The position numbers and the translations under genes are program-made. This document shows, in pieces, positions 1 through 64,000 of a stretch of DNA of 64,000 bases. How positions within the stretch are numbered: position 1 is the first letter of the stretch; every line of letters starts with the position of its first letter. Source of the DNA: Candidatus Iainarchaeum sp. (GTDB taxonomy: Archaea > Iainarchaeota > Iainarchaeia > Iainarchaeales > JAAZKV01); contig JAQVNZ010000001.1 in NCBI GenBank assembly GCA_028702895.1, forward strand, positions 36,235 through 100,234, in the 5' to 3' direction. The notes under the pieces were generated by a model. That model had not been told where the DNA came from. It ran no database searches and saw only the letters and a program-made list of their open reading frames with translations.

Positions 1-6
1 GAAAAA

Positions 7-444
7 CTATTTTTCTTTTTTATTTTTCGTTGTTTCTATTTTTTCATCTTTTTGTTTGATTGGTTTTTCTTCTTTTTTAGTTTCAACAATTTTTTCTTCT
101 TTTAAATTTGGTACTTGTTCTTTTTTCTCTTCAAGTTTTTCTTTAATAGTTTTCTTCTCTTTTTTTTCTTCTTTAGCTTCAAATTTTTCTTGTGGCATTA
201 ATACGCGTATAATATTTTTATCAGTTACTAGTTTAACAGTTATTCTTCGAAGACTTTTAAATAATCCATTTTGCCATAATTCTTCGTTCACTTGATTACT
301 TATTTTTATATTTTCAGATCTAGTTTCTTTTTTAACCGCTTTTTTTAATGCGAATAATGCTGATTTTGCTCTTTTTGTAGATGGTTTTTCAAAAACTTTT
401 CTTAAATTAATAGTTATTATTTTTTCTTTAAATTCTTTTGCCAT
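7..444 (-). CDS. rpl31e: 50S ribosomal protein L31e (eL31) with a K/E-rich C-terminal tail
   Basis: The translation (MAKEFKEKIITINLRKVFEKPSTKRAKSALFALKKAVKKETR...ELWQNG...RITVKL) fits the eL31 family pattern as I recall it. It is the last gene of the conserved archaeal S19e-L39e-L31e cluster. A GGGGG SD-like run lies just upstream of the ATG. About 55 C-terminal residues are K/E low complexity. Confidence 0.85.
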   Translation of the reverse strand: MAKEFKEKIITINLRKVFEKPSTKRAKSALFALKKAVKKETRSENIKISNQVNEELWQNGLFKSLRRITVKLVTDKNIIRVLMPQEKFEAKEEKKEKKTIKEKLEEKKEQVPNLKEEKIVETKKEEKPIKQKDEKIETTKNKKEK

Positions 445-455
445 TATGATTCCCC

Positions 456-701
456 CTAGTAATCTCTGCCACCTTTTTTGTGGTCTCCACTCTTTATTGT
501 TATTTTTCCTTGTTTTCGTTGGTGTTCTTTAAATCTATCGCCAAGTGCGATGTTTTTCCAAGTTCTTTTTTGTCTTGAATTCCATAATCTTTCACCAGCT
601 TTTTGCATTAACCAAACAGGTGCGCTTGTTACTCCGGAACCAATTTTTTTTCGTTCACTTATTTGAAAATCTTTAAATTCTTTATCTTTGTTTCTGCTCA
701 T
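456..701 (-). CDS. rpl39e: 50S ribosomal protein L39e (eL39), diverged, with a C-terminal extension
   Basis: MSRNK...SAPVWLMQKAGERLWNSRQKRTWKN aligns by eye to archaeal eL39 (M.SNKP...RVP.WV..KT.RRV....KRR.WRR). It lies between S19e and L31e, as in other archaea, and overlaps the S19e stop by 4 nt. It is about 30 aa longer than typical eL39. Confidence 0.6.
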   Translation of the reverse strand: MSRNKDKEFKDFQISERKKIGSGVTSAPVWLMQKAGERLWNSRQKRTWKNIALGDRFKEHQRKQGKITIKSGDHKKGGRDY

Positions 702-1234
702 TTCTTATCACCTTTAACTTCTTCTTTTTTTGGTGCTGTTTGTCTATTTAGCGCTTCGTGTACTTCTTTTGCTTGTTTTAAATCTTTTTTTACTTTTTCT
801 TTTTTAATATATTTTCCTTCTTTTAATCCTTTATCAACAATTTTTGACATTTCGTTTAACAATTTTTGTCCTTTGCTCGTTAATTTTCTTCCTCTTGGTT
901 TTGCTTTTTCTAAATATCCTGCTTGTTCTAATTTTTGAACAGCGCTTCTAATAACTTTTCCACTTGCTTTTTTGAAGTGTTCAGTTTTTACTCCTCTTCT
1001 TTGTCTTCCACCATAATAACTTCTAAGTCTTTCTGTTCCTATAACATTCCATTTGTTTGTTCGGTATAAAATGCTTGCCATTCTAACATAGAACCAATCT
1101 TCTCTTAGGGGGGCTCTTTCTCTATGCACTCCTGTTTTAACATATCCAACAAATGTTGGTTGTTCTATTTCGTTTTTAATTTTTTCAGCAGTTTCTTCTA
1201 TTAAGTATATTGCTGGAACATCATTTACTCCCAT
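698..1234 (-). CDS. rps19e: 30S ribosomal protein S19e (eS19)
   Basis: VNDVPA..LIE..AEKIK....P.F...VKTGVHRERAP...DWFYVRMASILY......GTERLRSYYGG...RG.....F.KASG.VIR...QKLE.AGY is characteristic of eS19. A K-rich tail is appended. Confidence 0.85.
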   Translation of the reverse strand: MGVNDVPAIYLIEETAEKIKNEIEQPTFVGYVKTGVHRERAPLREDWFYVRMASILYRTNKWNVIGTERLRSYYGGRQRRGVKTEHFKKASGKVIRSAVQKLEQAGYLEKAKPRGRKLTSKGQKLLNEMSKIVDKGLKEGKYIKKEKVKKDLKQAKEVHEALNRQTAPKKEEVKGDKK

Positions 1235-1323
1235 TAAATCACCTTTTTCAGTGCTATTTGTTCAATTCAATTTTTTTTAACTTGAAGAACTATTAGCTAA
1301 AACAATTCCTTCAAAAAAAGCTT

Positions 1324-1641
1324 TTAAATGCTTGTTTTTAAATCTAAACGAAATTTTTTTTCAAATTTACAATTTATGCACTTAATAATTAGGAATGGGG
1401 GTTGTTCTAGTTTTTTTATGTTTAAAGAATAACATTTTTTACAAAATGTTTTTTTTAGTTCTTTTGGTATGCTAACATTATTTTTTTCACCAATCTTTTT
1501 TGCTAGTGTCAAATATTTTTTTGTAAGGTTTTCTTTTTCTTCAAGTGTGCTTTTTTGCATTTGATTTGCTAGTTCAAATAATCTATAAATTCTTTCAAGA
1601 GCGAGTTTTTGTTTTGAATTAATTTTTTTTTCTTGATTCAT
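1324..1641 (-). CDS. rnp4: RNase P protein component 4 (Rpp21/Rpr2)
   Basis: The N-terminal helical part (LALERIYRLFELA...YLTLAKKIGEKNNVSIPKELKKTFCKKC) is followed by a second CxxC (KCINCKF). This is the Rpr2/Rpp21 architecture: a helical hairpin plus a Zn ribbon. Confidence 0.7.
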   Translation of the reverse strand: MNQEKKINSKQKLALERIYRLFELANQMQKSTLEEKENLTKKYLTLAKKIGEKNNVSIPKELKKTFCKKCYSLNIKKLEQPPFLIIKCINCKFEKKFRLDLKTSI

Positions 1642-1684
1642 AAAGTTTTTTTGTGAGGATTTAATTAAAAATAGTGTTTTTTAG

Positions 1685-1829
1685 TGCGCCCGCGGGGATT
1701 TGAACCCCGACGAAAAGCTATCATCAATTTTTGTTTAATATGCTTTGCAAAAACATGGCATAAATTTATTTGCCAAATTTTTAACAAAAATTCTGGAAGG
1801 CTTCAATGCTACTATTCCATCACGGACGC
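1685..1829 (-). tRNA. tRNA-Gly(UCC) with an intron of about 72 nt at position 37/38
   Basis: Reverse-complement reading gives these elements:
- Acceptor GCGTCCG/CGGGCGC with discriminator A.
- T arm CGGGG-TTCAAAT-CCCCG.
- Anticodon stem GAAGC/GCTTT and loop CTTCCA..
- BHB-like junction: central helix CTTC/GATG (3 of 4 pairs), bulges CAG and ATA, inner helix AATT/AATT.
No CCA is encoded. A weaker alternative register would read anticodon CCA (Trp). Confidence 0.65.
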
Positions 1830-1918
1830 GCTAGTATGTTAAATTTACTTTGTAAATTTATGATTATTAATAATTTTATTTAAGGGATTGTTTAAAAATA
1901 AAACCTCGTTATGTATAC

Positions 1919-2119
1919 TTATTTTTTTAGGGCGGTGTATAATGGTTTTATTGCACAAAGAATGAATATTATTGCGTACCAATACCAATCCAAAGATAAT
2001 ATTGGTGTCCAAAGTTTGGCAATCATTAAAGTAAATCCAATCATACTTAATTTTGTAAACGAAATATCAATAACATTTAATTTTTTTACTTTTTTGTTTA
2101 AGTTTCCCATAATCTTCAT
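1919..2119 (-). CDS. Small hypothetical membrane protein (66 aa)
   Basis: The translation has two plausible hydrophobic helices (MIGFTLMIAKLW, WYWYAIIFILCAI). The overlapping plus-strand ORF 1911..2156 looks like a compositional shadow. No family was recognised. Confidence 0.3.
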   Translation of the reverse strand: MKIMGNLNKKVKKLNVIDISFTKLSMIGFTLMIAKLWTPILSLDWYWYAIIFILCAIKPLYTALKK

Positions 2120-2208
2120 TTTTTCACCTTATATTAAAAATGGTTTTATTGTATAAAATTGTTTTGTTTTAATGTTTTCTTTTTAATAAGTTCGTTTCTT
2201 TTTCTGTT

Positions 2209-2838
2209 ATGTCTGGAAAATTTATTGTTTTTGATGGTCTGCCTGGTTCTGGTAAAGGTACTCAAATAAAAAAAGTTTTTGAATATATTTTTGATAAAGA
2301 TAAAAAATTTGATAATATTCTTATTACTGATGAGCCTACGCAAGGGCCTTTTGGATTAGAAATAAGAGAATTATTTAAAAAACAAAAAACAAGTGATGAT
2401 TTTAAAGATGAATTATTTGATCTTTTTGTTAAGGATCGAGAGTGGCATATTAATTCTATTATTAAACCAGCTTTAGAAAAAAATTTTATCGTTTTATGTG
2501 ATAGGTACAAGTATTCGTCTATTGCTTATCAAACAGTTCAAGGTACTGATTTTGAAAAAGTTTTTTCTAGTCATAAAAATTTTTTAGCACCTACTCTTTC
2601 TTTAATTTTTGATGTGGATCCAAATATAGCAGTTGAAAGAATATCTAAAGCTAATGATGCTAAACGAAAGGATACTGATAAATTTAGGGAATTTGATTTT
2701 GTTTTTAAATTAAGAAAATATTTTTTGGATTTACCAAAACAATTGCCATCTGAAAACATAAAAATAATTAATGCTAATTTATCAATTAATTCAGTTTTTG
2801 AACAAATCAAGATAGAATTAGATTCTATTTTATATTAA
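2209..2838 (+). CDS. tmk: Thymidylate kinase (dTMP kinase)
   Basis: It has the P-loop FIVFDGLPGSGKGTQ and the DRY..SSIAYQ motif (tmk signature DR...S..AYQ), and its length of about 200 aa fits. Confidence 0.8.
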   Translation: MSGKFIVFDGLPGSGKGTQIKKVFEYIFDKDKKFDNILITDEPTQGPFGLEIRELFKKQKTSDDFKDELFDLFVKDREWHINSIIKPALEKNFIVLCDRYKYSSIAYQTVQGTDFEKVFSSHKNFLAPTLSLIFDVDPNIAVERISKANDAKRKDTDKFREFDFVFKLRKYFLDLPKQLPSENIKIINANLSINSVFEQIKIELDSILY

Positions 2839-2981
2839 GTTTTTATTTTTTTAATATATTTTTTAGTTAGAATATTTTATTTATTTTAAACTTTATTTTT
2901 TTTGTTTTTATGACTTTTGTTATTTTTTCTTTACTTTAAGTTTAAGAAAAAGTTTAATAACCACTAATTGTTAGTATTAGT

Positions 2982-3944
2982 ATGGATTATAATAAAATAA
3001 TTGATTCCACATATAGTTGGTTTTCTTTTTCAAAAGCAATTTGGTTTTTATTATTTTTTTGGTTAGCTTTGCCTGTTTTATTTTTGGTTCCGATTGCGTT
3101 TGAACAAGGGTTATTTTATTATGGCTTTTCATGGGCTTTGCAGGGATTGTATGTTATAACTTATATTTCCATTTTACTAGGTTTATTTTTGTTAACTGGG
3201 TTTGTTTTAAATAATAATAATATTAAATCAAAAGAAATTTCGATAAGCGTTTTTTTAGACATTATTTTTCTTGTGTTTTGTGAATTTTTTTATACTTTCT
3301 TTTGGAATATTAATAAAAAATTTAGGTTTACTCAAATTTTATTATTGTTTGGATCTGGATTACTGGGGTATTATTCTTTGTTTGTTCAGTCTCAATTTAT
3401 TTTTATATCGTTTATTATTTTTGTTGTATGTTATACTTTTTTTGTGTTATACAATTTTTTAAGAGTTTCTTTTTCGCTTACGCTTTTTTTGCATAATGAT
3501 TTTTCTATTATAGAATCTATTTTTGAATCCTGGCATTTAACTCATAATAAAGCATTACAGATTTTTTTTGGTTACTTGTTTAATCTTGTAACAGTTTTTG
3601 TTATTTTTGTAGTTGTTAGTATTATTTTGGGTGCTATAGCTAATTTGCTTTTAGTTAATTATTTGACTATTGCGTTATCATATAAATTAGCAATGGTGTT
3701 AGCAGTTATTTTTGCATTTGCTCCTGCGCTTGTTAGTTATTATTTTGGTTTTATGGAAATGTATTTGCAATTAATAAATCAACATTTGTCTAATAAAAAA
3801 ATAAAAAATATGCTTGCTGATAAAGTGGTACAAACTAATAAAATTGTTGTAACAAAAAAAGTTAAAAAATCTAAACCAATTAAAAAAAGTGTTAAGAAAA
3901 TTATTAAGAAAAAGAGTTCAAATAAAAAGTCTATTAAAAAATAA
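2982..3944 (+). CDS. Hypothetical polytopic membrane protein with a lysine-rich C-terminal tail
   Basis: This is a long ORF with at least 6 hydrophobic segments. It ends in about 45 residues of K-rich low complexity (KKVKKSKPIKKSVKKIIKKKSSNKKSIKK). No family was recognised. Confidence 0.5.
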   Translation: MDYNKIIDSTYSWFSFSKAIWFLLFFWLALPVLFLVPIAFEQGLFYYGFSWALQGLYVITYISILLGLFLLTGFVLNNNNIKSKEISISVFLDIIFLVFCEFFYTFFWNINKKFRFTQILLLFGSGLLGYYSLFVQSQFIFISFIIFVVCYTFFVLYNFLRVSFSLTLFLHNDFSIIESIFESWHLTHNKALQIFFGYLFNLVTVFVIFVVVSIILGAIANLLLVNYLTIALSYKLAMVLAVIFAFAPALVSYYFGFMEMYLQLINQHLSNKKIKNMLADKVVQTNKIVVTKKVKKSKPIKKSVKKIIKKKSSNKKSIKK

Positions 3945-3951
3945 TTTTTTA

Positions 3952-4114
3952 TGCGACTGCCGGGAATTGAACCCCGGCCTCGTCCTTTTTGCAAACCTTT
4001 TTTTTAATTGAACGCTTTTTTTAAAAGGGTTCATGCGCTAGCTTATTTTTCCGTGAACGCTTTTTTTAAAAGGGTTCTGGCAAGGACGAATCATAGCCAC
4101 TAGACTACAATCGC
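3952..4114 (-). tRNA. tRNA-Gly(GCC) with an intron of about 90 nt containing a 24-nt perfect direct repeat
   Basis: Reverse-complement reading gives these elements:
- Acceptor GCGATTG/CAGTCGC with discriminator A.
- D loop AGTGGCTA.
- Anticodon stem CGTCC/GGACG and loop TTGCCA..
- T arm CGGGG-TTCAATT-CCCGG (one mismatch).
- hBHBh-like junction: central helix TTGC/GCAA, bulges CAG and AAA, inner helix AACC/GGTT.
The intron carries two identical 24-mers (plus-strand coordinates 4009-4032 and 4054-4077). Confidence 0.7.
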
Positions 4115-4156
4115 ATTCATTAAATTGTTTTTTGCTCTTGTTTTTAAATTATTCTA

Positions 4157-5839
4157 TTAAACATATTTTTTCTTTACTGCGAATAATATTAGTAATAAAA
4201 TTGATATTATTGGTAATAATGCAAATACTGTTAATTCAAGAGTCCCAAATAATGGTTTATCTGGGTCTTTTGTTTTTATTTGTTGTATTATTATAGTTTC
4301 AGTTGGTTTTTGTTCAATTATTATCTTTTGTTCTATTGCAGTTAATGTTTGGGTATATGTTTGAGTGGGGGTAATTATCTCAATTAAATATTGGTTGGTA
4401 TCAATGGTGGCTTCTTTTCTAATCCAAATGTTTTGAAATGCTTGGAGGGTTTCAAAATAATTTGTGTCATTAATTTTTATGGATATTTCTTTGGGGTTTG
4501 GAGTATTGTTTGATACATTTATTTCAAATCGTATATTTGTTGCTGTTGTTATTGGCATTATTCTATTTATTATAACTTCACCATTATTAAGTTCAATAGC
4601 TGGAGTTATTTCAAATTCTATTTCGTAAGGTTCTCTTAAACTATTAAATGTTAGTTTTCCTTTTGCAAGTTCATTGTCTTCTAAATTTATTTTTGGGTAT
4701 ATTTTAAATATTATTTTTTCGCTTTCATTTCCTTTTAATGTTATTGATTTTGTTTTATCATAAAAATATATGTCTGAATATGTTTCAAGTATTTTTATGG
4801 GGATTGTTAATTGTCCGTTTGTATTATTTTTTACTAATATTTCTAGGTCATTCCATTGATTGGCTTTTAATTTTTTTGGATTCCAAGTTAATTCAACATG
4901 TGAAAAATATTTTTTTGAATTAATAGTTACTTCAGGAATTGTTTGTGTTTGAAAACTTATTTCTACATTTTTTGGAAAAATTGCCTTTGCTTGAGACAGA
5001 GTTATGTCTGTAAAAGAACCCATTTTTATGTGTGTTCCATCAACAAATCCTGGTTCTCTAAAAGTTGGGTCTGATGGTATCCATCCTATTTCTTCATGGT
5101 ATACTTCAAGCCAAGCATGGTTTCCCCATTCTTTTCCATCAAATGTGGGTCCAATAATAATTCTTGTAGGAATGTTTTTTGCTCTTAAAAATGCGGCGGC
5201 TAGATTAGTGAATTCATCACAAACACCTTTTTTGGATAATAATGTGTCTGTAGCTGATTTTTGTAATAAATAATATTTTTGAAATTCATCTCCTTGTGCA
5301 TAATCTACATAGTCATTTACTTTGAAGATAACATCATTTAATGTGTTTAGAAAACTATTTTCTTTTAATTTGTTTTTTACAATTGATTGTATTTCAAGGG
5401 AATTACTTTCAATTAGTGGACTACTCTCAACAAATTTTTTGATTTGTTTTGGATAATTTCCAATATTTACATCATTTATTTCGTAAATTATTGCTTGGGT
5501 TTTTATTTGCGCTATTATTTCAAAAGTAAAATCTCCGTTTTCAGGTATTCTAAATTTAACATATTTGTTATCAAATTCATCAAAAATATATTCTGGGTAA
5601 ATAGTTTTATCATTAATATAAAGAGCTTCACTTATTACTCTTGTTTTTTGATATTCTGTTTGTGGGAATGTTATTGTTTGAAAAGTAACTTCTTGGCCTT
5701 TTTCTAATCCAGAAATTTTTCCAAACCCAAAAAGTTTGATTGTTGCATCTAATTCATTAATAGTTGTCGGATAAAAAGTTTGACTAAAAATATTGTTTAA
5801 CAGTATTATAAAGATAAATAAGATTAAAATTTTTTTCAT
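4157..5839 (-). CDS. Surface-anchored transglutaminase-like cysteine protease-fold protein
   Basis: An N-terminal signal/TM (MKKILILFIFIILLNNIFS) is followed by a transglutaminase core Cys-His-Asp triad context (KKGVCDEFTNLAAAFLRAKNIPTR ... GNHAWLEVY ... WIPSDPT). After that come beta-rich regions and a C-terminal TM anchor (LELTVFALLPIISILLLILFAVKKK). Confidence 0.75.
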   Translation of the reverse strand: MKKILILFIFIILLNNIFSQTFYPTTINELDATIKLFGFGKISGLEKGQEVTFQTITFPQTEYQKTRVISEALYINDKTIYPEYIFDEFDNKYVKFRIPENGDFTFEIIAQIKTQAIIYEINDVNIGNYPKQIKKFVESSPLIESNSLEIQSIVKNKLKENSFLNTLNDVIFKVNDYVDYAQGDEFQKYYLLQKSATDTLLSKKGVCDEFTNLAAAFLRAKNIPTRIIIGPTFDGKEWGNHAWLEVYHEEIGWIPSDPTFREPGFVDGTHIKMGSFTDITLSQAKAIFPKNVEISFQTQTIPEVTINSKKYFSHVELTWNPKKLKANQWNDLEILVKNNTNGQLTIPIKILETYSDIYFYDKTKSITLKGNESEKIIFKIYPKINLEDNELAKGKLTFNSLREPYEIEFEITPAIELNNGEVIINRIMPITTATNIRFEINVSNNTPNPKEISIKINDTNYFETLQAFQNIWIRKEATIDTNQYLIEIITPTQTYTQTLTAIEQKIIIEQKPTETIIIQQIKTKDPDKPLFGTLELTVFALLPIISILLLILFAVKKKYV

Positions 5840-5895
5840 ATAAAAGTAATAGTGTTAATTCTTTTTATTATTTGGTATGTTAAAAATATTTTTTT

Positions 5896-5971
5896 TGGTG
5901 GGCCGAGGCGGATTCGAACCGCCGACTCTCACCTTGTAAGGGTGATGTCATAGCCGCTAGACCACCGGCCC
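5896..5971 (-). tRNA. tRNA-Val(UAC), intronless, with genomically encoded CCA
   Basis: The reverse complement is GGGCCGG-TG-GTCTAGCGGCTATGAC-A-TCACC-CTTACAA-GGTGA-GAGTC-GGCGG-TTCGAAT-CCGCC-TCGGCCC-A-CCA. This is a clean cloverleaf with anticodon TAC. Confidence 0.9.
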
Positions 5972-6102
5972 AAAAAATTTGTATTTTTAATACAGTTATT
6001 CTTCTAGAAAAATTATCTTGCAGTTTCTTTTTAAACCTTAAGTTTTTTTGTTTTTGAGAAGATTTAAATATAAGTTTTTGTTTTACTTGTTAGGTGATTT
6101 AA

Positions 6103-6561
6103 TTGAAAAAGATTATTTTGTTTAAGATAGGTTCTAAGGATGCACAATTGCCTAGATTAGTGGGGGCATTTTTGATTATAATTTCAGTTTTAATGCTTAT
6201 TCAATCTGGGGCAGTAATGTTTGATTCTTGGTCAGCAGTAAAAGAATTTAATTCGTGTGTTGATAAAGCATATAGTATTAGCGGGGATGTTGTTGGATTA
6301 GATGCTATTCTCTCTGAATTAAAATATCAGGATTGTAAAAATTCATTGTATCAAATAACTGGCGCGCAGGTTGTTGGAGGAAAGACTTTTTTAACTTCTA
6401 GACAATTTTGGACAGCATTTGCTACGCCTGTTAGTATTTTCTTCGCGTGGTCAATAATATTTTTGTTTGCGTTGTTTTTGTTTAATTCGGCAGCTATTGT
6501 TGTGCCTGTTGAACAAATAGTATTAGAACAAGAAATTATTTTAAAAAAGAAAAAAAAGTAA
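6103..6561 (+). CDS. Hypothetical membrane protein (TTG start)
   Basis: A TTG start is preceded by AGGTGAT (SD-like, 6092-6098). There are two hydrophobic segments and a central Cys-containing loop. No family was recognised. Confidence 0.5.
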   Translation: MKKIILFKIGSKDAQLPRLVGAFLIIISVLMLIQSGAVMFDSWSAVKEFNSCVDKAYSISGDVVGLDAILSELKYQDCKNSLYQITGAQVVGGKTFLTSRQFWTAFATPVSIFFAWSIIFLFALFLFNSAAIVVPVEQIVLEQEIILKKKKK

Positions 6562-6610
6562 ATAGGAAAAATTTCTTTTTTCCTATTTTTTAGTTTTTTA
6601 ATAATTGTGT

Positions 6611-8056
6611 TTACATTGTTAATGTATTAACTTTTTCTGATTTAGCGCTGCTTTTTCTAGCGCCTATTATTGTGTTTATTTCTTTTTTTTCAGCAGTTTC
6701 TAATAGTCTTTTTGTTATTATTCCATCAAATAATATTGTGTGTATTTTTTTCTTACTTTTTTCTATTGATGGGATTATTTCTTTTACTTCTACATCTTTG
6801 ATTTTTTTGTTTTTATCGTCATATAATCTAGCTTTTAAACTACCTTTGAATTTTGTGTAATCATTTGTTATTGTTTTTGCTATTGTTGGTGCTTCGATTT
6901 TTTTTGTTTGTGGTTTGATATCAGTTTTTTGTATTTCAGTTTTTGTTTCTATTTTTGCTGGTTGTTCTGTTTTTGTTTGTGTACTTGGTTTTGGTCTATA
7001 ATTTCCTTGGAATGGATCAAATGGTTTTGCATTATTTGGTCTCCATGAATTATAACTACTTCTTTGATTATCAAATCTTTCGTTTCGATTAGATCCAAAT
7101 TGGTTATAACTTGGTTTTCCTTGGTAATTATTGTATTTGTTAGTTGGATAATTGTTGTTATATGGTTTGAAAGTAGTTGGTCTATTATTAAATTTGTTAA
7201 ATTGTGGCCTTTCAAAACTTGGATAATTATTTGATTTTCCTTTCAAATAATCTGCTATGCTATATTTTCGTTTTAGTGATTGTAGTATTTCTTTTTGCGT
7301 TAATTCTTCAACTTCTTTTCCATCTGGTGCGGTTGCAACAAATTCTACTTTTGTTAATGCTGCTAATTTTTTTGCATTTAACTCTCCGCCTCGATCTCCA
7401 TCTACTAACATTGTTACTGTTTTGTGTTTGCATAATTCGATTAAGGATTGTTCAATATTGCTTCCGTTCATTGCGATAGCGTTTTTTATTCCGTAACTTA
7501 ATAGTTTAATTACATCTGCTCTTCCTTCTACAACAATTATTTCGTTGCTCGTTTGTACTTCTGGACCAGCTTGTAAACCATTTAAGTCAACTATTTTCGC
7601 TGTTCTTATTTGGCTTTTTATATTATCAGCTATTTCGGTTGTTTCGATTCCTTCAAATTTTTGCATTTTTTTAAGTAATTGTTTTGCTCTATCTGTAATA
7701 ACATCTCTTTTTTCTTTTCTTGTATCTGAAATGTTTAATATTTTTACAATAGTATTACAAGGGCCTACTTTTTCAACAGTTTCTATTGTTGCTGCAAGTA
7801 TGCTTGTTTTTACTTGATCTAATGAACTAGGAATAATTATTTCTCCACTAGTTTTTCCTTTATTTTTATTTACTGTTATTTCTATTCGTCCTAATTTTCC
7901 AGCTTGTTGTAATTCTTTTAAATCCATGTCTTCGCCTAACAAACCTTCGCTTTGTCCGAATATTGCGCCAATTATGTCTGGTTTTTCTACTATTCCGTCT
8001 ACTTCATATGTGGCTTTTATTTCATACTTTATAGTACTTAAATAAGTTTTTGCCAT
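6611..8056 (-). CDS. dnaG: Archaeal DnaG-type primase / exosome-associated TOPRIM protein, with a low-complexity insertion
   Basis: The N-terminus (YEVDGIVEKPDIIGAIFGQSEGLLGEDMDLKELQQAGKLGRIEI) is the hallmark archaeal DnaG N-domain. The TOPRIM region follows (IIVVEGRADV...LVDGDRGGE). Residues about 275-360 are N/Y/P/Q/F-rich low complexity. Confidence 0.85.
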   Translation of the reverse strand: MAKTYLSTIKYEIKATYEVDGIVEKPDIIGAIFGQSEGLLGEDMDLKELQQAGKLGRIEITVNKNKGKTSGEIIIPSSLDQVKTSILAATIETVEKVGPCNTIVKILNISDTRKEKRDVITDRAKQLLKKMQKFEGIETTEIADNIKSQIRTAKIVDLNGLQAGPEVQTSNEIIVVEGRADVIKLLSYGIKNAIAMNGSNIEQSLIELCKHKTVTMLVDGDRGGELNAKKLAALTKVEFVATAPDGKEVEELTQKEILQSLKRKYSIADYLKGKSNNYPSFERPQFNKFNNRPTTFKPYNNNYPTNKYNNYQGKPSYNQFGSNRNERFDNQRSSYNSWRPNNAKPFDPFQGNYRPKPSTQTKTEQPAKIETKTEIQKTDIKPQTKKIEAPTIAKTITNDYTKFKGSLKARLYDDKNKKIKDVEVKEIIPSIEKSKKKIHTILFDGIITKRLLETAEKKEINTIIGARKSSAKSEKVNTLTM

Positions 8057-8086
8057 AATTTCACTTCCTATGTTTTAGAATTAGGT

Positions 8087-8338
8087 TTATAGTTTATTGA
8101 AAATTTCTTCTTTGTTAGAATAAATTTCAATAATTTTTTCTTTTTGTTTTAAACCTGAAATAATTTTTATCTCGCTTTTAAAGAATTTTTTTAATTCTTT
8201 TATTATTTCTTTATTCGCTTTGTTTTTTTCAGGTAAACTTTTAACATCAAGTAATAATGTATTTTTTTCCTCGTTCAATTTTATTTGAACTTTTGGCTTT
8301 TTGGTTGAAACCTTTAATTTCAAGACCGTTTTTTCCAT
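8087..8338 (-). CDS. DUF167 (YggU-like, UPF0235) family protein
   Basis: The small size and the pattern ...LKVSTKKPK....L....L.L.VKS.PEKNKANKEIIKELKKFF...IKIISGLKQKEKIIEI match my recollection of DUF167 (..A.P..gkAN..li..La..l.v....v.i.sG..sr.K...i). Confidence 0.6.
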   Translation of the reverse strand: MEKTVLKLKVSTKKPKVQIKLNEEKNTLLLDVKSLPEKNKANKEIIKELKKFFKSEIKIISGLKQKEKIIEIYSNKEEIFNKL

Positions 8339-8446
8339 TAATAACCCTAATTCTTAATAATTTTTTTATGAAGTAGTGGTTTTAAACTTACCTTTTTTCA
8401 TCTTTTTTGCTATAATCTTATTAATATCTTTTTTTATTTGATTAAT

Positions 8447-8836
8447 ATGAGTCATTATAACAAGGGTGCGAATGCGGAGAGAGAATTAATAAAAATTCTT
8501 GATGGTTTAGGATTTGCTGTTTTACGAGTTGCAGGATCTGGGGTTAATCCTTTGCCTTGTCCGGATGTGGTTGCCTTGTTTAAGGGTAAAATTATTGCTT
8601 TTGAGTGTAAGGCTAGAAAGGGGAAGTATTTGCCTATTGCAAAAGAACAATTAGATGAAGAAATAGGGTGGGCGAATAAAGCGGGGGCTGATTTTGTAGT
8701 TGCTTGGAAAGTTCCAAATAAGGGTTGGCTTTTTGTTTATCCTGCTGCTTTTAGACTGGCTGGAAAAAATTATATGCTTTCTTTAGACGAAGCGAAAAAG
8801 AATTCTTTTGAATTAGATGTTATTATTAAAAAATAA
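8447..8836 (+). CDS. hjc: Holliday junction resolvase Hjc
   Basis: KGANAERELIKILDGLGFAVLRVAGSG....PCPDVVALFKGKIIAFECKARK contains the Hjc catalytic pattern E...D...E.K. I chose the ATG at 8447; the ORF track starts 9 nt earlier at TTG 8438. Confidence 0.85.
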   Translation: MSHYNKGANAERELIKILDGLGFAVLRVAGSGVNPLPCPDVVALFKGKIIAFECKARKGKYLPIAKEQLDEEIGWANKAGADFVVAWKVPNKGWLFVYPAAFRLAGKNYMLSLDEAKKNSFELDVIIKK

Positions 8837-8902
8837 TTATTTTTTCGTTGTTTTTAATGTAAATTAGGCTAGTTTATAATTGTTTTTTTATATTACTTTA
8901 TT

Positions 8903-9022
8903 ATGGGCTATAATAACGAAGAACTTGTTAATGAATTCAAATTTCGTCTTGAAAATGAAAAATCTTTGAAAAATAAAGTTAATTTAAAAAAAATAATTGA
9001 ACTAATTAATTCGTTGGATTAA
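8903..9022 (+). CDS. Possible small ORF (39 aa), unknown function
   Basis: This is a hand-found ATG..TAA ORF (MGYNNEELVNEFKFRLENEKSLKNKVNLKKIIELINSLD) in an otherwise empty 317-nt convergent spacer. There is no SD and no recognisable family, so it could be chance. Confidence 0.2.
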   Translation: MGYNNEELVNEFKFRLENEKSLKNKVNLKKIIELINSLD

Positions 9023-9153
9023 ATAATTGTTTCTATTTTTTATATTGCTTTTTAATTATTATTTTTTTAATTAATTTTGTTAATATTATTTTTTAATTAA
9101 TTTTAAATATTTTTTGTAAATTTAGTCTAGTACTTTTTTAGATACTAATTTTT

Positions 9154-9909
9154 TTATTTGATTTCTGTTCTATGGTATTTTTCTAATAAATATCTTGCTG
9201 CTTTTTGGGAATCTGGTTTTCCACCTTTTTTTAATAAGTTTTGTTTTTTTGCAATTTCTATTAATAATTCTTCTTCATCAGTCACGTTTTTAATTTTAAA
9301 ATAATTAGTTATTTTTTCAATTCCCAGTTCTTTTATTATCCTAAAAGCAGTTGCTTCAATATCTTTTATTTGATTAATATTTTTAGAATTAACTAAAAAT
9401 AAATCTGATTCTTCTTTTTTTTGAGGTATTATTCCCGGACTATCTAATAAATAAATTCCTTCACTTATTTTTATTCGCTGTAACCCTCTTGTTAATCCTG
9501 CTTTTTTTGATGTTGCAACTTTTCCTTTGCCTGTTCCAGTAATAGAATTTATTAAAGTGCTTTTACCTGTATTAGGGTATCCGATTATTCCAACGGTTAG
9601 GGTTTGTTGTTTTTTTGCCATTCCTATTTCTTTTCTTATTAGATTAATTCCTTCCTTCTTTTTAGCGGAAACAAAAATTATTCTTAATTTCGTTTTTTTG
9701 ATTAATTCTTCTTTTTGTTTTTCTAATACTTCTTTTTCAACAAGGTCTGCTTTGTTTATTATTAAAATTAGTTTTTTGCCTAATTTTCTTATTTTTCTTT
9801 CAAGGTTATAATTCCTAGTCTCTTCGGGGTATCTTGCATCAAGTATTTCAAAAATAATATCGCTTTCGGTTATTATATTATTTACGTGTTTTAAAAATCC
9901 TTTAAACAT
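9154..9909 (-). CDS. Circularly permuted ribosome-biogenesis GTPase (YlqF/RbgA-MMR1_HSR1 type)
   Basis: G4 (INKADL) precedes G1 (GIIGYPNTGKSTLINS) and G3 (LLDSPG). That motif order is the permuted YlqF/YawG pattern. Confidence 0.75.
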   Translation of the reverse strand: MFKGFLKHVNNIITESDIIFEILDARYPEETRNYNLERKIRKLGKKLILIINKADLVEKEVLEKQKEELIKKTKLRIIFVSAKKKEGINLIRKEIGMAKKQQTLTVGIIGYPNTGKSTLINSITGTGKGKVATSKKAGLTRGLQRIKISEGIYLLDSPGIIPQKKEESDLFLVNSKNINQIKDIEATAFRIIKELGIEKITNYFKIKNVTDEEELLIEIAKKQNLLKKGGKPDSQKAARYLLEKYHRTEIK

Positions 9910-9926
9910 TTTTTTCTCCTTTTATA

Positions 9927-10268
9927 TTATAATAATTTTAATTTTCCAAAGTATTTGTTTCCTTTTGATTCTTCTATGGGCCCACTAGCAAAGCAAGTTT
10001 TGCTTCCACTTGCTATTTGGGTTTTTCCAGCATCAGTTATTAGTGTGCAGGGCAATTCTTTTTTTATTTGTTGAAATAATTCTAGTAGTTCTTCTGTGGT
10101 ATTTATTTTTAATACTATTTTTTTCATTCCTTGTTGTTTCCATTCTAGGATAATTTTTTCATCAACTTTTTCTAAAACTTGTACTGCTGCGTGTGCTCCT
10201 TGTGCAACTAATTTTCCTTTTCCCATTCCTAGGGATGCATTCATTATGATGTATTGTGTTAGTTCCAT
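9927..10268 (-). CDS. pth2: Peptidyl-tRNA hydrolase, archaeal type (Pth2)
   Basis: The protein is 113 aa. MGKGKLVAQGAHAAV...W...G.KKIVLK...EL......K....P..LITDAGKTQI..GS.T fits the Pth2 family pattern. Confidence 0.85.
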   Translation of the reverse strand: MELTQYIIMNASLGMGKGKLVAQGAHAAVQVLEKVDEKIILEWKQQGMKKIVLKINTTEELLELFQQIKKELPCTLITDAGKTQIASGSKTCFASGPIEESKGNKYFGKLKLL

Positions 10269-10328
10269 AAATAGCTTATAGTTTATTAGTGTTTAAAAAT
10301 TAGTGGTCTAATCTGCAGTTTTTTATTT

Positions 10329-10808
10329 TCATTTTTTTAATTTTGTTTCTAATTTAGGTTTATTTAATTTTATTTTTTTATCAATTTTTGGAATTGTGGA
10401 ATTATTTTTTTCATAATTTTTTATTGCTTCTCTTAATGCTTGATCTCCTAATACTGAGCAGTGGATTTTTATTTGTGGTAATCCGCCTAATCTTTTCATT
10501 ATGTCGTTTCCAGTTATTTTTAATGCGTCTGTGAGTTTTATTCCTTTTTTTTCAGTTAGCATTACTGATAGCATGCTTGTTGATGCTATTGCTGAGGCGC
10601 ATCCAAATGTTTTCCATTTACAATCTATAATTTTTTCATTTTCTACTTTTATCCACATTTCCATTATGTCTCCGCATTTCATGTTTCCTACTTTTCCATA
10701 TCCATTAAATTTTTTTATTTCTTTTTCGTTTTTTAAAATATTTTTTGGTTTTAAAAAGTGTTCTTTTACTTTTTTTGAATAAAACCAATCTTGTCCTTCC
10801 ATTTTCAT
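10329..10808 (-). CDS. nifU: Fe-S cluster scaffold protein NifU/IscU (N-terminal-domain type)
   Basis: It carries the three conserved Cys contexts GNMKCGD, FGCASAIAS and IHCSVLG. I chose the ATG at 10808 because a GAGGTGA SD lies upstream and it forms an ATGA overlap with the nifS stop. The ORF track begins at TTG 10826. Confidence 0.85.
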   Translation of the reverse strand: MKMEGQDWFYSKKVKEHFLKPKNILKNEKEIKKFNGYGKVGNMKCGDIMEMWIKVENEKIIDCKWKTFGCASAIASTSMLSVMLTEKKGIKLTDALKITGNDIMKRLGGLPQIKIHCSVLGDQALREAIKNYEKNNSTIPKIDKKIKLNKPKLETKLKK

Positions 10809-12001
10809 TTTTTCACCTCTTCCCAAACTGGGCTCATTTGTCTTAATTTTTTCACTGATTCTTTTAGCACTTTTATTGTATAATCAATTTCTTTTTTGGT
10901 AGTTGTTTTTCCTAATGTGAATCTAATGCTTGAATGTGCTATTTCGTGTTTTATTCCCATGGCCATTAGCACGTGGCTAGGATCTAAGCTTTGTGATGAA
11001 CAAGCGCTTCCTGTGCTAACGCGTATTCCTTTTTCGTTTAACATTAATAAAATTGATTCTCCTTCGATTCCGTAAAATGATGCATTAATATTATTTGGTA
11101 ATCTTTGTTTTTTATCACCATTTATTTGTGTTTGAGGAATTTCGTTTTCTATTTTTTTTATGAAATAATCTCTTAATTTAGTTAGTCTTTTACTTTCCTT
11201 ATTTTTTTCTTGTCTAGAAAGTTCTAATGCTTTTGCTAATGCAATAATTCCCGGAACATTTTCAGTTCCTGCTCTGGTTTTAAATTCATGATTTCCACCA
11301 TGGATTAATGGTTCTAATATTATGTTTTTATTTTTGTATAATAATCCTGTTCCTTTGAAAGAATATATTTTGCTACCGTTTATTGTCATTAGGTCTAATC
11401 CCAATTTTTTTATATCTAATTCCAAATATTCTGCTCCTTGACAAGCATCGCTATGTAATAAGACATTTTTTTGTTTACAAATTTTTGATATTTCTGGTAA
11501 TGGTTGTATTACGCCTGTTTCATTATTCGCATACATTATGCTAACTAATAATGTTTCGTTATTGATTGCTTGTCCTAATTCTTTTAATTTTATTATTCCA
11601 GTTTCATCAACATTAATATATTTTATTTCAAATCCAATTTCTTTTAACCAATTCATTGTGTGTATTACTGCGTCGTGTTCTGTTGTTTGGGTTATAAAAT
11701 TTCCTTTTATTTTTCTTCCTTCTTTTAATGCGTTTTTAATTTCTTTTAATGCAATTCCTTTTATTGCAAGGTTAACACTTTCTGTTCCCGATCCCGTGAA
11801 AATTATTTCTTGTTCTTCACAATTAATTATTTTTGCAATTTTTTGTCTTGCCTTTTTTATTGCTATTTTTGCTTCTAGTCCAGTTGAATGAAAGCTTGAT
11901 GGGTTACCATATTTTTTTAAAAAAAATGGGAGCGCTTCGCTTAATACTTCAGGCCTAACTGGCGTAGTTGCGCTATTATCAAAGTATATACTTTTTTTCA
12001 C
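10805..12001 (-). CDS. nifS: Cysteine desulfurase NifS/IscS (PLP-dependent, class V aminotransferase fold)
   Basis: It contains IYFDNSATTP, HSDACQG, a PLP-lysine region INGSKIYSFKGTGLLY and the active-site loop STGSACSS. I chose the GTG at 12001, which is preceded by GGGTGA. The ORF remains open up to TTG 12043, so the start is uncertain. Confidence 0.85.
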   Translation of the reverse strand: MKKSIYFDNSATTPVRPEVLSEALPFFLKKYGNPSSFHSTGLEAKIAIKKARQKIAKIINCEEQEIIFTGSGTESVNLAIKGIALKEIKNALKEGRKIKGNFITQTTEHDAVIHTMNWLKEIGFEIKYINVDETGIIKLKELGQAINNETLLVSIMYANNETGVIQPLPEISKICKQKNVLLHSDACQGAEYLELDIKKLGLDLMTINGSKIYSFKGTGLLYKNKNIILEPLIHGGNHEFKTRAGTENVPGIIALAKALELSRQEKNKESKRLTKLRDYFIKKIENEIPQTQINGDKKQRLPNNINASFYGIEGESILLMLNEKGIRVSTGSACSSQSLDPSHVLMAMGIKHEIAHSSIRFTLGKTTTKKEIDYTIKVLKESVKKLRQMSPVWEEVKK

Positions 12002-12039
12002 ATTATTCACCCATTTATTTGTTTGTTTTATTTTTTTTC

Positions 12040-12330
12040 TCAATAATTTTTTACGTGTTCTTCTATTAATTCGAACAAATTTTTATTTGATTTTTGGATT
12101 AGAATTTTGCTTTTTATGTGATATATTCGTTCTTTTCCTTCTTTTGTATAATCTACAAAATTACATTTTTTTAATTGTTTTAACGAATGACTTACCTTGC
12201 TTTGTTCTTGATTTAAATCAGAACAAATTTCGCTTACATTTTTCGGTTTTTGTTTTAAAGAAGAAATTATATTAATCCTTAATTCATTACCTAATACGTT
12301 TAAGCATTTGTGAGGGTATTCTAATTTCAT
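12040..12330 (-). CDS. ArsR/SmtB-family winged-helix transcriptional regulator
   Basis: LNVLGNELRINIISSLKQKPKNVSEICSDLNQEQSKVSHSLKQLKKCNFV...EGKERIYHI is the ArsR HTH pattern. It is the first gene of the nifS-nifU operon. Confidence 0.7.
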   Translation of the reverse strand: MKLEYPHKCLNVLGNELRINIISSLKQKPKNVSEICSDLNQEQSKVSHSLKQLKKCNFVDYTKEGKERIYHIKSKILIQKSNKNLFELIEEHVKNY

Positions 12331-12423
12331 ATGAATTTATTTTCATGTTATCTTTTTAAATATAACTAATTAGAAAAAGTAATATATTTTTTCATTTGGC
12401 GTGTTTTATTTTTAGGTTTTTTA

Positions 12424-12843
12424 TTATTGTTCTAGATTTTCTTCGTTAAGTGTTTTTGCTTCTTCTGTATTTAGTTCTTCTTTTTTCTCAGAAATAATTG
12501 TTCCTTTGTAAGTAATTTTTTTGGTTACTCCATCTTCGCCCCAAAGATAAGTCATATCTACTGTTTCATCTTTATCAATTCTAATGATGTATTTTCCAGG
12601 ATTACCTGTTTTTAGAGTGAATAATTTAGAATATTCTATTTCAACATTATTATTATTAAAACTAATTAATCGATAAACATAATCGTTATTTCCATTTCCA
12701 ATTATTTTATCAAACTTTTCGCCTTCTTTTACGTCGAATAAGTCATCTGTTATTTCTTTTTTGAAAGGTGGTCTCCATTGTGCTTTTATGCTTCTTACTT
12801 CAAATCTTGCTTTCATATTATCAGTCATGAAATAAAAAAGCAT
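12424..12843 (-). CDS. Hypothetical protein (139 aa)
   Basis: The ORF is clean, has coding-like composition and an acidic C-terminal tail. No recognisable motif was found. Confidence 0.4.
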   Translation of the reverse strand: MLFYFMTDNMKARFEVRSIKAQWRPPFKKEITDDLFDVKEGEKFDKIIGNGNNDYVYRLISFNNNNVEIEYSKLFTLKTGNPGKYIIRIDKDETVDMTYLWGEDGVTKKITYKGTIISEKKEELNTEEAKTLNEENLEQ

Positions 12844-12920
12844 GTTTTGTTTAAAAATTTGTCGCCTGGCCGGTAAAAAACTTCACAAAAGATTTTAAAT
12901 GATCTAATTTTAATTATAGT

Positions 12921-13988
12921 ATGTATTTTGATGATTTTCTTTCAAATGTTTGTGATTCTATTGTTTTGAACAAAAGTTCTAATCAAATAGTTTTTTCAAA
13001 ATTAATCCCATTAAAAAATAAGTTATCTTTAAATAAAATAGAAAATTTTGTGGTTAAGGTTAATGAAAAAAAATTTTCGTGTAAAATCGCTGGAGTTGAT
13101 TCTGGTTTTGTTTCAAAAAAATTGCATTTTGTAGATTTAGTTTTATTAAAACTAGGAGGCGTTATTTTTTCATATAATAATAGTATTTTAGAAAAAGCAG
13201 ATTATTTTCCATCTCCTGCTTTATTGCCTCAACCAATTTTGTTAAAAAATTTTTTGGAAAAAGATGAAGAAATTCAAAGTATTTCGCTTATTAGATTAAG
13301 AAAAGAAATTCAATTATCTATTGATATTATAAAAAAATTTTTTCCAAAATATTTATTTATTGATGGATCTATTGTTCCTCAATATCAAGATAAACCAAGA
13401 GCTGGGTCTATTTTAAGCGATGATTATAAATCTATAATTGATTTGTTTGAAGAATTATACTTTGTGGCCCAGGAAAATGATTGTACGCTGATTTCTACAA
13501 TAGAAGATTCTAGGGGTAAGCGATTTATTCAATTAATCGAAGAATCAAATAATTCCGATTTTTTTAAAAATAATTCTTTGAAAAATTGTTTTGATTCTTT
13601 GTTATTAGATTTTTTATTAAATAAGGGAGAGCGAACATTTTGTTTTAATTATGCTTCTGATTTTGAATCTCATCCCGTTTTAAAAGATTATAAAATTGAC
13701 TGGGCTAAAAATATTTTTGTTTTTTATTTAAAAGCCAGCGAGTTTGATTTACCATTAAGAATAGAGTTCATTTCTAAAAATAATTGTGTAGAAAAAGCGA
13801 ATGAGATTGCATCAATTGTTTATTCTCTTTCGTCCTTGTATAAAGATTATTCTTATCCTTCAATTCTAATTGAAGCTGATTTAAGGGCCCGTTTAAAAGA
13901 TGATGATATTTCAATTATTTATGATAAGTTAATTGATAAACTTGGTCCAAAAATGATGTTGCGTAGAAATAATCGGCCATTTAAATGA
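12921..13988 (+). CDS. nurA: NurA 5'-3' nuclease
   Basis: NurA-like acidic motifs occur in the expected order: IAGVDSGF, LFIDGSIVPQ, IEDSRGKRF and YPSILIEADLRARL. The gene is clustered with HerA. Confidence 0.75.
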   Translation: MYFDDFLSNVCDSIVLNKSSNQIVFSKLIPLKNKLSLNKIENFVVKVNEKKFSCKIAGVDSGFVSKKLHFVDLVLLKLGGVIFSYNNSILEKADYFPSPALLPQPILLKNFLEKDEEIQSISLIRLRKEIQLSIDIIKKFFPKYLFIDGSIVPQYQDKPRAGSILSDDYKSIIDLFEELYFVAQENDCTLISTIEDSRGKRFIQLIEESNNSDFFKNNSLKNCFDSLLLDFLLNKGERTFCFNYASDFESHPVLKDYKIDWAKNIFVFYLKASEFDLPLRIEFISKNNCVEKANEIASIVYSLSSLYKDYSYPSILIEADLRARLKDDDISIIYDKLIDKLGPKMMLRRNNRPFK

Positions 13989-14671
13989 GTGTTATTATGA
14001 TTAAATTAGTTATTTTTGATTTATGGCGAACATTAATTCCTGCCACAATTGATTTTAATCATTTATTTTCTCTTATTACAAAAAAGGGTTTTTCCAAAGA
14101 AAAATTTATTGAGGATTATGAGAATGCTGTTCAATTAAAAGAATATAATTCTTTAGAAGAATTAAAAAAAGATTTTTTCCTAACTTTTAGACATGTAGAA
14201 GGAGTAGATTTAGGAAAAGAATTTTATGAAATTTACACTAATCGTTTTGATAAAATAAATTTTTTTCCAGATGTGAAAAAGAATTTGTTAAACGTTAAAA
14301 ATGCGGGATTTAAAATGGCTTTATTAAGTAACACTGAAAGTTTGTTATCAAAAAAAATTGAAGATAAATTAAAATTAAATGATTATTTTGATTTTTTAGG
14401 GTATAGTTTTGAAATAAATTTTTTAAAACCTGATAAAAGGGCTTTTGATTTTGTATTAAATAAATTTAATGTTAAACCTAGTGAAGCTGTTATGGTTGGA
14501 GATTCTTTAAGGTCAGATATTGCGGGAGCAAAAAATGCTGGAATGTTTACTATTCAAATTGATAGAGAAAATTTTGTTTTGGATGAAGCTAATGTTAAAC
14601 CAGATTTTAAAATAAGTTCTTTTGATGAGTTAATTGAAAAGTTGGGGTATTTGAATGAAAAAAAATCTTAA
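13985..14671 (+). CDS. HAD-superfamily hydrolase (subfamily IA-like)
   Basis: It has motif I (VIFDLWRTLI), motif II (LLSNTES) and motifs III/IV (K...VGDSLRSDIAGAKNAGM). Its start forms an ATGA overlap with the nurA stop. Confidence 0.75.
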   Translation: MSVIMIKLVIFDLWRTLIPATIDFNHLFSLITKKGFSKEKFIEDYENAVQLKEYNSLEELKKDFFLTFRHVEGVDLGKEFYEIYTNRFDKINFFPDVKKNLLNVKNAGFKMALLSNTESLLSKKIEDKLKLNDYFDFLGYSFEINFLKPDKRAFDFVLNKFNVKPSEAVMVGDSLRSDIAGAKNAGMFTIQIDRENFVLDEANVKPDFKISSFDELIEKLGYLNEKKS

Positions 14672-14873
14672 TAAAATCAGTGCTAAAAATAGGTTGGTTT
14701 CAAAAGAATCAATAGAAGCTTTGAACTTAGTAAAAAAATCAAAAATAAATTTGCGTAAAAGAATTGAACTTGAAAAATTACTTGCTAAAACTGCACATAT
14801 TGGAGAATATTTAAAACGAAAAAAACTTAGTGTGGGGAATCAAAATAATAAGTCTAAGGGGGTTAGAAAATGA
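14655..14873 (+). CDS. Small basic hypothetical protein (72 aa) between HAD and HerA
   Basis: It overlaps both neighbours (17 nt with HAD, an ATGA with herA), which suggests translational coupling. It is predicted helical and K/R-rich. No family was recognised. Confidence 0.4.
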   Translation: MKKNLNKISAKNRLVSKESIEALNLVKKSKINLRKRIELEKLLAKTAHIGEYLKRKKLSVGNQNNKSKGVRK

Positions 14874-16384
14874 ATTTACAATTAGGTACAGTTGTTTCAA
14901 CTATTGATGGGCCGTCTCCAAGTAAATTTGATTTTGTTGTTAATAATGGGTCTGTTCACAAGGGGATGTTTGTGGAGTTAAATTATAGTGAAGGCACGAT
15001 GATTTGTTTAGTTGAAGAATTAATTAAAACAAATAGGTATTTTGAAAGACCTGATTCAGTTAAAACTATTGGTGCTGAATTAGAAAAAAATTTTCCTACT
15101 GCTGATTGGGAATTTTTAATAGCTAAAGCAAAACCGTTAGGAGTTTTTTATGAATCTTTAATTAAAAGAGCTACGTTGCCTCCGTCCCCAGGAACAAAAG
15201 TTTTTATTGCAAGTAATGAGAATATAAAAAAATTTTTAAAATTAGAAGATAATGGTTTAAATTTAGGATCAATTCAATTTCATGATATTCCATTAAAATT
15301 AAATTTATCAAAATTATTACAAAAACATTTATCTGTTTTGGCAATGTCTGGAGCTGGAAAATCTTTTTTAATGTCAGTTATTTTAGAAGAATTACAAAAA
15401 CGCTCTGACGATCAAGGTAAAATCGCAACAATTGTTTTTGACACTCATGGTGAATACACTTCTTTTGGAGAACCGGTTACAAATTCAAATTTTGTGGATT
15501 TTTCTGCTAATACTAGGGTTGTTGACGGATCAAAAATAAAAATATCTGTTTCAAACATTTCTCCTCAAACATTATCGTCTCTACTTTCAACAATTACTCC
15601 AGTTCAAAAAAGAGAATTATTTAAAATTATTTCAAAGTTAAGAAGTGAAATGAAATCAGGCTTGGGACCGTTTGATTTAATTACTTTAAAAAACGAGTTT
15701 AGTTCTTTGGATTCTAAAACTGCGATACCCTTAAATTTTTTGGTTGATGAATTAATTTCATTAAATGTTTTTGGAAAAATTGATGATCCTTCAATATTTG
15801 ATTTGGTTAAGCCTGGTCAGTTAGTAATTATTGATTTAAATAATATTATTTCTGAGAGAAAGAAACAATTAATAGTTTCGTATTTATCTCAAAAACTTTT
15901 TAATCTTAGACGCGTAAAAAAAGTTTGTCCTTTTGCACTTCTTGTTGAAGAAGCGCATAATTTTATTCCTGAAAACACTTCTGCAGAATTTGCTCTTGCT
16001 AAACCAATTTTAAGAACAATTGCTAGAGAAGGTAGAAAATTTGGCGCGTCTTTAATTATTGTTTCACAAAGACCTAAACGTCTTGATACTACTACTCTTG
16101 CTAATTGTAATACTAATATTATTCTTAGAATTACTAATCCGTATGATTTAGATCATATTAAACAATCAAGTGAAGGATTAGATTCTGGTACAATTTCCAT
16201 GATTTCTGCGTTAAGAGTTGGTGAAGCGATTATTGTTGGTGAAGCAATTTCAGCTCCGACTTTTTTTAAAGTAAGAATGCGTGAATCAATGCCAAGTAAG
16301 CATGAAATGTCCATGGAAGACGCAGCTAAAAGATTTGTTGCTGATGATAAAACAAGTGTTGATGAAATATCAAATTTTTTATAA
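14870..16384 (+). CDS. herA: HerA-type hexameric DNA helicase/translocase (FtsK-HerA superfamily)
   Basis: An N-terminal HAS-barrel-like segment (GTVVSTIDGPSPSKFDFVV) is followed by Walker A (LAMSGAGKSF), Walker B (ALLVEEAHNFIP) and REGRKFGASLIIVSQRP. Confidence 0.85.
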   Translation: MNLQLGTVVSTIDGPSPSKFDFVVNNGSVHKGMFVELNYSEGTMICLVEELIKTNRYFERPDSVKTIGAELEKNFPTADWEFLIAKAKPLGVFYESLIKRATLPPSPGTKVFIASNENIKKFLKLEDNGLNLGSIQFHDIPLKLNLSKLLQKHLSVLAMSGAGKSFLMSVILEELQKRSDDQGKIATIVFDTHGEYTSFGEPVTNSNFVDFSANTRVVDGSKIKISVSNISPQTLSSLLSTITPVQKRELFKIISKLRSEMKSGLGPFDLITLKNEFSSLDSKTAIPLNFLVDELISLNVFGKIDDPSIFDLVKPGQLVIIDLNNIISERKKQLIVSYLSQKLFNLRRVKKVCPFALLVEEAHNFIPENTSAEFALAKPILRTIAREGRKFGASLIIVSQRPKRLDTTTLANCNTNIILRITNPYDLDHIKQSSEGLDSGTISMISALRVGEAIIVGEAISAPTFFKVRMRESMPSKHEMSMEDAAKRFVADDKTSVDEISNFL

Positions 16385-16501
16385 TTTTATTTATGTTTTA
16401 TTATTATGTTTTTTAATTTTTTAAACACATTTTTGTTTTTAATTTTTTCTCCGGCATTAAACATTAAATTCTTTTATAAGTAACAAAAAAACACTTTTTT
16501 C

Positions 16502-17983
16502 ATGCCAACACACAACTTGTTTAGCGTTCGCTATATTGAACAAAAAAAGGAAGTGATTTGTTATTTTAAAAATAATTATTCTCAAATAGCAAAACGTTTT
16601 TCGTTTATACCTTATTTTTTTATTGATGATTCATTTGATTTTGAAAAATTAAATGAAATACTTTTTTCTTTTAATATAAAAAATTTTTATTTAGATCATG
16701 TTAATAATAAAAAATGTGTTTTTTCTAGTTCGTATTTAGTTTTAAAAAAAATAAGTAATATTATTGCATTAATTTCTGATAAAAAATTTATTGTTTTATC
16801 TCCAGAACGAGTTTTTTTAATAAATAAAGATTGGTCTTATTTTGATGATTTTGAGATTAATGAAAATAATATTCAAAAAATTGGTTTTAATATTAACTTG
16901 AATTTTTTTGATTATTATATTTCAAACATTTCTTTTTTGGAAGCTTTAAAATTAAATGAGAATAAAACTAATTTAATTATTAATAATTATGTTATTTCAA
17001 ATTTTTTAAAAATTCCTATTAAACAAATACCTGTTGAATCACAAGGCCAATTAGAAGTTTTTTTAGAAAATATTTATTTTTCTAATGCATATCCTATAAA
17101 TTGGAAAATCAATAAAAAATTTTTCAAATCAACTAATTTTGCACCATATGGTGCATTTGAAAATATTTCTAAAATTGATTTTTCTTCGGTTTGGCTTAAT
17201 TCTCTTACAAATACTTTTTTTAATTTGGGACCGGATACACTTAATTGTTCTTGTTGTAAACCTATAAAATTAGATGATCTTAATTTATTGCCTTCTTCTT
17301 TAATTGAAATTATTCCTTTGGAAGATAATTTATTTTTTATTTCAACTTCAAATAATTTTTCAAATAATTTTAATTCTTCTAATCCTAATAAAATGTTTAG
17401 ATTATCTAAAAAGAAAGAATTTTTTTTAAAAAATTTTCCAGTGGGTCCACTATGTTCAAAAAAAGCGTATTTAATTCCAATTGATGATGCTAAAAAATTA
17501 TTGGATTCTAAAAAAGTTATTCTGGGAAAAAATCATCTCACTAATTGGTTTTGTAAAAAAAACGAGTCCTTTGTTTCTAAAGAAATTAAGAAATTAAATT
17601 CTTTAATAATTTTATTGGAAAAAGATTTATTAAAATATAATATTAATTTATTTTTTGAAAAAGATTTTAATTATTATTTTAAATCAAATTTATTATTATT
17701 TTTAAGAAAAATTTCATTAGAACTTCCATCTCATTTAACAAATCCAATTTCAAATTTTTTTGAATATCCTCTTGCAAAATCAGTTTATTCAATTCAAGAG
17801 AGTATTTTATGTAAATTTGTTGAATTTTCAGAAAAATCTGGTCATAGGGTAGTTTATTCTAATAATGAATCTGTTTTTGTTAAAGGTCATTCTTCTCTTT
17901 TGTTGGCTAATAATTTTGCTGTTTGTATGAATTTACCAAAACCAAAAATTTCAGAATTTTCTACAAAAACTTGTTTTAGGTAA
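16502..17983 (+). CDS. Putative miniaturised, inactivated family-B DNA polymerase homologue
   Basis: PolB-like segments occur in the expected order:
- FSVRYIEQKKEVICYF...FIPYFFID (N-terminal domain).
- SPERVFLINKDW (cf. RYLIDkgl).
- SQGQLEVFLENIYFSNAYPINWK (cf. StGnLVEWfLLrkAyernelaPNK).
- KIDFSSVWLN...NLGPDTLNC (cf. motif A, LDFrSLYPSII..NvSPDTLn).
- GHRVVYSNNESVFV (cf. motif C, vlYaDTDg, with the aspartates lost).
These are eye alignments to remembered consensus only. Confidence 0.55.
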   Translation: MPTHNLFSVRYIEQKKEVICYFKNNYSQIAKRFSFIPYFFIDDSFDFEKLNEILFSFNIKNFYLDHVNNKKCVFSSSYLVLKKISNIIALISDKKFIVLSPERVFLINKDWSYFDDFEINENNIQKIGFNINLNFFDYYISNISFLEALKLNENKTNLIINNYVISNFLKIPIKQIPVESQGQLEVFLENIYFSNAYPINWKINKKFFKSTNFAPYGAFENISKIDFSSVWLNSLTNTFFNLGPDTLNCSCCKPIKLDDLNLLPSSLIEIIPLEDNLFFISTSNNFSNNFNSSNPNKMFRLSKKKEFFLKNFPVGPLCSKKAYLIPIDDAKKLLDSKKVILGKNHLTNWFCKKNESFVSKEIKKLNSLIILLEKDLLKYNINLFFEKDFNYYFKSNLLLFLRKISLELPSHLTNPISNFFEYPLAKSVYSIQESILCKFVEFSEKSGHRVVYSNNESVFVKGHSSLLLANNFAVCMNLPKPKISEFSTKTCFR

Positions 17984-18066
17984 TTTATATTTAATTACTA
18001 TAAAATCTTTGTTAAAAAGCTACTTTTTTAAAGCTTCTTGTCGAGATATATTATATTGGTGAGTTT

Positions 18067-18273
18067 ATGGTAAAATTAACTAGGTTTGAATTAACAAGAG
18101 TTTTGAGTGCAAGGTCATTACAATTGTCTTTGGGTGCTCCTCCATTAGTTAAAGGTACTAAAAGTATGTCTATGCTTGAAGCTGCTGAAAAAGAACTTGA
18201 AAGTAAGGTTCTTCCTTTGAGTGTTTTAAGAAAATATCCAAACGGGATAATAAAAAGAGTTGAATTATATTAG
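18067..18273 (+). CDS. rpoK: DNA-directed RNA polymerase subunit K (Rpo6/RpoK)
   Basis: LTRFELTRVLSARSLQLSLGAPPLV is the Rpb6/RpoK signature. A GGTGAG SD-like motif lies upstream. Confidence 0.85.
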   Translation: MVKLTRFELTRVLSARSLQLSLGAPPLVKGTKSMSMLEAAEKELESKVLPLSVLRKYPNGIIKRVELY

Positions 18274-18281
18274 GTGTTTTT

Positions 18282-18470
18282 ATGGGTAAATCAGTTTCTA
18301 AAGGTCTAAAATATCGTGGCGAAGTTTTGTTAAAAGAAATGCCAGAACATTTTGGAAAGGATTTTGAAAAAAATAAAGCTGAATTAAATAAAATTGATTT
18401 AGGTTTATCTAAAACGAGTAGAAATGTTCTTTCTGGATATATTGTTAGATTATCATCAAAAAAAGAATAG
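18282..18470 (+). CDS. rps17e: 30S ribosomal protein S17e (eS17)
   Basis: MGKSVSKGLKYRGEVLLKEMPEHFGKDFEKNKAELNKI....SKTSRNVLSGYIVRL aligns by eye to archaeal eS17 (MG..R...iKr.a..l.....~.F..DFe.NK........~SK..RN.iAGYit). An AGGTG motif lies upstream. Confidence 0.8.
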   Translation: MGKSVSKGLKYRGEVLLKEMPEHFGKDFEKNKAELNKIDLGLSKTSRNVLSGYIVRLSSKKE

Positions 18471-18503
18471 ATTTTTTGAAAAATAATTTATAGAATATTA
18501 TTT

Positions 18504-18557
18504 TTCTTAATTATATGACTTTTCTTAATTATATGACTTATCTTAATTATATTATTT
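18504..18557. repeat. 18-nt tandem repeat (2 perfect copies plus 1 degenerate) in a convergent spacer
   Basis: TTCTTAATTATATGACTT occurs at 18504-18521 and 18522-18539, followed by ATCTTAATTATATTATTT. The repeat lies between the 3' ends of rps17e and rad50. Confidence 0.6.
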
Positions 18558-18614
18558 TTTAAAATAAATCATTTTTTATAGCGTTTTTTATTAATGTCTT
18601 TTTTATTTTGTTAA

Positions 18615-20663
18615 TTAAATTATTGGCATAAGTTCTATTTTTGTTGCTTCGTCTAAATCTTTATTTCTCTCTAATAAATAAAGGTTACTAGTTGCTGCGT
18701 TTTCTAATTCTTTTTCGTGTGTTATTACAAAGATTTGTTCTACTAATTCGGGTAAAGAATTTTTTAACATTTGAGTTAATTGTTTTATTGTATTTTTATC
18801 AAGATTGTGGGTGGGTTCATCTAAAATAAATATTGATAATTGTTTGGTTAGAACCAATGCAAATGCAATTCTAATGCATATTGCTGCAACGCTTCTTTCG
18901 CCTCCACTTAATATTCCATCTACTCTGGTCCAAGTATTAGTTCTTGTTAGTACTTGCAAGTCATATCCATTTTCAACAATTGTTAATTTTGCATCAATAA
19001 AATCGCGGTAAGGGTATAGCACATCCCATGTTTGAGTTAAGGCATCATTTATTGTTTCAAGTAAATTTTCGCGTAATTCGTTTTGCGTTGCTATTAAACA
19101 ATTTTCAAAAACACCTAGTTTTTTTATTGCAATTTCGGATTTTTGTAAATCCTTTTCTATATTTTGGATTGAAGTTTTTATTTTTTTTATTCGTTGTATA
19201 TTTTCTAATAAATTTTTTATTAAATTATCATTGTTTTTTATTTTATCATCAATATTATTGAATATTGATTTTTTTTCAAAATAGTTTTTTCTTAAATCAT
19301 CCATTTTCATTTTATCAAATTTTAATTCAATAAGTTCTTTTTCTTTTAATGGTAAACTTTTTTCTAATTCTGCAATTTCTGTTAAATTTATTGTAATTTC
19401 TTCTGCTTCTTTTGTTAATCTTTCCAAAATAAAAATTCTTTCTTTTAATATGTCAATTTGTTTTTTATTATTATCAATATCATTTTTAAATAACTTTAAT
19501 TTTTCTAAATTTTCATTTTGATTAATTTCAATTAAATTAACTGTTTTTTTAATTTCAAGTATTTTCGCTTGTCCTTTTTTAATAATTTCATTTTTTTGTT
19601 CTTCGCTTAATTCTCTTAGGCATTTTGGGCATTTTTTGCTTATTTGTTTAATTTCGTTTTCTTCATTTTCTAATTCTCTTATAACATATCTGTGCACTTT
19701 TAGTTCTTCATTATTTTTTTTCTCTTTTTCTTCAAAAATATTTTTTGATTGCTCTATTTTTAAATTATCATTTTTTAGTTTTTCTAATAATTCTTTTTTT
19801 AGTTTGGTTTCAGTTAAAATATCTTCTTTGTTAATAATTTCTTTTTTTTTCAAACTCTCAACAAGAATTTCTTTTTTTGATTTTTTTCTATTTATTTCAT
19901 CTTTTAAAAAGTTAAATTGTTGTTCATTCTTTTCCATTTTTTCAAGTAAATCTTTTTTTTCTATTATTTCTTTTCCCAAAATTATTTTTTCATTTTTTAA
20001 TAATGTATTTTTTTCTTCTTCAATTTTAATTTGTTCGTTTAATTTTTCTTCTTCATAATCTTTTATAATGCTTGTTTGTTGTTTTATAGATTCATTTTTT
20101 TCTTTATTATCTCTTGTTAATTGGTTTTTCAAAGTAATAGAATTTTTTCTTGCAGTCTCGTATTTTTCTAATTCTAATAATTCATCAAATTTTTTCTTTC
20201 TTTCACTAGGGCTTAATTTTAGAAAAAAATCCATTTCGTTTTGTTCTGAATATGCTGCTCGACTAAATAATTCATAATTTAATCCTAATATTTTTTCAAT
20301 TTTTTCATTAACATCTTTTTGTTTTGGCCCGGCAATTAGTACATCGTTTTCATATAATTTTGATTCGTTTGTACCATTTTTTTTAATAATTCTTTGTACA
20401 ATATATGTTTTTGAATTATTTTCAAATATTATTTTTGTTTGTGCTTCATCGCATTCGTTTGGTTTATTCATTATTATTTCGTTTAATGATATTTGTTTAC
20501 TTTTTAATAGAGGAAAATTTCCAAATAGCGCGTAACTTAGGGCATTTACAATTGAACTTTTTCCAGAACCCATTACTCCAACAATAACGTTGGTGCCTTT
20601 TCCGAATTCTAATGTAGAGTCTTTGTGAGTTCGCCAATTTTTTAATTCAAGACTTTTAATCAT
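18615..20663 (-). CDS. rad50: Rad50-type SMC-like ATPase with a zinc hook
   Basis: It has N-terminal Walker A (IVGVMGSGKSSIVNAL), a long K/E coiled coil and a central CPKC zinc-hook motif. The C-terminal part has the signature LSGGERSVAAI and Walker B (IFILDEPTHNLD). Confidence 0.85.
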   Translation of the reverse strand: MIKSLELKNWRTHKDSTLEFGKGTNVIVGVMGSGKSSIVNALSYALFGNFPLLKSKQISLNEIIMNKPNECDEAQTKIIFENNSKTYIVQRIIKKNGTNESKLYENDVLIAGPKQKDVNEKIEKILGLNYELFSRAAYSEQNEMDFFLKLSPSERKKKFDELLELEKYETARKNSITLKNQLTRDNKEKNESIKQQTSIIKDYEEEKLNEQIKIEEEKNTLLKNEKIILGKEIIEKKDLLEKMEKNEQQFNFLKDEINRKKSKKEILVESLKKKEIINKEDILTETKLKKELLEKLKNDNLKIEQSKNIFEEKEKKNNEELKVHRYVIRELENEENEIKQISKKCPKCLRELSEEQKNEIIKKGQAKILEIKKTVNLIEINQNENLEKLKLFKNDIDNNKKQIDILKERIFILERLTKEAEEITINLTEIAELEKSLPLKEKELIELKFDKMKMDDLRKNYFEKKSIFNNIDDKIKNNDNLIKNLLENIQRIKKIKTSIQNIEKDLQKSEIAIKKLGVFENCLIATQNELRENLLETINDALTQTWDVLYPYRDFIDAKLTIVENGYDLQVLTRTNTWTRVDGILSGGERSVAAICIRIAFALVLTKQLSIFILDEPTHNLDKNTIKQLTQMLKNSLPELVEQIFVITHEKELENAATSNLYLLERNKDLDEATKIELMPII

Positions 20664-20730
20664 ATATATTTTTTGATTAAAAAGTAATAAAAGATAATTC
20701 TTTAAAAAATAATAATTTTATTTTTTAGAA

Positions 20731-20997
20731 TTATGAAATTAGTGTAACGCCATCCATTTCAACTTGGTTTATTCCATCAATTTTTGAAAGGGCTTCTTCT
20801 AATTTAGGCATTAATCCATCTGTTTTATCTGGAAGAACATAACCTACTCTGATAACTTCTATTCCAAAACCAATTGGTTCTCTTTTTAAATCTTGGAATT
20901 TTATTTGATCAATTTTAATGTTTTTAAGATTTTTTTCAACAACATCAAGTTTTTGAGGATCTGTAAAAATCTTGAAAATTACTAGTGCGTTTCCCAT
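20731..20997 (-). CDS. ef1b: Translation elongation factor aEF-1 beta
   Basis: The protein is 88 aa. MGNALVIFKI.....D....EK.L..I.......D.KREPIGFGIEVIRVGYV.PD...G....EEALSKIDG...VE fits archaeal EF-1beta. Confidence 0.85.
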   Translation of the reverse strand: MGNALVIFKIFTDPQKLDVVEKNLKNIKIDQIKFQDLKREPIGFGIEVIRVGYVLPDKTDGLMPKLEEALSKIDGINQVEMDGVTLIS

Positions 20998-20999
20998 TT

Positions 21000-21155
21000 T
21001 TAAGGCCCCACAAAATTACATTCTTTGCAGACATATTCTTTTGCTGATGTTTTACAAGAATCGCATCTTATGATAGTTGTTTTTCCACAATTAGGGCATT
21101 TAAATTCAGTTTTATTATCTGTAACTATTTTATTACAAGTAGTGCATTTTTTCAT
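21000..21155 (-). CDS. Four-CxxC zinc-ribbon protein (51 aa), of the type usually found upstream of aEF-1beta
   Basis: The hand-translated sequence is MKKCTTCNKIVTDNKTEFKCPNCGKTTIIRCDSCKTSAKEYVCKECNFVGP. It ends 2 nt before the ef1b ATG. As I recall, archaeal genomes conserve a Zn-ribbon gene (COG2888-like) at this position. It is absent from the ORF track because it is shorter than 60 aa. Confidence 0.6.
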   Translation of the reverse strand: MKKCTTCNKIVTDNKTEFKCPNCGKTTIIRCDSCKTSAKEYVCKECNFVGP

Positions 21156-21300
21156 TTTTTCACCTTTATTTCTGTTTATAACAGAATTTTCACTAATTAT
21201 TTTTTAATTGATAACCTTTATAAAAGAAATCTTTGGAAAAACATTTTTTGTTATTCTAAATAAGGTTAAAAACTTCTTTAATATTATTTTTATTGTATAT

Positions 21301-21389
21301 GGGCCCGTGTGGCAATGGATAACCGGCGGGACTTCGGAAAAATTAGTTGAAGTTATCCTGAGATGGGGGTTCGATTCCCTCCGGGCCCG
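21301..21389 (+). tRNA. tRNA-Arg(UCG) with a short intron of about 17 nt
   Basis: The elements are:
- Acceptor GGGCCCG/CGGGCCC with discriminator G.
- Anticodon stem CGGGA/TCCTG and loop CTTCGG..
- T arm GGGGG-TTCGATT-CCCTC.
- BHB junction: central helix CTTC/GAAG (perfect), bulges GGA and TTA.
The track ORF 21208..21402 overlapping it is spurious. Confidence 0.75.
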
Positions 21390-21471
21390 TAGTTTAAAAT
21401 AAAATTAAGTTTTAAGAGTATTAGTTCTAAATTAATACTCTGTATTATTATCCATTTTTTAAAAAAGAAGT

Positions 21472-22833
21472 TTATCTTTCAAATCTTTCTTTTCCTTCTA
21501 AATAATTTGTAAAAAATGTTTTAAATTCGCCCTTGTATTCTTTTAACAAATCTTTTTCAGTTAAAATTTTGTAATTCTTTAATGCTCGTTTTATTGCAAT
21601 TGTTTCTTTCTTTTTTTCAGTTTTTAAATAATTTTTCAATATTTTTATAACATTTGTTTCTTTTCGTTCAATTTCAATTATTATTCTATTCTCTTCAATT
21701 CGTGGTCCAGATAATATTTTTTTATTTTGTAAAAATTTTTCAACATTTTCATTATCATTTACTTTTGGTCCAATTATTTTTTTAGATTTTTGTAAATTTA
21801 ATGTATTTAATTCAAAAATAAACCACACTTCTTTACTATTGCTCCACATTTTTTCTCGTAAAATTTCAAATCCTGTTTGTTTTAGAGTATTACTATTTTT
21901 TTTTAAAAATCTTCTTAATTGGCCCCATACAAGGTCTTCTAAAATATTTTTTGGGAAATCAAATTTAACTCCGATTAATTCTTTTTTTTCAAGCATTGCT
22001 TTTACGTGTTTTTTATTCCAGGGTTTTATTTTTGTTGGGAAGAAAAAATTTATTGATGGGTTTTCTAAAAATTTTTTACTAGCAAATTTTATTCTTTCAA
22101 ATTGTTCGTTTGATAATGCTGATGCCACGTTTCTTTTTGGGTCAACAGGATCGATTATTATTAGTGGATGTTCAAATTTGGTTATTTTTTCATTTTCAAA
22201 TTTAATTATTTCGCCAATTTTCCAGTCGCTGATTTTTTTTAATGCTTTTTCAAAATTACTATATTTTAAAATTATTAATTCTACGCCATATCCTGGGAGA
22301 GAACAATTTTTTAAATCAGCTCCATATGCGCCAATTCCTTTTAGAAATTGTTTTAATAATCTTACTTCGTTTTTTTGATTTTCTTTTAAATTTTTTAATA
22401 AATATTTATTATGAAATGGTGTTCTATCTACCGCGCTTTTTTTTTCTGCACCACTTTTTACAATGTATCCTGGGACTATTTCAACATCAAATCCTTTTAT
22501 TGTGCCTCTAATGTAGGGGTGTTGTGAATATGCTTTTTCCCAGTCGTGTCCTTTGAAAATATTTTTGCCAATTCTTAAACCTTCTTTTTCTAGTTCTTTT
22601 TCGGTTAATTCTTTATTAAACATTAAAAAGAGGTCTAAGTCTTGGTCATTTCTAAGATTAGTATTTCTTGCACTGCTACCACACCATTCTAAGTAAGAGT
22701 GTTTTCCACTCATTTTTTTTATTTTATCATTTATTTCAATAAAAAGTTTTTTTTCGTCTTGAAGTTCTTTTTTTGTTGGAACAATTTTTTTCAAAACTTT
22801 GTCATAAATTTTTTGGCGTTGTTCTTTATTCAT
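21472..22833 (-). CDS. cca: CCA-adding enzyme (archaeal class I tRNA nucleotidyltransferase)
   Basis: It has the nucleotidyltransferase motif GSSARNTNLRNDQDLDLFLMF, followed by PYIRG...VEIVP and GAYGADLKNCSLPGYGVELIIL, as in archaeal Cca. Confidence 0.85.
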   Translation of the reverse strand: MNKEQRQKIYDKVLKKIVPTKKELQDEKKLFIEINDKIKKMSGKHSYLEWCGSSARNTNLRNDQDLDLFLMFNKELTEKELEKEGLRIGKNIFKGHDWEKAYSQHPYIRGTIKGFDVEIVPGYIVKSGAEKKSAVDRTPFHNKYLLKNLKENQKNEVRLLKQFLKGIGAYGADLKNCSLPGYGVELIILKYSNFEKALKKISDWKIGEIIKFENEKITKFEHPLIIIDPVDPKRNVASALSNEQFERIKFASKKFLENPSINFFFPTKIKPWNKKHVKAMLEKKELIGVKFDFPKNILEDLVWGQLRRFLKKNSNTLKQTGFEILREKMWSNSKEVWFIFELNTLNLQKSKKIIGPKVNDNENVEKFLQNKKILSGPRIEENRIIIEIERKETNVIKILKNYLKTEKKKETIAIKRALKNYKILTEKDLLKEYKGEFKTFFTNYLEGKERFER

Positions 22834-22856
22834 ATATATCCCATTTTTATGTTTTT

Positions 22857-22915
22857 TGAATTAATTAATTTTTTTTAGATTAATTAATGTTTTTTTGATT
22901 TAATTAACAATAATT
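22857..22915. promoter_or_regulatory. Three direct repeats of about 19 nt, each containing a TTAATTAA palindrome, in a divergent promoter region
   Basis: GAATTAATTAATTTTTTTTA, GATTAATTAATGTTTTTTT and GATTTAATTAACAATAATT lie head to tail between cca (minus strand) and the orphan pilus ATPase (plus strand). A regulatory role is only a guess. Confidence 0.25.
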
Positions 22916-22982
22916 ATTTTATAATTTATTTATTTGTCTTTACAATAAACTTATTATACTACTTTTTATATAAATCATTTGT

Positions 22983-24509
22983 ATGCGTTTTAATGATATT
23001 CGTTTAGAGAAGATTAGTGAGTCTAATTTTGGTTCTTTTTATAAGGGTTTAACTCATAATTTTTATGATTTAAAAGAAAACAAATTTTCTGATAAAGAAA
23101 ATAAATTTACTATTTTTTTAAATGATTTAATTTTAAGACAAAGTTCATTTTCTAATTCTTCAGAGTTTAATTTGCCCAAAAATTTTTTAATTGAATTTCG
23201 AGAAAATATTATTTCAATAATTGATTTGAATGGTTTGCTTGAAAAAATTCCATCTAATGCTATTTTTATTAGCCTTTTAGAAAATTTGATTCATTTAATA
23301 AAAAATTTTGATTTTATTGAAGATAAATTATTATTTGCCGAAAATGTTTTGCATAATTCAATTGGATTAAAACAATTATCTTTTTTTTCGTTGGAAAAAG
23401 ATTTTGAAGAATTAATGATAAATAATTTTGATGAAGTTTTTGTGTTTCACAAAAAATTTGGTGTTTGTAAAATAAATTTAATTTTAAACCAAAAATCTTT
23501 TTCAAATATTATTCAAAGAATTGCCAACAGTGTTGGGCGAGATTTTGATAAATATAATCCGTTGCTTGATGCGCATTTGCCAGACGGTAGTCGAGTTAAT
23601 GCTACATTTAACACGATTTCGCCTAAAGGAATTTCTCTTACTATTAGGAAATTTTCATTTACTCCAATAACTATTGTAGATATGATAAAAAATAATACTC
23701 TTTCCGTAGAATCTGCTGCTTTTTTGTGGTTGATGGTAGATGGAATGGGGTTATACCCAAAAAATATTCTTGTGGTGGGAGGAACTGCTTCTGGGAAAAC
23801 ATCATTGCTTTCGGTTTTATCAAATTTTGCTAGACTTAGTGAGAGAATAATTTCTATTGAAGATACTCTTGAATTAAATTTTTTAAATAGAGAAAATTGG
23901 GTTGCGCTTGAAGCAAAACATGTTAAGGGTGAAGAAATTAGCATGGATGATTTATTAAAAAATGCGTTAAGAATGCGGCCTGATAGGATTGTTGTTGGAG
24001 AAGTTAGGGGTGGTGAAGCATTAACTCTTTTTACTGCAATGGATAATGGCCACGCGGGTAGTATGGGTACGATTCATGCGAATAGTGCTAGGGAAACAAT
24101 TGATAAATTATCTCAAAAACCTTTTTTAATTCCTAAATCACATTTGGGTTTAATTGATTTAATTGTTGTAATGAAAAAAACATATTCTGTTTCTGGGGGT
24201 GTTAAAAGGGTGGTTTCTCAAATTGCAGAAGTTTCAAAAATGGATGCTACTATTTTGCTCGCAAATGTTTTTGAATTAAAAGATTTTGTTTTAGAAAAAG
24301 TGAATTTACCCAGTCATTTAATTGAAGAATTAGCTGGTCAATGTTCTATGGAAAAAAATGAGTTAAAAAAAGAATTGGAAACGAGACAAATTGTTTTAAC
24401 TTGGCTTGTTGAAAATGATATTATTAAAGCTCAAGAAGTTTTAGAAGTAATTCAAAGTTATTATTTTGACCCAAAAAAAGTTCTTGCAACAATTTTAGAA
24501 CAAAATTAA
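22983..24509 (+). CDS. Type II/IV secretion-family ATPase (FlaI/PilB/VirB11-like), orphan copy
   Basis: It contains LLDAHLPDGSRVNATF...ISLTIRKF, Walker A GGTASGKTS, IEDTLEL, Walker B/Asp box RMRPDRIVVGEVRGGEA and a His box GHAGSMGTIHAN. It is a paralogue of 41986..43647. Confidence 0.8.
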   Translation: MRFNDIRLEKISESNFGSFYKGLTHNFYDLKENKFSDKENKFTIFLNDLILRQSSFSNSSEFNLPKNFLIEFRENIISIIDLNGLLEKIPSNAIFISLLENLIHLIKNFDFIEDKLLFAENVLHNSIGLKQLSFFSLEKDFEELMINNFDEVFVFHKKFGVCKINLILNQKSFSNIIQRIANSVGRDFDKYNPLLDAHLPDGSRVNATFNTISPKGISLTIRKFSFTPITIVDMIKNNTLSVESAAFLWLMVDGMGLYPKNILVVGGTASGKTSLLSVLSNFARLSERIISIEDTLELNFLNRENWVALEAKHVKGEEISMDDLLKNALRMRPDRIVVGEVRGGEALTLFTAMDNGHAGSMGTIHANSARETIDKLSQKPFLIPKSHLGLIDLIVVMKKTYSVSGGVKRVVSQIAEVSKMDATILLANVFELKDFVLEKVNLPSHLIEELAGQCSMEKNELKKELETRQIVLTWLVENDIIKAQEVLEVIQSYYFDPKKVLATILEQN

Positions 24510-24593
24510 TTTTAAATTTTTTTAATTATTTTTTTGTGGAATAATATATTATTTGGCGTAATTTATTTTTTTGTATTTTAATGTTTTGTTTTT

Positions 24594-25184
24594 TTATTTT
24601 GTTTGTTTTTTAATTTCTTTTGTAAGTAATTTTAACATTTTAATATTCTTATCAAATTTTTGGTTACATTTTTTTACAATATATTTTAAATATTTATCAT
24701 CAATTTGTATTTTATCTTCTTTTACTGGAATGTTTATTTGATGTGTTCCTACAAGTTCAATTATTTGTTTTCCGTCTTTAACTACTTTTATTCCAAATTT
24801 TTTTATTCCTATTTTTTCGCAGATTTGTAATATTATTTTTGAATTTATAATATTATTTGTGCCTAGGTGTAATATTATAGGTTCTTGTTTTAACCATAAT
24901 ACTGATCCGTCAAAAGAATCTATCCCTTTTTTTAATTCGTCAAATTTAACTTTTCTATGCCATTTTCTATGAAATACACTTTCTTGTTTTTTTTCTTTTT
25001 TATCTAATCCTATTAAAACAATTCTTCCAGAGCAACAACTGCTAGTAAAATAATTTTTTGTTTTAGAAATGTGTTCGCATAGTGGTATGAATTCTAAATC
25101 CATTTTTCCTTCAGCTCTTGCTTTTTCAAATGTTTTTTTGTGATGTTCTTTAACCATTTTAAAAATTGTTTCCTCTTTTTTCAT
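24594..25184 (-). CDS. taw3: tRNA wybutosine-synthesis methyltransferase Taw3/TYW3 family
   Basis: FIPLCEHISKTKNYFTSSCCSGRIVLI matches the TYW3 signature (..T.SSCSGRi.l). The size of about 196 aa is typical for archaeal Taw3. Confidence 0.7.
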   Translation of the reverse strand: MKKEETIFKMVKEHHKKTFEKARAEGKMDLEFIPLCEHISKTKNYFTSSCCSGRIVLIGLDKKEKKQESVFHRKWHRKVKFDELKKGIDSFDGSVLWLKQEPIILHLGTNNIINSKIILQICEKIGIKKFGIKVVKDGKQIIELVGTHQINIPVKEDKIQIDDKYLKYIVKKCNQKFDKNIKMLKLLTKEIKKQTK

Positions 25185-25210
25185 AAAAATAACCTTTTTA
25201 TTCTATTCCT

Positions 25211-26014
25211 ATGATTATTTTTTTGATTATAATGTTTAAAAAGGTGTTATTATTAATTTTTATTCTGTTATTCGTTGGAACTGTGTTTAGTATTCGGTTA
25301 GTTGAACCAATTTCAAAAGAATTAAATGATAACGATTTTGTTGGTTCTATTGAACCTGGGCAAACTCTTGAATTAATTATTTCTAAAGAACTTGGTCGTT
25401 TTAATTCGGTTGAATTAACTTCTGATTTACCATCTTTTTTTAATATTTCAATAAAAGATTATTTAGAATCTGTTAAAATAATAATTGAATCAAATGAGCG
25501 AACACCAAGAACTAATTATTTTTTTTCTTTTAATTTAAAGGGTAAATCGTCTGTTAAAAATGTGCGAGTTTTTTTTTCAGTTACTGATTCTCTATTAGAT
25601 GCTACTTTACTAAATTATTCTTCAAGCACTAATGTTAATGATCCTGCGAATTATGATTTGCTTTTAATTAATAATTCTGATGCGGATGCAAAATTTTTGT
25701 TAAATGTTAATTTACCCTGGTTTTGGTTGTCTAATAATTTAGATACTGAAAATGCGGGTTTTGTTATTGTTCCAAAACAACAAAAAATAATTCAAAAATT
25801 AGTTGTTTTTCCAAGAGTTCAAGGAAATCATTATTTTAAAGTTCATTTAGATTTGCAAACTAAAAATAATTCTAAAGAATTTACGCTTTATTCTAATGCT
25901 AAACCAACGCTTGCGTCTAAGTTTAATTCTTCTTTAAGTGGTTTGCCTTTTTATTCAATTTCTGTGCTTCCAAGCTATTTTTTAAATAGTGTTTTTTCAG
26001 TTCTATTTAACTAA
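25211..26014 (+). CDS. Hypothetical secreted/membrane-anchored beta-rich protein
   Basis: It has an N-terminal TM (VLLLIFILLFVGTVFS), an S/N/T-rich body and a hydrophobic C-terminus. No family was recognised. Confidence 0.45.
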   Translation: MIIFLIIMFKKVLLLIFILLFVGTVFSIRLVEPISKELNDNDFVGSIEPGQTLELIISKELGRFNSVELTSDLPSFFNISIKDYLESVKIIIESNERTPRTNYFFSFNLKGKSSVKNVRVFFSVTDSLLDATLLNYSSSTNVNDPANYDLLLINNSDADAKFLLNVNLPWFWLSNNLDTENAGFVIVPKQQKIIQKLVVFPRVQGNHYFKVHLDLQTKNNSKEFTLYSNAKPTLASKFNSSLSGLPFYSISVLPSYFLNSVFSVLFN

Positions 26015-26035
26015 TTTTTTGTTTATTATTTTTTT

Positions 26036-27616
26036 ATGAGTTCTTTAAAAAATAAGATTGATTATTCAAATCAAATAATAAAAGATATTAAATCTAATAA
26101 AATAAATTCTTTACGGGATTTAGAATTAGTTCAATTTTCTTATTGTAAAAAATTTAATTTGGATAGTGTTCCGACAAGGCCTTTCATTTTAAGCCAGGCT
26201 AAGAATCCGTCTAAAAAAATTTTAAATATTCTTTCAATAAAACCAACTAGAAGTTTATCTGGTGTTCAAGTTATAGCGGTTATGTTACCTCCGTTTGAGT
26301 GTCCGGGGAAATGTGTTTATTGTCCGTCTTCATTTGTAGGTAAGACTGCGCCTCAATCATATACTGGTTTTGAACCATCTACTTTGAGGGCTCAAAGGTT
26401 AGGTTATGATGCGTTTAAAATCGTTTCAAATAGAATTTCTCAATTAGATGCTACAGGTAATTTTGCTAATAAGATAGAATTAATTTTTCAAGGAAGTTCA
26501 TTTACTGTTTTACCAATTTCAAAACAAAATAATATTATTAAAAAAAGTATTGATGCTGTAACTGGGATAAGATCAAAATCTATTTATGAAGCAAAAAAAA
26601 ATGCAGAAATTTCTAAAAGAAGAATTGTTGGAATGACTTTTGAAACTCGCCCGGATTATTGTTTTAAAGAAGATATTAAACAAATGCTTTTTTTAGGAGG
26701 TACTAGAATTGAATTAGGTGTTCAAAATCCGGATAATTTAATTTATAAAAAAATAGCGCGAGGACACACGGTTAGTGATGTTGTAGACTCAACTTTGTTG
26801 TTAAAAGATTCCGGATTTAAAATTCTTTATCATTTAATGCCAGGTTTACCTGGGAGTAATTATTCTACTGATTTAAAAAATTTTAGAAAAATTTTTTCTT
26901 CGCCTGAATTTAAACCAGATATGGTAAAATTTTATCCTTGTTTGGTAATAAAAGGGACTAAACTTTATAATGATTGGAAGAAAGGTGATTTTGTTCCAAT
27001 GGATGAAAAAAAAGCGGTTAAGTTATTATCTGTGATTAAATCTGAATTGCCTCCATGGGTTAGAGTTATGCGAGTGAATAGGGACATTCCTAGTACTATT
27101 ATTAGCGCGGGAGTAATGAAAACAAATTTAAGACAATTAATTCAACAAAATTTGCTGGATGTGGGTAAAAAATGTAATTGTATTCGGTGTAGAGAGGTCG
27201 GGTTAGTTTCTAGAAATAAAACTGATTTTTTGGAACCAAAACTTAAAACAATTTCATATGATAGTTCTAAAGGTAAAGAAATATTTATTTCATTTGAATC
27301 AAAAAATTGTTTGTATGGTTTTACTAGGTTAAGAATTCCGTTTAAACCATTCATGAAACAAATTGACTCTAAAACTGCGATTATACGAGAATTGCATGTT
27401 TATGGAAAAGCATTAAATTTAGGAGAAAAAGATATGGTTTCTGCACAACACACTGGTTTTGGAAAAGCATTAATACAAGAAGCAGAAAAAATTGCGGTGA
27501 ATGATTTTGATTCAAAAAAAATGGTTATAATATCTGGGCTTGGTGTAAGAGAATATTATAGAAAAAATTTTGAGTATACAAATGATGGTCCGTTTGTTTC
27601 AAAGAAATTAGTTTAG
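26036..27616 (+). CDS. elp3: Elp3-type tRNA uridine(34) modification enzyme (radical SAM + GNAT)
   Basis: It has a radical-SAM cluster CPGKCVYCPSS, the conserved Elp3 core (ETRPDYC, RIELGVQ, YHLMPGLPG, KFYPCLV) and a C-terminal acetyltransferase region (IRELHVYG...HTGFGKALI.EAE). Confidence 0.85.
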   Translation: MSSLKNKIDYSNQIIKDIKSNKINSLRDLELVQFSYCKKFNLDSVPTRPFILSQAKNPSKKILNILSIKPTRSLSGVQVIAVMLPPFECPGKCVYCPSSFVGKTAPQSYTGFEPSTLRAQRLGYDAFKIVSNRISQLDATGNFANKIELIFQGSSFTVLPISKQNNIIKKSIDAVTGIRSKSIYEAKKNAEISKRRIVGMTFETRPDYCFKEDIKQMLFLGGTRIELGVQNPDNLIYKKIARGHTVSDVVDSTLLLKDSGFKILYHLMPGLPGSNYSTDLKNFRKIFSSPEFKPDMVKFYPCLVIKGTKLYNDWKKGDFVPMDEKKAVKLLSVIKSELPPWVRVMRVNRDIPSTIISAGVMKTNLRQLIQQNLLDVGKKCNCIRCREVGLVSRNKTDFLEPKLKTISYDSSKGKEIFISFESKNCLYGFTRLRIPFKPFMKQIDSKTAIIRELHVYGKALNLGEKDMVSAQHTGFGKALIQEAEKIAVNDFDSKKMVIISGLGVREYYRKNFEYTNDGPFVSKKLV

Positions 27617-27651
27617 GTTGTATTTTTAATAGTTTAATAATTAATTTTATT

Positions 27652-28011
27652 ATGATTGAGTTTATTTTATTTGGGATAATAATTTTTTTAATTATAATTC
27701 TTTTTTTTATTATTTCGCATATTTTTGTTTTAAAAGATGAAATTGCTTCGTTACAATATTTGAAACGTTCTCAAAGTGTGAAATATGGTCAATTAACAGA
27801 ACAATGGATTCCGTTTTCAAATAAATTTCCTTTTAATTCGCAAAATTTTCGTTTTATTGGAAAACCAATTGATGGTTTAGTTTTTGAAGAGGATAAAATT
27901 GTTTTTGTTGAATTTAAAACAAATAAATCGAATCTTAGTAGTGTTCAAAAGAAATTTAAAAGAATAATAGAAGATAAAAAAGTTGAATGGTTTGAATTAA
28001 GAATGGATTAA
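27652..28011 (+). CDS. Membrane-anchored Hjc-related endonuclease-fold protein (COG4741-like)
   Basis: An N-terminal TM is followed by RSQSVKYGQLTEQWIPF...FRFIGKPIDGLVFEEDKIVFVEFKTNKSNLSSVQKKFKRII. This restriction-endonuclease-like D..E.K arrangement matches what I recall for this family. Confidence 0.65.
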   Translation: MIEFILFGIIIFLIIILFFIISHIFVLKDEIASLQYLKRSQSVKYGQLTEQWIPFSNKFPFNSQNFRFIGKPIDGLVFEEDKIVFVEFKTNKSNLSSVQKKFKRIIEDKKVEWFELRMD

Positions 28012-28027
28012 TCTTTTTTTACTAGTA

Positions 28028-29068
28028 TTAGTTTTCTTGTTTTACATATCTTAATGTTGCAACTATTCCGCCCATATTATAAATTATTTTTTCTTGAGAA
28101 TTTTTTGAGGATATAATAGTTATTTTTGTTCCAAACTTTTCTGCATGATCCATTATTTCTTCACACAATTTTCTGTTTTCTAATAAAAATTTTTCTGATA
28201 TTAAAAGTTGTTCAACTTTTCCGTCATTAATACTATTTTTTATTTCAAGCGTTCCATATTCCGCTTTATTTTTTGAAAGATTTTTTAAAAAATCTTCAAT
28301 TAATTGAGTTTCTTTTGTTAGTTGTAAATTTTTTTCAACTAATTCTAATTTTCCACTACTAAGCAGTTCTCTTAACCCGGTTTCGCCAACAGAATTAATC
28401 GTTTCTGTTATTATTGTTGGAAATTTTGGAATATGTTTTTCTTCTACAAATTTTTTAAAATTTTCTTTTACAAATCCTGGTCCAACTATTAATATTTTTT
28501 TTGGTTCTAATTGTTTTATTTTTTCTAATATTTCATCAAAATAATAACTTTTTTGTTCAGAATACATTTTTCCTTGTTTATTTGATTTTATTTTAGCTTT
28601 TTTGTTTGTTGAAAATTGGTTTACAAATAATAATTCAGCACTTTCATCATCCATTATAATTGCTAATAATTTTGAAGAACTACTTTCTTGTTGTGCTTTT
28701 TTTAATCTTTCAATTTGCCAATTTTGTATTTTAGTTTTTTTTATTTTCAAAATTTCTTTTGGAATTATGTCAATACTTTGATGTGCTTTTAATTCAATAA
28801 ATTCTTTTGGATTACCGCCAATTATTATTCCGCCTATTTTTAGGTTTTCGCTAAATTCTTGAAAATGAACATTTTCAACTTCTAATTCTACAAAAATTGT
28901 TTGGCGGATTGTTTTTTCCCCTTCTTTACTGGGTTTAATTTTTCTATCCGTTTTTCCATAAATAATATCATTTTTTTCAATTATTTTTTCTAAATGCCAC
29001 AAGTCATCTAAAGTTTCAGGTATAACTAGTATTTCGTTTAGTTTTTGATTAATTTTAATTATTTTCAT
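28028..29068 (-). CDS. pelA: Pelota (Dom34) ribosome-rescue / mRNA surveillance factor
   Basis: It has the typical aPelota N-terminus (..ILVIPETLDDLWHLEKII...D.IYGKT.RK) followed by eRF1-like middle and C-terminal domains, and is about 346 aa long. Confidence 0.85.
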   Translation of the reverse strand: MKIIKINQKLNEILVIPETLDDLWHLEKIIEKNDIIYGKTDRKIKPSKEGEKTIRQTIFVELEVENVHFQEFSENLKIGGIIIGGNPKEFIELKAHQSIDIIPKEILKIKKTKIQNWQIERLKKAQQESSSSKLLAIIMDDESAELLFVNQFSTNKKAKIKSNKQGKMYSEQKSYYFDEILEKIKQLEPKKILIVGPGFVKENFKKFVEEKHIPKFPTIITETINSVGETGLRELLSSGKLELVEKNLQLTKETQLIEDFLKNLSKNKAEYGTLEIKNSINDGKVEQLLISEKFLLENRKLCEEIMDHAEKFGTKITIISSKNSQEKIIYNMGGIVATLRYVKQEN

Positions 29069-29122
29069 AAAAACTAGTTGGTTAGAAGGGTTTTAAACTA
29101 ATTCGGATTTAATCTTTCATAA

Positions 29123-29533
29123 ATGGTTATCAAAAAAAAATCAGATTTTGCATCAATTGTTGAGGCTATCATTAAAAACGATGCTGGGGAAATTTTGCTT
29201 TTAAAAAGAAGTAATCATAATACTTTTTTTACTGGTTTGTGGCAATTAGCTGGGGGCAAAGTAGAATTTGGCGAAAATATTGAATCCGCGGTTAAGCGTG
29301 AGATTTTTGAAGAAACTGGTTGTAATTGTATTAACTCTAAATTAGAAAAAGTTTTTTCTTTTTATGAAGAATTTAATGGGTTTAAAGGAACCCTTTTTTT
29401 AATGGTTTATTCGTGTGAAATAAATGATTCGATTAAACTTTCAAAAGATCATGATGAATTTGGATTTTTTAGTATGACTCAAATAAAAAAAATGAAATTA
29501 GCACCTATTTCTAAAAAAGCTATTTTTGGATAA
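29123..29533 (+). CDS. NUDIX hydrolase
   Basis: It contains the Nudix box GGKVEFGENIESAVKREIFEETG. Confidence 0.8.
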   Translation: MVIKKKSDFASIVEAIIKNDAGEILLLKRSNHNTFFTGLWQLAGGKVEFGENIESAVKREIFEETGCNCINSKLEKVFSFYEEFNGFKGTLFLMVYSCEINDSIKLSKDHDEFGFFSMTQIKKMKLAPISKKAIFG

Positions 29534-29571
29534 GTTTTTTATTTTTGCTTTTTTATTTTAAATAATTTTTT

Positions 29572-31323
29572 TCATTTATAATATTTATTAGATTTTTTTT
29601 GTTCTCTATCTAACACAGAATCAAATTTATTTATTCGCGGTCGTTTTGTTTCATTATCTCGTCTAACTGTAATTTCTAAATATTCTAATAAATTATTCAT
29701 TCCTTCTTCAACACCATATGGCCCAAAAGCGTTTCCTTGTATTGCTGGTTCTCCTTTGAAAACCATTATTTTGTCACTTACATAATCAATGAATGTTAAA
29801 TCATGATCAATTATTATTGCTGAACATTTATTTACTAAAATGTGTGTTCGAATTACTTTTCCAACATTTAATCTTTGTTCTATATCTAGATATGCTGATG
29901 GTTCATCTAGTAAATAAATATCTGCTTCTTTACCTAAACAAAGTGCTATGGATACTCTTTGAAATTCTCCCCCAGATAATGTTTTAGCTTTTTTTTCAAA
30001 AAGTTCTTCAATTTCAAGATTTTTTATTATACTATTTTTTATTTTTTCTAAATCAAGTCCTTCAAATAATTCTAATACTGTTTTTTCACCAGTGTAAGAA
30101 ATGTATTGGGGTTTGTAAGAAATTTTTACTTTGCTTTCAAGAGTAGTATTGTCGGGTTGTATTTCGTTTGCAAGCATTTTCATAAAAGTAGTTTTTCCAA
30201 TTCCATTTGGACCAACTATTCCCACTACATCATTAAAATTAATTGATTTTGCTTCTACGTTTAATTTAAATTTTCCAAGAGTTTTATTTAATTTTGGCCA
30301 CTGGATTATTTTTTCTTTTTTTTGAGTGTTTTCATTTTTTGTGTTTGAAAAAAAATCTATTTTATATTCTCTAAACCTATAATTTTCTTCTTTTGAATAA
30401 CCTTCTAAGTAATCATTAATTCCTTCTCTAGTTGTTTTTATTTGTGATACCATTCCGTAAACTCTTGGTTTTCCATATATTAAATGAACTAAATCACTTA
30501 AATAATCTAATAAAATTAGGTCGTGTTCTACTACCATCACTGCTTTTTTTTGAGATAATTTTCGTATAAATTTTGCAACTCTTAATCTTTCACGTATATC
30601 TAAGAATGATGTTGGTTCATCAAAAAAATATAAATCTGCATCTTTTAACCCGGTGGCTGCAATTGCTATTTTTTGAAATTCTCCGCCCGATAATTCTTCT
30701 ACATTTCGGTCTAGTATTGATTCTAGTCCTAGGTCTTGCACGATTTCATTTAATATATTTTTTTCATCAATTTTTTTTAGTAAATCAAATACTTTTCCTT
30801 TAATTTTTATTAATTCAATGTTTTGTGGTTTTAACGATATTTTATTTTTTCCAGAATAAAGTTTTTCAAAAAAACTATGCGCTTCTTTTCCTTTATAATA
30901 TTCTAATACTTTTTCTTTTGTTGTATTATCTTCTCCAAAATTAGGGATTATTGTGTCGGATAATATTTTTAGGATAGTTGTTTTTCCAATTCCGTTCCTT
31001 CCAATTAACCCAATTGTTTTTTCTTCTTTTGGTATTGGTAAACCATGTAATCTAAACATGTTCTCTCCATATGAGTGAATGGGTTTGTCTAGGTTAAAAG
31101 ATAAATTAATTATGCTTATTGCGTTAAATGGGCAACGATTTTGACAAATTTCACAACCAATACAGAGATCTTCTGATATTTTTGGTTTTTGTCCTTTTTC
31201 ATTAGTAATACATTCTTGGCCGTTTCTGTTTATTGGACATAATTTTTTGCATAAATAATCTCCGCATTTTTCAAAATTGCATTTTTCGTATTCGATTACT
31301 GCAATTCTTTTCTTGTTATTCAT
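29572..31323 (-). CDS. abce1: ABCE1 / RNase L inhibitor (ribosome-recycling ABC ATPase with an N-terminal 4Fe-4S domain)
   Basis: Two ferredoxin-type clusters sit at the N-terminus (CNFEKCGDYLCKKLCP; CIGCEICQNRCP). Two ABC cassettes follow (GRNGIGKTT ... LSGGEFQ ... FFDEPTS; GPNGIGKTT ... LSGGEFQ ... LLDEPSA). Confidence 0.9.
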   Translation of the reverse strand: MNNKKRIAVIEYEKCNFEKCGDYLCKKLCPINRNGQECITNEKGQKPKISEDLCIGCEICQNRCPFNAISIINLSFNLDKPIHSYGENMFRLHGLPIPKEEKTIGLIGRNGIGKTTILKILSDTIIPNFGEDNTTKEKVLEYYKGKEAHSFFEKLYSGKNKISLKPQNIELIKIKGKVFDLLKKIDEKNILNEIVQDLGLESILDRNVEELSGGEFQKIAIAATGLKDADLYFFDEPTSFLDIRERLRVAKFIRKLSQKKAVMVVEHDLILLDYLSDLVHLIYGKPRVYGMVSQIKTTREGINDYLEGYSKEENYRFREYKIDFFSNTKNENTQKKEKIIQWPKLNKTLGKFKLNVEAKSINFNDVVGIVGPNGIGKTTFMKMLANEIQPDNTTLESKVKISYKPQYISYTGEKTVLELFEGLDLEKIKNSIIKNLEIEELFEKKAKTLSGGEFQRVSIALCLGKEADIYLLDEPSAYLDIEQRLNVGKVIRTHILVNKCSAIIIDHDLTFIDYVSDKIMVFKGEPAIQGNAFGPYGVEEGMNNLLEYLEITVRRDNETKRPRINKFDSVLDREQKKSNKYYK

Positions 31324-31358
31324 AATTTAATTTTCTAGGAAAAGGTATAATAAAGTCA

Positions 31359-31757
31359 CTAGTATTTTTTTAAGGTTATTATTTTTGACAAATTTATTGA
31401 AAATTCTAGTTCATTAGTTATTATTTGAGAAAAACAATTTAGTTTTCCTGTTGCGTTTTGATCTTTTAAAATATAATTTGGTTTATCGCAAGAGAGTACT
31501 GTGTCATCAAATATTAGTGTGTGTAAGTCAGTTGCTTTTTGATTAATACAAGTTTCTATTTCAGGATTTGATTTTTGCCAGTTACAATCCTGTATGGATT
31601 GATTTAATATTATTTCATAATTAGTTAAAATTATTTTTGTATTAGTTATTTGATTACTATAATCTGTAATTGAATAATTATTATTAATTCCTATGAATAA
31701 TATTGTGATAATCGTTACACTAAGTACTACTAGTATGGATACAAATCCTTTTTTCAT
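31359..31757 (-). CDS. Pilin-like protein (N-terminal class III signal/TM), last gene of the pilus locus
   Basis: MKKGFVSILVVLSVTIITILFIG is a basic-Gly N-terminus plus hydrophobic helix. The 4-nt overlap with the upstream gene suggests coupling. Confidence 0.5.
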   Translation of the reverse strand: MKKGFVSILVVLSVTIITILFIGINNNYSITDYSNQITNTKIILTNYEIILNQSIQDCNWQKSNPEIETCINQKATDLHTLIFDDTVLSCDKPNYILKDQNATGKLNCFSQIITNELEFSINLSKIITLKKY

Positions 31758-32023
31758 TCAAATCCCTCGCAGATAATATTTTTTTTAAATGTTTGTGTTG
31801 TGACATTGTATAAAATTATTTTATTACAAAAAAGATTATTTTTATCTATGTTAGTGTGTGTGGCCTGATAATAAATTGAATTCGTTTGATTGCTTTGAAT
31901 ATTTGTTAAAAAATTATTATTTTGATTAGTGTATTGGTTGGTGTTTGTGCCAATTATAATTAGGGTGCTTAACAAAATAATTATTGTTAATATCATTTCT
32001 ATTGAAAAAATAAATCCTTTCAT
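31754..32023 (-). CDS. Pilin-like protein (class III signal-like N-terminus)
   Basis: It begins MKGFIFSIEMILTIIILLSTLIII. It has 4-nt overlaps with both neighbours. Confidence 0.5.
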   Translation of the reverse strand: MKGFIFSIEMILTIIILLSTLIIIGTNTNQYTNQNNNFLTNIQSNQTNSIYYQATHTNIDKNNLFCNKIILYNVTTQTFKKNIICEGFE

Positions 32024-32493
32024 TTACTCACCATTAATTTTATATTTTTTTTAGGATATCTACACGCGTTACCAGCCAAACAATTGTTTAAGTCATTAAA
32101 AGTTATTTCTTCTGTACAGGTGAATATTTCGTTTTCAATAACAATTATTTCTTGTTGGTTAGAATTAATTTCGTTAAATTTTACTTCGTTACCTATTGTA
32201 AGTTTTATTTTGTTATTAATTAAGCCAATATCTTTTTTTAATTGATTAATATCTGTTAACATTGTTTCATTTAATGTAAATGCTAGTGTGGTATCTCCTA
32301 ATTTACAAGCATACTTATTATTTGTTAGTGCAATAAAAGATGAATTTGCTTTTTGTGAAAGAGTATCAAATTGTATTGTTTCATTATTTGTATTATTTTT
32401 TATTTCAAAAGTATTTAATAATAATCCAAAAAAGGTTATGCAAAGAACCATTGCAAGCAAAAAATCAATTGAAAAAATTTGGCCTTTAATCAT
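32020..32493 (-). CDS. Pilin-like protein with a KGQ class III signal motif
   Basis: It begins MIKGQIFSIDFLLAMVLCITFFGLLL. The KG|Q motif followed by a hydrophobic helix is the archaeal prepilin pattern. Confidence 0.6.
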   Translation of the reverse strand: MIKGQIFSIDFLLAMVLCITFFGLLLNTFEIKNNTNNETIQFDTLSQKANSSFIALTNNKYACKLGDTTLAFTLNETMLTDINQLKKDIGLINNKIKLTIGNEVKFNEINSNQQEIIVIENEIFTCTEEITFNDLNNCLAGNACRYPKKNIKLMVSK

Positions 32494-32863
32494 TTTTAAT
32501 CACCAAATAATTATTTTCAATAAAAATATTTTTTTTATTTTGTATTGTTGCGCTAGTTTTAAAATTAGTGTCTTTTATTTCTAAATATAAATAGTTTTCA
32601 TCAAAACTTATTATTGGTAAAATTTTTTGGTCATCAAAATTTAGTTCTTTTATTTTTACTAAAATATTATAATCAAAATCTTCTAGTGCTTCACTAGCAA
32701 TTATCAGTGATGCGTAATTATTAGTATTTATTTTTAATTCATTTTCAATAGCAATTAATTTGTGGTTGTTTAATATTTCTCCAAAAATTATTGTTGTTGA
32801 ACTAATAAAAATAAGGAGTGCAATTATTGTTAATATTAAATCAATACTTATTTGGCCTTTCAT
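32486..32863 (-). CDS. Pilin-like protein with a KGQ class III signal motif
   Basis: It begins MKGQISIDLILTIIALLIFISS. It overlaps the downstream gene by 8 nt. Confidence 0.6.
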   Translation of the reverse strand: MKGQISIDLILTIIALLIFISSTTIIFGEILNNHKLIAIENELKINTNNYASLIIASEALEDFDYNILVKIKELNFDDQKILPIISFDENYLYLEIKDTNFKTSATIQNKKNIFIENNYLVIKND

Positions 32864-32898
32864 AAAGTATCATACCATTCTTTTCTTTTTAATTTTGT

Positions 32899-33264
32899 CT
32901 AATCTATTAATTCAATGTCTAATTTGTTAGATTTGTCATCAAATACATTAATTATAGTATTATTTGTGTCTAATCCAATTATTACATTTATTAAATATCT
33001 TTTAAAGAATTTTTTATCTGCTGTGCTTGGGAATGTACTCCCGTTTGGGTGTGAATGTAAACTACCAAGTATAGTATTATCTATTGGAATATTGTAAGTG
33101 TTAACACTAGAATAATCATCTCCGTTTAAAGTTGGTATTAATACTATTTCATTAATTTCCTTTGCTTCTTTGTCCCCGCTTAAAAAACATAAAAATTCTT
33201 TTGGATAATAATTTTTCGCTGATTGAATAACATCTTCTATTAAATTTTTTTTAATCTTCCACAT
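32899..33264 (-). CDS. Minimal JAMM/MPN+ metalloprotease (121 aa)
   Basis: The JAMM motif is complete: a Glu in EFLCFLSG, then HSHPNGSTFPSTAD (H-x-H-x7-S-x2-D). Confidence 0.8.
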   Translation of the reverse strand: MWKIKKNLIEDVIQSAKNYYPKEFLCFLSGDKEAKEINEIVLIPTLNGDDYSSVNTYNIPIDNTILGSLHSHPNGSTFPSTADKKFFKRYLINVIIGLDTNNTIINVFDDKSNKLDIELID

Positions 33265-33267
33265 AAA

Positions 33268-34443
33268 TTATATTAATTGGAAAAGATAGAAAAATAGGAC
33301 TGGTATGATTAAAAAACCTAGACAAGTACTTCGTTTTATTTTTGTTTGAATAGTTATTAGTCCTAATGCTGTTGAAAAAACTAATGCGATAAAACCAATT
33401 AATCCATTAAAAAAAATAACTAATATTATAATAAATATTATAATTATTTTTTCTAATAAATTTTTTTCTTGTAATTTCATAAAAAAATTATTTTTTGTTT
33501 TTGCGATTTTTTTAGATAAATAAATAGTTATTATTCCTGCGATTCCTGCGGATATTAATATTGTTGCGCAACCTAAAAAAATTGTTTGATCTGTTAAAAT
33601 AATTTTTTCTTTTAAAAATACCATTGCGCCGTTTCTTGTTTTTGATAAAAATAATAAAACAGGTATTGAAAATATAAAATTGCTCGTGTTAATACTTCCT
33701 AATAATACTAAATAATTTTTTGTTTTTATTTTTTGTCTAAATATTCTTATTATTGCAGCCGCTAAATTATTTCCTATTCCTGGAACAAATGCTACTATTG
33801 CGCCTCCAATAATTCCTGTTATTGCATCAATTGTTTTATTTTTTTCAATGTTAAAATTTGTTTGTTGTGTTTTTGTAATTGGTTTTTTTATTGTAGAATT
33901 TATTAGTGTTGAAATTCCAAAGTACCCGCTTATCAATGGGAATATTTGGTTAGTAAAAATCATTCCGTGTGTTGCTGAAATAATTATTATTATCATTGCG
34001 AGAATTTTTTTATTTCTAGTTTTTTCTGTTAGAATTAAAACGAGTGTGGAAAAAATTAGTATGATTGGAATAATTATTTCAAAATTAGTTGGAAAAAATT
34101 CTATGAATTTAATAAAAAATGGGAAACACATTATGGATACTATTGTGGCAATAATTCCCCCAAATACGGTTAAACTTATTGCTTCGTGTCCTTTTCCTTC
34201 TAAAAACATTTTGTGTCCGGGTAGTATTCCTTCAAAAGAACTTTCTCCTGCTGCCCCAATAAAAATGGTTGGAATAAAGTCTACAAAACTTTGTGTTGTT
34301 ACCATGCTTAATACAAATATTAGCGCTTCGTTTCCAAATAAGGGTGTTAGAAAAGCAATTTGAGTTATATTGTTGGTGTGTATTCCAGGTATTAATCCTG
34401 CGATGGTGCCCATTATTATTCCTAATATTAGATAAAGAATCAT
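33268..34443 (-). CDS. Polytopic membrane protein, TctA/DUF112-like
   Basis: It has about 10-11 TM segments. GLIPGIHTNNI and VAFVPGIGNNLAAAI resemble the repeated G.lPG(l/i)g motif of the TctA/DUF112 family as I recall it. The gap to the JAMM gene is 3 nt. Confidence 0.5.
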   Translation of the reverse strand: MILYLILGIIMGTIAGLIPGIHTNNITQIAFLTPLFGNEALIFVLSMVTTQSFVDFIPTIFIGAAGESSFEGILPGHKMFLEGKGHEAISLTVFGGIIATIVSIMCFPFFIKFIEFFPTNFEIIIPIILIFSTLVLILTEKTRNKKILAMIIIIISATHGMIFTNQIFPLISGYFGISTLINSTIKKPITKTQQTNFNIEKNKTIDAITGIIGGAIVAFVPGIGNNLAAAIIRIFRQKIKTKNYLVLLGSINTSNFIFSIPVLLFLSKTRNGAMVFLKEKIILTDQTIFLGCATILISAGIAGIITIYLSKKIAKTKNNFFMKLQEKNLLEKIIIIFIIILVIFFNGLIGFIALVFSTALGLITIQTKIKRSTCLGFLIIPVLFFYLFQLI

Positions 34444-34769
34444 TTTTTTATCACTTTTAGTGCTAATAATTCTATTTCGTTATTATATTGGGTAGTTTCA
34501 CCGTATACCTCTACCTTATCACCAATTTGTATTTCAAATTTTTTTGAATAAAATACTTTTATTTTTTCTTCGTTTTGTAGAATAAAAATTAGGGGTTCTT
34601 CACGTAGAATATAATCTACTCTTCCAATTACTATTCCTTTACTACCTATAGTTGAATGCATTTCGCTAATTGTTTTTTCCTTAAATTCTTCTTCGTAAAA
34701 TATTATGAAAACAAAAAGGCCAATAATTGTTATTAGAATACAAATTTGTATTAAATGTCTTTCTTGCAT
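34440..34769 (-). CDS. Membrane-anchored OB-fold-like protein
   Basis: An N-terminal TM (LIQICILITIIGLFVFIIF) is followed by a beta-rich segment (GIVIGRVDYILREEPLIFILQNEEKIKVFYSKKFEIQIGDKVEVYGETTQYNNEIELL). That segment resembles tRNA_anti-type OB folds. The call is weak. Confidence 0.4.
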   Translation of the reverse strand: MQERHLIQICILITIIGLFVFIIFYEEEFKEKTISEMHSTIGSKGIVIGRVDYILREEPLIFILQNEEKIKVFYSKKFEIQIGDKVEVYGETTQYNNEIELLALKVIKK

Positions 34770-34868
34770 TATACTATTTTATTATTTTTATTAAAAAGAA
34801 ATAGCTTTTTTTCGTTGATTGACGTTATTATTATGGATTGTTTATTTTTCGAATTTTTATTAATTTTT

Positions 34869-36785
34869 TCAAGGCTTACATTTTGTAAAGTTAGGTTGTT
34901 TTAAAGGTTGATTTTCAAGCGGGGAATATGAAAAAGCCCATGAACATTTAATTACTTTTGATACATTCCATTTGTTAATATCTTGATTAAACTGCGAGTC
35001 AGAAAACATTTGTTCCATGTTTGTTACGTTGATTGTATTCCAATCATTAATTGGGTGATTAAATTTCGAATGCCAAAACATAAATTTCATTGTTGTTACA
35101 TTGCGTGTGTTCCAGTTTTCGATTGGTTGGTTGAAGTCTGAATATGAAAACATGTTTTCCATTGTTGTTACGTTGCTTGTGTTCCAATTGCTAATGTCTT
35201 GATTGAATTTAGAATGGTCAAACATTGAAGCCATATTTGTTACGTTGCTTGTGTTCCAATCGCTAATATGTCCGTTGAATTGTGATTCATGAAACATTGC
35301 GTACATATTTGTTACTTTGCTTGTGTCCCAATTGTTTATATTTTGATTAAATTTTGAACCGTAAAACATTCCAAACATGTTTGTTACGTTGCGTGTATCC
35401 CAGTTATTTAGAGGGTAATTGTATGGTGAATATATGAACATATATTGCATATTTGTTACGTTGATTGTATTCCAATCATTAATTGGGTGATTAAATTTTG
35501 CTGCCCAAAACATGTTCTGCATATTTGTTACGCTGCTTGTATTCCAGTTATTTATTGGCTGGTTGAAATCTGAATATACAAACATTGCGAACATGTTTGT
35601 TACTTTGCTTGTGTTCCAATTACTAATATCTTGATTGAATTTAGAACTATTAAACATTTCACTCATCGTGGTTACGTTGCTTGTGTTCCAATTGCTAATA
35701 TCTTGATTAAATGTAGCGCCACCAAACATTGAAGCCATATTTGTTACGTTGCTTGTGTTCCAATTGCTTATGTTTCCGTTGAATTGAGAATTACTAAACA
35801 TCCCATTCATATTTGTTACATTGCCCGTATTCCAATTATTAATATTTTGATTAAATCGTGAATTAGCAAACATTTTTTCCATATTGGTAATATTCTTTGA
35901 GGCATCATCAAAAAAATCTGGACAAGAAACTTGTGTTAGAGTAGTGTTTGCAAACATGCTTCGTGCTGACGTTAATCCCGTAACCGAATTACTAACTGGT
36001 GTGTGAATATCTTTTAACATTTCCCCACTATTTTCAAAGGAGATTCTACTTGCTTTTCCTTTTAAAGAAATATTATAATCTCCTGGAGTGGGATAGGTTT
36101 TTATTTGTGTATCTCCAGGGGGTAAATTCACCCAACCCTGTCCTAATCCCCAGTCAACTTCCATTCCTTGAGCGCCATAAATAATAAATTGAAATTGTTC
36201 ATTATTTTTTGTAGTTTTTATTTGGAATGTAAATGGGGGTGTTGGTTTATCGGGGTCTATTAGGGGTTTTCCACATTTTCCTAGATAATTCGTATCTGTT
36301 CCTGCTTTTATAGCATAGCAACGATTATCATAAGTATTTCCGTCCAAACCACAAACCGGGATAGTGCCCGCGTTTAAACAATCGTCTTCTTCTGGTATTT
36401 CTGGATCGTCTGGCTCTGGTTCGCCAGTATAATTATTATTTAATATTATTTGCGAATTTTTAAAATTAGTAAATTTTCCTATTTTTTCTACTATTTTTTT
36501 TAAGTCAAAATAGTTATTATCTATTGTTGGGGGAATAGTTTGAACAAAAAATTTTGGTATTTCATTTTCTTCAACAAAAATATTTTGGATTATAACATTC
36601 TCGTTTTTTTGGTTTGATTGAACTAATAATTCACTTCGTATTAGCGTATATGCGTTTGTAACATTATATGTATTTAAAAAAAAGGATGATAAAATTATTG
36701 TAAATGTTATAATAACTAAAAGTATTATTAAACTTTCAAACGAAACTTGCCCTTTATTAAATATTTTTTTTTTCAATATAATCAA
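34869..36785 (-). CDS. Pilin-anchored surface protein: class III signal + Kazal-like domain + 13 DUF285/BspA-like repeats (putative adhesin)
   Basis: The N-terminus is KKIFNKGQVSFESLIILLVIITF. An acidic P/E linker follows, then a Kazal-like segment (CLNAGTIPVCGLDGNTYDNRCYAIKAGTDTNYLGKCG, nt 36273-36380). After that come 13 tandem 24-aa units with consensus MF..S.FNQ.I..WNTSNVTNM... The start is TTG, forming a TTGA overlap with the upstream gene. Confidence 0.75.
   Translation of the reverse strand: MIILKKKIFNKGQVSFESLIILLVIITFTIILSSFFLNTYNVTNAYTLIRSELLVQSNQKNENVIIQNIFVEENEIPKFFVQTIPPTIDNNYFDLKKIVEKIGKFTNFKNSQIILNNNYTGEPEPDDPEIPEEDDCLNAGTIPVCGLDGNTYDNRCYAIKAGTDTNYLGKCGKPLIDPDKPTPPFTFQIKTTKNNEQFQFIIYGAQGMEVDWGLGQGWVNLPPGDTQIKTYPTPGDYNISLKGKASRISFENSGEMLKDIHTPVSNSVTGLTSARSMFANTTLTQVSCPDFFDDASKNITNMEKMFANSRFNQNINNWNTGNVTNMNGMFSNSQFNGNISNWNTSNVTNMASMFGGATFNQDISNWNTSNVTTMSEMFNSSKFNQDISNWNTSKVTNMFAMFVYSDFNQPINNWNTSSVTNMQNMFWAAKFNHPINDWNTINVTNMQYMFIYSPYNYPLNNWDTRNVTNMFGMFYGSKFNQNINNWDTSKVTNMYAMFHESQFNGHISDWNTSNVTNMASMFDHSKFNQDISNWNTSNVTTMENMFSYSDFNQPIENWNTRNVTTMKFMFWHSKFNHPINDWNTINVTNMEQMFSDSQFNQDINKWNVSKVIKCSWAFSYSPLENQPLKQPNFTKCKP
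34938..35873 (-). repeat. Intragenic 72-nt (24-aa) tandem repeat array, 13 units, with a higher-order block duplication
   Basis: The units start at about aa 305 and run to aa 616 of the adhesin. Long near-identical DNA stretches recur at an offset of 432 nt (6 units), for example 35021-35080 versus 35453-35512. At protein level, units 2, 3, 5, 6 pair with units 9, 10, 11, 12. Confidence 0.85.
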
Positions 36786-37234
36786 CTACTTGTTATTGAA
36801 ATTTTATTAGAGTCTGTTTTTTCTATAACAATTGTTTTTATTCCATAATCAATAACATTTTCTGTACAATCAAGGGTTATTCCATTTCTTACCATAAATG
36901 TTTTTTTACAAATATTGTTTTCACAAAGATTAACATTTGTGTTATTGCCTGTTTTATTAATTTGTACTTCAAATTCAAAATTATTGGCACAGTTAATTTT
37001 TGTGTTATTTGGTATAAAAAGAGTTATTGTTTCTTTTGATCCTGTTCCCAATAAAGATATTTTATTAGTTATTTGCGTTAATTGTTGTGTTGCTAAATTA
37101 GCTTTTGAAATATTTTCAATATCTTCTATTATTCCTTGAGTATTTTCTATGATTGGTTTTGTTACTCCAAAAATATATATTATTAGTATTAATATTATGA
37201 AAATAAATTCTATTGTTGCTTGCCCTTTTTGCAT
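36782..37234 (-). CDS. Pilin-like protein with a KGQ class III signal motif (150 aa)
   Basis: It begins MQKGQATIEFIFIILILIIYIFG. The body is N/T-rich with 4 Cys. Confidence 0.6.
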   Translation of the reverse strand: MQKGQATIEFIFIILILIIYIFGVTKPIIENTQGIIEDIENISKANLATQQLTQITNKISLLGTGSKETITLFIPNNTKINCANNFEFEVQINKTGNNTNVNLCENNICKKTFMVRNGITLDCTENVIDYGIKTIVIEKTDSNKISITSS

Positions 37235-37242
37235 TCTTTCAC

Positions 37243-38334
37243 CTATATACTTAATATTAAGTTTATTATAAAATCTCCTAAAATAACACTTAGGATATAA
37301 CCTAAGAGTATTGTTGGAACAAACGGAATAGAATCTTTAATTAAAATAGTTTTTTCAATTAATCCTTGTTTTGATAATTTTTTTAATTCTTTTATTTCTT
37401 GTATTGTTAATCCGCATGCCCTCATTGAGGATATTATTTCTTTTTCTGAATTTAGCGTATTTTCTTTTATTTGTTTTATAATTTCCTTTAAACTTAATTT
37501 TTCTTTTATAATAACTTTTTTTCCTTTCCAAATTAGTGTTATTCCTGGTATCATTCCTTCTTTAAGATTTTTTATTAAAACTTTTTTTGACATTAAAATT
37601 TTCATTGAGGTCATTAGTTTTATTAATCCAAATAAAATAACTATGATTATTGTTAATGATAAAAGATTTTTAAAAAACATTTGATAATTTAAAAAAATTC
37701 CGATTATCATGCTTATGCTTGTTAATATAATTTTGTTTTTATTTAAAAAATTCCAAACAAAAAGAAAAATAAAAACTAAAAATATTTCTATAACGGTGTT
37801 TTGGATAAATAAATTTATTATAATATAACTTCCTGATAAAAAAAATGCTGTGTGTATTGCAATAATCGTATTTTTCTTCATGTCAAAAAATATTTTTTTT
37901 CTTTCTGTTTTATTATTTAATAATTTATATACTATGACAACTATCCCGTATGGCATGAATGCTATTAGTGAATATAAAAAAAGACTTATTGGAAATATGG
38001 GTAGGCTTGAATTTGTTAATAATCCAATTTTGATTAATGCGGGGGTGAACGGATTTAATGCGCCTAATGCCATGAATAATTTTACGTCTCCTCCAGCAAA
38101 AACTCCTAATTTCCATAATATCCAACCAAAAGAAAATCCAATACATAATCCAAGAAAAGAGTAGATTATTGGATAAATATTTAATTCAATTATTGATTGT
38201 ATTGCATAAATTGTTAGGCCAAGTATTGCTAATCCAAAATTTAATTTGTTTGGAACAATTCGTTCTTTTAAATCAGTGTATGTTGCGATTATTAATCCGA
38301 TAATGGAAATAATTATGGTTGTAATGAAAATCAT
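37243..38334 (-). CDS. Prepilin/preflagellin peptidase (A24 aspartyl protease; EppA/PibD/FlaK-like)
   Basis: Two catalytic Asp contexts are present: YTDLKERIVPN (D21) and FAGGDVKLFMALGA (D83, GxGD-like). The protein is multi-TM, with a soluble segment at about aa 246-334 and a terminal IPFVPTILLG. Confidence 0.8.
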   Translation of the reverse strand: MIFITTIIISIIGLIIATYTDLKERIVPNKLNFGLAILGLTIYAIQSIIELNIYPIIYSFLGLCIGFSFGWILWKLGVFAGGDVKLFMALGALNPFTPALIKIGLLTNSSLPIFPISLFLYSLIAFMPYGIVVIVYKLLNNKTERKKIFFDMKKNTIIAIHTAFFLSGSYIIINLFIQNTVIEIFLVFIFLFVWNFLNKNKIILTSISMIIGIFLNYQMFFKNLLSLTIIIVILFGLIKLMTSMKILMSKKVLIKNLKEGMIPGITLIWKGKKVIIKEKLSLKEIIKQIKENTLNSEKEIISSMRACGLTIQEIKELKKLSKQGLIEKTILIKDSIPFVPTILLGYILSVILGDFIINLILSI

Positions 38335-38468
38335 TTTTTATCATATAAGTTAATGTTTTCATGATTTAAAAAAATATGTTATTTTCTGATAATATTTTTA
38401 TTGTGTTATTTTATTTTTTGATTAATATTTTTTTGTTTTATATAAAATAATATATATTATTATTATTT

Positions 38469-38645
38469 TTATTGTAGGATATTTTCAATTAATCTTGCTC
38501 TTTCTGATAATAAGTCTGCTTGTGCAGTTAATGCTATTTGTCTTAGTGTTTCAACAACCATTGCTGCGCTTATTGCTAGCATTATTCCAAATGCAGCGGT
38601 TAGTAAATATTCAAATGCTACTTGTGCTTTTTCTTCTTTTAACAT
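38469..38645 (-). CDS. Mini-pilin (58 aa) with a class III signal (DUF361-like AQ..FEYLL), no globular head
   Basis: The hand-translated sequence is MLKEEKAQVAFEYLLTAAFGIMLAISAAMVVETLRQIALTAQADLLSERARLIENILQ. It is absent from the ORF track because it is shorter than 60 aa. Confidence 0.6.
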   Translation of the reverse strand: MLKEEKAQVAFEYLLTAAFGIMLAISAAMVVETLRQIALTAQADLLSERARLIENILQ

Positions 38646-38681
38646 TTTTTCATCCTTTCTAACTTTTTTTATTTAAAAAAA

Positions 38682-38963
38682 TTATGTGCAATCCCATTTT
38701 TCTCTTAAAATATATTGGTTTTTTTCACAACATATAGTTTGAGTTGCTCCGCCTTTATTAGTGTCATTAAGATAACATCCACAATCTAAAGTGTTTGAAT
38801 CTAGTGTTACACAAAGATAATTGTATGTGCTATTTGTTCCAGTATCTGTTCCTGTGCCTATTGCTTGTGAAACAAATATTATTACTACTGCTACTACAAG
38901 AATTACTGCTCCGATGATTAGTAAGTATTCTATGGATGTTTGTCCAGATTTTTTATCATTCAT
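38682..38963 (-). CDS. Short type IV pilin (93 aa), class III signal + Cys-rich head (7 Cys)
   Basis: MNDKKSGQTSIEYLLIIGAVILVVAVVIIFVS carries the Q..(I/V)EYLL pattern of Epd-type pilins as I recall it. The head is ...YLCVTLDSNTLDCGCYLNDTNKGGATQTICCEKNQ..WDC. Confidence 0.8.
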   Translation of the reverse strand: MNDKKSGQTSIEYLLIIGAVILVVAVVIIFVSQAIGTGTDTGTNSTYNYLCVTLDSNTLDCGCYLNDTNKGGATQTICCEKNQYILREKWDCT

Positions 38964-39038
38964 ATTATATATAACAATATTTTTGTATTTAAAGTTTTGT
39001 TATTTTTAAAATATTGTTTTATTATTTTTTAATTATTA

Positions 39039-39317
39039 TTAGGGTGTAATATTAAAGTCCTTGCATTTGTTTGGCCAACCTGTCATATTGGTTAGTGTGC
39101 ATTTATTATTTGCCCAATTCCCGCCTGTTAACATGCATTCTTTTTGACATTCTAGTATTAGTGTGGTGTCTCCAATTTTTTCATCATTTAATGAGTCGGT
39201 TCCACTACTTGTTACGCCTACCATTGAGATTACAACAATTGCTACTACTAGTATTGCTGCGCCCATTATTAGTAAGTATTCTACAGCACCTTGTGCGTTT
39301 TCTTTTTTATAATCCAT
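39039..39317 (-). CDS. Short type IV pilin (92 aa), class III signal + Cys-rich head (4 Cys)
   Basis: The N-terminus is MDYKKENAQGAVEYLLIMGAAILVVAIVVISMVG. The head is ECQKECMLTGGNWANNKCTLTNMTGWPNKC. Confidence 0.8.
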   Translation of the reverse strand: MDYKKENAQGAVEYLLIMGAAILVVAIVVISMVGVTSSGTDSLNDEKIGDTTLILECQKECMLTGGNWANNKCTLTNMTGWPNKCKDFNITP

Positions 39318-39372
39318 TACTAATAGTTTACTTTAGCACTATTTAAATGTTTTTTATTTTTAAAAAAAGTAA

Positions 39373-39397
39373 TTGAAAAGGCGAAAGGCCTTTTCAA
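39373..39397 (-). terminator. Perfect 10-bp hairpin plus T-run, 13 nt downstream of pilin gene 39410..39667
   Basis: TTGAAAAGGC-GAAAG-GCCTTTTCAA is conspicuously GC-rich for this DNA. On the minus-strand transcript it is followed by ..TTACTTTTTTT. Confidence 0.55.
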
Positions 39398-39409
39398 AAT
39401 TTAATCTAA

Positions 39410-39667
39410 TCAGTTGTATGATGTACAATCGTAGTTGCCGCTAGGTACTATTGTTCCACTACATGTTTGATTTATTGAATTCCAATCAAATTTTTGATTC
39501 AAACAATCAACTTGGCATTTTTGTAGTGTTGGTAATTGGTCTACGTCAGTTCCGTCTGTTGCTCCTGAAGTTACACTAACTAATGCAATTATTACAACTG
39601 CTACAACAAGTATTGCTGCTCCGATGATTAGTAAGTATTCTATTGCTCCTTGTCCTGTTCTATCCAT
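39410..39667 (-). CDS. Short type IV pilin (85 aa), class III signal + Cys-rich head; candidate major pilin
   Basis: The N-terminus is MDRTGQGAIEYLLIIGAAILVVAVVIIALVS. The head is KCQVDCLNQKFDWNSINQTCSG....NYDC. A strong SD (GGAGGGG) precedes it, a long upstream spacer separates it from the previous gene, and it has its own hairpin terminator. Confidence 0.8.
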   Translation of the reverse strand: MDRTGQGAIEYLLIIGAAILVVAVVIIALVSVTSGATDGTDVDQLPTLQKCQVDCLNQKFDWNSINQTCSGTIVPSGNYDCTSYN

Positions 39668-39840
39668 TTTTTCCCCTCCGTTAATTTTAACAAAAATTCT
39701 TATTCTATTAAAGATTTTATTATTTTTAAATCTATTCTTTGACTTTAAAATATTGTTTTTAATTTTTTTTGAATATTGTGCTATTATTTTTGCGTTTTAG
39801 CAGATATTATTTTTGTAAAAGTTTTATTGGTTAGTATCTT

Positions 39841-39978
39841 TTATTGATTAATATCTTTTATTGCTTGTGTTGCAGATTGTGCAGTTGTTTTAATATATAT
39901 TGAAACCGTTGTTACCACAAATATTGCGCCAACGATTATTAGCAAATATTCTAAACTTGTCTGAGCTTTTTCATCCAT
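39841..39978 (-). CDS. Mini-pilin (45 aa) with a class III signal, no head domain
   Basis: The hand-translated sequence is MDEKAQTSLEYLLIIVGAIFVVTTVSIYIKTTAQSATQAIKDINQ. Its ATG overlaps the stop of the platform gene (TAATG), which suggests coupling. It is absent from the ORF track. Confidence 0.6.
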   Translation of the reverse strand: MDEKAQTSLEYLLIIVGAIFVVTTVSIYIKTTAQSATQAIKDINQ

Positions 39979-40886
39979 TAAAAAACACCTAGTAACATTA
40001 AACTAATTAAATAATTTGTTGCATAATATGTTACAAATGCTATTAGTATTAGTATTGGGATATATATAATACTTTTTCCAAATTTACCTTCTCTTATTAT
40101 AGACATCATTATTCCTGATGCGATTACTTCTATTATTAAATATGCTTGGATTAATAATAACATAAAATTAGATACGCTGGTTGTGTTATTAGCACTTCCT
40201 CCGACTAATTGTGTTATTGTGATTTGTGAGAATAAATTCATTATAGCAGTTATTTCTCCAAATATTAATGGGGTTATTATTCCTCCTGCTGCAATCATGA
40301 ACATGAATTGCATTGTAGTATTCGCTTTTCTCTCTTCTTTTAATCTATATGATTCTCTAACATCATCTGAAATATCTTCTAGTATTCCTGATAAGCTTGC
40401 ACCGGTTTTTATTGAATCAAGTAATACTGTGATTGTTCGTTTTACTAATTTAGAGTCAATTCTTTCTGCAAATCCTCGTAGGGAAGTGTCAATATTTTCT
40501 CCTTCCTCTAATCTAATTAATGCGATTTGCATTTCGTCTGATAATCTACCATATCCTGCGATTACAACTTCTCGTAAAGCACTCTCATAAGTGTCTCCTG
40601 CTTTGAGCGTGTCGGCCATTTGTTTTAATGCATCACTAAAATTATATTCTATTGAATCAATTATTGATTCTTTTTTCATGTAAGGGTATCCTAACATTAG
40701 TATTAGTGTTGCTGAAGTAAACGCTACTGGGAGTAAAGTAATTTCTTTTAATATTAACATATTTAAAATTAATGTTATAAATGCTACAAATAGAGTTGTT
40801 GCTAGTGTTAAACTAGCCCATACTTTTGAATTATATGGTAATTTTGCAAATCTTACCCAATTATCATATTTTGTTATTATATCCAT
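39978..40886 (-). CDS. Pilus platform membrane protein, single T2SS-F domain (EpdJ/K, TadB/C-like)
   Basis: It has the T2SS-F cytoplasmic domain pattern (DALKQMADTLKAGDTYESALREVV...YGRLSDEMQIALIRLEEGENIDTSLRGFAERI) flanked by TM segments. Confidence 0.75.
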   Translation of the reverse strand: MDIITKYDNWVRFAKLPYNSKVWASLTLATTLFVAFITLILNMLILKEITLLPVAFTSATLILMLGYPYMKKESIIDSIEYNFSDALKQMADTLKAGDTYESALREVVIAGYGRLSDEMQIALIRLEEGENIDTSLRGFAERIDSKLVKRTITVLLDSIKTGASLSGILEDISDDVRESYRLKEERKANTTMQFMFMIAAGGIITPLIFGEITAIMNLFSQITITQLVGGSANNTTSVSNFMLLLIQAYLIIEVIASGIMMSIIREGKFGKSIIYIPILILIAFVTYYATNYLISLMLLGVF

Positions 40887-40891
40887 TTAAA

Positions 40892-41986
40892 TCACATTTT
40901 TGGTTGTGCTGCATAAACCATGTATATCATTATTCCAAATACAATTGGCATAAAAATAATATAAATAAAAAACATTACTTCTGGTGTTAATGGAATGTTT
41001 TTGAATAAATCTTCTCCGGTTGTGGCGATTGGAGAATTTCTAATTGATCCTAGTATCATTACTGCTACTGGTAAAACTATTCCTACAAAAATAAATATTA
41101 CTGAAAAAAAATTCATTTGCTGTGAAAAAATTCCTATTCGGTTTCTCATTTCGGATGAAACATCTTCTGCAATATCATTCATTGTTTCAGATAAATTTCC
41201 GCCTATTCGCATAGCTCTTAAAATATGGTTAATTGTTTTTCGTAGTGGCATACTCTGCGTTCTTAGCGCAGTGTGTTTTAATGCTGTTGTAGTATCTGCA
41301 CCTTCTTCAATTTCATTTATGGTTCTAGAAAATTCTTCGCTTAAAACACCATAATCATTAATTGCAATTGCTTGTATTGTTTTATATAATCCAATTCCTG
41401 CTTTTAATTCTGTTGCCATGTGTCTTAGTGCAAATGGTAGTTCAGTAGATATTTTTGCACCCCTGTTTTTTGCAAGGTTTTTTGGAATTGTTAAAATAAA
41501 TATTGTTGAAATTACCCACATGATAAATCCAAGTAAGATGGGGAGGGTGGCTGCAAACAAAAGATCTTGTAATAATATTCCTATAAAAAAAACTATTATT
41601 ATTGTTGTTAGTGCAATTATAAATCCTGCTGCACTTGCTAATGCTAAATATTGATTTGGAGAATATCTTAAATTTGCAGAGTATAAATAGTATCCTATTT
41701 CATTACTTAATGGAAAATTTTGTAAAAAGTTTTTTATAGGATTTAATATTTTTTTTAATTTTAAATAAATGTTTCCAAGTGTTTTTGTTAAATTTGATCC
41801 AAATTGGTCTAAATCTTCTTCACTATTTAAATCAATTTTAGAATAAGAATTATCTAGGATTATTCCTCTTAATTCTTTTAAACTAGTATTCGCGTCTTCT
41901 ACTTCTATTCCTTCGTCTCTATATTTTTTTTTCATTGTTTCAACGATTTTACTTACTTCTTCTTCGTTTATAGAACTATTTTTCAT
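40892..41986 (-). CDS. Pilus platform membrane protein, single T2SS-F domain (second subunit)
   Basis: LPFALRHMATELKAGIGLYKTIQAIA.NDYGVLSEEFSRTINEIEEGADTTTALKHTA.RT.S..LRKTI..I is a T2SS-F domain. TM segments flank it. Confidence 0.75.
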   Translation of the reverse strand: MKNSSINEEEVSKIVETMKKKYRDEGIEVEDANTSLKELRGIILDNSYSKIDLNSEEDLDQFGSNLTKTLGNIYLKLKKILNPIKNFLQNFPLSNEIGYYLYSANLRYSPNQYLALASAAGFIIALTTIIIVFFIGILLQDLLFAATLPILLGFIMWVISTIFILTIPKNLAKNRGAKISTELPFALRHMATELKAGIGLYKTIQAIAINDYGVLSEEFSRTINEIEEGADTTTALKHTALRTQSMPLRKTINHILRAMRIGGNLSETMNDIAEDVSSEMRNRIGIFSQQMNFFSVIFIFVGIVLPVAVMILGSIRNSPIATTGEDLFKNIPLTPEVMFFIYIIFMPIVFGIMIYMVYAAQPKM

Positions 41987-43647
41987 TATTTTTCACCAAA
42001 ATTTCTTTTGCTAATAAAATCTTGTGATAGTTTACTAACTTCTTTTAATTCGCGAATATTGTTTTCAACAAGATTTTCTATAAATTGTTTTCTTAAATAT
42101 AATTCGGCTTCAAGTTGATCTCTTGATAATCCTGTAAAATCTCTTAATTGACTTAAATAATTACTGTCAACTATTGTTCTTTCTAAATAATCTTTTACTG
42201 CGTCTCTTTGAAATAATGTTTGTGTTTTTGGGTTGCCTTCTATTCCTCCATATACTTCTGCGATCTCACTTATTCGTCTAATTGTTCCTTTCTTTTTATC
42301 ATGATATCTGTGTTCTACTATTATTATGTCAAGCCCAGATAACATTATTTTTGGAACATTCATTGGCGGGTTAGTTACTCGTACTATTGTTTCTTCTGGA
42401 GAATTAGCATGAACCGTTCCTAGACAACCATCATGCCCTGTATTAATAGCAGTAAATAACGTGAATGCTTCTTCGTGTCTTACTTCTCCAACTATTATTC
42501 TATCGGGTCTCATTCTCAAAGAATTTTTTGTTAAAATATCCATTTTTAATTCACCTGATCCTTCAAGTCCGGGTGGTCTAGCTTCTAATCTAATCCAATG
42601 TTTTAAGGGTAAATTTAATTCGGCCGTGTCTTCAATAGTAACTATTCTTTCTCTTTCTGGTATGAATGATGCTAGTACATTTAAGAGTGTAGTTTTTCCT
42701 GATCCTGTTCCACCACTAATAAGCATGTTCGCTGGTTTTGTTCCTAGTCCATCAACACTTACCCATAGGAATGCTGCTGCTTCGCTACTTAGTGTTCCCA
42801 TTCTAACTAAATCAATTATTGAATAAGGGTCTTTACGAAATTTTCTTATTGTTAGTGTTCCTCCACTAATACTTGCAGGGGGGATTGTGGCATTAATTCT
42901 ACTTCCATCAGTTAATCTTGCGTCTAATAAAGGCGCTGATACATCTACTCTTCTTCCAACTTCTCTAGCAATTTTATTTATTAAATCCTCTATTTCTTGT
43001 TCTGAAAAAAATTCTATGTTAGTTTGCATCATTTCAAATTCTCTATGAAAAACAAAAACAGGTTTTTTTGGCCCAACAATCATTATCTCTTCTAATTGAT
43101 CGTCTTTTATTAGGTCATCTATTAATCCATATCCAACCATTTCTCTTACAACTGCGTCAGCGTAAAATGATATTCTTGTTGGGGGAATATTTAGTGATGG
43201 ATTATTTCTTATGATATCTAATATTTTTTGTTTATAGATTATTCGTCTCTCATCATTATTTCTTATTCTAAATGGTGCAATACTAATTAGTCTTGTTGTT
43301 GCTTCTTTTATTGTATTAATTATTTTTCTTTCAGCGGAGGTGGGTCTTAGTGTTGGAACAAAATAATATTTTAGTGCTTTGCCAGGGATTTCATAAATAG
43401 TTGTTTTATCATATTTTTTTAATTCTATTTTTTTCTCTTTTTCTAATTCTTTTTCAACTTCTGTTTTTTCTTTTCCAGATGGTTCGATTTCTAATTTTTG
43501 ATCTATTTCGCTGTTAATTTGTTCTTCAAATTCTTTTAAATCTTCTTTTTTTATTTCTTTTGCAACAGTTTCTTCAATATCTTCTTCGTTTTTTATTGAT
43601 TGTGCTTTTGTACTTTTCATTAAGTCTTCTAAATAATCAGTTGCCAT
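41986..43647 (-). CDS. Pilus assembly ATPase (FlaI/PilB/TadA/EpdL-like)
   Basis: It contains LLDARLTDGSRINATIPP...GTLTIRKF, Walker A SGGTGSGKTT, IEDTAEL, RMRPDRIIVGEVRHEEA and GHDGCLGTVHAN. The N-terminal ~90 aa are acidic coiled coil. Confidence 0.85.
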   Translation of the reverse strand: MATDYLEDLMKSTKAQSIKNEEDIEETVAKEIKKEDLKEFEEQINSEIDQKLEIEPSGKEKTEVEKELEKEKKIELKKYDKTTIYEIPGKALKYYFVPTLRPTSAERKIINTIKEATTRLISIAPFRIRNNDERRIIYKQKILDIIRNNPSLNIPPTRISFYADAVVREMVGYGLIDDLIKDDQLEEIMIVGPKKPVFVFHREFEMMQTNIEFFSEQEIEDLINKIAREVGRRVDVSAPLLDARLTDGSRINATIPPASISGGTLTIRKFRKDPYSIIDLVRMGTLSSEAAAFLWVSVDGLGTKPANMLISGGTGSGKTTLLNVLASFIPERERIVTIEDTAELNLPLKHWIRLEARPPGLEGSGELKMDILTKNSLRMRPDRIIVGEVRHEEAFTLFTAINTGHDGCLGTVHANSPEETIVRVTNPPMNVPKIMLSGLDIIIVEHRYHDKKKGTIRRISEIAEVYGGIEGNPKTQTLFQRDAVKDYLERTIVDSNYLSQLRDFTGLSRDQLEAELYLRKQFIENLVENNIRELKEVSKLSQDFISKRNFGEK

Positions 43648-43783
43648 GCTAAAAATATGTTTTTTCGTTTATTTTAATGTTTTGGTAATATTAAAAAAAT
43701 TTTATTTTAAATTTTTTTTGACATTTTTTTAATTAATTATTCATTTTTTTCAAAATCATGATTTTTTCAAAAAATATTTTTAA

Positions 43784-45538
43784 TTATTTTTTTTCACTAA
43801 CTTCTTTTTTGATTTTACTAATAAAATCTTTTACCAAAATCGTTTCTTGTTCGCCATTTCTGTTTCTTATTGCAATGCTCTTTGTTTCAATTTCTCTTGC
43901 ACCAATTACTCCAATGTAAGGTGCTTTAATTTTTTGAGCATCTCGTATTCTATAACCAAGGGATTCGTTTCTGTTATCTAGGTTACTTCTTATTCCATTT
44001 TCTAATAATTCTTCATGAATTTTTTTAGCTTCATTAGAAAATTTGTCTGATACTGGAATAATTATTATTTGTTCTGGCGATAACCAAGTTGGAAATGCTC
44101 CACCATATTTTTCTATTAACATGGCCATTGTTCTCTCATAACATCCAATTGAACTTCGGTGTATTATGTAAGGGGTTTTCTTTTTTCCATCATTATCAAT
44201 ATATGTCATTTCAAATCTTTCTGGTAATGCGAAATCAATTTGAACTGTTATTATTGTATCTTCTTTTCCATACACATTTTTTGCTTGCAAATCTAGTTTT
44301 GGGCCATAAAATGCTGCTTCATCTTCTACTTCTTCATAATCTATTTTTAGATGATCCAATATTTTTTTCATTTCATTTTGTGAATGTTCCCATGCTGTAG
44401 GATTATTAATATATTTTCCTTTTTCATTTTTAGGATCCCATTTTGAAAATCTGTATGTTATATCATCTTTGATTCCGATTGATTCCATCACAAAATTTAT
44501 TAGTGAGATTACTGATTTGAATTCTTCTTCTAATTGTCCAGGTGTAACTATAACGTGTCCTTCGGAGAGAGTAAATTGTCTCACTCTTGTTAATCCATGC
44601 ATTTCTCCAGAACTTTCATTTCTAAATAATACTGATGTTTCAGCAAATTTTATTGGTAAATCTTTGTATGATTTTAAACCATTTTTATAAATCAAAAATT
44701 GGTAGGGACAAGTCATTGGTCTTAATGCTAATAATTCTTTTTCATTTTCTTGGTTTCCCATTATGAACATTCCATCTTTATAGTGTTCCCAGTGTCCAGA
44801 TATTTTGTATAAATCTGCTTTTGCCATATATGGCGTTCTTGTATAAACATATCCTCTTTTTTCTTCTTCGTCTTCAACAAATCTAGATAATATTTGAAAT
44901 AATTTTGCTCCGCGTGGCATTAGTAAAGGTAATCCTTGTCCTACTAATTCGTGTGTCATAAAAATATTTTGTTCTCGTCCAATTTTGTTATGATCATTTT
45001 TTTCAGAAGTTTCTTTTTTTTCTAACCACTCGTTTAACTCTTCTTTTGTTTTAAAAGCAATTCCATAAACTCGTGTTAATTGTTTATTTTTTTCATTTCC
45101 TTTCCAATAAGCACTAGAAATTTTTAATAACTTTATTGCGCCTATTTCTGAAATATTTTTTACGTGTGGTCCTTTACATAAGTCAATAAAATTTCCATTT
45201 GTATAAATGCTAACTTTTTTTTCTCCGCTTTGTTCTAATTCATTAATCATTTCTATTTTATATTCATTTTTTTCAAATAGTTTTTTTGCTTCTTCTATTG
45301 TTATTTCTTTTTTTATCATATCATCTTTTATTTTAATTATTTCTAACATTTTTTTTTCAAGTTCGATTAAATTATTTTCTTTCAATGTTTTTTCTAATTC
45401 AAAATCATAATGAAATCCTGTTTCTATTGGTGGGCCGATAGCGATTTTTACGGTTGGATAAATTTGTGTTAGTGCTTGTGCGAATACGTGTGCTGCACTA
45501 TGCCATATTTTTTCATTTTGTTTTTTTAATTCATCCAT
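43784..45538 (-). CDS. thrS: Threonyl-tRNA synthetase (bacterial-like architecture, no TGS domain)
   Basis: It starts at the editing/SAD region (WHSAAHVFAQAL), followed by the class II core (RVRQFTLSEGH..., FYGPKLD) and an anticodon-binding domain. I chose the ATG at 45538, preceded by a GGTGAT SD. The track starts at TTG 45550. Confidence 0.9.
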   Translation of the reverse strand: MDELKKQNEKIWHSAAHVFAQALTQIYPTVKIAIGPPIETGFHYDFELEKTLKENNLIELEKKMLEIIKIKDDMIKKEITIEEAKKLFEKNEYKIEMINELEQSGEKKVSIYTNGNFIDLCKGPHVKNISEIGAIKLLKISSAYWKGNEKNKQLTRVYGIAFKTKEELNEWLEKKETSEKNDHNKIGREQNIFMTHELVGQGLPLLMPRGAKLFQILSRFVEDEEEKRGYVYTRTPYMAKADLYKISGHWEHYKDGMFIMGNQENEKELLALRPMTCPYQFLIYKNGLKSYKDLPIKFAETSVLFRNESSGEMHGLTRVRQFTLSEGHVIVTPGQLEEEFKSVISLINFVMESIGIKDDITYRFSKWDPKNEKGKYINNPTAWEHSQNEMKKILDHLKIDYEEVEDEAAFYGPKLDLQAKNVYGKEDTIITVQIDFALPERFEMTYIDNDGKKKTPYIIHRSSIGCYERTMAMLIEKYGGAFPTWLSPEQIIIIPVSDKFSNEAKKIHEELLENGIRSNLDNRNESLGYRIRDAQKIKAPYIGVIGAREIETKSIAIRNRNGEQETILVKDFISKIKKEVSEKK

Positions 45539-45756
45539 TTTTATCACCAAGTATCAAATTTTTTCCTCAAAAAACTTTTTAAATTGTTTTTTTGAGTTTA
45601 AAGCGTGGTAGTAGCAAGAGTTGTCATTTTTAGTAGAATTAAATTATTACTTGCTTTTTCCATAGTAAATGTTTATTCTTTTTTGTATTTATATATAGTT
45701 TAATTTTTAGTGTAATAAAAAATACAGTGCTCTGAAATAAATTTGGCTAATATAAT

Positions 45757-46239
45757 TTATCTTGTTGCACGTTTACATCTTTCTTTTCCACAAAGAGAAT
45801 GGAATTCTTGACAATATACTTGTCCTCCACATTCTTTTTTATGTTTACAATTCTGCCAAGTAGTATTTGCGTTAATACTTGCTCCACTTTGGTGTATTAC
45901 GTTAGCAATAATATTACAATGTCGTTCATCAACGGCTTGTCTAGAATTAGTATTTATTATTCTAGTTTCTTGGTTTCTTGCAAAATATTCTTTTTCAAAA
46001 TCAGTTTTTGGTTTATTATTTGTAATTATATTATTATTCGTGCGCATCATATTATTTTTTAACATGGGATTAATGCCTTGTGGTTGTGATTGTCTTAATT
46101 CTTCTAGTTTTTCTTGGGGGATTCTCTCTCCATCACTAATATCAATAATAGAATTATTTTTTTGAGTATTATTCTGAGCTAATTTTGCCATTAGTTGATT
46201 AGTTTTTCTTGCTTCTTCAACAAAACCTTTTAGTGCCAT
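45757..46239 (-). CDS. Hypothetical protein with an N/Q-rich middle and a Cys/His-rich C-terminus
   Basis: The C-terminal 60 aa read HCNIIANVIHQSG...WQNCKHKKECGGQVYCQEFHSLCGKERC. This looks like a metal-binding module. No family was recognised. Confidence 0.4.
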   Translation of the reverse strand: MALKGFVEEARKTNQLMAKLAQNNTQKNNSIIDISDGERIPQEKLEELRQSQPQGINPMLKNNMMRTNNNIITNNKPKTDFEKEYFARNQETRIINTNSRQAVDERHCNIIANVIHQSGASINANTTWQNCKHKKECGGQVYCQEFHSLCGKERCKRATR

Positions 46240-46359
46240 ATACTAATTGAAAGATAAATAAATAAAAAGCTATTTGTTTTTTTCTTATTTATTTTTTGTT
46301 TTTTGGTTATTTAAAAGAGTTAATTATTTAGTTTGTAAATTTTTTATTTTTTTATAAGT

Positions 46360-47760
46360 ATGTTTAAAAGCATTAATTGGCCTATTTTAATCATGTTTAT
46401 CAATAAAAACGAATTAGAATTTTCAGAATGGTGGAACAAAATTATTTTTGAGGGCGGTTTAGCAGATAATCGGTATAAAATAAAAGGATTATTTGTTTGG
46501 ATGCCTTATGGTTTTAGTTTAATGAAAATGGTTAAAAAAAATTGGGATAATTTATTTGAACAAAATAATATTAGTGAGCTTTATTTTCCACTTTTTGTTC
46601 CGCAAGAATATGCTAAGCAAAATGAATCTTGGTGGAATTCATTTAAAGAACAAGCATTTTATGTGTTAGGATATTTTGATAACGAAAAAAAAGTTTTTCT
46701 AAGACCTACTGGTGAACCTGCAATGTATCCAATGTTTAGTCTTTGGATTAGAAGTCATCGTGATTTGCCTTTAAGAGTTTATGAAACAGTTAGTTCTTTT
46801 AGAAATGAAACAAAATCAACTAAAACTTTTGTTAGAGATGTAGAAATTGGTCCTTGGTATGAAATTCATACTGTTCATTCTACTAGAGAAGAAGCTGAGG
46901 CTGAAATAGAATTAGGAATAAAAATGAATGATATTATTTTTGATAATTTAGCAGTTTCAAGATTAAAAGTTAGAAAACCAATTCAGGATTGTTTTCCTGG
47001 TAGTGTTGGTGCTATTGAATTTTATACTTTGTTAAATGATAAGCTTGTTGAAAATGCTAGTTGTAATAATCTTGGGCAAGCATATGCAAAAGCGTTTAAT
47101 ATAAAATTTTTTGATGAAAATGAAAAAGAACAATTTGCTTGGCAAACTTGTACTGGTAATGGTGAAAGATTTTTATCTGCAATAATTGGTAATCATTCTG
47201 ATGATAAAGGATTAGTTTTGCCTCCAGTTGTTGCACCAATTCAAGTTGCAATTATTCCAATAAAAATTAGTGTTGATGAAATAAATAAATTAAATTTAGA
47301 TTTTAGTAATTTAAGAGTAAAAGAATTTCCTGTTGGAAAATCTATTGGTGACGTTCGTTATAAAACAGAAAAAATGGGTATTCCTTTAAGGATTGAAATC
47401 GGACCTAATGAGATTAGTGAAAAAAAAGCTGTTCTTATTTGGCGTAATGGTAAAAAAGAATCTTGTTTATTTTCAGATTTAAATAAAGTTGTTGTAACTG
47501 GGTTGGATAATTTTCAAAAAGATTTGAGATTAGCTTCTGAAAATGAAATGATTAAACGAATAAAAATTTGTGATAATAAAATAGACGCAAAAAAAGCAGA
47601 TATTGCGATAATTGGTTGGTGTGGTAGTGCTGAGTGTAGTGATTGGTTACAAACTGATTTGGAAAAAGAATTAATTGGAATGACTCTTGAAAAAAAGAAA
47701 GTGAAATGTCTTCATTGTGAAAAAGACGGTGAAGCAACATATTTTTCAAAATCATATTAA
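46360..47760 (+). CDS. proS: Prolyl-tRNA synthetase (archaeal/eukaryotic type)
   Basis: It contains FSEWWNKII..GGLAD.RY.IKG..VWMPYG, RPTGEPAMYPMF and SFRNETKSTKTF.RD.E, plus a C-terminal Zn-binding domain ending in ...Y. The start may be the internal ATG 33 nt downstream. Confidence 0.9.
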   Translation: MFKSINWPILIMFINKNELEFSEWWNKIIFEGGLADNRYKIKGLFVWMPYGFSLMKMVKKNWDNLFEQNNISELYFPLFVPQEYAKQNESWWNSFKEQAFYVLGYFDNEKKVFLRPTGEPAMYPMFSLWIRSHRDLPLRVYETVSSFRNETKSTKTFVRDVEIGPWYEIHTVHSTREEAEAEIELGIKMNDIIFDNLAVSRLKVRKPIQDCFPGSVGAIEFYTLLNDKLVENASCNNLGQAYAKAFNIKFFDENEKEQFAWQTCTGNGERFLSAIIGNHSDDKGLVLPPVVAPIQVAIIPIKISVDEINKLNLDFSNLRVKEFPVGKSIGDVRYKTEKMGIPLRIEIGPNEISEKKAVLIWRNGKKESCLFSDLNKVVVTGLDNFQKDLRLASENEMIKRIKICDNKIDAKKADIAIIGWCGSAECSDWLQTDLEKELIGMTLEKKKVKCLHCEKDGEATYFSKSY

Positions 47761-47928
47761 TTATTTTTTATTTATTTTTATTTATTTTTATTTATTTTTT
47801 GTTTTTTAATTAATTTTATGTAATATTATTTTTTTTGTTTATTTTTTAGCTATTTTTATTAATTCTTTTTTTATTTATTAATTTGTAAAAGGAGAAGCTT
47901 TTATTTTATTTCGTTTATTAGTTTATTA

Positions 47929-48060
47929 ATGAGAAAAACTTGTCCTGTTTGTAATAGTTCAAAATACCAACTTGTTGGTAAGGATTATGTTTGCGCTAAA
48001 TGTCATTTTGTTTCAAAACCTTTTTTTAAACCAAATTTTGTTGTGGGTGAAAAAAAATGA
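47929..48060 (+). CDS. Small Zn-ribbon protein (43 aa) coupled to nreA
   Basis: The hand-translated sequence is MRKTCPVCNSSKYQLVGKDYVCAKCHFVSKPFFKPNFVVGEKK, with CPxC...CxxC. Its stop overlaps the nreA start (ATGA). It is absent from the ORF track. Confidence 0.45.
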   Translation: MRKTCPVCNSSKYQLVGKDYVCAKCHFVSKPFFKPNFVVGEKK

Positions 48061-49289
48061 TTTCTCCAGAATTGTGTATTAAGTGTAAAGGCAAACTTCT
48101 TTGTGGACTAAAAAAATGTCCTATTCTTGAAAAAAATGCGTCTTCTAGTAAAATTGTTTCTAAATTAAAAAATAATTCTTTTAGTGGTGCAACACCTCCT
48201 GGGTTTTTTGTTTCATGGAATAATTATCCTAATGTTTCAGTGGCTCCGTTATCTGCTCTACCAGAAGAAATTTCGCCTATTTCTGATAAACCTGAAGAAT
48301 GGTTTGGTTTATCACAAGAAAAAATAATTTCTTTTCGAGAATCTCTTTTAAGATCTCATAAAACAATGCCTGTTTCTCTTGCAAGTAATCCTAATTATGA
48401 ATTATTAGATTTTCAAGAAATTGCAATGACTGATATTATTGTTGATGTGGAGGTTTCTTTAAAAAAATCGCCTAAGCTTGAAACAACGTTTGATTCTTTT
48501 TCTGCACCTTTAGGCCCTTCTGCTGAATTAGAAAAAATTTCTTTTACAAATAATGTTAGGGTTCCTCAAAAAGTAGATTATTTTGTTTCAGATACTGATG
48601 CAAAATCTAATACTGCCTTAATAGAATTATTCAAAGATGGTTTTCCAGTTTCGTTTCTTGCAAAAGTATTATCTTCTGGTGCGCTTGGTGTAAAAAAAGA
48701 TAGAAAACTTGTTCCTACTCGTTGGAGTATTACTGCAGTAGATTCTAATATTTCAAAACATTTTATTGAAAATAATTTGTCTCAAAACAAAATAATTGAT
48801 TCCTTTAAATTATTTCATTCTAATTATCTGGATAATGATTTTTGGATTTTATTATTACCTTTTGCGTGGTCTTTTGAACAAATTGAAGTTTGGTTGCCTG
48901 GTGGGATTTGGAATGTTAATTCAAAAGAATTTCAAATTTTATCAGATTATGAATTAAATTCTGGGCTAAAAGGGTATCCTAAAGAAACTGAAGGAGCATA
49001 TTTTGCATCCCGATTAGCAATAACAGAATTTTTGGTGGATAGAAAAGAAAACGCTTCTGCAATAGTTTTTAGAGAAATTGGTTCAAATTATGCTATTCCT
49101 TTAGGGGTTTGGCAAATAAGAGAAAATGTTCGTCATGCTCTTAAAGAAGAACCGCTCATTTTTTCAACAATGGATAATGTTTTAGAATTTTTATCAAAAA
49201 AATTATCAGTTCCAATATCTCAATATAAAACTAAATCAGTATTAATAAAACATTTTAAATCTCAAACAAGATTAAGTCAATGGTTTTAA
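48057..49289 (+). CDS. nreA: NreA-like DNA repair protein (Nre_N/Nre_C, formerly DUF650/DUF651) with a C-terminal PIP box
   Basis: The N-terminal LCIKCKGKLLCGLKKCPIL matches my recollection of the Nre_N Cys motif. The size of about 410 aa fits. The extreme C-terminus QTRLSQWF fits the PCNA-interaction consensus Q-x-x-[LIM]-x-x-[FYW]-[FYW]. Confidence 0.65.
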   Translation: MISPELCIKCKGKLLCGLKKCPILEKNASSSKIVSKLKNNSFSGATPPGFFVSWNNYPNVSVAPLSALPEEISPISDKPEEWFGLSQEKIISFRESLLRSHKTMPVSLASNPNYELLDFQEIAMTDIIVDVEVSLKKSPKLETTFDSFSAPLGPSAELEKISFTNNVRVPQKVDYFVSDTDAKSNTALIELFKDGFPVSFLAKVLSSGALGVKKDRKLVPTRWSITAVDSNISKHFIENNLSQNKIIDSFKLFHSNYLDNDFWILLLPFAWSFEQIEVWLPGGIWNVNSKEFQILSDYELNSGLKGYPKETEGAYFASRLAITEFLVDRKENASAIVFREIGSNYAIPLGVWQIRENVRHALKEEPLIFSTMDNVLEFLSKKLSVPISQYKTKSVLIKHFKSQTRLSQWF

Positions 49290-49374
49290 AATATTTTTTT
49301 GAAATAATTTTTTTAAATAATACTTAGTTTGTTAATGTTCTAAAATTAATTTTGTTAATTTATTTTGTTTGAAT

Positions 49375-50340
49375 TTATTTTTTGTATTTTAAATATTGTG
49401 CGATTAATGCTTCTAATTGTATTCTTTCGTTCGCACCTTCTACTAATCTAAAATCATATTCTCCAATAGTATCAACTAATTCTATTTTTGTTTGATTAGA
49501 TATGTGTTCTTCGCTAAGATTCATTGTTTCGCGATATAATTGTTTTATTATATCTTCTCCACTCATTCCATATTCATACATTAATTGGTCTAATTTTTTT
49601 CTAGCTTCTAAAAAATTTCCATCTAATGCTAATAAAATCATGTCTTGTATTTGCTCTGGTCTTGCACGTGAAGAAACACTATAAATAATTTCGGAATCTA
49701 TTTTTTCATCAATACTAGAACTAGCTTGTAAAATATTTATTGCTTTTCTTAAATCGCCTTGAGCAACATAATTTATTGCGTCTAAAGCATCATCAGTAAT
49801 ATCAATTTTTTCAATCAAAGCTATTTTTTTTATTTGATTTTTTATTTCTTCACCATTTAATGGTTTAAATCTATAAACTACACATCTGCTTTGTAATGGA
49901 TCAATTATTTTTGAAGAATAATTACAACTTAAAATAAAACGACAAGTTTTAGTATATTTTTCCATTGTTCGTCTTAATGCTTGTTGAGCATCATTTGTTA
50001 GTGCGTCACATTCATCTAAAAAAATAATTTTAAAATTTGAATCAAAAGCAAGAGTTCTTGCAAAATCTTTTATTGTATGTCTTACAATATCAATTCCTCT
50101 ATCATCACTTGCGTTTAATTCTAAAAAATTTTGGTCAAAATTTTCTTTGAACAATTCTTTTGCAAGAGCAATACTTGAAGAAGTTTTTCCAGTTCCTGCT
50201 GGGCCTGAAAGTAATAAGTTTGGAACATTTTTTTGATCAATATAACTTTGTAATCGTTTTGTTAAATTATCGTGCCCAATAACATCAGCTATTTTTTTAG
50301 GTCTATATTTCTCAACCCATGGCAAATTATCTTGTTCCAT
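49375..50340 (-). CDS. rfcS: Replication factor C small subunit
   Basis: It contains PWVEKYRPKKIADVIGHD, Walker A SGPAGTGKTS, DECDALT, the SRC motif (QSRC) and a C-terminal collar domain. Confidence 0.9.
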   Translation of the reverse strand: MEQDNLPWVEKYRPKKIADVIGHDNLTKRLQSYIDQKNVPNLLLSGPAGTGKTSSSIALAKELFKENFDQNFLELNASDDRGIDIVRHTIKDFARTLAFDSNFKIIFLDECDALTNDAQQALRRTMEKYTKTCRFILSCNYSSKIIDPLQSRCVVYRFKPLNGEEIKNQIKKIALIEKIDITDDALDAINYVAQGDLRKAINILQASSSIDEKIDSEIIYSVSSRARPEQIQDMILLALDGNFLEARKKLDQLMYEYGMSGEDIIKQLYRETMNLSEEHISNQTKIELVDTIGEYDFRLVEGANERIQLEALIAQYLKYKK

Positions 50341-50457
50341 ATTATTTTTTGGTTTGGTAATAATTAAATATGGATTGTTTTTAATTTTATTTTTTGTATT
50401 CGCAACAATTAAAAGCTTAATATTATTAATTTACATTAGAATATTTTTATTGATTAT

Positions 50458-51106
50458 TATGGATAAATTGGATGAAAAGCAATTTTTAGTTTTTTTAATA
50501 ATTTGGTTTTTAGTAGCCTATTTGATAATGTGGTTTATGGGTGGCGCTTGTTTAAGCTTTTTTGTTGCTCCTAGCGAAGTAAATTCCGTTTGTATGTCTA
50601 ATAATCTTCTTAGTGGATTAACTAGTATTCCAGTAATTGGTTTGCTGATTCCTTTTACTCCTTGGGTATCTTTATTTTATTGGTTTGCGCCAATACTTGG
50701 GTTTGTTTTCGCATTTTTTGGAATAACTTGGTGGAATAATTATTTTAAAACTAAAGAAGCTAGTGGAATTTTGTTTGTAATAGTAATCTTATTATTTTTG
50801 GTGTTGGGTCATTTTATTACTACTAATTGGTATTATTCAAATATTACATTATCTCCTCAAAATAATGTTCAATATGGGTTACATTTTTGTTTTGATAATA
50901 ATCCTATTTCTTGTAATGAATTTGTTAATAATATTAATCAAGAATATATTTCGCAATACCAATCTTATGGTGGTTCTTTAAAACAATTAATTTTAATAGA
51001 TTTTTGGGCGACTTTGCGTAAAAATATATTTTTAACATTTATTCTTGGAGCAATTATTGGTTGGATTCCATTTTTTGTAAAAAGAATTATTGCTGATAAA
51101 AAATAA
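50458..51106 (+). CDS. Hypothetical membrane protein
   Basis: It has 4-5 TM segments. I chose the ATG at 50458. The track ORF starts at TTG 50354, only 13 nt from the divergent rfcS start, which leaves no room for promoters. Confidence 0.45.
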
Positions 51107-51144
51107 TAGTTTTTATTTTTTTCACTTATTTTTTTATTATTTTT

Positions 51145-52392
51145 ATGAAAAAATTTTTTTTAGAAGGTTATGGTTGTTCGCTTAATGTGGGTGAAACCCA
51201 GCAAATTTCAAGTTTTTTAAAAAATAAGGGTTTTGTTCGCGTTAATGATTTTAAAAAAGCAGATTTTATTATAATAAATACTTGTTCTGTTAAAATGGTT
51301 ACTGAACAAAGAATGATTTCTAGAATAAACCTTTTTTTAAATTCAAAAAAAAATAATGCTAAAATAATTGTTACAGGGTGTTTAGCAAAAACAAATAATA
51401 ATTATTTAAAAAAAATTTCAAGCGATTTAATTGTTTTAGATACTAAACTAGAATCTCTTTCAAAAGTATTTAATTTAAAAACAACTAGTTTTTCTCCCAA
51501 AATAATTGGTGAAAAAAGTTATGATCATATTTCAATAATCCCTATTAGTGTTGGTTGTGTTGGTAATTGCGCATATTGTGCTACTAAAATTGCCAGGGGT
51601 AATTTAAAATCATATTCTATTTCTGATATAAATTATTCTTTTAAAAACGCTTTAAAAAATTCTAAAGAAATTTGGATTACTTCTCAAGACTTGGGTTGTT
51701 ATGGTTTTGATACAGGTCATTATTTGCCTGAATTAATTAAAACTCTTTTAAAAAACAAAGGAGAGTATAGAATAAGATTGGGTATGATGAATCCAAGACA
51801 TTTTAAAAAAATTAGGGACGATTTAATTCCTTTGTTTAAAGATGATAGATTATACAAGTTTTTACATTTACCAGTTCAAAGTGGGTCTAATACTATTTTA
51901 AAAAAAATGAATCGAGGTTCTGTGGTAAAAGATTTTGTTGATGCAGTTAAGTTCTCGCGAAAACTTGTTCCTGACATTAGAATTTCAACTGATATTATAG
52001 TGGGATTTCCTGGAGAAACAGAAAAAGATTTTGAAAAATCAATAAATTTAATTAAAAAAACGCGACCTAATATGTTAAATATTTCAAGGTTTGGTAAAAG
52101 AAAAGGGACAGTTGCAGAAAGTCTTCCTAACCAGTTATCAGAGAGTGAAAAAAAAGATAGGAGTAGGCGTTTAGCTAGTATTTCGCAAGAAATTTTTTTA
52201 AAAGATAATTTGAATATGCTTGGGTTTAAGGGTGTTGCATTGGTTTCGCAAAAAGCCAAATCTAATGGTTTTGTGGCTAGGACAAATAATTATTCTTCTG
52301 TTTTAGTTGATAATAAATTTGGATCTTTTGTTAATTTAGAAATAATTAATGTTTTTCCTAATTTTTTTGAGGGAAAAATTTTAAAAAAGTAA
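51145..52392 (+). CDS. MiaB-like tRNA methylthiotransferase, archaeal (MtaB/CDKAL1-like radical SAM)
   Basis: It has an N-terminal UPF0004 domain (GYGCSLNVGETQ...INTCSV), a radical-SAM cluster CVGNCAYCATKIARG and a C-terminal TRAM-like region. Confidence 0.8.
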   Translation: MKKFFLEGYGCSLNVGETQQISSFLKNKGFVRVNDFKKADFIIINTCSVKMVTEQRMISRINLFLNSKKNNAKIIVTGCLAKTNNNYLKKISSDLIVLDTKLESLSKVFNLKTTSFSPKIIGEKSYDHISIIPISVGCVGNCAYCATKIARGNLKSYSISDINYSFKNALKNSKEIWITSQDLGCYGFDTGHYLPELIKTLLKNKGEYRIRLGMMNPRHFKKIRDDLIPLFKDDRLYKFLHLPVQSGSNTILKKMNRGSVVKDFVDAVKFSRKLVPDIRISTDIIVGFPGETEKDFEKSINLIKKTRPNMLNISRFGKRKGTVAESLPNQLSESEKKDRSRRLASISQEIFLKDNLNMLGFKGVALVSQKAKSNGFVARTNNYSSVLVDNKFGSFVNLEIINVFPNFFEGKILKK

Positions 52393-52425
52393 GATTACCT
52401 TTTTTTAAACCTTTTTTTTCAAATA

Positions 52426-53232
52426 ATGTGTATGATTAGATTAATTTTAAAAAAATCTGTTGAAGAATATTTGAGTAATATTAAAGTAATGTTTAGTTAT
52501 GGAATATTATTTATTTTTATTATTTTATTTTTATTTTTTAATCAATTCTTTTTCTCTTCAGGAACAGTTCATTTAATTTATAACGAATCAATTCTTACTG
52601 TGTTTGGGTTATTATTAGGTTTAATTTTTCTTTATTTTTTCTCTTTTTTTGTTTCACTAACAGTTTATTCAATTAAACGAGATGTTCAGAAAGTAAACTT
52701 TGATATTTATTGGAATGTTTTGCTAAAAAATGTTTCTATAAAGATATTTGTTTTTTATTTTTTCTTATCAATATTCACGTATGCTGTTTTATTAATTGGT
52801 GTTTATTTTAATTTTGTTTTTTTTGCTGCTTTGTTTGCTTTAATTGTTTCATCGTTGTTAATGTATGTTCCACAAAGTATTATTCTTGATGAAGTTGAAT
52901 TAGTAGATTCAATAAAAGAGAGTTTGATTTTTTGGAAAAATAATTTTGTTACTAGTGTTAGTATAATTGTGTTGGGGTCAATAATATTATTTTTTATAAC
53001 TATTTTAGAGTTTGGTTTAGAATTAATTTTATTGCCTGGAACAATAGTTTCTTTTGCGTTAGTATTAATTTTTTTGATTCCATTTATTGAACAAGTAAAA
53101 TCTTATGCTTTTATTTTAAGATTTAATTTAATAAAACAATCTGAAGTTTTGAGTGCTCAATTAAAACCAAAAAAGATTGTTAAAATAGATGCTACGCGTT
53201 TACGTGAAAAATCTAAATATGGTAAAATATAA
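52426..53232 (+). CDS. Hypothetical polytopic membrane protein
   Basis: It has at least 6 hydrophobic segments and a basic tail. No family was recognised. Confidence 0.45.
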   Translation: MCMIRLILKKSVEEYLSNIKVMFSYGILFIFIILFLFFNQFFFSSGTVHLIYNESILTVFGLLLGLIFLYFFSFFVSLTVYSIKRDVQKVNFDIYWNVLLKNVSIKIFVFYFFLSIFTYAVLLIGVYFNFVFFAALFALIVSSLLMYVPQSIILDEVELVDSIKESLIFWKNNFVTSVSIIVLGSIILFFITILEFGLELILLPGTIVSFALVLIFLIPFIEQVKSYAFILRFNLIKQSEVLSAQLKPKKIVKIDATRLREKSKYGKI

Positions 53233-53319
53233 TTTTATAAAAATCTAAAGCTTAATAAAAATAAAGTAATATTTTAAAAATTTTTTTATTTAATTAGTTT
53301 ATTTAATTATTTTATTTAA

Positions 53320-54870
53320 TTATTTTATTTTTGGTTTAAAATATATTTGTTTTACTTTTTTATCTATTAATTCGTTTAATTCTTCTATGCTTGATGCCGT
53401 TCCTGTGAAACAACATTTTTTAGAATTTAAACATTCTTCAAAACACATTGCTTCATGAGAGTAAATTTCGCGGCCCATTGTTTTTTCAAATTTTGTTTTT
53501 GCTTCATTACTTCCTAGTCCAAATAATAAAAAGTTATCATTCTCTTTTGTGAATTGTTTGTGTATTTTATTAGCAAATTCTTTGTTTTTTCTTTCTAGGA
53601 ATCTTTCACTAAGAGCAAATAAATTAGTTATGCCTATTCCTGTTTTTAGATCTTCTTTTAAAAATTCGTTTAAATATTTTTTTGATTCGATTTCTTTTAA
53701 TTTTATTTCTTTTAATTTTTTTATATCTTCTAATATTTCGCTTATTTTTTGAAATAGCTCATCTTCGTCTTTTGAATTTATTTTTTCAAGATTAATATTT
53801 ACAAATAAATCTATTCCTGGTGTACTTGAAAATAAGTTTTTATTTAATGCGAAATATTCGTCATCAAAATTATTTAATATTAAAAAATTTTGTTGTTTAT
53901 TTTCAATTAAATCTAAACAATATTTTGAGTTTATTTGTATGACACTATTTTTTTGATTTAATAATTGATTTGATAATTCAGCAGCTTTTAATTTATGTTC
54001 TGAATATTCACTTAATTTTGATGGGGTGTATAATTCAAGCGAATTCACAAATCCTGTTTTTGGAATTTCTAAAAGTTCGTTTATTAATTTGGCTGATTTT
54101 ATAATTTGATTGTTATTTTTTAAAAATGGTGCGGTTACAAATGTTAATCCAAATAAATTAGGAGTATTATAAAAATATTTTTCAGAATGAATCATTTTTT
54201 TGATATTTTGTATTATTGTTTTTTGAGAAGTTTCTTTTTTCTCGCATAATATAGCATATGAGAATATTCTTGTTGAAAACCCGGGAATATCTTCTATAAA
54301 AATTTCGCCAGAAAAATGTTTTTCTCTAATTTTTTTTGGTATTGTTTTTAAAAGATTATATTCTCTAGTTTGTTCGTTTGCATATGGCTCTAATTCCATT
54401 TTATTTTTTACATCATAAACCGGTTCTCCTACTCGCGTATAATCTTCTCTTATTTTTTCAAAACCATAGCTAATTAGTTTGGCATTAACAAGTTCTCTTA
54501 TGAGTGCTGTTGTGAGATAATCTATTTTTGAATCTTTTATTTGGTTTTCGACTTCAATAGTAATTTTTTCAGCAACGGTTCTTGAAATAATAGTTTCTTT
54601 TAATAAAGATTTTAGTATATTTCCTCTATCAAAATTTTCAATATTTTCTTGTGTAGTATAGACTTTCATTCGGCTGAATGTTTCATATATTTGCCCTGCT
54701 TGTGGGTCTAATTCTTTTAATTTTTCTAAAGCAATTTTTCGTAATTTATTTTCATTTTTGGTTGGTGCTTGCATTAAGTCTTTTATGATTTTTGTTATAG
54801 TCCATTGTGAAGCGTTTGCTTCTTGCATTTCTTTTGCGATAATTTGTATTTTTTCTTCTATTAAATCCAT
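53320..54870 (-). CDS. ATP-cone protein resembling the N-terminal half of class III (anaerobic) ribonucleotide reductase NrdD; probably non-canonical
   Basis: An ATP-cone-like segment (MKVYTTQENIENFDRGNILKSLLKE...AEKITIEVENQI) is followed by LTTALIRELVNAKL..YGF and IREKHFSGEIFIEDIPG (cf. NrdD ..aH..G.ihiHDl). I see no glycyl-radical motif at the C-terminus. The protein is 516 aa. Confidence 0.4.
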   Translation of the reverse strand: MDLIEEKIQIIAKEMQEANASQWTITKIIKDLMQAPTKNENKLRKIALEKLKELDPQAGQIYETFSRMKVYTTQENIENFDRGNILKSLLKETIISRTVAEKITIEVENQIKDSKIDYLTTALIRELVNAKLISYGFEKIREDYTRVGEPVYDVKNKMELEPYANEQTREYNLLKTIPKKIREKHFSGEIFIEDIPGFSTRIFSYAILCEKKETSQKTIIQNIKKMIHSEKYFYNTPNLFGLTFVTAPFLKNNNQIIKSAKLINELLEIPKTGFVNSLELYTPSKLSEYSEHKLKAAELSNQLLNQKNSVIQINSKYCLDLIENKQQNFLILNNFDDEYFALNKNLFSSTPGIDLFVNINLEKINSKDEDELFQKISEILEDIKKLKEIKLKEIESKKYLNEFLKEDLKTGIGITNLFALSERFLERKNKEFANKIHKQFTKENDNFLLFGLGSNEAKTKFEKTMGREIYSHEAMCFEECLNSKKCCFTGTASSIEELNELIDKKVKQIYFKPKIK

Positions 54871-55006
54871 TTATGTTATTCTGTTAGCAAACCATTAAAT
54901 CCTAAACTTTATTACAGCCTTATTCGAAAAACTAATTTTATAAATGTTTTTGGTTTAATATGTTAAGTAGTTGTTTTGGTTTTTTAACTATTTTGGGGTG
55001 TTTGGT

Positions 55007-55480
55007 TTGAGTATTGTTTTAGATAAAATTGATTATATTATTTTAGATGCTTTATTGCAAGATGGTAGAGCTAGTTTTTCTGCAATTGCTAGGGAAACAA
55101 AATTAACTGATGTTGCGATTAAAAAAAGAGTTGAATCTTTAAAAAGAAGAAATATTATTTCCGGGGTTAGTGTTGATTTAAATTATAAATCTCTTGGTTA
55201 TGAGAATCCTATTTTTGTTCAAATTAGAAGCGAATTATCTAAGAATAAAGATATTATAAAAAAATTGGGTAACATGGATTTTGTTATTGAATTATATCAA
55301 ATTCTTGGAGAGTATAATTTAATTGCTAAATTAATAGTGCCTAGTTTGGAGACTGCTGAAAAATTTATTTCTCAACTTGGTTTAATTGATGGAATTATCG
55401 ATCTTAAAACAATGGTCGTTTTAAGTGAGAGTAAAAAAACAACTACGCTTCCAAGTAAAACACTTCAAAATAAAATTTAA
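55007..55480 (+). CDS. lrp: Lrp/AsnC-family transcriptional regulator
   Basis: LDKIDYIILDALLQDGRASFSAIARETKLTDVAIKKRVESLKRRNII is the HTH_AsnC pattern, followed by a RAM-type C-domain. I chose the TTG at 55007, preceded by GGGGTG. The track begins at TTG 54971. Confidence 0.8.
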   Translation: MSIVLDKIDYIILDALLQDGRASFSAIARETKLTDVAIKKRVESLKRRNIISGVSVDLNYKSLGYENPIFVQIRSELSKNKDIIKKLGNMDFVIELYQILGEYNLIAKLIVPSLETAEKFISQLGLIDGIIDLKTMVVLSESKKTTTLPSKTLQNKI

Positions 55481-55617
55481 TGCTTTTAATATTTTTGTTT
55501 TTTAATTTTTTAATTTTTGATTTTGCCTTTTGCGTCTTGGTTTTTAATTTTTTTGTTATTTTATTTTTTTATGATTGGTTACAATCATTTTTAATCCTTT
55601 TTTTCTTAATCATTTAG

Positions 55618-57786
55618 ATGCAATTAATAATTTCAGAAAAGGCCATTGCTGGAGAAAGAATTGCCTCTCTGCTTGCGGATGGTAAAGTTTTACAAAAAAC
55701 TGTTTTGAATGCAAGAGTTTTTGATTTTGATTGGAATGGTGTTCAAACAAGAGTAATTCCTTTAAGAGGTCATATTTGTGATGTGGAATTTCCAAAAGAA
55801 TATTCTAGTTGGTCAGCTGTACCACTTGAAAAATTAATTTTAGCACCAGTAATTTATTCTAGAAAAGAATTTAGAATAATTGATTGTATTATTGATTCTG
55901 CGTTGAATGCAGATAGTTTAATTATTGCAACAGATGCTGATAGGGAAGGAGAAGCTATTGGGTTAGAAGCAATTGATTATGCTTTAAAATCAAATAAAGA
56001 AATAAAAATAAAAAGAGCTTATTTTTCAGCTATTACCAAAGAAGATATTCAAAAATCTTTTTCTAATTTAGAAAAATTTGATTATAATTTTGCTTATTCT
56101 GCAAATGCTAGACGAGAAATTGATTTAATTTGGGGGGCTGTTTTAACTAGATTTATTTCGCTTGCTTCGGGTTTACTTGGAAAAAATTTTTTAAGTGTGG
56201 GTAGAGTTCAAACGCCTACTCTTGCATTAATTGTTGATAGGGAAAAAGAAAGAAAACTATTTGTTTCAAAAAAATATTGGGAAATTAGTGCTGATTGTGA
56301 AAAAGATGGAATGTTTGTTGCAACTCATAAAATAGATAAATTTTGGGAAAAAGAAAATGCTGATAAAATTATTTCAAAAAATATTAAAGAATTAACTGTT
56401 GTGAAAATTGATGAGAAAGAAAAAATTCTTAAAAAACCGGTTCCGTTTAATACTACTGAATTATTGCGTTCAGCTACAAATATCGGGTTTTCTGCTGGGA
56501 GAGCAATGGATATTGCAGAATCATTGTATCAAAAAGGATTTACTTCTTATCCTAGAACAGATAATAAAACTTATCCTGCTTCATTAGATCTTAAAGAAAT
56601 TGTAAACAAACTTGCGTCTGTTCCTGAATTTGTAGATTCTGTTAACAAAGTTTTATCGCAAAAAAAAATTGTGCCTAGTGCAGATAAAGAAACAAAAGAT
56701 CATCCGCCTATTCATCCTGTTTTGGGTGTTAAAAAAGATGTTTTATCTAAAGAAGAATGGAAAATTTATGAATTAATTTGTAGACGATTTCTTGCAACAT
56801 TGTATAAAAATGCGATTACTGCAAATGTTTCTGTTTTAATGACTGGCAAAGAAGAAGAATTTGTTGCGCGTGGACAAACAATTGTTGATGCGGGTTGGAA
56901 ATCAATTTATTTTTATAGTAAATTAAGTGAAGTCATATTACCAAAATTAAGTGTCGGGGATGTTATTGGCGTTTTAAAAATTAATTTATTTGAAAAAAGT
57001 ACTTTGCCTCCTGCAAGGTATAGTCAATCATCTTTGTTAAAATTAATGGAAACGCATAATTTGGGGACAAAATCTACTCGACCAAATATTATTCAAAAAC
57101 TTTATTCTAGAAATTATATTATTGGTAGTAAGAGTATTGAAGCTAGTGAGATCGCAATTTCAGTTATTGAATCTTTAGAAAATAATTGTGATATTGTTAC
57201 TAAACCAGAAATGACTGCGCAATTAGAAAATGAAATGGATGAGATTGCGGCTGGTAAAAAGGACATTAAAAGTGTTGTTGAGGACTCTTCAAAAAATCTT
57301 AAAAAAATATTGGATACTTTGCAAAAGCAAAAAAATAATATTCGTCTTGATATAAGAAAAGCTTCTTTTGATTCGAATATAATTAATCAATGTAAAAAAT
57401 GTGGTATTGGTAACCTGATTATTAGAAAAGGAAAAACTGGGAAACGATTTGTTGGTTGTTCTAATTATCCTAAGTGTGACAATTCTTTTCCGCTCCCTCA
57501 AAACGGAATTATTACTACGACTATTGAACTTTGTGCGGAATGTGGTCGACCAGTTATTAAAATTAAGAATGGTAAGTTTGAATACAAAATGTGTTTGGAT
57601 ATGAATTGTAAAACAAAAGAATCTTGGAAAAAGTTTGATAAAAAAAATGATTCATTAGATAAGAAAAAAAATAATTTCGTTGCAAGTAAAAAAAATACTG
57701 GTAACATTGTAAAAAAAAGTTCTATTAATAATAAAAAATTGATTTATAAAAAAAGTAATTCTAGTAAAAATAAGATTACTAAATAA
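55618..57786 (+). CDS. topA: Type IA DNA topoisomerase (TopA / Topo III-like) with C-terminal Zn ribbons
   Basis: It has TOPRIM (LIISEKAIAGERIA, ATDADREGEAIG), an active-site region (SYPRTDN, Tyr in GFTSYPRTD) and C-terminal CKKCG...CSNYPKC and CAECG...CLDMNC fingers. A K/N-rich tail follows. Confidence 0.9.
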   Translation: MQLIISEKAIAGERIASLLADGKVLQKTVLNARVFDFDWNGVQTRVIPLRGHICDVEFPKEYSSWSAVPLEKLILAPVIYSRKEFRIIDCIIDSALNADSLIIATDADREGEAIGLEAIDYALKSNKEIKIKRAYFSAITKEDIQKSFSNLEKFDYNFAYSANARREIDLIWGAVLTRFISLASGLLGKNFLSVGRVQTPTLALIVDREKERKLFVSKKYWEISADCEKDGMFVATHKIDKFWEKENADKIISKNIKELTVVKIDEKEKILKKPVPFNTTELLRSATNIGFSAGRAMDIAESLYQKGFTSYPRTDNKTYPASLDLKEIVNKLASVPEFVDSVNKVLSQKKIVPSADKETKDHPPIHPVLGVKKDVLSKEEWKIYELICRRFLATLYKNAITANVSVLMTGKEEEFVARGQTIVDAGWKSIYFYSKLSEVILPKLSVGDVIGVLKINLFEKSTLPPARYSQSSLLKLMETHNLGTKSTRPNIIQKLYSRNYIIGSKSIEASEIAISVIESLENNCDIVTKPEMTAQLENEMDEIAAGKKDIKSVVEDSSKNLKKILDTLQKQKNNIRLDIRKASFDSNIINQCKKCGIGNLIIRKGKTGKRFVGCSNYPKCDNSFPLPQNGIITTTIELCAECGRPVIKIKNGKFEYKMCLDMNCKTKESWKKFDKKNDSLDKKKNNFVASKKNTGNIVKKSSINNKKLIYKKSNSSKNKITK

Positions 57787-58135
57787 GTATTTTAATAATT
57801 AAAATTTTTATTTTTCTATTGATTGCGTTTTTTAAAAATAGTTTTTTTATTTTGTTTATTTTTTAATAATTTTATTTTTTTGAATAAAAATTGTGAGCTA
57901 AAAATTAGTTAGCCTGGTGAGCCCGCCCACAACATCTATTCATTTTCTCAAAAATCTTTTTTTCTTCAACCCTCCTAATTATCCCCTCCTAAATTCTCTA
58001 TTGTTATTGTAGTTCGTTTTCATTAATAAGGATTAATGTTGTTTAGATGTAACAAAAGTAACATTTAAAATGGTTTTGACATTACTTTTGTTCAGTATTG
58101 GCAGTGTTTGGCAATATTTTGTGTTTGGTGGTTTA

Positions 58136-58675
58136 ATGGCTCAAAAAATGAAAGTTGATGATGAAATTAGATTAAATATTATTGCATCCTTATTAGAAAA
58201 AGGTGCTACTCAACCTAATTTAAGAAGAATTAAGATTAAAACAAAATATCATTTAGCTACTATTAAAAGTTCAATTGATTTTTTACAAAAAGAGAAAATA
58301 ATTGTGGGTTATGGGCCAAAAATTGCTTTTTGGAAATTAGATTATAAATTAGAAGCGATTGAATTATTGCAATTAGATTTTTCAAAACCAGGTTTGGTTG
58401 AAGAATATTTAAAAATAGTTGAAAGTGATCCACATGTTTGGCATTTAAGTTCTATAATGGGTTCTGGTAATTTTAATGTTATGAGTTCTCAATTTTATAA
58501 AGATGTTGAATCCTATCATAAAAATTTACAAGAAAGGTATGTTAAAAAATTATCAAATTATTATGATGTTGTTAAGGATAGGCAAGTTTTTTATTTAACT
58601 GAACCAACTTTTAAAAAAGGTTCAAGAACTGATTCAATAATAAAAATTCTTAGAGAAAAAGCAGCATTGGATTAA
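58136..58675 (+). CDS. Putative winged-helix (Lrp/AsnC-like) DNA-binding protein
   Basis: IRLNIIASLLEKGATQPNLRRIKIKTKYHLATIKSSIDFLQKEKII is wHTH-like, and the C-terminal part is vaguely RAM-like. I chose the ATG at 58136, preceded by GGTGG. The track starts at ATG 58070. Confidence 0.4.
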   Translation: MAQKMKVDDEIRLNIIASLLEKGATQPNLRRIKIKTKYHLATIKSSIDFLQKEKIIVGYGPKIAFWKLDYKLEAIELLQLDFSKPGLVEEYLKIVESDPHVWHLSSIMGSGNFNVMSSQFYKDVESYHKNLQERYVKKLSNYYDVVKDRQVFYLTEPTFKKGSRTDSIIKILREKAALD

Positions 58676-58685
58676 GTGAGTTGAA

Positions 58686-59477
58686 ATGGAATTAGAAATT
58701 AATTTGAATAAATCTCTTGAACAAAATGCTACTGCATATTTTGAAAAATCAAAATTAATGAAAAAAAAGTATCTTGGGATTAACAAGGCGATTGAATTTC
58801 AAAATAAAAAAGAACAAAAAAAAGTTATTTTATCAAATGATATTATTAAACCAAAGAAAAAATGGTTTGAAAAATTTAGATGGTTTTTTTCAAGCGATAA
58901 TTTTTTGGTTATTGGTGGAAAAAATGCTAAGATGAACGAGGAAATAATAAAAAATTATATGAAAAATGAAGATGTTTACTTTCATGCTGAAGTATTTGGT
59001 GCACCGCATTGTATAATAAAAACAAAAGATGAAAAAACAAATAGAATTAGGGTTGTTCCAAATTCAACAATGATTGAAGCGGCACAATTTGCAATAACGT
59101 TTTCAAAAGCATTTGAATCTGGTCAATCTACTGCTGATGCGTATTCTGTAAAACCAGAACAAGTTTCTAAAAGAGCTCCGACTGGAACTAGTATGGGTAC
59201 GGGAGCATTTATGATTTATGGTGAAAGAAATTGGTTTAAAAAAACTCCAATTAATGTTGCAATTGGGTTTTATCAAAAAGAAAAAAAATTAATGGCCGGG
59301 CCGGTTACTGCGATTAAAAAAAATTGTATTCATGTAATAAAATTAAATCAAGGGACTATTGAAAAAAATGTTGTTGCTAAAACAATTTTTGAAAAATATT
59401 CTAAAAAAGATTTAAATGTTTCAAATGACGAAATTCTTTCATTATTACCTAATGGTAAATTTGGGATAATTGAATAA
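58686..59477 (+). CDS. NFACT-R (DUF814) domain protein; corresponds to the C-terminal part of Rqc2/RqcH/FbpA-family proteins only
   Basis: FRWFFSSDNFLVIGGKNAKMNEEIIKNYMKNEDVYFHAEVFGAPHCIIK...EAAQFAITFSKA....ADAYSV.PEQVSK matches the DUF814/NFACT-R pattern as I recall it. The protein is only 263 aa and has no NFACT-N. Confidence 0.7.
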   Translation: MELEINLNKSLEQNATAYFEKSKLMKKKYLGINKAIEFQNKKEQKKVILSNDIIKPKKKWFEKFRWFFSSDNFLVIGGKNAKMNEEIIKNYMKNEDVYFHAEVFGAPHCIIKTKDEKTNRIRVVPNSTMIEAAQFAITFSKAFESGQSTADAYSVKPEQVSKRAPTGTSMGTGAFMIYGERNWFKKTPINVAIGFYQKEKKLMAGPVTAIKKNCIHVIKLNQGTIEKNVVAKTIFEKYSKKDLNVSNDEILSLLPNGKFGIIE

Positions 59478-59625
59478 TAATTTAACATTTTTTGATATTT
59501 GTAAATTTGTTTTTTTAACTTTTAGTTTTTCCTAATTTTTTTAAACACTAGTTGTATTTTCATAATTTAATTGATTACATTTTTAATCCTTTTTAAGTGT
59601 TTTTTAATTAAAAGTGTTTGATATT

Positions 59626-62013
59626 ATGAATTTTGCTGAAATTATCCTTCAAGTACAAGATCCTGACCCAACACACGTTGGAAGAAATATTGTTACCCTT
59701 GATAAACAAACAAAAACTATTCTCAATATTACTTCTGGTGATATTATTGAAATAGAAGGTGTCAAAAAAACAGCTGCTATTGTTTGGCCTGCAAGATTAG
59801 AGGATGAGGGTAAAGAAATTATTAGGATGGACTCTTTTATACGTCATAATGCGGGTGTTGGTTTAGGGGAACGCGTAAAAATTAGAAAAAGTATTCCAAA
59901 AGAAGCTAAAAAAGTTATTTTGGCTCCAATTGAAGAAGTAAGAATAATTGCAACTGGTTATGAAAGAATTTTAAAAAAATCTTTTTTAGGTAGGCCCTTA
60001 ACAATTGGTGATAATGTTTGGGTGAGTGTTTTTGGATCTGGTTTTATTTATCGTGTTGTTGATACTATTCCTAGATCAATAGTAAAAGTTACTGACGCAA
60101 CACAATTTGCCTTAAAAGAAAAACCTGTTGCTGATGCGCTTGAAGGAATATCTAGAGTTGCTTATGAGGATATTGGGGGGTTAAGTGAACAGGTTAGAAA
60201 AGTTAGGGAAATGGTTGAATTACCAATGAAGCGCCCAGAAATATTTCAAAAATTAGGTGTAGTTCCTCCAAAAGGAATTTTAATGCATGGCCCTCCAGGC
60301 ACTGGGAAAACTCTTTTAGCAAAAGCAGTTGCTAATGAAGCGCAAGTTCATTTTATTTCTGTTTCAGCTCCTGAAGTAATGGGGAAATTTGTTGGAGAAG
60401 CAGAAGAACGAGTTCGAAAAATTTTCAAAGAAGCAGAAGAAAACGCGCCAAGTATTATTTTTATAGATGAAATAGATGCAATTGCATCAAAAAGAGATGA
60501 TGCGGTTGGAGAGGTTGAAAGAAGAGTTGTAGCACAATTACTCTCATTAATGGATGGTCTTTCGTCTAGGGGAGACGTAATAGTAATGGCTGCAACAAAT
60601 AGAGTTAATTCGATTGATGAAGCATTAAGAAGACCGGGTAGATTTGATAGGGAGATTGAATTTGGGATTCCTGATAAAAAAGCTAGAAAACAAATACTTG
60701 GAATTCATACTAGGGGTATGCCACTTGCAAAAAAATATTTTGTAATGAAAAATGATAATATTGAATTAGAAAAAAATATTCTTTTTAAAAGAATTTTTGA
60801 AATAGTAAAAAACAATAAAGATTCTGATATTGTAGAAATAATAGAAAATTATAATAAAAATTTTAATGATAAGAAAAAAATATATTTTTTTGTTGAAGTG
60901 TTAAGAGATATGTGTGAAAAAAAATTGTTGAGAAAAGAAGAATTTGATTTAGATTATTTTGCGGATATGACTCATGGTTTTGTTGGAGCAGATTTACAAG
61001 CATTAACAAAAGAAGCAGCAATGAAATCTTTGAGAAGATATTTGCCTGAAATTGAAAAAATAGAAGAAAGTCAACCAATCCCAGTTGAAATATTAGAATC
61101 TTTAAAAATAACTAAAAAAGATTTTCTTGGCGGATTAAAAGATGTTCAACCATCTGCGTTAAGAGAAATTTCTATAGAAGTGCCAACAGTAAAATGGGAT
61201 GCGGTGGGAGCATTAGAAGAAATAAAAGAAGAATTAAAACAAGCTATTGAATGGCCTCTAAAAAACCCAATTGTTTTTAGTGAAATGGGTATACGTCCTC
61301 CAAAAGGAGTTTTATTATATGGTCCTCCAGGTACTGGAAAAACTCTTTTAGCAAAAGCAATTGCAACTGAAAGTGAAGCAAATTTTATTTCAATTAAAGG
61401 CCCTGAATTATTAAGTATGTGGTCTGGTGAAAGTGAAAAAGGTATTAGAAAAATTTTTAGAAGAGCAAGACAAGTTGCGCCTTGTATAATTTTTTTTGAT
61501 GAAATAGATGCTATTGCTTCAAAAAGAGGACGCGATTCTAGTAGTAATGTTACTGAAAGAATGGTTAACCAATTATTAACTGAACTTGATGGGGTAGAAT
61601 CGCTTATTGATATTGTTTTTATTGCTGCAACAAATAGGCCTGATTTAATTGATCCGGCATTACTAAGACCAGGTAGAATAGATAAATTAATTAGAATTCC
61701 AGCTCCTGATGAAAAAGCTCGTGAAAAAATAATTGAAGTTCATACAAAGAATGTTATGCTTGCAAAAAATGTTTCAATAAAAGAATTAGCAAAATTAACA
61801 CCTGGATTTTCAGGTGCAGATTTAGAGGGATTAGTAAGAGAAGCTGCATTATTAGTTTTAAAAGAAAATAAAATGAAATCTGGTGAAATAAAAATGTCTC
61901 ACTTTGAACAAATATTAAAAAAAGTGCATCCTACAATTGATGTGGAATCAGAAAAGGCTTATGATGAATTCAAAGATAAAGCACTTGATTTTAGACCAAA
62001 TTATGTTGGGTGA
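59626..62013 (+). CDS. cdc48: Cdc48/VCP/VAT-type AAA+ ATPase (N domain + D1 + D2)
   Basis: It has two full AAA modules ([20 protein letters not shown]...IIFIDEIDA; [20 protein letters not shown]...IIFFDEIDA) and a VAT-N-like N-terminus (L.V......VGRNIV.LD). I chose the ATG at 59626; the track starts at GTG 59614. An insertion of about 70 aa lies in the D1 lid (nt about 60730-60945). Confidence 0.9.
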
Positions 62014-62094
62014 TAATCTAATAATTTTTTTTTAATTTTAAAAAACCAATCTAATTTTTTTAAAGAATCAATCTAATTTTTTTAAAAAATAAAT

Positions 62095-62829
62095 TTATAT
62101 AAAAAAACCAAAAAACAATCCCGGAACTAAAGTTGCTATTAAAGGAATAGTTATTGCTAGTGCCCATGCTAATGGATTCCATGCTAAAACTTTTTTCCCA
62201 TCAAGGACCCAAATTGGCATTAAATTAAATAATGCGAAAAAGAAATTTATTCTCGCGCAAGAAATTAGTATTGTTATAAATAATGCGTTTGGAGTAAACA
62301 TTGCAAGTATAGTTAAAAATACGCCTAAAACAATGTTTGTTATTGGTCCGGCAATAGAAATTATTCCATCTTGTCTTCGTGTGACATTTCTACCAAAAAA
62401 ATATGTTGCGCCTGGCGCAGCTAAAATCCAGCCTGTTAAAACGGCCATTATTACTGCTATTGCTAGCATTGGGTACCATGCGCGATATTCTGAAACAAAA
62501 CCAAAATGTCGTGCTGCTTGTCTGTGTGCTAATTCATGAAAAACAAAACCAGTCCCAACGGCGATTAATGCTATGGGAAATGCTATTAGTGGACTTAAAA
62601 AATTTGTGCTTCCTGAAATTGCACTAATTAAATCAAAATTTATTAATACTAATGAAAAAGCAATGCTTAAAGTTAGCCAAGAAATTATTAAATCAATTTT
62701 TTCTTGTTTTGAGAATTCCCAAAAATTCTTTTTTATTTTTTTTCCAACTTTAATATAACTATTTGTTGTATCGTCCCAAATTTCTTCTTCATTCATTATA
62801 ACTTTTTTTTCCAATACTCTTTTATTCAT
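62095..62829 (-). CDS. M50-family (site-2 protease-like) membrane metalloprotease
   Basis: It has an HExxH in a TM context (FVFHELAHRQAARHFG), multiple TM segments and a second conserved NL.P...LDG motif (FNLMPIWVLDGKK). Confidence 0.75.
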   Translation of the reverse strand: MNKRVLEKKVIMNEEEIWDDTTNSYIKVGKKIKKNFWEFSKQEKIDLIISWLTLSIAFSLVLINFDLISAISGSTNFLSPLIAFPIALIAVGTGFVFHELAHRQAARHFGFVSEYRAWYPMLAIAVIMAVLTGWILAAPGATYFFGRNVTRRQDGIISIAGPITNIVLGVFLTILAMFTPNALFITILISCARINFFFALFNLMPIWVLDGKKVLAWNPLAWALAITIPLIATLVPGLFFGFFI

Positions 62830-62917
62830 TAGTTTTTACAAAAATTTTATTTATTTATTTCGACATTTAACGAATTCGAGTAATTGTTTTTTAAATACAA
62901 ATTTTTTAGTATAATTT

Positions 62918-63097
62918 ATGAGTAATGTTTTATTAGAAGAAAAAGCACAAATTTCAGTAGAACTAATAATTGTCCTTGCGGCGGTTGTTGCAGTAGTTTT
63001 AGTTCTTGTAAGTCAGTTACAAGCAACATCTTCACAAGGAGCCCAAAAATTAGAAAAAACTGCTGGTGACGTGTTCAAAAAAATTGATGATATATGA
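62918..63097 (+). CDS. Mini-pilin (59 aa) with a class III signal (second pilin cluster)
   Basis: The hand-translated sequence is MSNVLLEEKAQISVELIIVLAAVVAVVLVLVSQLQATSSQGAQKLEKTAGDVFKKIDDI. It has the same AQ....E(Y/L)(L/I) design as the mini-pilins at 38469 and 39841. It forms an ATGA overlap with the next gene. Confidence 0.6.
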   Translation: MSNVLLEEKAQISVELIIVLAAVVAVVLVLVSQLQATSSQGAQKLEKTAGDVFKKIDDI

Positions 63098-63507
63098 ATT
63101 CAATTATGTGTACTAAGAAAAAAGGGCAAGTTTCGTTAGAATACTTGATTTTAATTGCTGCTTTTTTCTCAGCTTTATTAATAATAATTCCAACAATAAA
63201 TCTCATTGTAAATGATTTTTTGATAATGAATGATTCTTTATTATTAAAACAAATTTCTGAAAAAATTTCTGAACAAGATAAATTATTTGTTTTTTTAGGA
63301 GATGGATCTAGAAAAGAATTTGAATTTTTTTCAACAAAAGAAATTTTATTAAAAACAAGTGGAAAAAATTTTATTTTATCAAATTCAAAAACGAATCTTT
63401 CTGTTCTATTGTATTCTAATCAAATCACGAATGAAAAAAATTTCGATTCTAAATTTAAAATAATAATTGAAAAAATTAATGGTGAAACAAAAATATTATT
63501 TGAATGA
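63094..63507 (+). CDS. Pilin-like protein with a KGQ class III signal
   Basis: It begins MNSIMCTKKKGQVSLEYLILIAAFFSALLIIIP. Confidence 0.55.
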   Translation: MNSIMCTKKKGQVSLEYLILIAAFFSALLIIIPTINLIVNDFLIMNDSLLLKQISEKISEQDKLFVFLGDGSRKEFEFFSTKEILLKTSGKNFILSNSKTNLSVLLYSNQITNEKNFDSKFKIIIEKINGETKILFE

Positions 63508-63513
63508 ATTAAG

Positions 63514-63876
63514 TTAACAATTAGTATAAACAATAATTCGAATTTTTCTTTCAATCAATTTTTCGTCTAATAATATTGTTTCGCTTGAAATGGCATTTTT
63601 ATTGCATTCTTTTCCTATTAATATTTTTTTATTATCTATTTGTATTTGAAAATTATCAAAAAATAATTTTGCGTCTTGTATCATTTCATTTTCATTTATT
63701 GAATTTTTACTCCAGACTCTTAGTAAATCATTTTCTTGTTGAATGATTATTAAATCGCTAAATGATTCTTGTTTTGGAAATGAAATACTAAGTAATACTA
63801 TTGAAAACATTAATATTGCAATTATTGCTTCTAAAGAAATTAAAAAACCTTTTTGAGAATTAGTTTTATTATTCAA
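63514..63876 (-). CDS. Pilin-like protein (class III signal-like; TTG start)
   Basis: It begins ..NNKTNSQKGFLISLEAIIAILMFSIVLLSIS. The TTG start is preceded by GGGTG. Confidence 0.5.
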   Translation of the reverse strand: MNNKTNSQKGFLISLEAIIAILMFSIVLLSISFPKQESFSDLIIIQQENDLLRVWSKNSINENEMIQDAKLFFDNFQIQIDNKKILIGKECNKNAISSETILLDEKLIERKIRIIVYTNC

Positions 63877-64000
63877 CTAAACACCCTGTAAAAATAATGA
63901 TATTTTTAATATTGTCTAATAAAATAAATCGTTTAATTGAAATACAATTTTTTGAATTTTGTTCTTCAAAATAAATAATTTTTGAATCAAAATTATTTTT
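63869..64000 (-). CDS. Partial CDS (3' end only) running off the window, overlapping the next gene by 8 nt
   Basis: The hand-translated reading frame (...KNNFDSKIIYFEEQNSKNCISIKRFILLDNIKNIIIFTGCLVE*) is open from the window edge. The 8-nt overlap mirrors the coupling seen in the 31359-32863 pilin-like genes. Confidence 0.3.
   Translation of the reverse strand, partial: KNNFDSKIIYFEEQNSKNCISIKRFILLDNIKNIIIFTGCLVE

Follow-up and report, generated by a model that had tools for sequence, protein, structure and literature searches.

What kind of protein is encoded between herA and rad50 in Candidatus Iainarchaeum sp., and which cellular machinery does it serve? The question is raised by an open reading frame (ORF) at positions 16502-17983 of the window, that is, the whole stretch of 64,000 nucleotides that was analysed. 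A first-pass annotation, made from the sequence alone, described this ORF, here called gene X, as a miniaturised, inactivated family-B DNA polymerase (PolB) homologue that closes a NurA-HAD-HerA gene cluster. The ORF is real: it starts with ATG, encodes 493 aa, and its bounds are exactly those given earlier. All positions below are those of the window and lie on the plus strand unless stated otherwise.

Gene X belongs to a family that, in homology searches, comprises 64 clusters at 90% identity and 239 at 50% identity (at least 239 clusters), with consistent lengths of 480-570 aa. The residue counts given below were taken over 133 full-length relatives. Members have been seen only in Iainarchaeia (Diapherotrites), and the family searches returned none outside this syntenic lineage. 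X is conserved in related genomes: it is present in 43 species-level genomes and shows strong purifying conservation. It is a housekeeping gene of Iainarchaeia, and the family appears to be undescribed so far. Full-length PolBs were absent among the best 150 matches of an exhaustive search. A candidate origin as a defence-island or phage gene was dropped, as PADLOC models gave no match and the best PHROGs match had E=0.77.

Gene X is a true family-B DNA polymerase homologue, and the resemblance lies far beyond chance. Scans with the single sequence are too weak to carry this alone, as Pfam, NCBIfam and PDB returned nothing or E-values of 0.017-0.65, with marginal PolB matches at motif A (residues 213-253) and motif C (417-463); a family profile and a structure were therefore needed. 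The profile comparison suggested in the first-pass annotation gave a divided answer. The Pfam PolB models (PF00136 and PF03104) did not match gene X or 94 members of its family at E≤10, and the NCBIfam PolB model gave 13.4 bits for gene X against a cut-off of 570, whereas a 45-sequence profile of the family, run against PDB sequences, retrieved PolBs only, the best being 5mdn (E=4.7e-4), matched in two colinear stretches. In the structural comparison, also suggested there, the named matches among those listed were all PolBs, with E~1e-10. The AF2 model (pLDDT 90.6, pTM 0.88) gave 238 Foldseek matches in the PDB at E≤1e-3, the best 50 of which were all archaeal PolBs (E 8e-11 to 3e-8, probability 1.0, query TM ~0.53), in alignments extending over ~690 columns. 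In a viral structure library, all named matches among the best 50 listed were DNA polymerases. The N-terminal domain, palm and fingers are colinear with those of known PolBs, and the proposed homology is thus borne out by Foldseek, profile matches and residue alignments alike.

The first part of the PolB N-terminal domain (residues 1-115; 16502-16846) is recognised by invariant columns and a structural match. It carries the motifs 'Y..F..FxPY' and 'ERxFLxxK', the latter RYLIDK-like, and P37 and F105 are invariant across the family. Judging by eye, we infer that these motifs correspond to Pfu 1-124. The two N-terminal segments earlier read as PolB find support in the global structural match and in the by-eye comparison. 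As a separate observation, also by eye, the equivalents of Y7 and P36 in the uracil-sensing pocket of archaeal PolBs are kept, and the F116 equivalent is Glu.

The place of the 3'-5' exonuclease domain is taken by a vestige (residues 116-143; 16847-16930), delimited by hhalign and by model confidence, which falls here to pLDDT 68-76. The vestige has ~28 aa, where an exonuclease domain would take ~190 aa and Pfu has residues ~131-311, and the hhalign alignment picks up again at residue 144, which corresponds to Pfu 312 in the ExoIII helix. ExoI and ExoII motifs were not found in gene X, in agreement with the earlier view that the exonuclease domain is missing. For the ExoI position, earlier read as FDYY, the candidate conserved in the family is YFDxF at residues 113-117. 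The second, helical part of the N-terminal domain follows (residues 144-205; 16931-17116), as indicated by hhalign and HMMER. In an hhalign comparison of family alignment A1 with validated Pfu Pol, residues 144-257 align with Pfu 312-434 (E=0.0095), so that 'LEVFLEN' matches 'LVEWFLLR', and HMMER aligns this part of the domain to 5mdn 352-438. The assignment of 'SQGQLEVFLEN...' and of the motif A segment to PolB is upheld by this alignment.

The first part of the palm (residues 206-248; 17117-17245), placed by the 5mdn and Pfu alignments, contains a degenerate motif A. Its core, K224-IDFSSVW, aligns with DFSSMYP of 5mdn and DFRALYP of Pfu; across the family the motif reads DFSxVW, and the Tyr and Pro of SLYPS are gone. 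Asp226 is kept in 115 of the 133 members (86%) and is Asn in 11, so some residual chemistry is formally possible. The fingers (residues 357-412; 17570-17737) align with 5mdn 474-540 and form two long helices, assigned by DSSP to residues 357-381 and 389-412 of the model. Motif B, KxxxNSxYG, is not recognisable in the family columns, which hold no conserved K, N, Y or G and read 'LSELPxQLTNxxSKFF' in this region.

The second part of the palm (residues 413-493; 17738-17980) holds a dead motif C. The stretch G447-HRVVYSNNESVFVKG aligns to 'GIEVIYGDTDSLFVK' of 5mdn and to E. coli Pol II, which places N454-N455-E456 on the DTD of the 5mdn motif (YGDTDS). The loss of the motif C aspartates that the first-pass annotation had noticed is thereby extended to the whole family: the turn reads (H/Y)xN-K-K-x-A-F, Lys or Arg is common in it, and Asn, Ser, Lys or Arg usually stands in place of the aspartates. 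In 76 of 133 members the turn has no acidic residue at all, no acidic residue is conserved, and E456 is present in just five. The protein stops ~30 aa past motif C, at the palm/thumb boundary (residue 473 aligns to residue 579 of the 783 of 5mdn). It has no thumb, as had been suggested and as the length range of the family also indicates, nor is a thumb split off into a gene of its own, as rpoK comes next downstream. In the predicted model, the N-terminal domain, palm and fingers are retained as a well-folded core. As judged from sequence, gene X is very probably non-catalytic, because the exonuclease domain, thumb, motif B and motif C aspartates are absent across the 133 relatives.

Between motif A and the fingers lies an insertion of ~85 residues (residues ~262-345; 17285-17536) that resembles the GINS B-domain in Foldseek, Pfam and hhalign comparisons. 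Its layout is strand-strand-helical hairpin (284-306)-strand-strand-helix-strand, with the core motif PxGPF...(I/V)PLxDAxxL at residues 313-342. Submitted to Foldseek by itself, the sub-model of the insertion matched Gins51C (5ghr_B; probability 0.98, target TM 0.69, rmsd 2.6 Å) as well as PSF2 and Sso GINS chains; ~20 GINS chains stood among the best 50 of 133 matches. The Foldseek E-value was 0.14. In Pfam, PSF2_N (PF25005) matched 7 of 43 members (best E=0.0011), and the best match of Gins51_C (PF22090) had E=0.0013. These matches map to residues ~301-340 and to profile positions 20-60 of 60, and their scores of 17-19 bits (best 19.3) are below the gathering score of 27; the sequence alignment covers ~30 residues. 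The PSF2 B-domain profile is shallow, as the search with human PSF2 gave vertebrate PSF2 only (≥73% identity), and ten control comparisons were therefore added. The hhalign comparison of the insertion with the PSF2 B-domain gave P=5.7e-5, against 0.035-0.77 for the controls, and 74 PSF2 sequences outranked the first of 2049 decoys. The sequence, profile and structural signals are each weak but concordant, and the controls are clean. With moderate confidence, we consider it probable that the insertion shares the fold and core motif of the GINS B-domain. No similarity to the GINS A-domain (Sld5, PF05916) was detected in gene X.

The segment 'FPVGPLCSKKAYLIP', formerly read as the PolB loop 'aPvGh.Fck..GfiP', has to be reassigned to this insertion; the matches to the GINS-B core motif rule out 'FPVGPLCSKK..' as that loop. 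A further candidate, the P-domain of Pol epsilon, was rejected for want of fold homology: a sub-profile of residues 200-368 retrieved neither PolB nor Pol epsilon from the PDB sequences, and there was no Pol epsilon among the best 50 of 133 Foldseek matches to the sub-model. Only a positional analogy of the cysteine site was kept.

That site consists of four cysteines identified in the family columns, each invariant in 133/133 full-length members. C249-x-C251-C252 (17246-17257) stands at the N-terminal base of the insertion, 23-26 residues past the motif A Asp, and C351 (17552-17554), within W-F-C-x3-E-S-F, stands at its C-terminal base, just ahead of the first fingers helix. The fingers are thus directly preceded by one cysteine, and the other three come soon after motif A. 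In yeast Pol2, the motif A Asp of which we take to be D640, the CysX cysteines would then lie at +25, +28 and +37. A weak HMMER alignment (7pfo_B, E=0.79) sets C351 on the Cys of 'TICQRENSFY' in human POLE, the fourth CysX ligand. The CysX cysteines of yeast Pol2 are defined in PMC6582351. By analogy, the four cysteines of gene X may coordinate a structural metal, either Zn or Fe-S, which would clasp the base of the insert. Neither the GINS-B-like insertion nor the invariant CxCC...C site had been seen by the earlier reader. The two are the most distinctive and most conserved features of gene X, and they point to the replisome at least as much as to resection.

How does this architecture compare with known systems? 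The best structural and sequence matches to gene X are the archaeal replicative PolBs, for example, P. furiosus, T. gorgonarius and KOD Pol, P. calidifontis PolB (5MDN) and S. solfataricus PolB1 (1S5J). The order N-terminal domain-palm-fingers is common to them and X, and X still shows traces of the RYLIDK-like motif and the 'LVEWFLL' helix, as well as of motif A and the hairpin of motif C. However, X is ~280 residues shorter, without the exonuclease, thumb, motif B and motif C aspartates, and it adds the ~85-aa insertion and the four-Cys palm site.

The PolB2/B2 group (Rogozin et al. 2008; Makarova et al. 2014; Kazlauskas et al. 2020) likewise consists of conserved archaeal paralogues with disrupted motifs. 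In both cases, conservation despite motif loss implies a non-replicative or structural role. B2 proteins retain an exonuclease-like domain and a thumb, whereas in X entire domains are gone, motif C has no acidity left and a foreign insertion is present; X has been found in Iainarchaeia only. B2 proteins have no conserved ExoI or ExoIII but keep one motif C Asp and the D(K/R) motif, and Dpo2 is active (PMC7544198).

The C-terminal inactive PolB of Pol epsilon (DUF1744), a dead PolB scaffold that links the polymerase to the CMG helicase, is comparable to the role proposed here for X, and DUF1744 gave weak, non-significant Pfam matches in two members of the family. The dead module of Pol epsilon is much larger, however, forms a fusion with an active PolB and a Zn-finger CTD, and meets GINS via Dpb2, whereas X has a GINS-like domain built in. 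A second likeness concerns the P-domain and CysX of Pol epsilon, a palm insertion at the same site, between motif A and the first fingers helix, again with three cysteines soon after motif A and one directly before the fingers. The spacing differs (CxCC in X, Cx2Cx8C in Pol epsilon), the inserted fold did not match the P-domain in the comparisons above, and CysX is a [4Fe-4S] site on an active enzyme, whereas the metal site of X is predicted.

The insertion of X shares with GINS B-domains (Gins51 C-terminal, Psf2/Gins23 N-terminal) the 'GPF...VPLWLA..L' core and the order of strands and helix. In GINS subunits the B-domain is terminal and accompanied by an A-domain, which X lacks; in X it is internal to the polymerase palm, and its strands 2 and 3 are separated by an extra helical hairpin of ~25 aa in which H291 and R300 are near-invariant. 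Poxvirus F12 and the Polinton/PLV helicase-PolB fusions are precedents for the repeated inactivation of PolB folds and their reuse in non-catalytic roles (PMC4304020 and PMC5499653). These PolBs are viral or eukaryotic and of other architectures, and no specific likeness to X was found.

What, then, may gene X do? The best explanation, to which we would give an even chance, is that it is a non-catalytic, PolB-derived adaptor or scaffold of the replication or repair machinery. The dead polymerase core would offer a platform for binding DNA or protein, and the GINS-B-like module would dock X onto the type of partner that real GINS B-domains bind; candidates are the RecJ/Cdc45-type nuclease GAN or the N-domain of the small subunit of a polymerase (DP1 or Dpb2). 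Known GINS B-domains serve as docking sites for the proteins GAN/Cdc45 and DP1N/Dpb2N (PMC9023282), and the inactive PolB half of Pol epsilon is an essential scaffold that binds CMG (PMC7544198). X may thus be an archaeal counterpart of the inactive Pol epsilon module at the replication or fork-repair machinery. The conserved neighbours of X are genes of double-strand break (DSB) repair (nurA, herA, rad50) and not of the replisome, an observation that, like the lack of GINS, GAN, MCM or DP1 genes near X, speaks against this explanation. No GINS, PolB or PolD gene was found among the 38 window ORFs scanned.

A more specific picture, which we offer tentatively, has X as a dead, thumbless PolB plugged into a CMG-type helicase through its palm-captured GINS B-domain, maybe coupling the helicase to fork repair by HerA-NurA/Rad50. 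Contact with the helicase would be made via GAN/RecJ-Cdc45 or a DP1/Dpb2-type N-domain, and the CysX-like Fe-S or Zn cluster would stabilise X.

That X is instead a non-catalytic, DNA-end-binding accessory of DSB resection by HerA-NurA (and Rad50) seems rather unlikely. X would then hold or present the DNA end during HerA-NurA resection, which is compatible with an adaptor if fork restart is involved, and a PolB palm with its N-terminal domain could plausibly bind a primer-template-like end. Gene order lends this idea some weight. In the window, nurA (12921-13988; Pfam NurA), a HAD phosphatase gene (13985-14671; Pfam HAD_2), a small 72-aa ORF (14655-14873) and herA (14870-16384; Pfam DUF87/HerA) stand in an order that is kept in 43 genomes, and X does follow herA on the same strand, as had been stated. 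The convergent rad50 (18615-20663, minus strand; Pfam AAA_23, SMC_N and Rad50_zn_hook) also has a conserved position in relatives. X lies between herA and rad50 in 43/43 species-level genomes, even at 26-30% identity, and the herA-X gap is ≤200 bp in 20/44 loci.

However, the whole block of ~20 kb around X, with NifU/IscS, PTH2, EF1B, the CCA enzyme and a T2SS-type ATPase, shows the same degree of synteny in 43/43 species-level genomes, and the adjacency of herA and X is therefore not specific. The junction is also a hot spot for insertions: the gap exceeds 500 bp in 19/44 loci, where it holds unrelated and often opposite-strand genes, and asparaginase, amidinotransferase-like, toxin-antitoxin, CopG-like and transporter genes occur in the gaps. 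In the window, herA is followed by an oligo-T tract, and ~30 nt ahead of the start codon of X there is a TATA-like TTTATAA. The genes most tightly linked to X are the same-strand rpoK (Rpb6; 18067-18273) and rps17e (18282-18470) downstream of it, both identified by Pfam; the median X-rpoK gap is 94 bp, and it is ≤200 bp in 31/35 loci. X probably has a promoter of its own, and its transcript would often include rpoK-rps17e. On the earlier question whether the place beside herA is conserved, X is always downstream of herA, but the junction itself is often interrupted. Because of these interruptions and the tighter linkage to rpoK, X does not dependably close a NurA-HAD-HerA operon. The link to end resection, drawn from gene order alone, is weaker than was claimed: given the syntenic block, the interrupted junction and the tighter rpoK-rps17e linkage, a specific role in resection is not established.

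The steadiness of the X-rpoK interval compared with herA-X raises another reading, namely that X, as the first gene of an X-rpoK-rps17e unit, is tied to transcription or translation, for example, as a factor that is built on a dead polymerase fold and associates with RNA polymerase or the ribosome. This we regard as improbable. Both the PolB and the GINS B-domain modules come from DNA replication, and in archaea the genes of different information-processing pathways often stand interleaved, so that co-location with rpoK and rps17e is weak evidence of function.

It is highly unlikely that X is still an enzyme, such as an unconventional polymerase or nucleotidyltransferase with non-canonical residues. 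Asp226 is widely kept, Glu456 occupies the second motif C Asp position in this particular protein, and precedents exist in PolB2/Dpo2 and the primer-independent PolBs, which were formerly thought inactive. B2 PolBs and piPolB are active though they lack one motif C Asp (PMC7544198). However, these precedents each keep at least one motif C Asp and the full architecture, whereas the family of X has no conserved motif C acid and lacks motif B, the duplex-holding thumb and the exonuclease domain. Equally remote is the idea that X replaces or partners a missing Mre11 as the Rad50-associated subunit: BLAST with Pfu Mre11 and Pfam on the window ORFs found no mre11 in the window, beside rad50 or in 47 loci, nor do the herA-X gaps hold one, and X sits in the herA-rad50 interval, the place of mre11 in thermophile operons, but X has no phosphoesterase motifs or fold, it is convergent and not co-oriented with rad50, and mre11 may be elsewhere in the genome.

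Inactivated PolBs, namely the dead half of Pol epsilon and archaeal B2, are central to ideas on the origin of the eukaryotic replisome. The family of X is a more extreme case of inactivation, in which two whole domains were deleted and all catalytic acidity was lost, and it has probably gained a domain otherwise known only from GINS, at the palm site of the P-domain and Fe-S cluster of Pol epsilon. In the 2020 PolB census, the P-domain and CysX are exclusive to Pol epsilon, and metal-binding domains of archaeal PolBs are known only as C-terminal Zn-binding domains in B6 and B10 (PMC7544198). Should the picture of a helicase plug be true, X would represent an independent prokaryotic case of an inactive PolB that organises the replisome, and its metal site would be the first such cluster in the palm of an archaeal protein with a PolB fold. 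At minimum, a fold has been assigned to a conserved 'hypothetical protein' family of at least 239 sequence clusters. If docking and metal binding prove true, X would be a small, tractable model, of ~57 kDa, of a dead-polymerase organiser of replication or repair complexes and a new part of the minimal DNA-maintenance toolkit of DPANN archaea.

As a single sequence, X (16502-17983, + strand; ATG start, 493 aa) has no Pfam match at E<=10, and its other matches are weak, namely to NCBIfam models of family-B DNA polymerases (PolBs) at residues 417-463 (E=0.017) and 213-253 (E=0.1), and, by phmmer against the PDB, to the P. calidifontis PolB 5mdn (E=0.65). These matches converge on the same two PolB motifs in the correct order, which is unconvincing alone. 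The X family consists of 64 clusters at 90% identity, all labelled 'hypothetical protein' in the source databases and without Pfam domains. When 1.84 billion representatives were scanned exhaustively by HMM, 239 proteins of the family came up at E<=1e-3; the best 150 of the 239, as listed, are at most ~546 aa long and include no full-length PolB. Searched against PDB sequences, a family profile built from 45 sequences (A1) matches PolBs only, with 5mdn best (E=4.7e-4) and E. coli Pol II next, and is colinear with 5mdn in two stretches: query 163-246 with 352-438 (motif A), and 367-473 with 474-579 (fingers, motif C). An AlphaFold2 model of X on the A1 alignment (pLDDT 90.6, pTM 0.88) has 238 Foldseek matches in the PDB at E<=1e-3; archaeal family-B polymerases fill the top 50 (E 8e-11 to 3e-8, probability 1.0; TM ~0.53 on the query over ~690 alignment columns). 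Among the best 50 matches listed from a library of predicted viral structures, all the named ones are DNA polymerases. The profile and structural matches therefore establish the PolB resemblance that the first-pass annotation had read from sequence alone, and we regard homology of X to PolB as virtually certain.

The domain map of X combines the 5mdn alignments, the DSSP string and an alignment to Pfu Pol, whose sequence was confirmed (same extent as 3a2f_A, 1-775, 1749 bits). The family profile matches Pfu 312-434 at query 144-257, a stretch that holds the ExoIII helix, 'LVEWFLLR', motif A and the Cys after motif A. Two parts of the N-terminal domain (aa 1-115 and 144-205) are joined by a short, lower-confidence linker (aa 116-143) in place of the exonuclease domain of ~190 aa. 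The palm with motif A (K-I-D226-F-S-S-V-W) follows at aa 206-248, then C-S-C-C (aa 249-252), an insertion (aa ~262-345), another Cys (aa 351), two long fingers helices (aa 357-412) and the second palm half with the motif C hairpin (aa 413-493). The C-terminus lies at the palm/thumb boundary. X has no thumb, nor does a neighbouring gene supply one, since rpoK comes next. Both losses, of exonuclease domain and thumb, had been recognized in the first pass.

Column counts were taken from a MAFFT alignment of 133 full-length family members. The motif A Asp is present in 115/133 and replaced by Asn in 11/133, and by the same counts none of the motif B residues Lys, Asn, Tyr and Gly is conserved. Motif C aligns as (L/I)(H/Y)x-N-K-K-x-A-F-(V/I)-(K/R)-G, its DTD positions being mostly Asn, Ser, Gly, Lys or Arg. 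The change from DTD to NNE, first taken as the sign of a dead motif C, is borne out: X has N454-N455-E456, E456 is shared by 5 of the 133 members only, and in 76 the turn lacks acidic residues altogether. Lys/Arg is frequent at the former metal site, which suggests that positive charge may take the place of metal ions. With degenerate motifs and with the exonuclease domain and thumb lost, it is very unlikely that X performs canonical two-metal polymerase chemistry, and the protein is very probably non-catalytic.

The family is conserved most strongly outside the polymerase motifs, in features that the first pass overlooked. Its invariant positions number eight (P37, F105, C249, C251, C252, G315, P316 and C351), and the near-invariant ones include N241, H291, R300, D329, L333 and W349. 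Within its family, the X of this window departs slightly from the norm, with Asn at 291 (His in 128/133 members) and Leu at 317 (Phe in 114 members). C249, C251 and C252 lie 23-26 residues past the motif A Asp (D640 in Pol2), and C351 lies within W-F-C-x3-E-S-F, directly ahead of the first fingers helix; the four Cys thus bracket the insertion. A wider profile places W-F-C351 on 'T-I-C-QRENSF' of human POLE (7pfo_B), a weak match (E=0.79). We consider a metal site formed by the four invariant Cys to be probable. According to Kazlauskas et al. 2020 (PMC7544198), the P-domain, a palm insertion, and the four-Cys metal cluster CysX occur in orthologues of Pol epsilon and in no other PolBs.

X shares the CysX-like placement of cysteines with Pol epsilon, but its insertion does not have the P-domain fold. 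The P-domain was rejected as a candidate: a sub-profile that takes in the insertion (A3, aa 200-368) finds no PolB in PDB sequences, and Pol epsilon is not among the best 50 of 133 Foldseek matches of the sub-model (pLDDT 91.2). The recurring matches are GINS B-domains, ~20 of these 50 being GINS chains. For example, the Gins51 C-terminal domain of T. kodakarensis bound to GAN (5ghr_B) matches with probability 0.98, TM 0.69 on the 55-residue target and rmsd 2.6 A, and further matches are 5ghr_D, 5ghs_D, T. kodakarensis GINS 3anw, S. solfataricus GINS 9moj, and PSF2 of human, worm, frog and fly; the non-GINS matches in the best 50 have probabilities of 0.01-0.13 and rmsd >10 A. In hmmscan, PSF2_N is the most recurrent Pfam family (6/94 full-length members, 7/43 sub-sequences, best E=0.0011) and Gins51_C the second (best E=0.0013); the matches cover aa ~301-340 of X and PSF2_N profile positions 20-60 of 60, with scores (17-19 bits) that fall short of the gathering score of 27. 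With human PSF2 (query confirmed identical to 2e9x_B), hhalign places 'PvGPF...iPLxDAxxL...i' (aa 313-342) on 'dlGPF...vPLWLAinL...l' (PSF2 32-61; P=0.0011). When the insertion alignment (133 sequences) is compared by hhalign with one of the PSF2 B-domain, the probability is 66% and P=5.7e-5; reversed alignments give P~0.035, and eight alignments of unrelated small proteins encoded in the same loci give P=0.17-0.77. An insertion HMM ranks 74 PSF2 sequences above the first of 2049 decoy ORFs, and by eye the first strand pair, 'SLIEIIPLEDNLFFI' of X, corresponds to 'ELVTIIPNFSLDKIYLI' of PSF2. A helical hairpin (aa 284-306, with H291 and R300) between strands 2 and 3 is family-specific. Each line is sub-threshold singly; in combination, they point to a GINS-B-like domain as the likely best description of the insertion. 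The segment 'FPVGPLCSKKAYLIP', first matched to a PolB loop, is therefore reassigned to this domain.

The window DNA is archaeal, with ~25% G+C. Upstream of X on the same strand (all +) are nurA (12921-13988), a HAD phosphatase gene (13985-14671), a 72-aa ORF (14655-14873) and herA (14870-16384, 504 aa); rpoK/Rpb6 (18067-18273) and rps17e (18282-18470) follow downstream, and beyond them the convergent rad50 (18615-20663, -). Oligo-T tracts after herA and a TTTATAA box ~30 nt ahead of the X start codon are weak evidence, because this stretch has 22% G+C. The HAD gene, with overlapping stop and start codons between nurA and herA, is an unusual companion of this end-resection pair; it occurs in most Iainarchaeia loci and is missing from several deeper-branching ones (e.g., L004/L040, L008, L029, L032, L035, L041, L044-L047). 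The Lys-rich 72-aa ORF overlaps the HAD gene end and the herA start; ORFs of similar size (56-68 aa) are called there in L001, L002 and L004, BLAST finds a relative in L005 only, and the window ORF may encode a conserved micro-protein that belongs to the nurA-herA unit.

Elsewhere in the window lie genes for archaeal Nre (48057-49289), topoisomerase IA (55618-57786), and, on the minus strand, an RFC small subunit (49375-50340), a DnaG-like Toprim protein (6611-8056) and an ATP-cone protein (53320-54870); none of these other DNA-metabolism genes encodes PolB, PolD, GINS, MCM or RecJ/GAN. A 638-aa protein with seven DUF285 ('Mycoplasma') repeats (34869-36785, -; E=3e-180) probably acts at the cell surface or in adhesion, which is notable for a DPANN genome. 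Five uncharacterised ORFs of 200-320 aa (2982-3944, 25211-26014, 50354-51106, 52426-53232 and 58070-58675, all +) have no Pfam match at E<=1e-3.

Scanning one genome for each GTDB species gave 43 loci, whose named carriers are all Candidatus Iainarchaeum, 'ainarchaeum' or Forterrea, that is, phylum Iainarchaeota (formerly Diapherotrites) in DPANN. Annotated using the window's own proteins, essentially all loci keep the order PTH2-NifU-IscS-HTH-hyp / nurA-(HAD)-herA-X-rpoK-rps17e / rad50(-)-EF1B-CCA-T2SS ATPase, down to X identities of 26-30%. The first-pass proposal of an end-resection role for X drew on its place beside herA. That position is indeed kept in relatives, but all genes within ~20 kb are equally conserved, so the adjacency singles out no functional link; an end-resection role, compatible with a fork-restart function and supported by this non-specific synteny only, is unlikely. 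The herA-X gap is <=200 bp in 20/44 loci and >500 bp in 19/44 (median 389 bp), and the large gaps are occupied by unrelated genes, frequently in the opposite orientation. This junction is a recurrent insertion site (L015, L023, L033, L036, L037 and others), with contents named by eye, asparaginase excepted: asparaginase, amidinotransferase-like genes, RelE/ParE-like plus CopG-like pairs, a lone CopG-like gene, membrane transporters, a Na/Ca-exchanger-like membrane protein and a DNA-alkylation-repair-like protein. Searches against PADLOC and PHROGs gave no match for X, which is therefore not regarded as part of a defence island.

Some Iainarchaeia herA genes reach ~1115 aa (L007:52-3399, +; L045:5334-8714) because of an intein, with Intein_splicing and LAGLIDADG_3 inside the DUF87/HerA domain; the window herA has none. 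Upstream of the cluster, a ~500-aa NifU-like gene with a LAGLIDADG domain (L005:2781-4286, -; L027:2242-3738) probably also carries an intein.

The X-rpoK gap is <=200 bp in 31/35 loci and >500 bp in 2/35 (median 94 bp); a tie of X to transcription/translation through the rpoK-rps17e unit is improbable. In the window and all 47 related loci, rad50 (minus strand, downstream of EF1B, convergent with rps17e) has no adjacent mre11, and it is ~130 aa longer in L018, L024, L027, L033, L038 and L046. No mre11 was detected anywhere in these sequences, as would suit X being an Mre11 substitute, but missing from window and loci does not mean missing from the genomes, and we hold this to be very improbable. 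That X is a cryptic enzyme is equally improbable.

No description of the X family was found in the literature searched (including PMC7544198, PMC12680538 and PMC9023282). Dead PolBs as such are already known, among them the B2 group, the C-terminal half of Pol epsilon, poxvirus F12 and Polinton fusions. What appears new in X is the combination of a missing thumb and exonuclease domain, a captured GINS-type domain and a CysX-like site.

X has a folded PolB core that lacks catalytic residues, an exonuclease domain and a thumb, and its purifying conservation is strong throughout a class-level lineage. In Pol epsilon, it is the inactive PolB half that is essential and that binds CMG (PMC7544198). 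The Gins51 B-domain presents one face to GAN, the RecJ/Cdc45 homologue, and the other to the N-terminal domain of DP1, the PolD small subunit; Psf1C makes the corresponding two contacts, with Cdc45 and with the Pol epsilon domain Dpb2N (PMC9023282). We propose that X may be a non-catalytic adaptor, whose GINS-B-like module would dock onto a GAN/RecJ-type or DP1N-type partner and whose metal site would rigidify the junction, a reading that in its entirety we judge evenly balanced. More tentatively, X may serve these archaea as a replisome or fork-repair adaptor.

Follow-up and report, generated by a model that had tools for sequence, protein, structure and literature searches.

A minus-strand run of 18 genes encodes an Epd/Tad-like pilus

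The window (the whole 64,000-nucleotide stretch of DNA that was analysed) comes from an Iainarchaeota/Diapherotrites archaeon, bearing out the DPANN host proposed in a preliminary description of this DNA. An unbroken run of co-directional genes occupies its minus strand from 43647 to 31359. We found every element listed in that description in its place but counted 18 genes instead of 20, the number to which its own list also sums, and no additional ORF of at least 15 aa with a plausible product was found in the intergenic gaps of this interval. The minus strand also carries the neighbouring genes for ThrRS (43784-45550) and ABCE1 (29572-31323); the run thus exceeds the cluster, and strand by itself does not define an operon. 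Real evidence for a non-chance grouping is provided by synteny kept in dozens of genomes, the full order from ThrRS to ABCE1 recurring in many related MAGs (seen in L003-L008, L027 and L088). The locus is a genuine and conserved operon for a type IV pilus in a tiny DPANN archaeon.

Intergenic distances from the ATPase end onward were -1, 5, -1, 173, 92, 75, 36, 134 and 8 nt, continuing from the pair of genes for 150-aa and 638-aa proteins with -4, 99, -4, 3, 35, -8, -4 and -4 nt. The tiny gaps initially reported therefore hold for the machinery and minor-pilin genes, but not around the five short pilin genes, before the peptidase gene or before the gene of an OB-fold protein.

The assembly ATPase (41986-43647, 553 aa, EpdL/CpaF(TadA)-like, Pfam T2SSE 2.8e-44) carries a Walker A motif GGTGSGKTT, a Walker B motif DRIIVGEVR and a His box GHDGCLGTVHANS. 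Its closest PDB relative was CpaF, the Tad ATPase (1.7e-76), followed by Archaeoglobus GspE (5e-66) and FlaI (2e-60), and its nearest relatives beyond Iainarchaeota, at 47-56% identity, were in Hydrothermarchaeota, Thermococcus-labelled and Methanobacteriota MAGs. The gene for platform protein A (40892-41986, 364 aa, TadB/EpdJ-like) shares 1 nt with the stop codon of the ATPase gene, has an upstream SD-like motif GGTGA and encodes one T2SSF domain (2.9e-20) in a single stretch, 186-312. Its paralogue (26% identity, 2e-14), platform protein B (39978-40886, 302 aa, TadC/EpdK-like), also has one T2SSF domain (1.3e-15, single stretch 87-208), and matched the C-terminal half of ArlJ/FlaJ in NCBIfam below the cut-off (2.6e-22). 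The long archaeal prepilin peptidase (37243-38334, 363 aa, EppA-like) matched Peptidase_A24 (1.3e-15), Arc_PepC_II (1.1e-9) and Arc_PepC (3.4e-8), and aligned with the NCBIfam EppA model over its full length (residues 5-352) but at 36 bits versus a cut-off of 450; it has the catalytic D21, a GGD motif at 81-83 and ~8-10 hydrophobic segments.

Profile searches thus supported all the core calls, and the split platform, the long EppA-type peptidase and an ATPase closest to CpaF among solved structures upheld the assignment to an Epd/Tad-like type IV filament locus. Two single-domain platform genes are common to EpdJ/K and TadB/C (PMC4371748) and define System 1, which is known from DPANN too (preprint 10.64898/2026.04.22.720090). 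Judged by published criteria, the pilus system encoded here is Epd-like and Tad-like and belongs to archaeal "clade 1 / System 1", the relative of the bacterial Tad/Flp pilus; this kind is already known, including in DPANN. Such a locus is standard for the phylum, and the earlier term "supercluster" overstated it.

Eleven proteins of the cluster carry class III signals

The five short pilins share the N-terminus [GA]↓QxxxEYLL (the arrow marks predicted cleavage), with the +1 Gln, +5 Glu and +6 Tyr that had been described; +1 Q and +5 E are the signature of EppA substrates (PMC4371748). Two are Flp-like mini-pilins: one of 45 aa (39841-39978, MDEKA↓QTSLEYLL, PF04021 1.2e-4, 22.4 bits), in which we found neither a globular domain nor a Cys, and one of 58 aa (38469-38645, MLKEEKA↓QVAFEYLL), which had no Pfam match and is the best conserved of the pilins (65-74% identity in close relatives, L003-L010 and L027). 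The others have Cys-containing tails: 85 aa (39410-39667, MDRTG↓QGAIEYLL, 4 Cys, PF04021 1.3e-4, 22.3 bits), 92 aa (39039-39317, ...ENA↓QGAVEYLL, 4 Cys, 4.1e-5) and 93 aa (38682-38963, ...KKSG↓QTSIEYLL, 6 Cys, 1.4e-6, with a weak Flp_Fap match, 0.05). PF04021 (Class_IIIsignal) therefore matched four short pilins with E values of 1e-4 to 1e-6, the 92-aa and 93-aa proteins above its gathering cut-off of 23.7 bits and the other two slightly under it.

The 85-aa protein is a candidate major pilin. Its gene has a 173-nt upstream gap of its own and GGAGGGG ahead of the ATG; directly 3' of its stop lies a putative terminator- or attenuator-like hairpin (39373-39397, minus strand; 10-bp stem with 4 GC pairs, followed by TTACTTTTTT), and no second site of the kind lies on the minus strand between genes of the cluster.

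Six larger pilin-like proteins complete the set. The 150-aa protein (36782-37234, MQKG↓QATIEF, weak PF04021 match, 5e-3) belongs to a family whose member comes after the peptidase in essentially every peptidase-bearing Iainarchaeota locus. The 638-aa protein (34869-36785; DUF285 3e-180, PARCEL model 1.2e-52) consists of a class III signal, a ~110-aa pilin domain, an acidic/Pro linker, Kazal-like and PKD-like segments (weak matches, 1.8e-3 and 4.7e-3) and 13 PARCEL/DUF285 repeats of 24 aa, in 24-residue phase from 318 to 606, and contains 24 N-x-S/T sequons. The pilin-anchored, adhesin-like repeat protein noticed initially is thus present, with DUF285/PARCEL on a pilin N-terminus. Its orthologues in 35 related loci are only 102-147 aa long, except in L038 (184 aa) and L026 (317 aa); the conserved unit is a minor pilin of ~110 aa, and its PARCEL extension is specific to the lineage.

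The last four minor pilin-like genes overlap. The family of the 125-aa protein (32486-32863, MKG↓QISIDL) had matches in 31 loci, partly cross-matches to other pilin-like genes, and its N-terminus recurs in L088 and L091. The gene of the 157-aa protein (32020-32493, MIKG↓QIFSIDF, family in 14 loci) overlaps it by 8 nt and has an SD-like GGTGA. The fast-evolving 89-aa protein (31754-32023, MKG↓FIFSIEM, 4-nt overlap) was found in five loci, with the positional equivalents RG↓VIF in L091 and HG↓FLF in L088, and the 132-aa protein (31359-31757, MKKG↓FVSILV, 4-nt overlap), also in five loci, is encoded by the final gene ahead of ABCE1.

The claim of at least 11 class-III-signal proteins was confirmed: 11 are present, and a FlaFind-like regex picked up 10 of them, missing the eleventh (SG↓QTSIEYLL, in the 93-aa pilin) solely because of its -2 rule.

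Such a set of signal proteins could also belong to a secretion or bindosome-like system, whose machinery would mainly display or secrete substrate-binding or enzyme-like class-III-signal proteins instead of building a long pilus. Archaeal TFF systems functionalising class-III-signal binding proteins have been proposed (preprint 10.64898/2026.04.22.720090), the ATPase weakly matched the bindosome BasE model, below the cut-off, and one class-III protein bears a large non-pilin module. We regard this explanation as highly improbable: substrate-binding-protein domains were found in none of the 11 signal proteins, the five minimal Flp-like pilins with overlapping minor-pilin genes are a hallmark of filament systems, and CpaF is the closest solved relative of the ATPase.

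An OB-fold protein, a TctA-like protein and a JAMM protease are encoded between minor pilins

The preliminary description named a TM-OB/TctA/JAMM block without interpreting it; this block is the informative, less ordinary part of the locus, above all in its in-line OB and TctA-like pair. The membrane-anchored OB-fold protein (34440-34769, 109 aa) has an N-terminal TM helix and a five-stranded OB domain (AF2 model with pLDDT 91.8, helix 3-24, 5 strands). Its best Foldseek matches were nucleic-acid-binding (ssDNA/RNA) OB folds, namely STN1, RPA32 and the anticodon-binding OB domains of AsnRS/LysRS (E 2e-5 to 1e-4), and its orthologues carry PF01336. The acidic flank beyond the TM helix is consistent with an N-in/C-out orientation, so the OB domain probably lies outside the cell. 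OB ectodomains are not basic, with net charges of -10 to +5 across the family and -3 for the protein of the window.

The OB gene overlaps by 4 nt the gene of a polytopic TctA-like protein of the short archaeal form (33268-34443, 391 aa; PF01970 1e-34, whole model covered). Bacterial TctA proteins are carboxylate transporters; the cluster contains no TctB or TctC partner. The AF2 model (pLDDT 88.5) is all-helical with several short helices, and neither sequence nor fold match was found in the PDB. The protein has 402 representative relatives at E<=1e-30. Two similar PGI..N(N) motifs (19-25 and 221-226) are among its invariant residues. By eye, the model resembles a solute transporter more than it does a wide pore. 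The stand-alone cytoplasmic JAMM metalloprotease (32899-33264, 121 aa, Prok-JAB 9.6e-10) matched AfJAMM/AF2198 (1oi0, 1r5x) over its full length (1.1e-13) and has an intact E...HSHPx7Sx2D motif. Its gene follows TctA in 22 ATPase-centred loci, plus L088 and L091; AfJAMM-type genes in Archaeoglobi adjoin an aconitase-family gene, not TctA, and the JAMM link to the block is lineage-specific.

Among the ~33 Iainarchaeota loci with enough sequence beyond the peptidase, ~25, spanning 55-84% ATPase identity, hold the OB-TctA pair in the same place, flanked by minor-pilin genes. One locus (L091) keeps OB-TctA-JAMM, a mutase gene and four class-III proteins without the ATPase/platform/peptidase half; two (L090, L092) have the OB-TctA pair alone, with overlapping genes, the L090 OB protein matching the OB family of the window with an hhalign probability of 98.8%. 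In Methanobrevibacter, a TctA-like gene directly precedes the clade-1 ATPase and platform genes in 10 loci. Five Iainarchaeota pilus loci (L033, L034, L036, L022, L038) are without the block, TctA-like genes of other archaea frequently lack pilus genes nearby (L083, L084, L089), and in L012, L019, L021, L088 and L091 a phosphoglycerate mutase gene separates JAMM from the minor pilins.

The gene content suggests an adhesive pilus that imports DNA

Natural transformation of Methanococcus maripaludis requires a single-TM OB protein (MMJJ_13020) and an adjacent TctA-like protein with 11 TM (MMJJ_13030), each of them being essential; epdJKL, eppA and the epd pilins are likewise indispensable for it, and in Methanoculleus a TctA-like homologue is essential (PMC10133366). 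A direct role of the Methanococcus pair in DNA transport is a hypothesis there too (PMC10133366). The single-TM OB and ~390-aa TctA-like proteins of the window agree with this pair in family and architecture, and their genes in order and adjacency. The locus had been put forward as a host-attachment apparatus, which was an inference only, episymbiosis not being established for Iainarchaeota; since the OB and TctA-like genes correspond to the pair essential in Methanococcus, DNA uptake is at least as likely.

Because this pair is encoded in-line with the pilus, we favour, with a probability of roughly 55%, an adhesive pilus that would also capture and import DNA. We infer this function, including DNA uptake and the parts played by the OB, TctA-like and JAMM proteins, from gene content, architecture and conservation.

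A filament for adhesion only, Epd-like and attaching to surfaces, other cells or a host, is possible though rather unlikely; the OB/TctA/JAMM genes would then be unrelated solute-transport and proteolysis passengers held by frozen gene order in compact genomes. The Epd pilus of M. maripaludis is an adhesion organelle, an adhesin-like PARCEL/DUF285 module is joined to a minor pilin here, and unrelated genes do travel along (ThrRS and ABCE1 on the same strand, the mutase in relatives); moreover, the bacterial TctA family transports carboxylates, many archaeal TctA-like genes are without pilus neighbours, and a subset of Iainarchaeota loci has no block. Passengers would hardly be expected to hold the same position amid pilin-like genes across ~25 divergent loci, to keep four minor pilins even when split from the ATPase half, or to lack TctB and TctC; the TctA-ATPase adjacency in Methanobrevibacter is independent, and Methanococcus genetics link the OB/TctA pair and the Epd pilus through one phenotype.

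The same linkage would be explained if OB, TctA-like and perhaps JAMM were structural or assembly factors of System 1 (they might, for instance, anchor the filament, chaperone or modify pilins, or serve in energy coupling), the Methanococcus transformation defect being secondary and no DNA passing through TctA. This we consider distinctly unlikely. Tight operonic linkage of the block with pilin genes, the Methanobrevibacter TctA genes directly ahead of ATPase and platform genes, the non-basic OB ectodomain and the short helices and PGI..N(N) motifs, read as transporter-like and not pore-like, all agree with it, and the text of the Methanococcus paper contains no report on piliation of the mutants ("piliat", 0 occurrences; "pilus assembly", none) (PMC10133366). 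On the other side, the OB domain has nucleic-acid-binding fold matches and the PF01336 family model, the published 11-gene Epd cluster with EpdJKL explains piliation without OB/TctA genes, and OB-TctA pairs and lone TctA genes occur far from pilus genes.

In the favoured adhesion and DNA-import machine, the EppA-like peptidase would cut short [K/x][G/A]↓Q leaders off at least 11 local prepilins, the motifs being seen and the cleavage predicted. From family knowledge, the CpaF/EpdL-like ATPase would act on a heterodimeric TadB/TadC-like platform, and one or more of the five very small Flp-like pilins would be polymerised into a thin filament, with the six larger proteins as putative minor or tip pilins. 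One of these would have gained its Kazal/PKD/13x PARCEL extension in this lineage, presenting an adhesin on the filament. The pilus may bind a surface or DNA; the outward-facing OB protein, encoded in-line with the short TctA-like protein and followed by the small JAMM metalloprotease, would receive nucleic acid at the membrane, with the TctA-like protein required for its passage. If DNA is imported, it might supply this reduced-genome archaeon with nucleotides in addition to genes.

The non-basic OB ectodomain, the carboxylate-transporter family and transporter-like model of the TctA-like protein, the archaeal TctA-like genes away from pilus genes, the loci without the block, the aconitase-family neighbour of JAMM genes in Archaeoglobi and the housekeeping passengers weigh against DNA import.

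Across the remainder of the 64 kb, the regex gave only three spurious-looking matches and one separate pilin-like trio (62.9-63.9 kb). Its third member, possibly pilin-like (63514-63876, minus strand, 120 aa, ...SQKG↓FLISLEAII), was found by the regex only and had no Pfam match. The other two, a 59-aa mini-pilin (62918-63097, plus strand, ...EEKA↓QISVELII, PF04021 8.9e-4) and a 137-aa pilin-like protein (63094-63507, plus strand, ...KKKG↓QVSLEYLIL, PF04021 8.8e-7, above the cut-off), are probable extra substrates of the cluster's own peptidase.

Gene content and layout of the pilus locus

Between the genes for ThrRS (43784-45550) and ABCE1 (29572-31323), all substantial ORFs from 43647 to 31359 lie on the minus strand, and we counted 18 genes in this run. 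The preliminary description had announced 20, although its own list sums to 18, and a search of the intergenic gaps of the cluster for extra credible ORFs found none. In the direction of reading, the run opens with an ATPase (553 aa), followed by two platform proteins (364 and 302 aa), five short pilins (45, 85, 92, 93 and 58 aa), a prepilin peptidase (363 aa) and two pilin-like proteins of 150 aa (36782..37234) and 638 aa (34869..36785). A protein with a transmembrane (TM) helix and an OB domain (109 aa, 34440..34769), a TctA-like protein (391 aa, 33268..34443) and a JAMM protein (121 aa, 32899..33264) come next, and four more pilin-like proteins (125, 157, 89 and 132 aa, 32863-31359) complete the cluster, all on the minus strand.

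The machinery genes are spaced by -1 to 8 nt and the last four pilin-like genes by -8 to -4 nt, with wider gaps around the short pilin genes (36-173 nt), before the peptidase gene (134 nt) and before the OB gene (99 nt). Many internal genes have a GGTGA/GGAGG-like motif 5-10 nt ahead of the ATG, as expected for internal genes of archaeal operons. Since the flanking ThrRS and ABCE1 genes share its strand, the unit is not definable by strand alone. A bacterial promoter scan returned 89 sites against a shuffled expectation of 89 and was uninformative for this AT-rich archaeon; a single terminator-like hairpin was retained from the promoter/terminator scan. Two genes have features that support them as candidates for the major pilin: the 85-aa pilin gene stands out by an upstream region of its own, by the strongest SD-like motif and, past the stop, by a hairpin/T-run, and the 58-aa pilin gene is the best conserved of the pilin genes.

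Pilus machinery and class III signals

Profile searches supported all the assignments previously proposed for the ATPase, the platforms, the peptidase and the pilins. The ATPase matched Pfam T2SSE (2.8e-44), its Walker A/B and His boxes are intact, and among solved structures the Tad ATPase CpaF was its best relative (1.7e-76), followed by Archaeoglobus GspE and FlaI. Two separate platform genes adjoin this one secretion ATPase gene; their products are paralogues (26% identity) that carry one T2SSF domain each (2.9e-20 and 1.3e-15). The peptidase has ~8-10 hydrophobic segments, matched Peptidase_A24 (1.3e-15) together with both archaeal C-terminal domains, Arc_PepC and Arc_PepC_II, and has its catalytic D21 and GGD intact. 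The NCBIfam EppA model matched it over the full length, with only 36 bits against a 450-bit cut-off, and among the cluster products the EppA and FlaI models alike were matched only far below cut-off.

Class_IIIsignal was detected in four short pilins (1e-4 to 1e-6), two of them above the Pfam gathering score and two just under it. A FlaFind-like regular expression run over every ORF start in the window recovered 10 of the 11 signal proteins that had been claimed, and the eleventh, with SG/QTSIEYLL, was rejected solely by the -2 rule of the expression; outside the cluster it gave three spurious-looking matches and, at 62.9-63.9 kb, a group of three on its own. The five short pilins all follow [G/A]/Q-x-x-x-E-Y-L-L, so that +1 is Gln, +5 Glu and +6 Tyr, and the 45-aa and 58-aa pilins consist of a helix without a globular domain. 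Across the signal proteins, Gln occupies +1 in nine of eleven, and +5 is Glu in seven and Asp in one. G/XXXXEY is the motif of bacterial Flp pilins, and Gln +1 with Glu +5 is the signature of EppA substrates in Methanococcus (PMC4371748).

Comparison with known pili

The main text of Makarova et al. 2016 (PMC4858521) describes a 'clade 1' of archaeal type IV pili in methanococci, methanobacteria and thermococci, which has its own long (9-TM) EppA peptidase and corresponds to the Epd pilus of M. maripaludis. In that species EpdL works with two paralogous platform proteins, EpdJ and EpdK, which recall TadB and TadC (2015 review, PMC4371748), and a 2026 preprint (10.64898/2026.04.22.720090) defines a 'System 1', marked by two platform genes, with DPANN among its hosts. 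The window fits clade 1 / System 1 by its split platform, its pilin signature and its small pilins without globular domain; the long peptidase and the ATPase clade may indicate the same assignment, the nearest outgroups of the ATPase (47-56%), ranked by identity, including clade-1 taxa (methanobacteria, thermococci). The pilus part is therefore of a known class, already reported in DPANN, and the earlier label 'Epd/Tad-like' was well chosen in view of the split platform, the pilin signature and CpaF as the best solved ATPase relative.

Like the Epd pilus of M. maripaludis, the cluster combines one ATPase with two platform genes of a single domain each and a peptidase, probably of the long type, that carries Arc_PepC domains; it further has pilins with Gln at +1 and Glu at +5, very small major-pilin candidates without globular domain and several minor pilins, one of which bears an adhesin-like module. 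Unlike in Epd, all the genes, those for the ATPase and the platforms included, stand in one run, whereas M. maripaludis epdJKL and the major pilin gene occupy separate loci; the OB/TctA pair lies inside the operon and not elsewhere on the chromosome; and a JAMM gene and a PARCEL extension are present.

With bacterial Tad/Flp systems the window shares a CpaF-related ATPase, a split platform, the pilin G/XXXXEY motif (E5 and Y6 in all five short pilins), a peptidase without methyltransferase domain and larger pseudopilins after the peptidase; it differs in its archaeal host, in Gln at +1 and in the archaeal C-terminal domains of the peptidase. No match to the secretin (RcpA), TadZ/CpaE, TadD or TadG was found among the 18 cluster products. 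Since the host is an archaeon, the cluster is not a member of the bacterial Tad system, although it works like a Tad pilus.

A further comparison is offered by the cluster-2 DPANN (Nanohaloarchaeota and others) of Hamm et al. 2024, whose pilus loci with coiled-coil proteins share with the window a CpaF-like ATPase and a TadC-like platform and were proposed to act in host interaction (PMC11291902). The window belongs to another DPANN cluster and has no coiled-coil sigma-1-like proteins, and an OB/TctA block was not described for the cluster-2 loci (PMC11291902).

Conservation of the locus in relatives

An ATPase scan over one genome per species yielded 80 loci, against which all 18 products were compared by tblastn and iterated HMM searches. 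The top ~46 loci (ATPase identity 54-84%), among them that of the complete AR10 genome, came almost all from MAGs labelled 'Candidatus Iainarchaeum', Diapherotrites or archaeon, and the next ATPase relatives (47-56%) from MAGs labelled Hydrothermarchaeota, Thermococcus, Methanobacteriota and, in many cases, Methanobrevibacter. The full order ThrRS - 18 genes - ABCE1 is kept in seven loci (L003-L008 and L027), and a recognisable version of the cluster is present in far more divergent members, including the metagenomic contig L088. Because this gene order recurs across related loci, the cluster is the standard pilus locus of this DPANN phylum, neither a chance run nor a peculiarity of a single genome. 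The window TctA-like protein also has a 99%-identical counterpart in the Logan assemblies SRR8925826 and SRR34068990, where the genes downstream of it are the same too.

Properties of the OB and TctA-like proteins

The AF2 model of the OB protein (pLDDT 91.8) consists of a TM helix (residues 3-24) and a five-stranded OB barrel, and its best Foldseek matches were nucleic-acid-binding OB folds, namely STN1 of the CST complex, RPA32 and the anticodon-binding domains of AsnRS and LysRS. Orthologues carry PF01336, which the window protein itself matches at just 0.011, and the OB-family profile search found matches in Iainarchaeota only. Residues after the helix are consistently acidic in the family and the N-terminus is slightly positive; because of this charge pattern and the positive-inside rule, the OB domain is predicted to lie outside the cell. 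A basic ectodomain, expected if the protein binds DNA, was not borne out, since the net charge is about neutral to acidic.

The TctA-like gene overlaps the OB gene by 4 nt, and its product matched PF01970 (1e-34) and gave a confident all-helical model. It had no sequence match in the PDB, and the best fold match reached only E 0.036 with a TM-score below 0.25; its conserved PGIxxN-type motifs would suggest a solute transporter more than a pore. Homologues among the matches listed were all from uncultured archaea, with just 'archaeon' and Undinarchaeota as cluster names. We rejected a tripartite TctABC transporter, since only the TctA-family protein is present: TctB- and TctC-like products were sought in the cluster and none was found, the neighbours being the OB protein, the JAMM protein and pilins, and archaea are reported to lack TctB and TctC (PMC10133366).

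The OB-TctA pair and its probable link to the pilus

To our knowledge, the passage of DNA across the archaeal membrane is unexplained, archaea being without ComEC, and the sole genetic leads are the Epd pilus and an OB/TctA-like pair from a Methanococcus transposon screen. Fonseca et al. 2023 found that two adjacent genes, MMJJ_13020, for a single-TM OB-fold nucleic-acid-binding protein, and MMJJ_13030, whose TctA-like product has 11 TM helices, are each essential, and complementable, for natural transformation of M. maripaludis JJ; the same screens struck epdJ, epdK, epdL, eppA and epd pilin genes, a TctA-like homologue was essential in Methanoculleus thermophilus too, and the authors proposed the TctA-like protein as the missing archaeal DNA transporter (PMC10133366). 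The requirement for DNA uptake was demonstrated solely in these two species, and gene neighbourhoods and DPANN were not discussed (PMC10133366).

Compared by description, the Methanococcus and window pairs share the same two Pfam families, their order and their adjacency. In both, a protein with one TM helix and an OB domain is followed by a TctA-like protein (11 reported TM helices for MMJJ_13030, about 390 aa in the window), and an Epd-type pilus is present as partner. They differ in that the window pair is embedded in the pilus operon and followed by a JAMM gene, whereas the Methanococcus pair lies away from pilus genes.

In ~25 of the ~33 Iainarchaeota loci with enough sequence after the peptidase, the block order is shared: peptidase - 150-aa minor pilin - a short counterpart of the 638-aa protein - (4-TM) - OB - TctA - JAMM - (mutase) - minor pilins, where a ~190-aa 4-TM protein and a phosphoglycerate mutase are optional. 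One related locus, L091, has kept the distal half without ATPase, platform and peptidase genes, and this half comprises the 4-TM protein, OB, TctA, JAMM, mutase and four signal proteins with the N-termini KGQISIEF, KGQLLTIDF, RGVIFTTD and KGGMYG. Two others (L090 and L092) have a solitary OB-TctA pair with overlapping genes, which is the Methanococcus-type arrangement, and the L090 OB protein matches the window OB family along its entire length (hhalign 98.8%, E 1e-16). Ten Methanobrevibacter loci carry a TctA-like gene immediately upstream of a clade-1 ATPase gene and one platform gene, and the product of this TctA-like gene aligns with the window protein over the full length (27.5% identity, E 5e-37).

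Several observations count against a functional link of the pair with the pilus system. Three TctA-like genes in other archaea have neighbours without pilus or OB genes; a minority of Iainarchaeota loci (L033, L034 and L036) lack the block and have contiguous minor pilin genes; the OB ectodomain is non-basic; the PGIxxN-type motifs of the TctA-like protein would recall a solute transporter more than a pore; a housekeeping mutase can occur inside the run; and the piliation of the Methanococcus OB and TctA mutants is not reported in PMC10133366. On the other side stand two independent co-localisations and the Methanococcus genetics, because of which a functional link between the OB-TctA pair and the pilus system is likely, and we hold an adhesion-only pilus with OB, TctA and JAMM as passengers to be unlikely.

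The comparative-genomic support for the pair belonging to the pilus system is independent of the genetics and has three elements: a whole DPANN phylum has the pair inside its pilus operon, the four minor pilins stay with the pair when it is parted from the motor, and the TctA-like gene abuts the same ATPase class in Methanobrevibacter. This would also be compatible with OB and TctA as accessories of pilus biogenesis; the solitary pairs and the nucleic-acid-binding relatives of the OB fold sit less easily with such a role, which we consider distinctly improbable.

The JAMM protein and the pilin-PARCEL fusion

The JAMM protein matched Prok-JAB (9.6e-10) and is a full-length homologue of AfJAMM (AF2198, PDB 1oi0/1r5x; E 1.1e-13), a solved stand-alone archaeal JAMM of the same size with an intact E...HxHx7Sx2D motif, which the PDB names both 'AfJAMM' and 'hypothetical protein AF2198'. 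In the window protein, the zinc-site motif HSHPNGSTFPSTAD and the upstream Glu are intact and read from the sequence as E...HSHPx7Sx2D. We know of no function assigned to AfJAMM. In the window, the TctA-like and JAMM genes are 3 nt apart, and their adjacency is very stable in Iainarchaeota (22 ATPase-centred loci, L088 and L091). JAMM was rejected as a general TctA partner, since AfJAMM-type genes elsewhere have other neighbours: in two Archaeoglobaceae genomes such a gene follows an aconitase-family gene, in a Hodarchaeaceae MAG its neighbours are other than TctA, and in L090 the gene after TctA is not a JAMM. Among the genomes compared, the adjacency is therefore specific to Iainarchaeota. 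The JAMM protein could process a component of the pilus/uptake system, or be a passenger; as an analogy only, the JAB-domain protein RadC belongs to the competence regulon in some bacteria.

The first ~110 residues of the 638-aa protein are orthologous to a short minor pilin, which measures 102-147 aa in 35 related loci, with the exceptions of L038 (184 aa) and L026 (317 aa). They are followed by an acidic/proline linker, by segments with a weak likeness to Kazal and PKD domains and by 13 PARCEL/DUF285 repeats of 24 residues in perfect phase (DUF285 3e-180; TIGR02167 1.2e-52), which fit the F..FNQ.I..WNTS.VT.M..MF signature of this family of tandem ~24-26-residue repeats; the protein has 24 N-glycosylation sequons. 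Mycoplasma and Listeria PARCEL/DUF285 surface proteins have the same phased 24-residue repeats and carry a lipoprotein or Sec signal, whereas in the archaeal protein a class III (pilin) signal and the conserved domain of a minor pilin serve as the anchor. It is a lineage-specific fusion that would place a repeat adhesin on the pilus. The preliminary description had named the cluster the obvious candidate for a host-attachment apparatus; attachment as such, to whatever target, finds its best support in this fusion.

A possible DNA-uptake function

From the observed gene set, motifs, two confident structure models and deep synteny, we put together a tentative mechanism. By analogy with their families, the EppA-type peptidase would cleave the prepilins, the ATPase and platforms would drive polymerisation of the Flp-like pilins, and the minor pilins would prime the filament or form its tip. 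It is conceivable, if somewhat short of an even chance, that the OB protein receives pilus-delivered DNA and that the TctA-like protein is required for its import. In the most far-reaching reading, with a probability of roughly 35%, the operon would be a self-contained archaeal competence machine composed of an Epd-type pilus, an OB receptor, a TctA-like translocation part, JAMM and minor pilins; it would use the four dedicated minor pilins and an outward-facing, membrane-anchored OB DNA receptor.

In its logic the layout resembles bacterial ComG/ComEA/ComEC: a type IV filament and its minor pilins are encoded together with an extracellular protein that binds nucleic acid and is anchored in the membrane, and with a polytopic membrane protein. 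The resemblance is an analogy without homology, an OB domain standing in place of the helix-hairpin-helix of ComEA and a TctA-like protein in place of ComEC; neither DprA nor ComFA was seen in the window.

In the literature searched, we found no account of the module co-localising with pilus genes. The main text of Makarova 2016 (PMC4858521) mentions neither TctA nor JAB nor OB-fold, and TctA is likewise absent from the 2026 preprint (10.64898/2026.04.22.720090); searches gave no paper combining TctA, JAMM and archaea, and for TctA-like proteins with natural transformation only the Fonseca paper and its preprint (PMC10133366). In this literature, an operon that unites the archaeal transformation pair with JAMM and four minor pilins is undescribed.

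If the competence-machine reading is true, the locus defines for the first time, at the level of an operon, the DNA-import apparatus long sought in archaea, and DPANN archaea with reduced genomes take up DNA through it as a routine, to obtain nucleotides and genes; if either alternative is right, it is a well-preserved example of a known pilus class. 'Attachment and/or DNA scavenging' would replace 'host attachment' as the default view of DPANN pili, similar to what has been proposed for ultrasmall CPR bacteria. The locus provides a compact candidate gene set, including the JAMM protease and the 4-TM protein of relatives, for work in tractable methanogens, and makes the question of archaeal DNA import more directly testable.

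Further features of the window and related loci

The three-gene unit of TctA-like, clade-1 ATPase and platform genes (L069:8419-12491, L059-L062, L065, L066, L068, L070 and L075) is hosted by a subset of rumen and gut Methanobrevibacter MAGs, and in L069 a single T2SSF gene follows the ATPase gene. The unit is missing from other Methanobacteriales loci whose upstream sequence is long enough, at least seven in number (Methanobrevibacter L067, L073 and L079; Methanorudis/Methanovirga L056, L074, L076 and L080).

In divergent Iainarchaeota relatives, a phosphoglycerate mutase-type gene absent from the window lies between JAMM and the four minor pilins (L012:13097-14665, L088:10566-12080, L091:10907-12121, and ~510-535-aa ORFs in L019 and L021), with a Metalloenzyme domain accompanied by iPGM_N or PhosphMutase; housekeeping passengers can therefore be embedded in the run. 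Deeper Iainarchaeota lineages also have, directly before the OB gene, a ~180-200-aa protein that is absent from the window (L013:7402-7995, L019:16700-17299, L044:17738-18343, L046:17761-18330, L091:8074-8619). About four TM helices are followed in it by a conserved C-terminal domain of small size with the motif ...SD...AVVE..[FY]DL.S...G...V...KG..V... The precomputed L091 annotation gives this protein no Pfam match, and it may be an additional part of the OB-TctA module.

In AR10 (archaeon GW2011_AR10), the orthologous ATPase ORF (L046:9731-12886) is 1051 aa long and contains a LAGLIDADG-type intein exactly at GHDG/CLGTVHANS, in the His box. As in AR10, the ATPase-platform spacing is larger by ~1.3 kb in more than 12 related loci, which suggests an intein in L011, L038-L045, L055, L063 and L072. 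The window ATPase is an intein-free allele whose sole cysteine is the residue at the AR10 insertion point.

A second class III group in the window (62095-63876) comprises signal genes for proteins of 59 aa and 137 aa on the plus strand and 120 aa on the minus strand, two of the three with the EppA-type +1 Q / +5 E. They adjoin a gene for an M50 intramembrane metalloprotease (62095-62829), and a Peptidase M50 gene is among the single-insertion hits of the Methanococcus transformation screen (PMC10133366). A second T2SSE-family ATPase (508 aa, 22983-24509, plus strand; Pfam 7.8e-33) sits between the CCA-adding enzyme and TYW3 genes, with neither platform nor pilin genes as neighbours; its nearest NCBIfam models were FlaI/TadA, below cut-off, and PINA was ruled out (19 bits against an 800-bit cut-off). 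An orphan VirB11-like ATPase also occurs in M. maripaludis, where retraction has been considered as its possible motor function (PMC4371748).

Relatives share with the window, along with the cluster, the downstream series ABCE1 - NUDIX - Pelota - Hjc-type resolvase - ELP3-like radical SAM enzyme, and a Rad50-like gene lies farther along (regions 27652-31323 and 18615-20663). The remainder of the window encodes housekeeping functions of the informational kind (ProRS, Nre, RFC, topoisomerase, CDC48 and NFACT). A tRNA of 89 nt at 21301-21389 on the plus strand was detected by Rfam (43 bits) and not reported by ARAGORN; introns are common in archaeal tRNAs, and this one may contain an intron.
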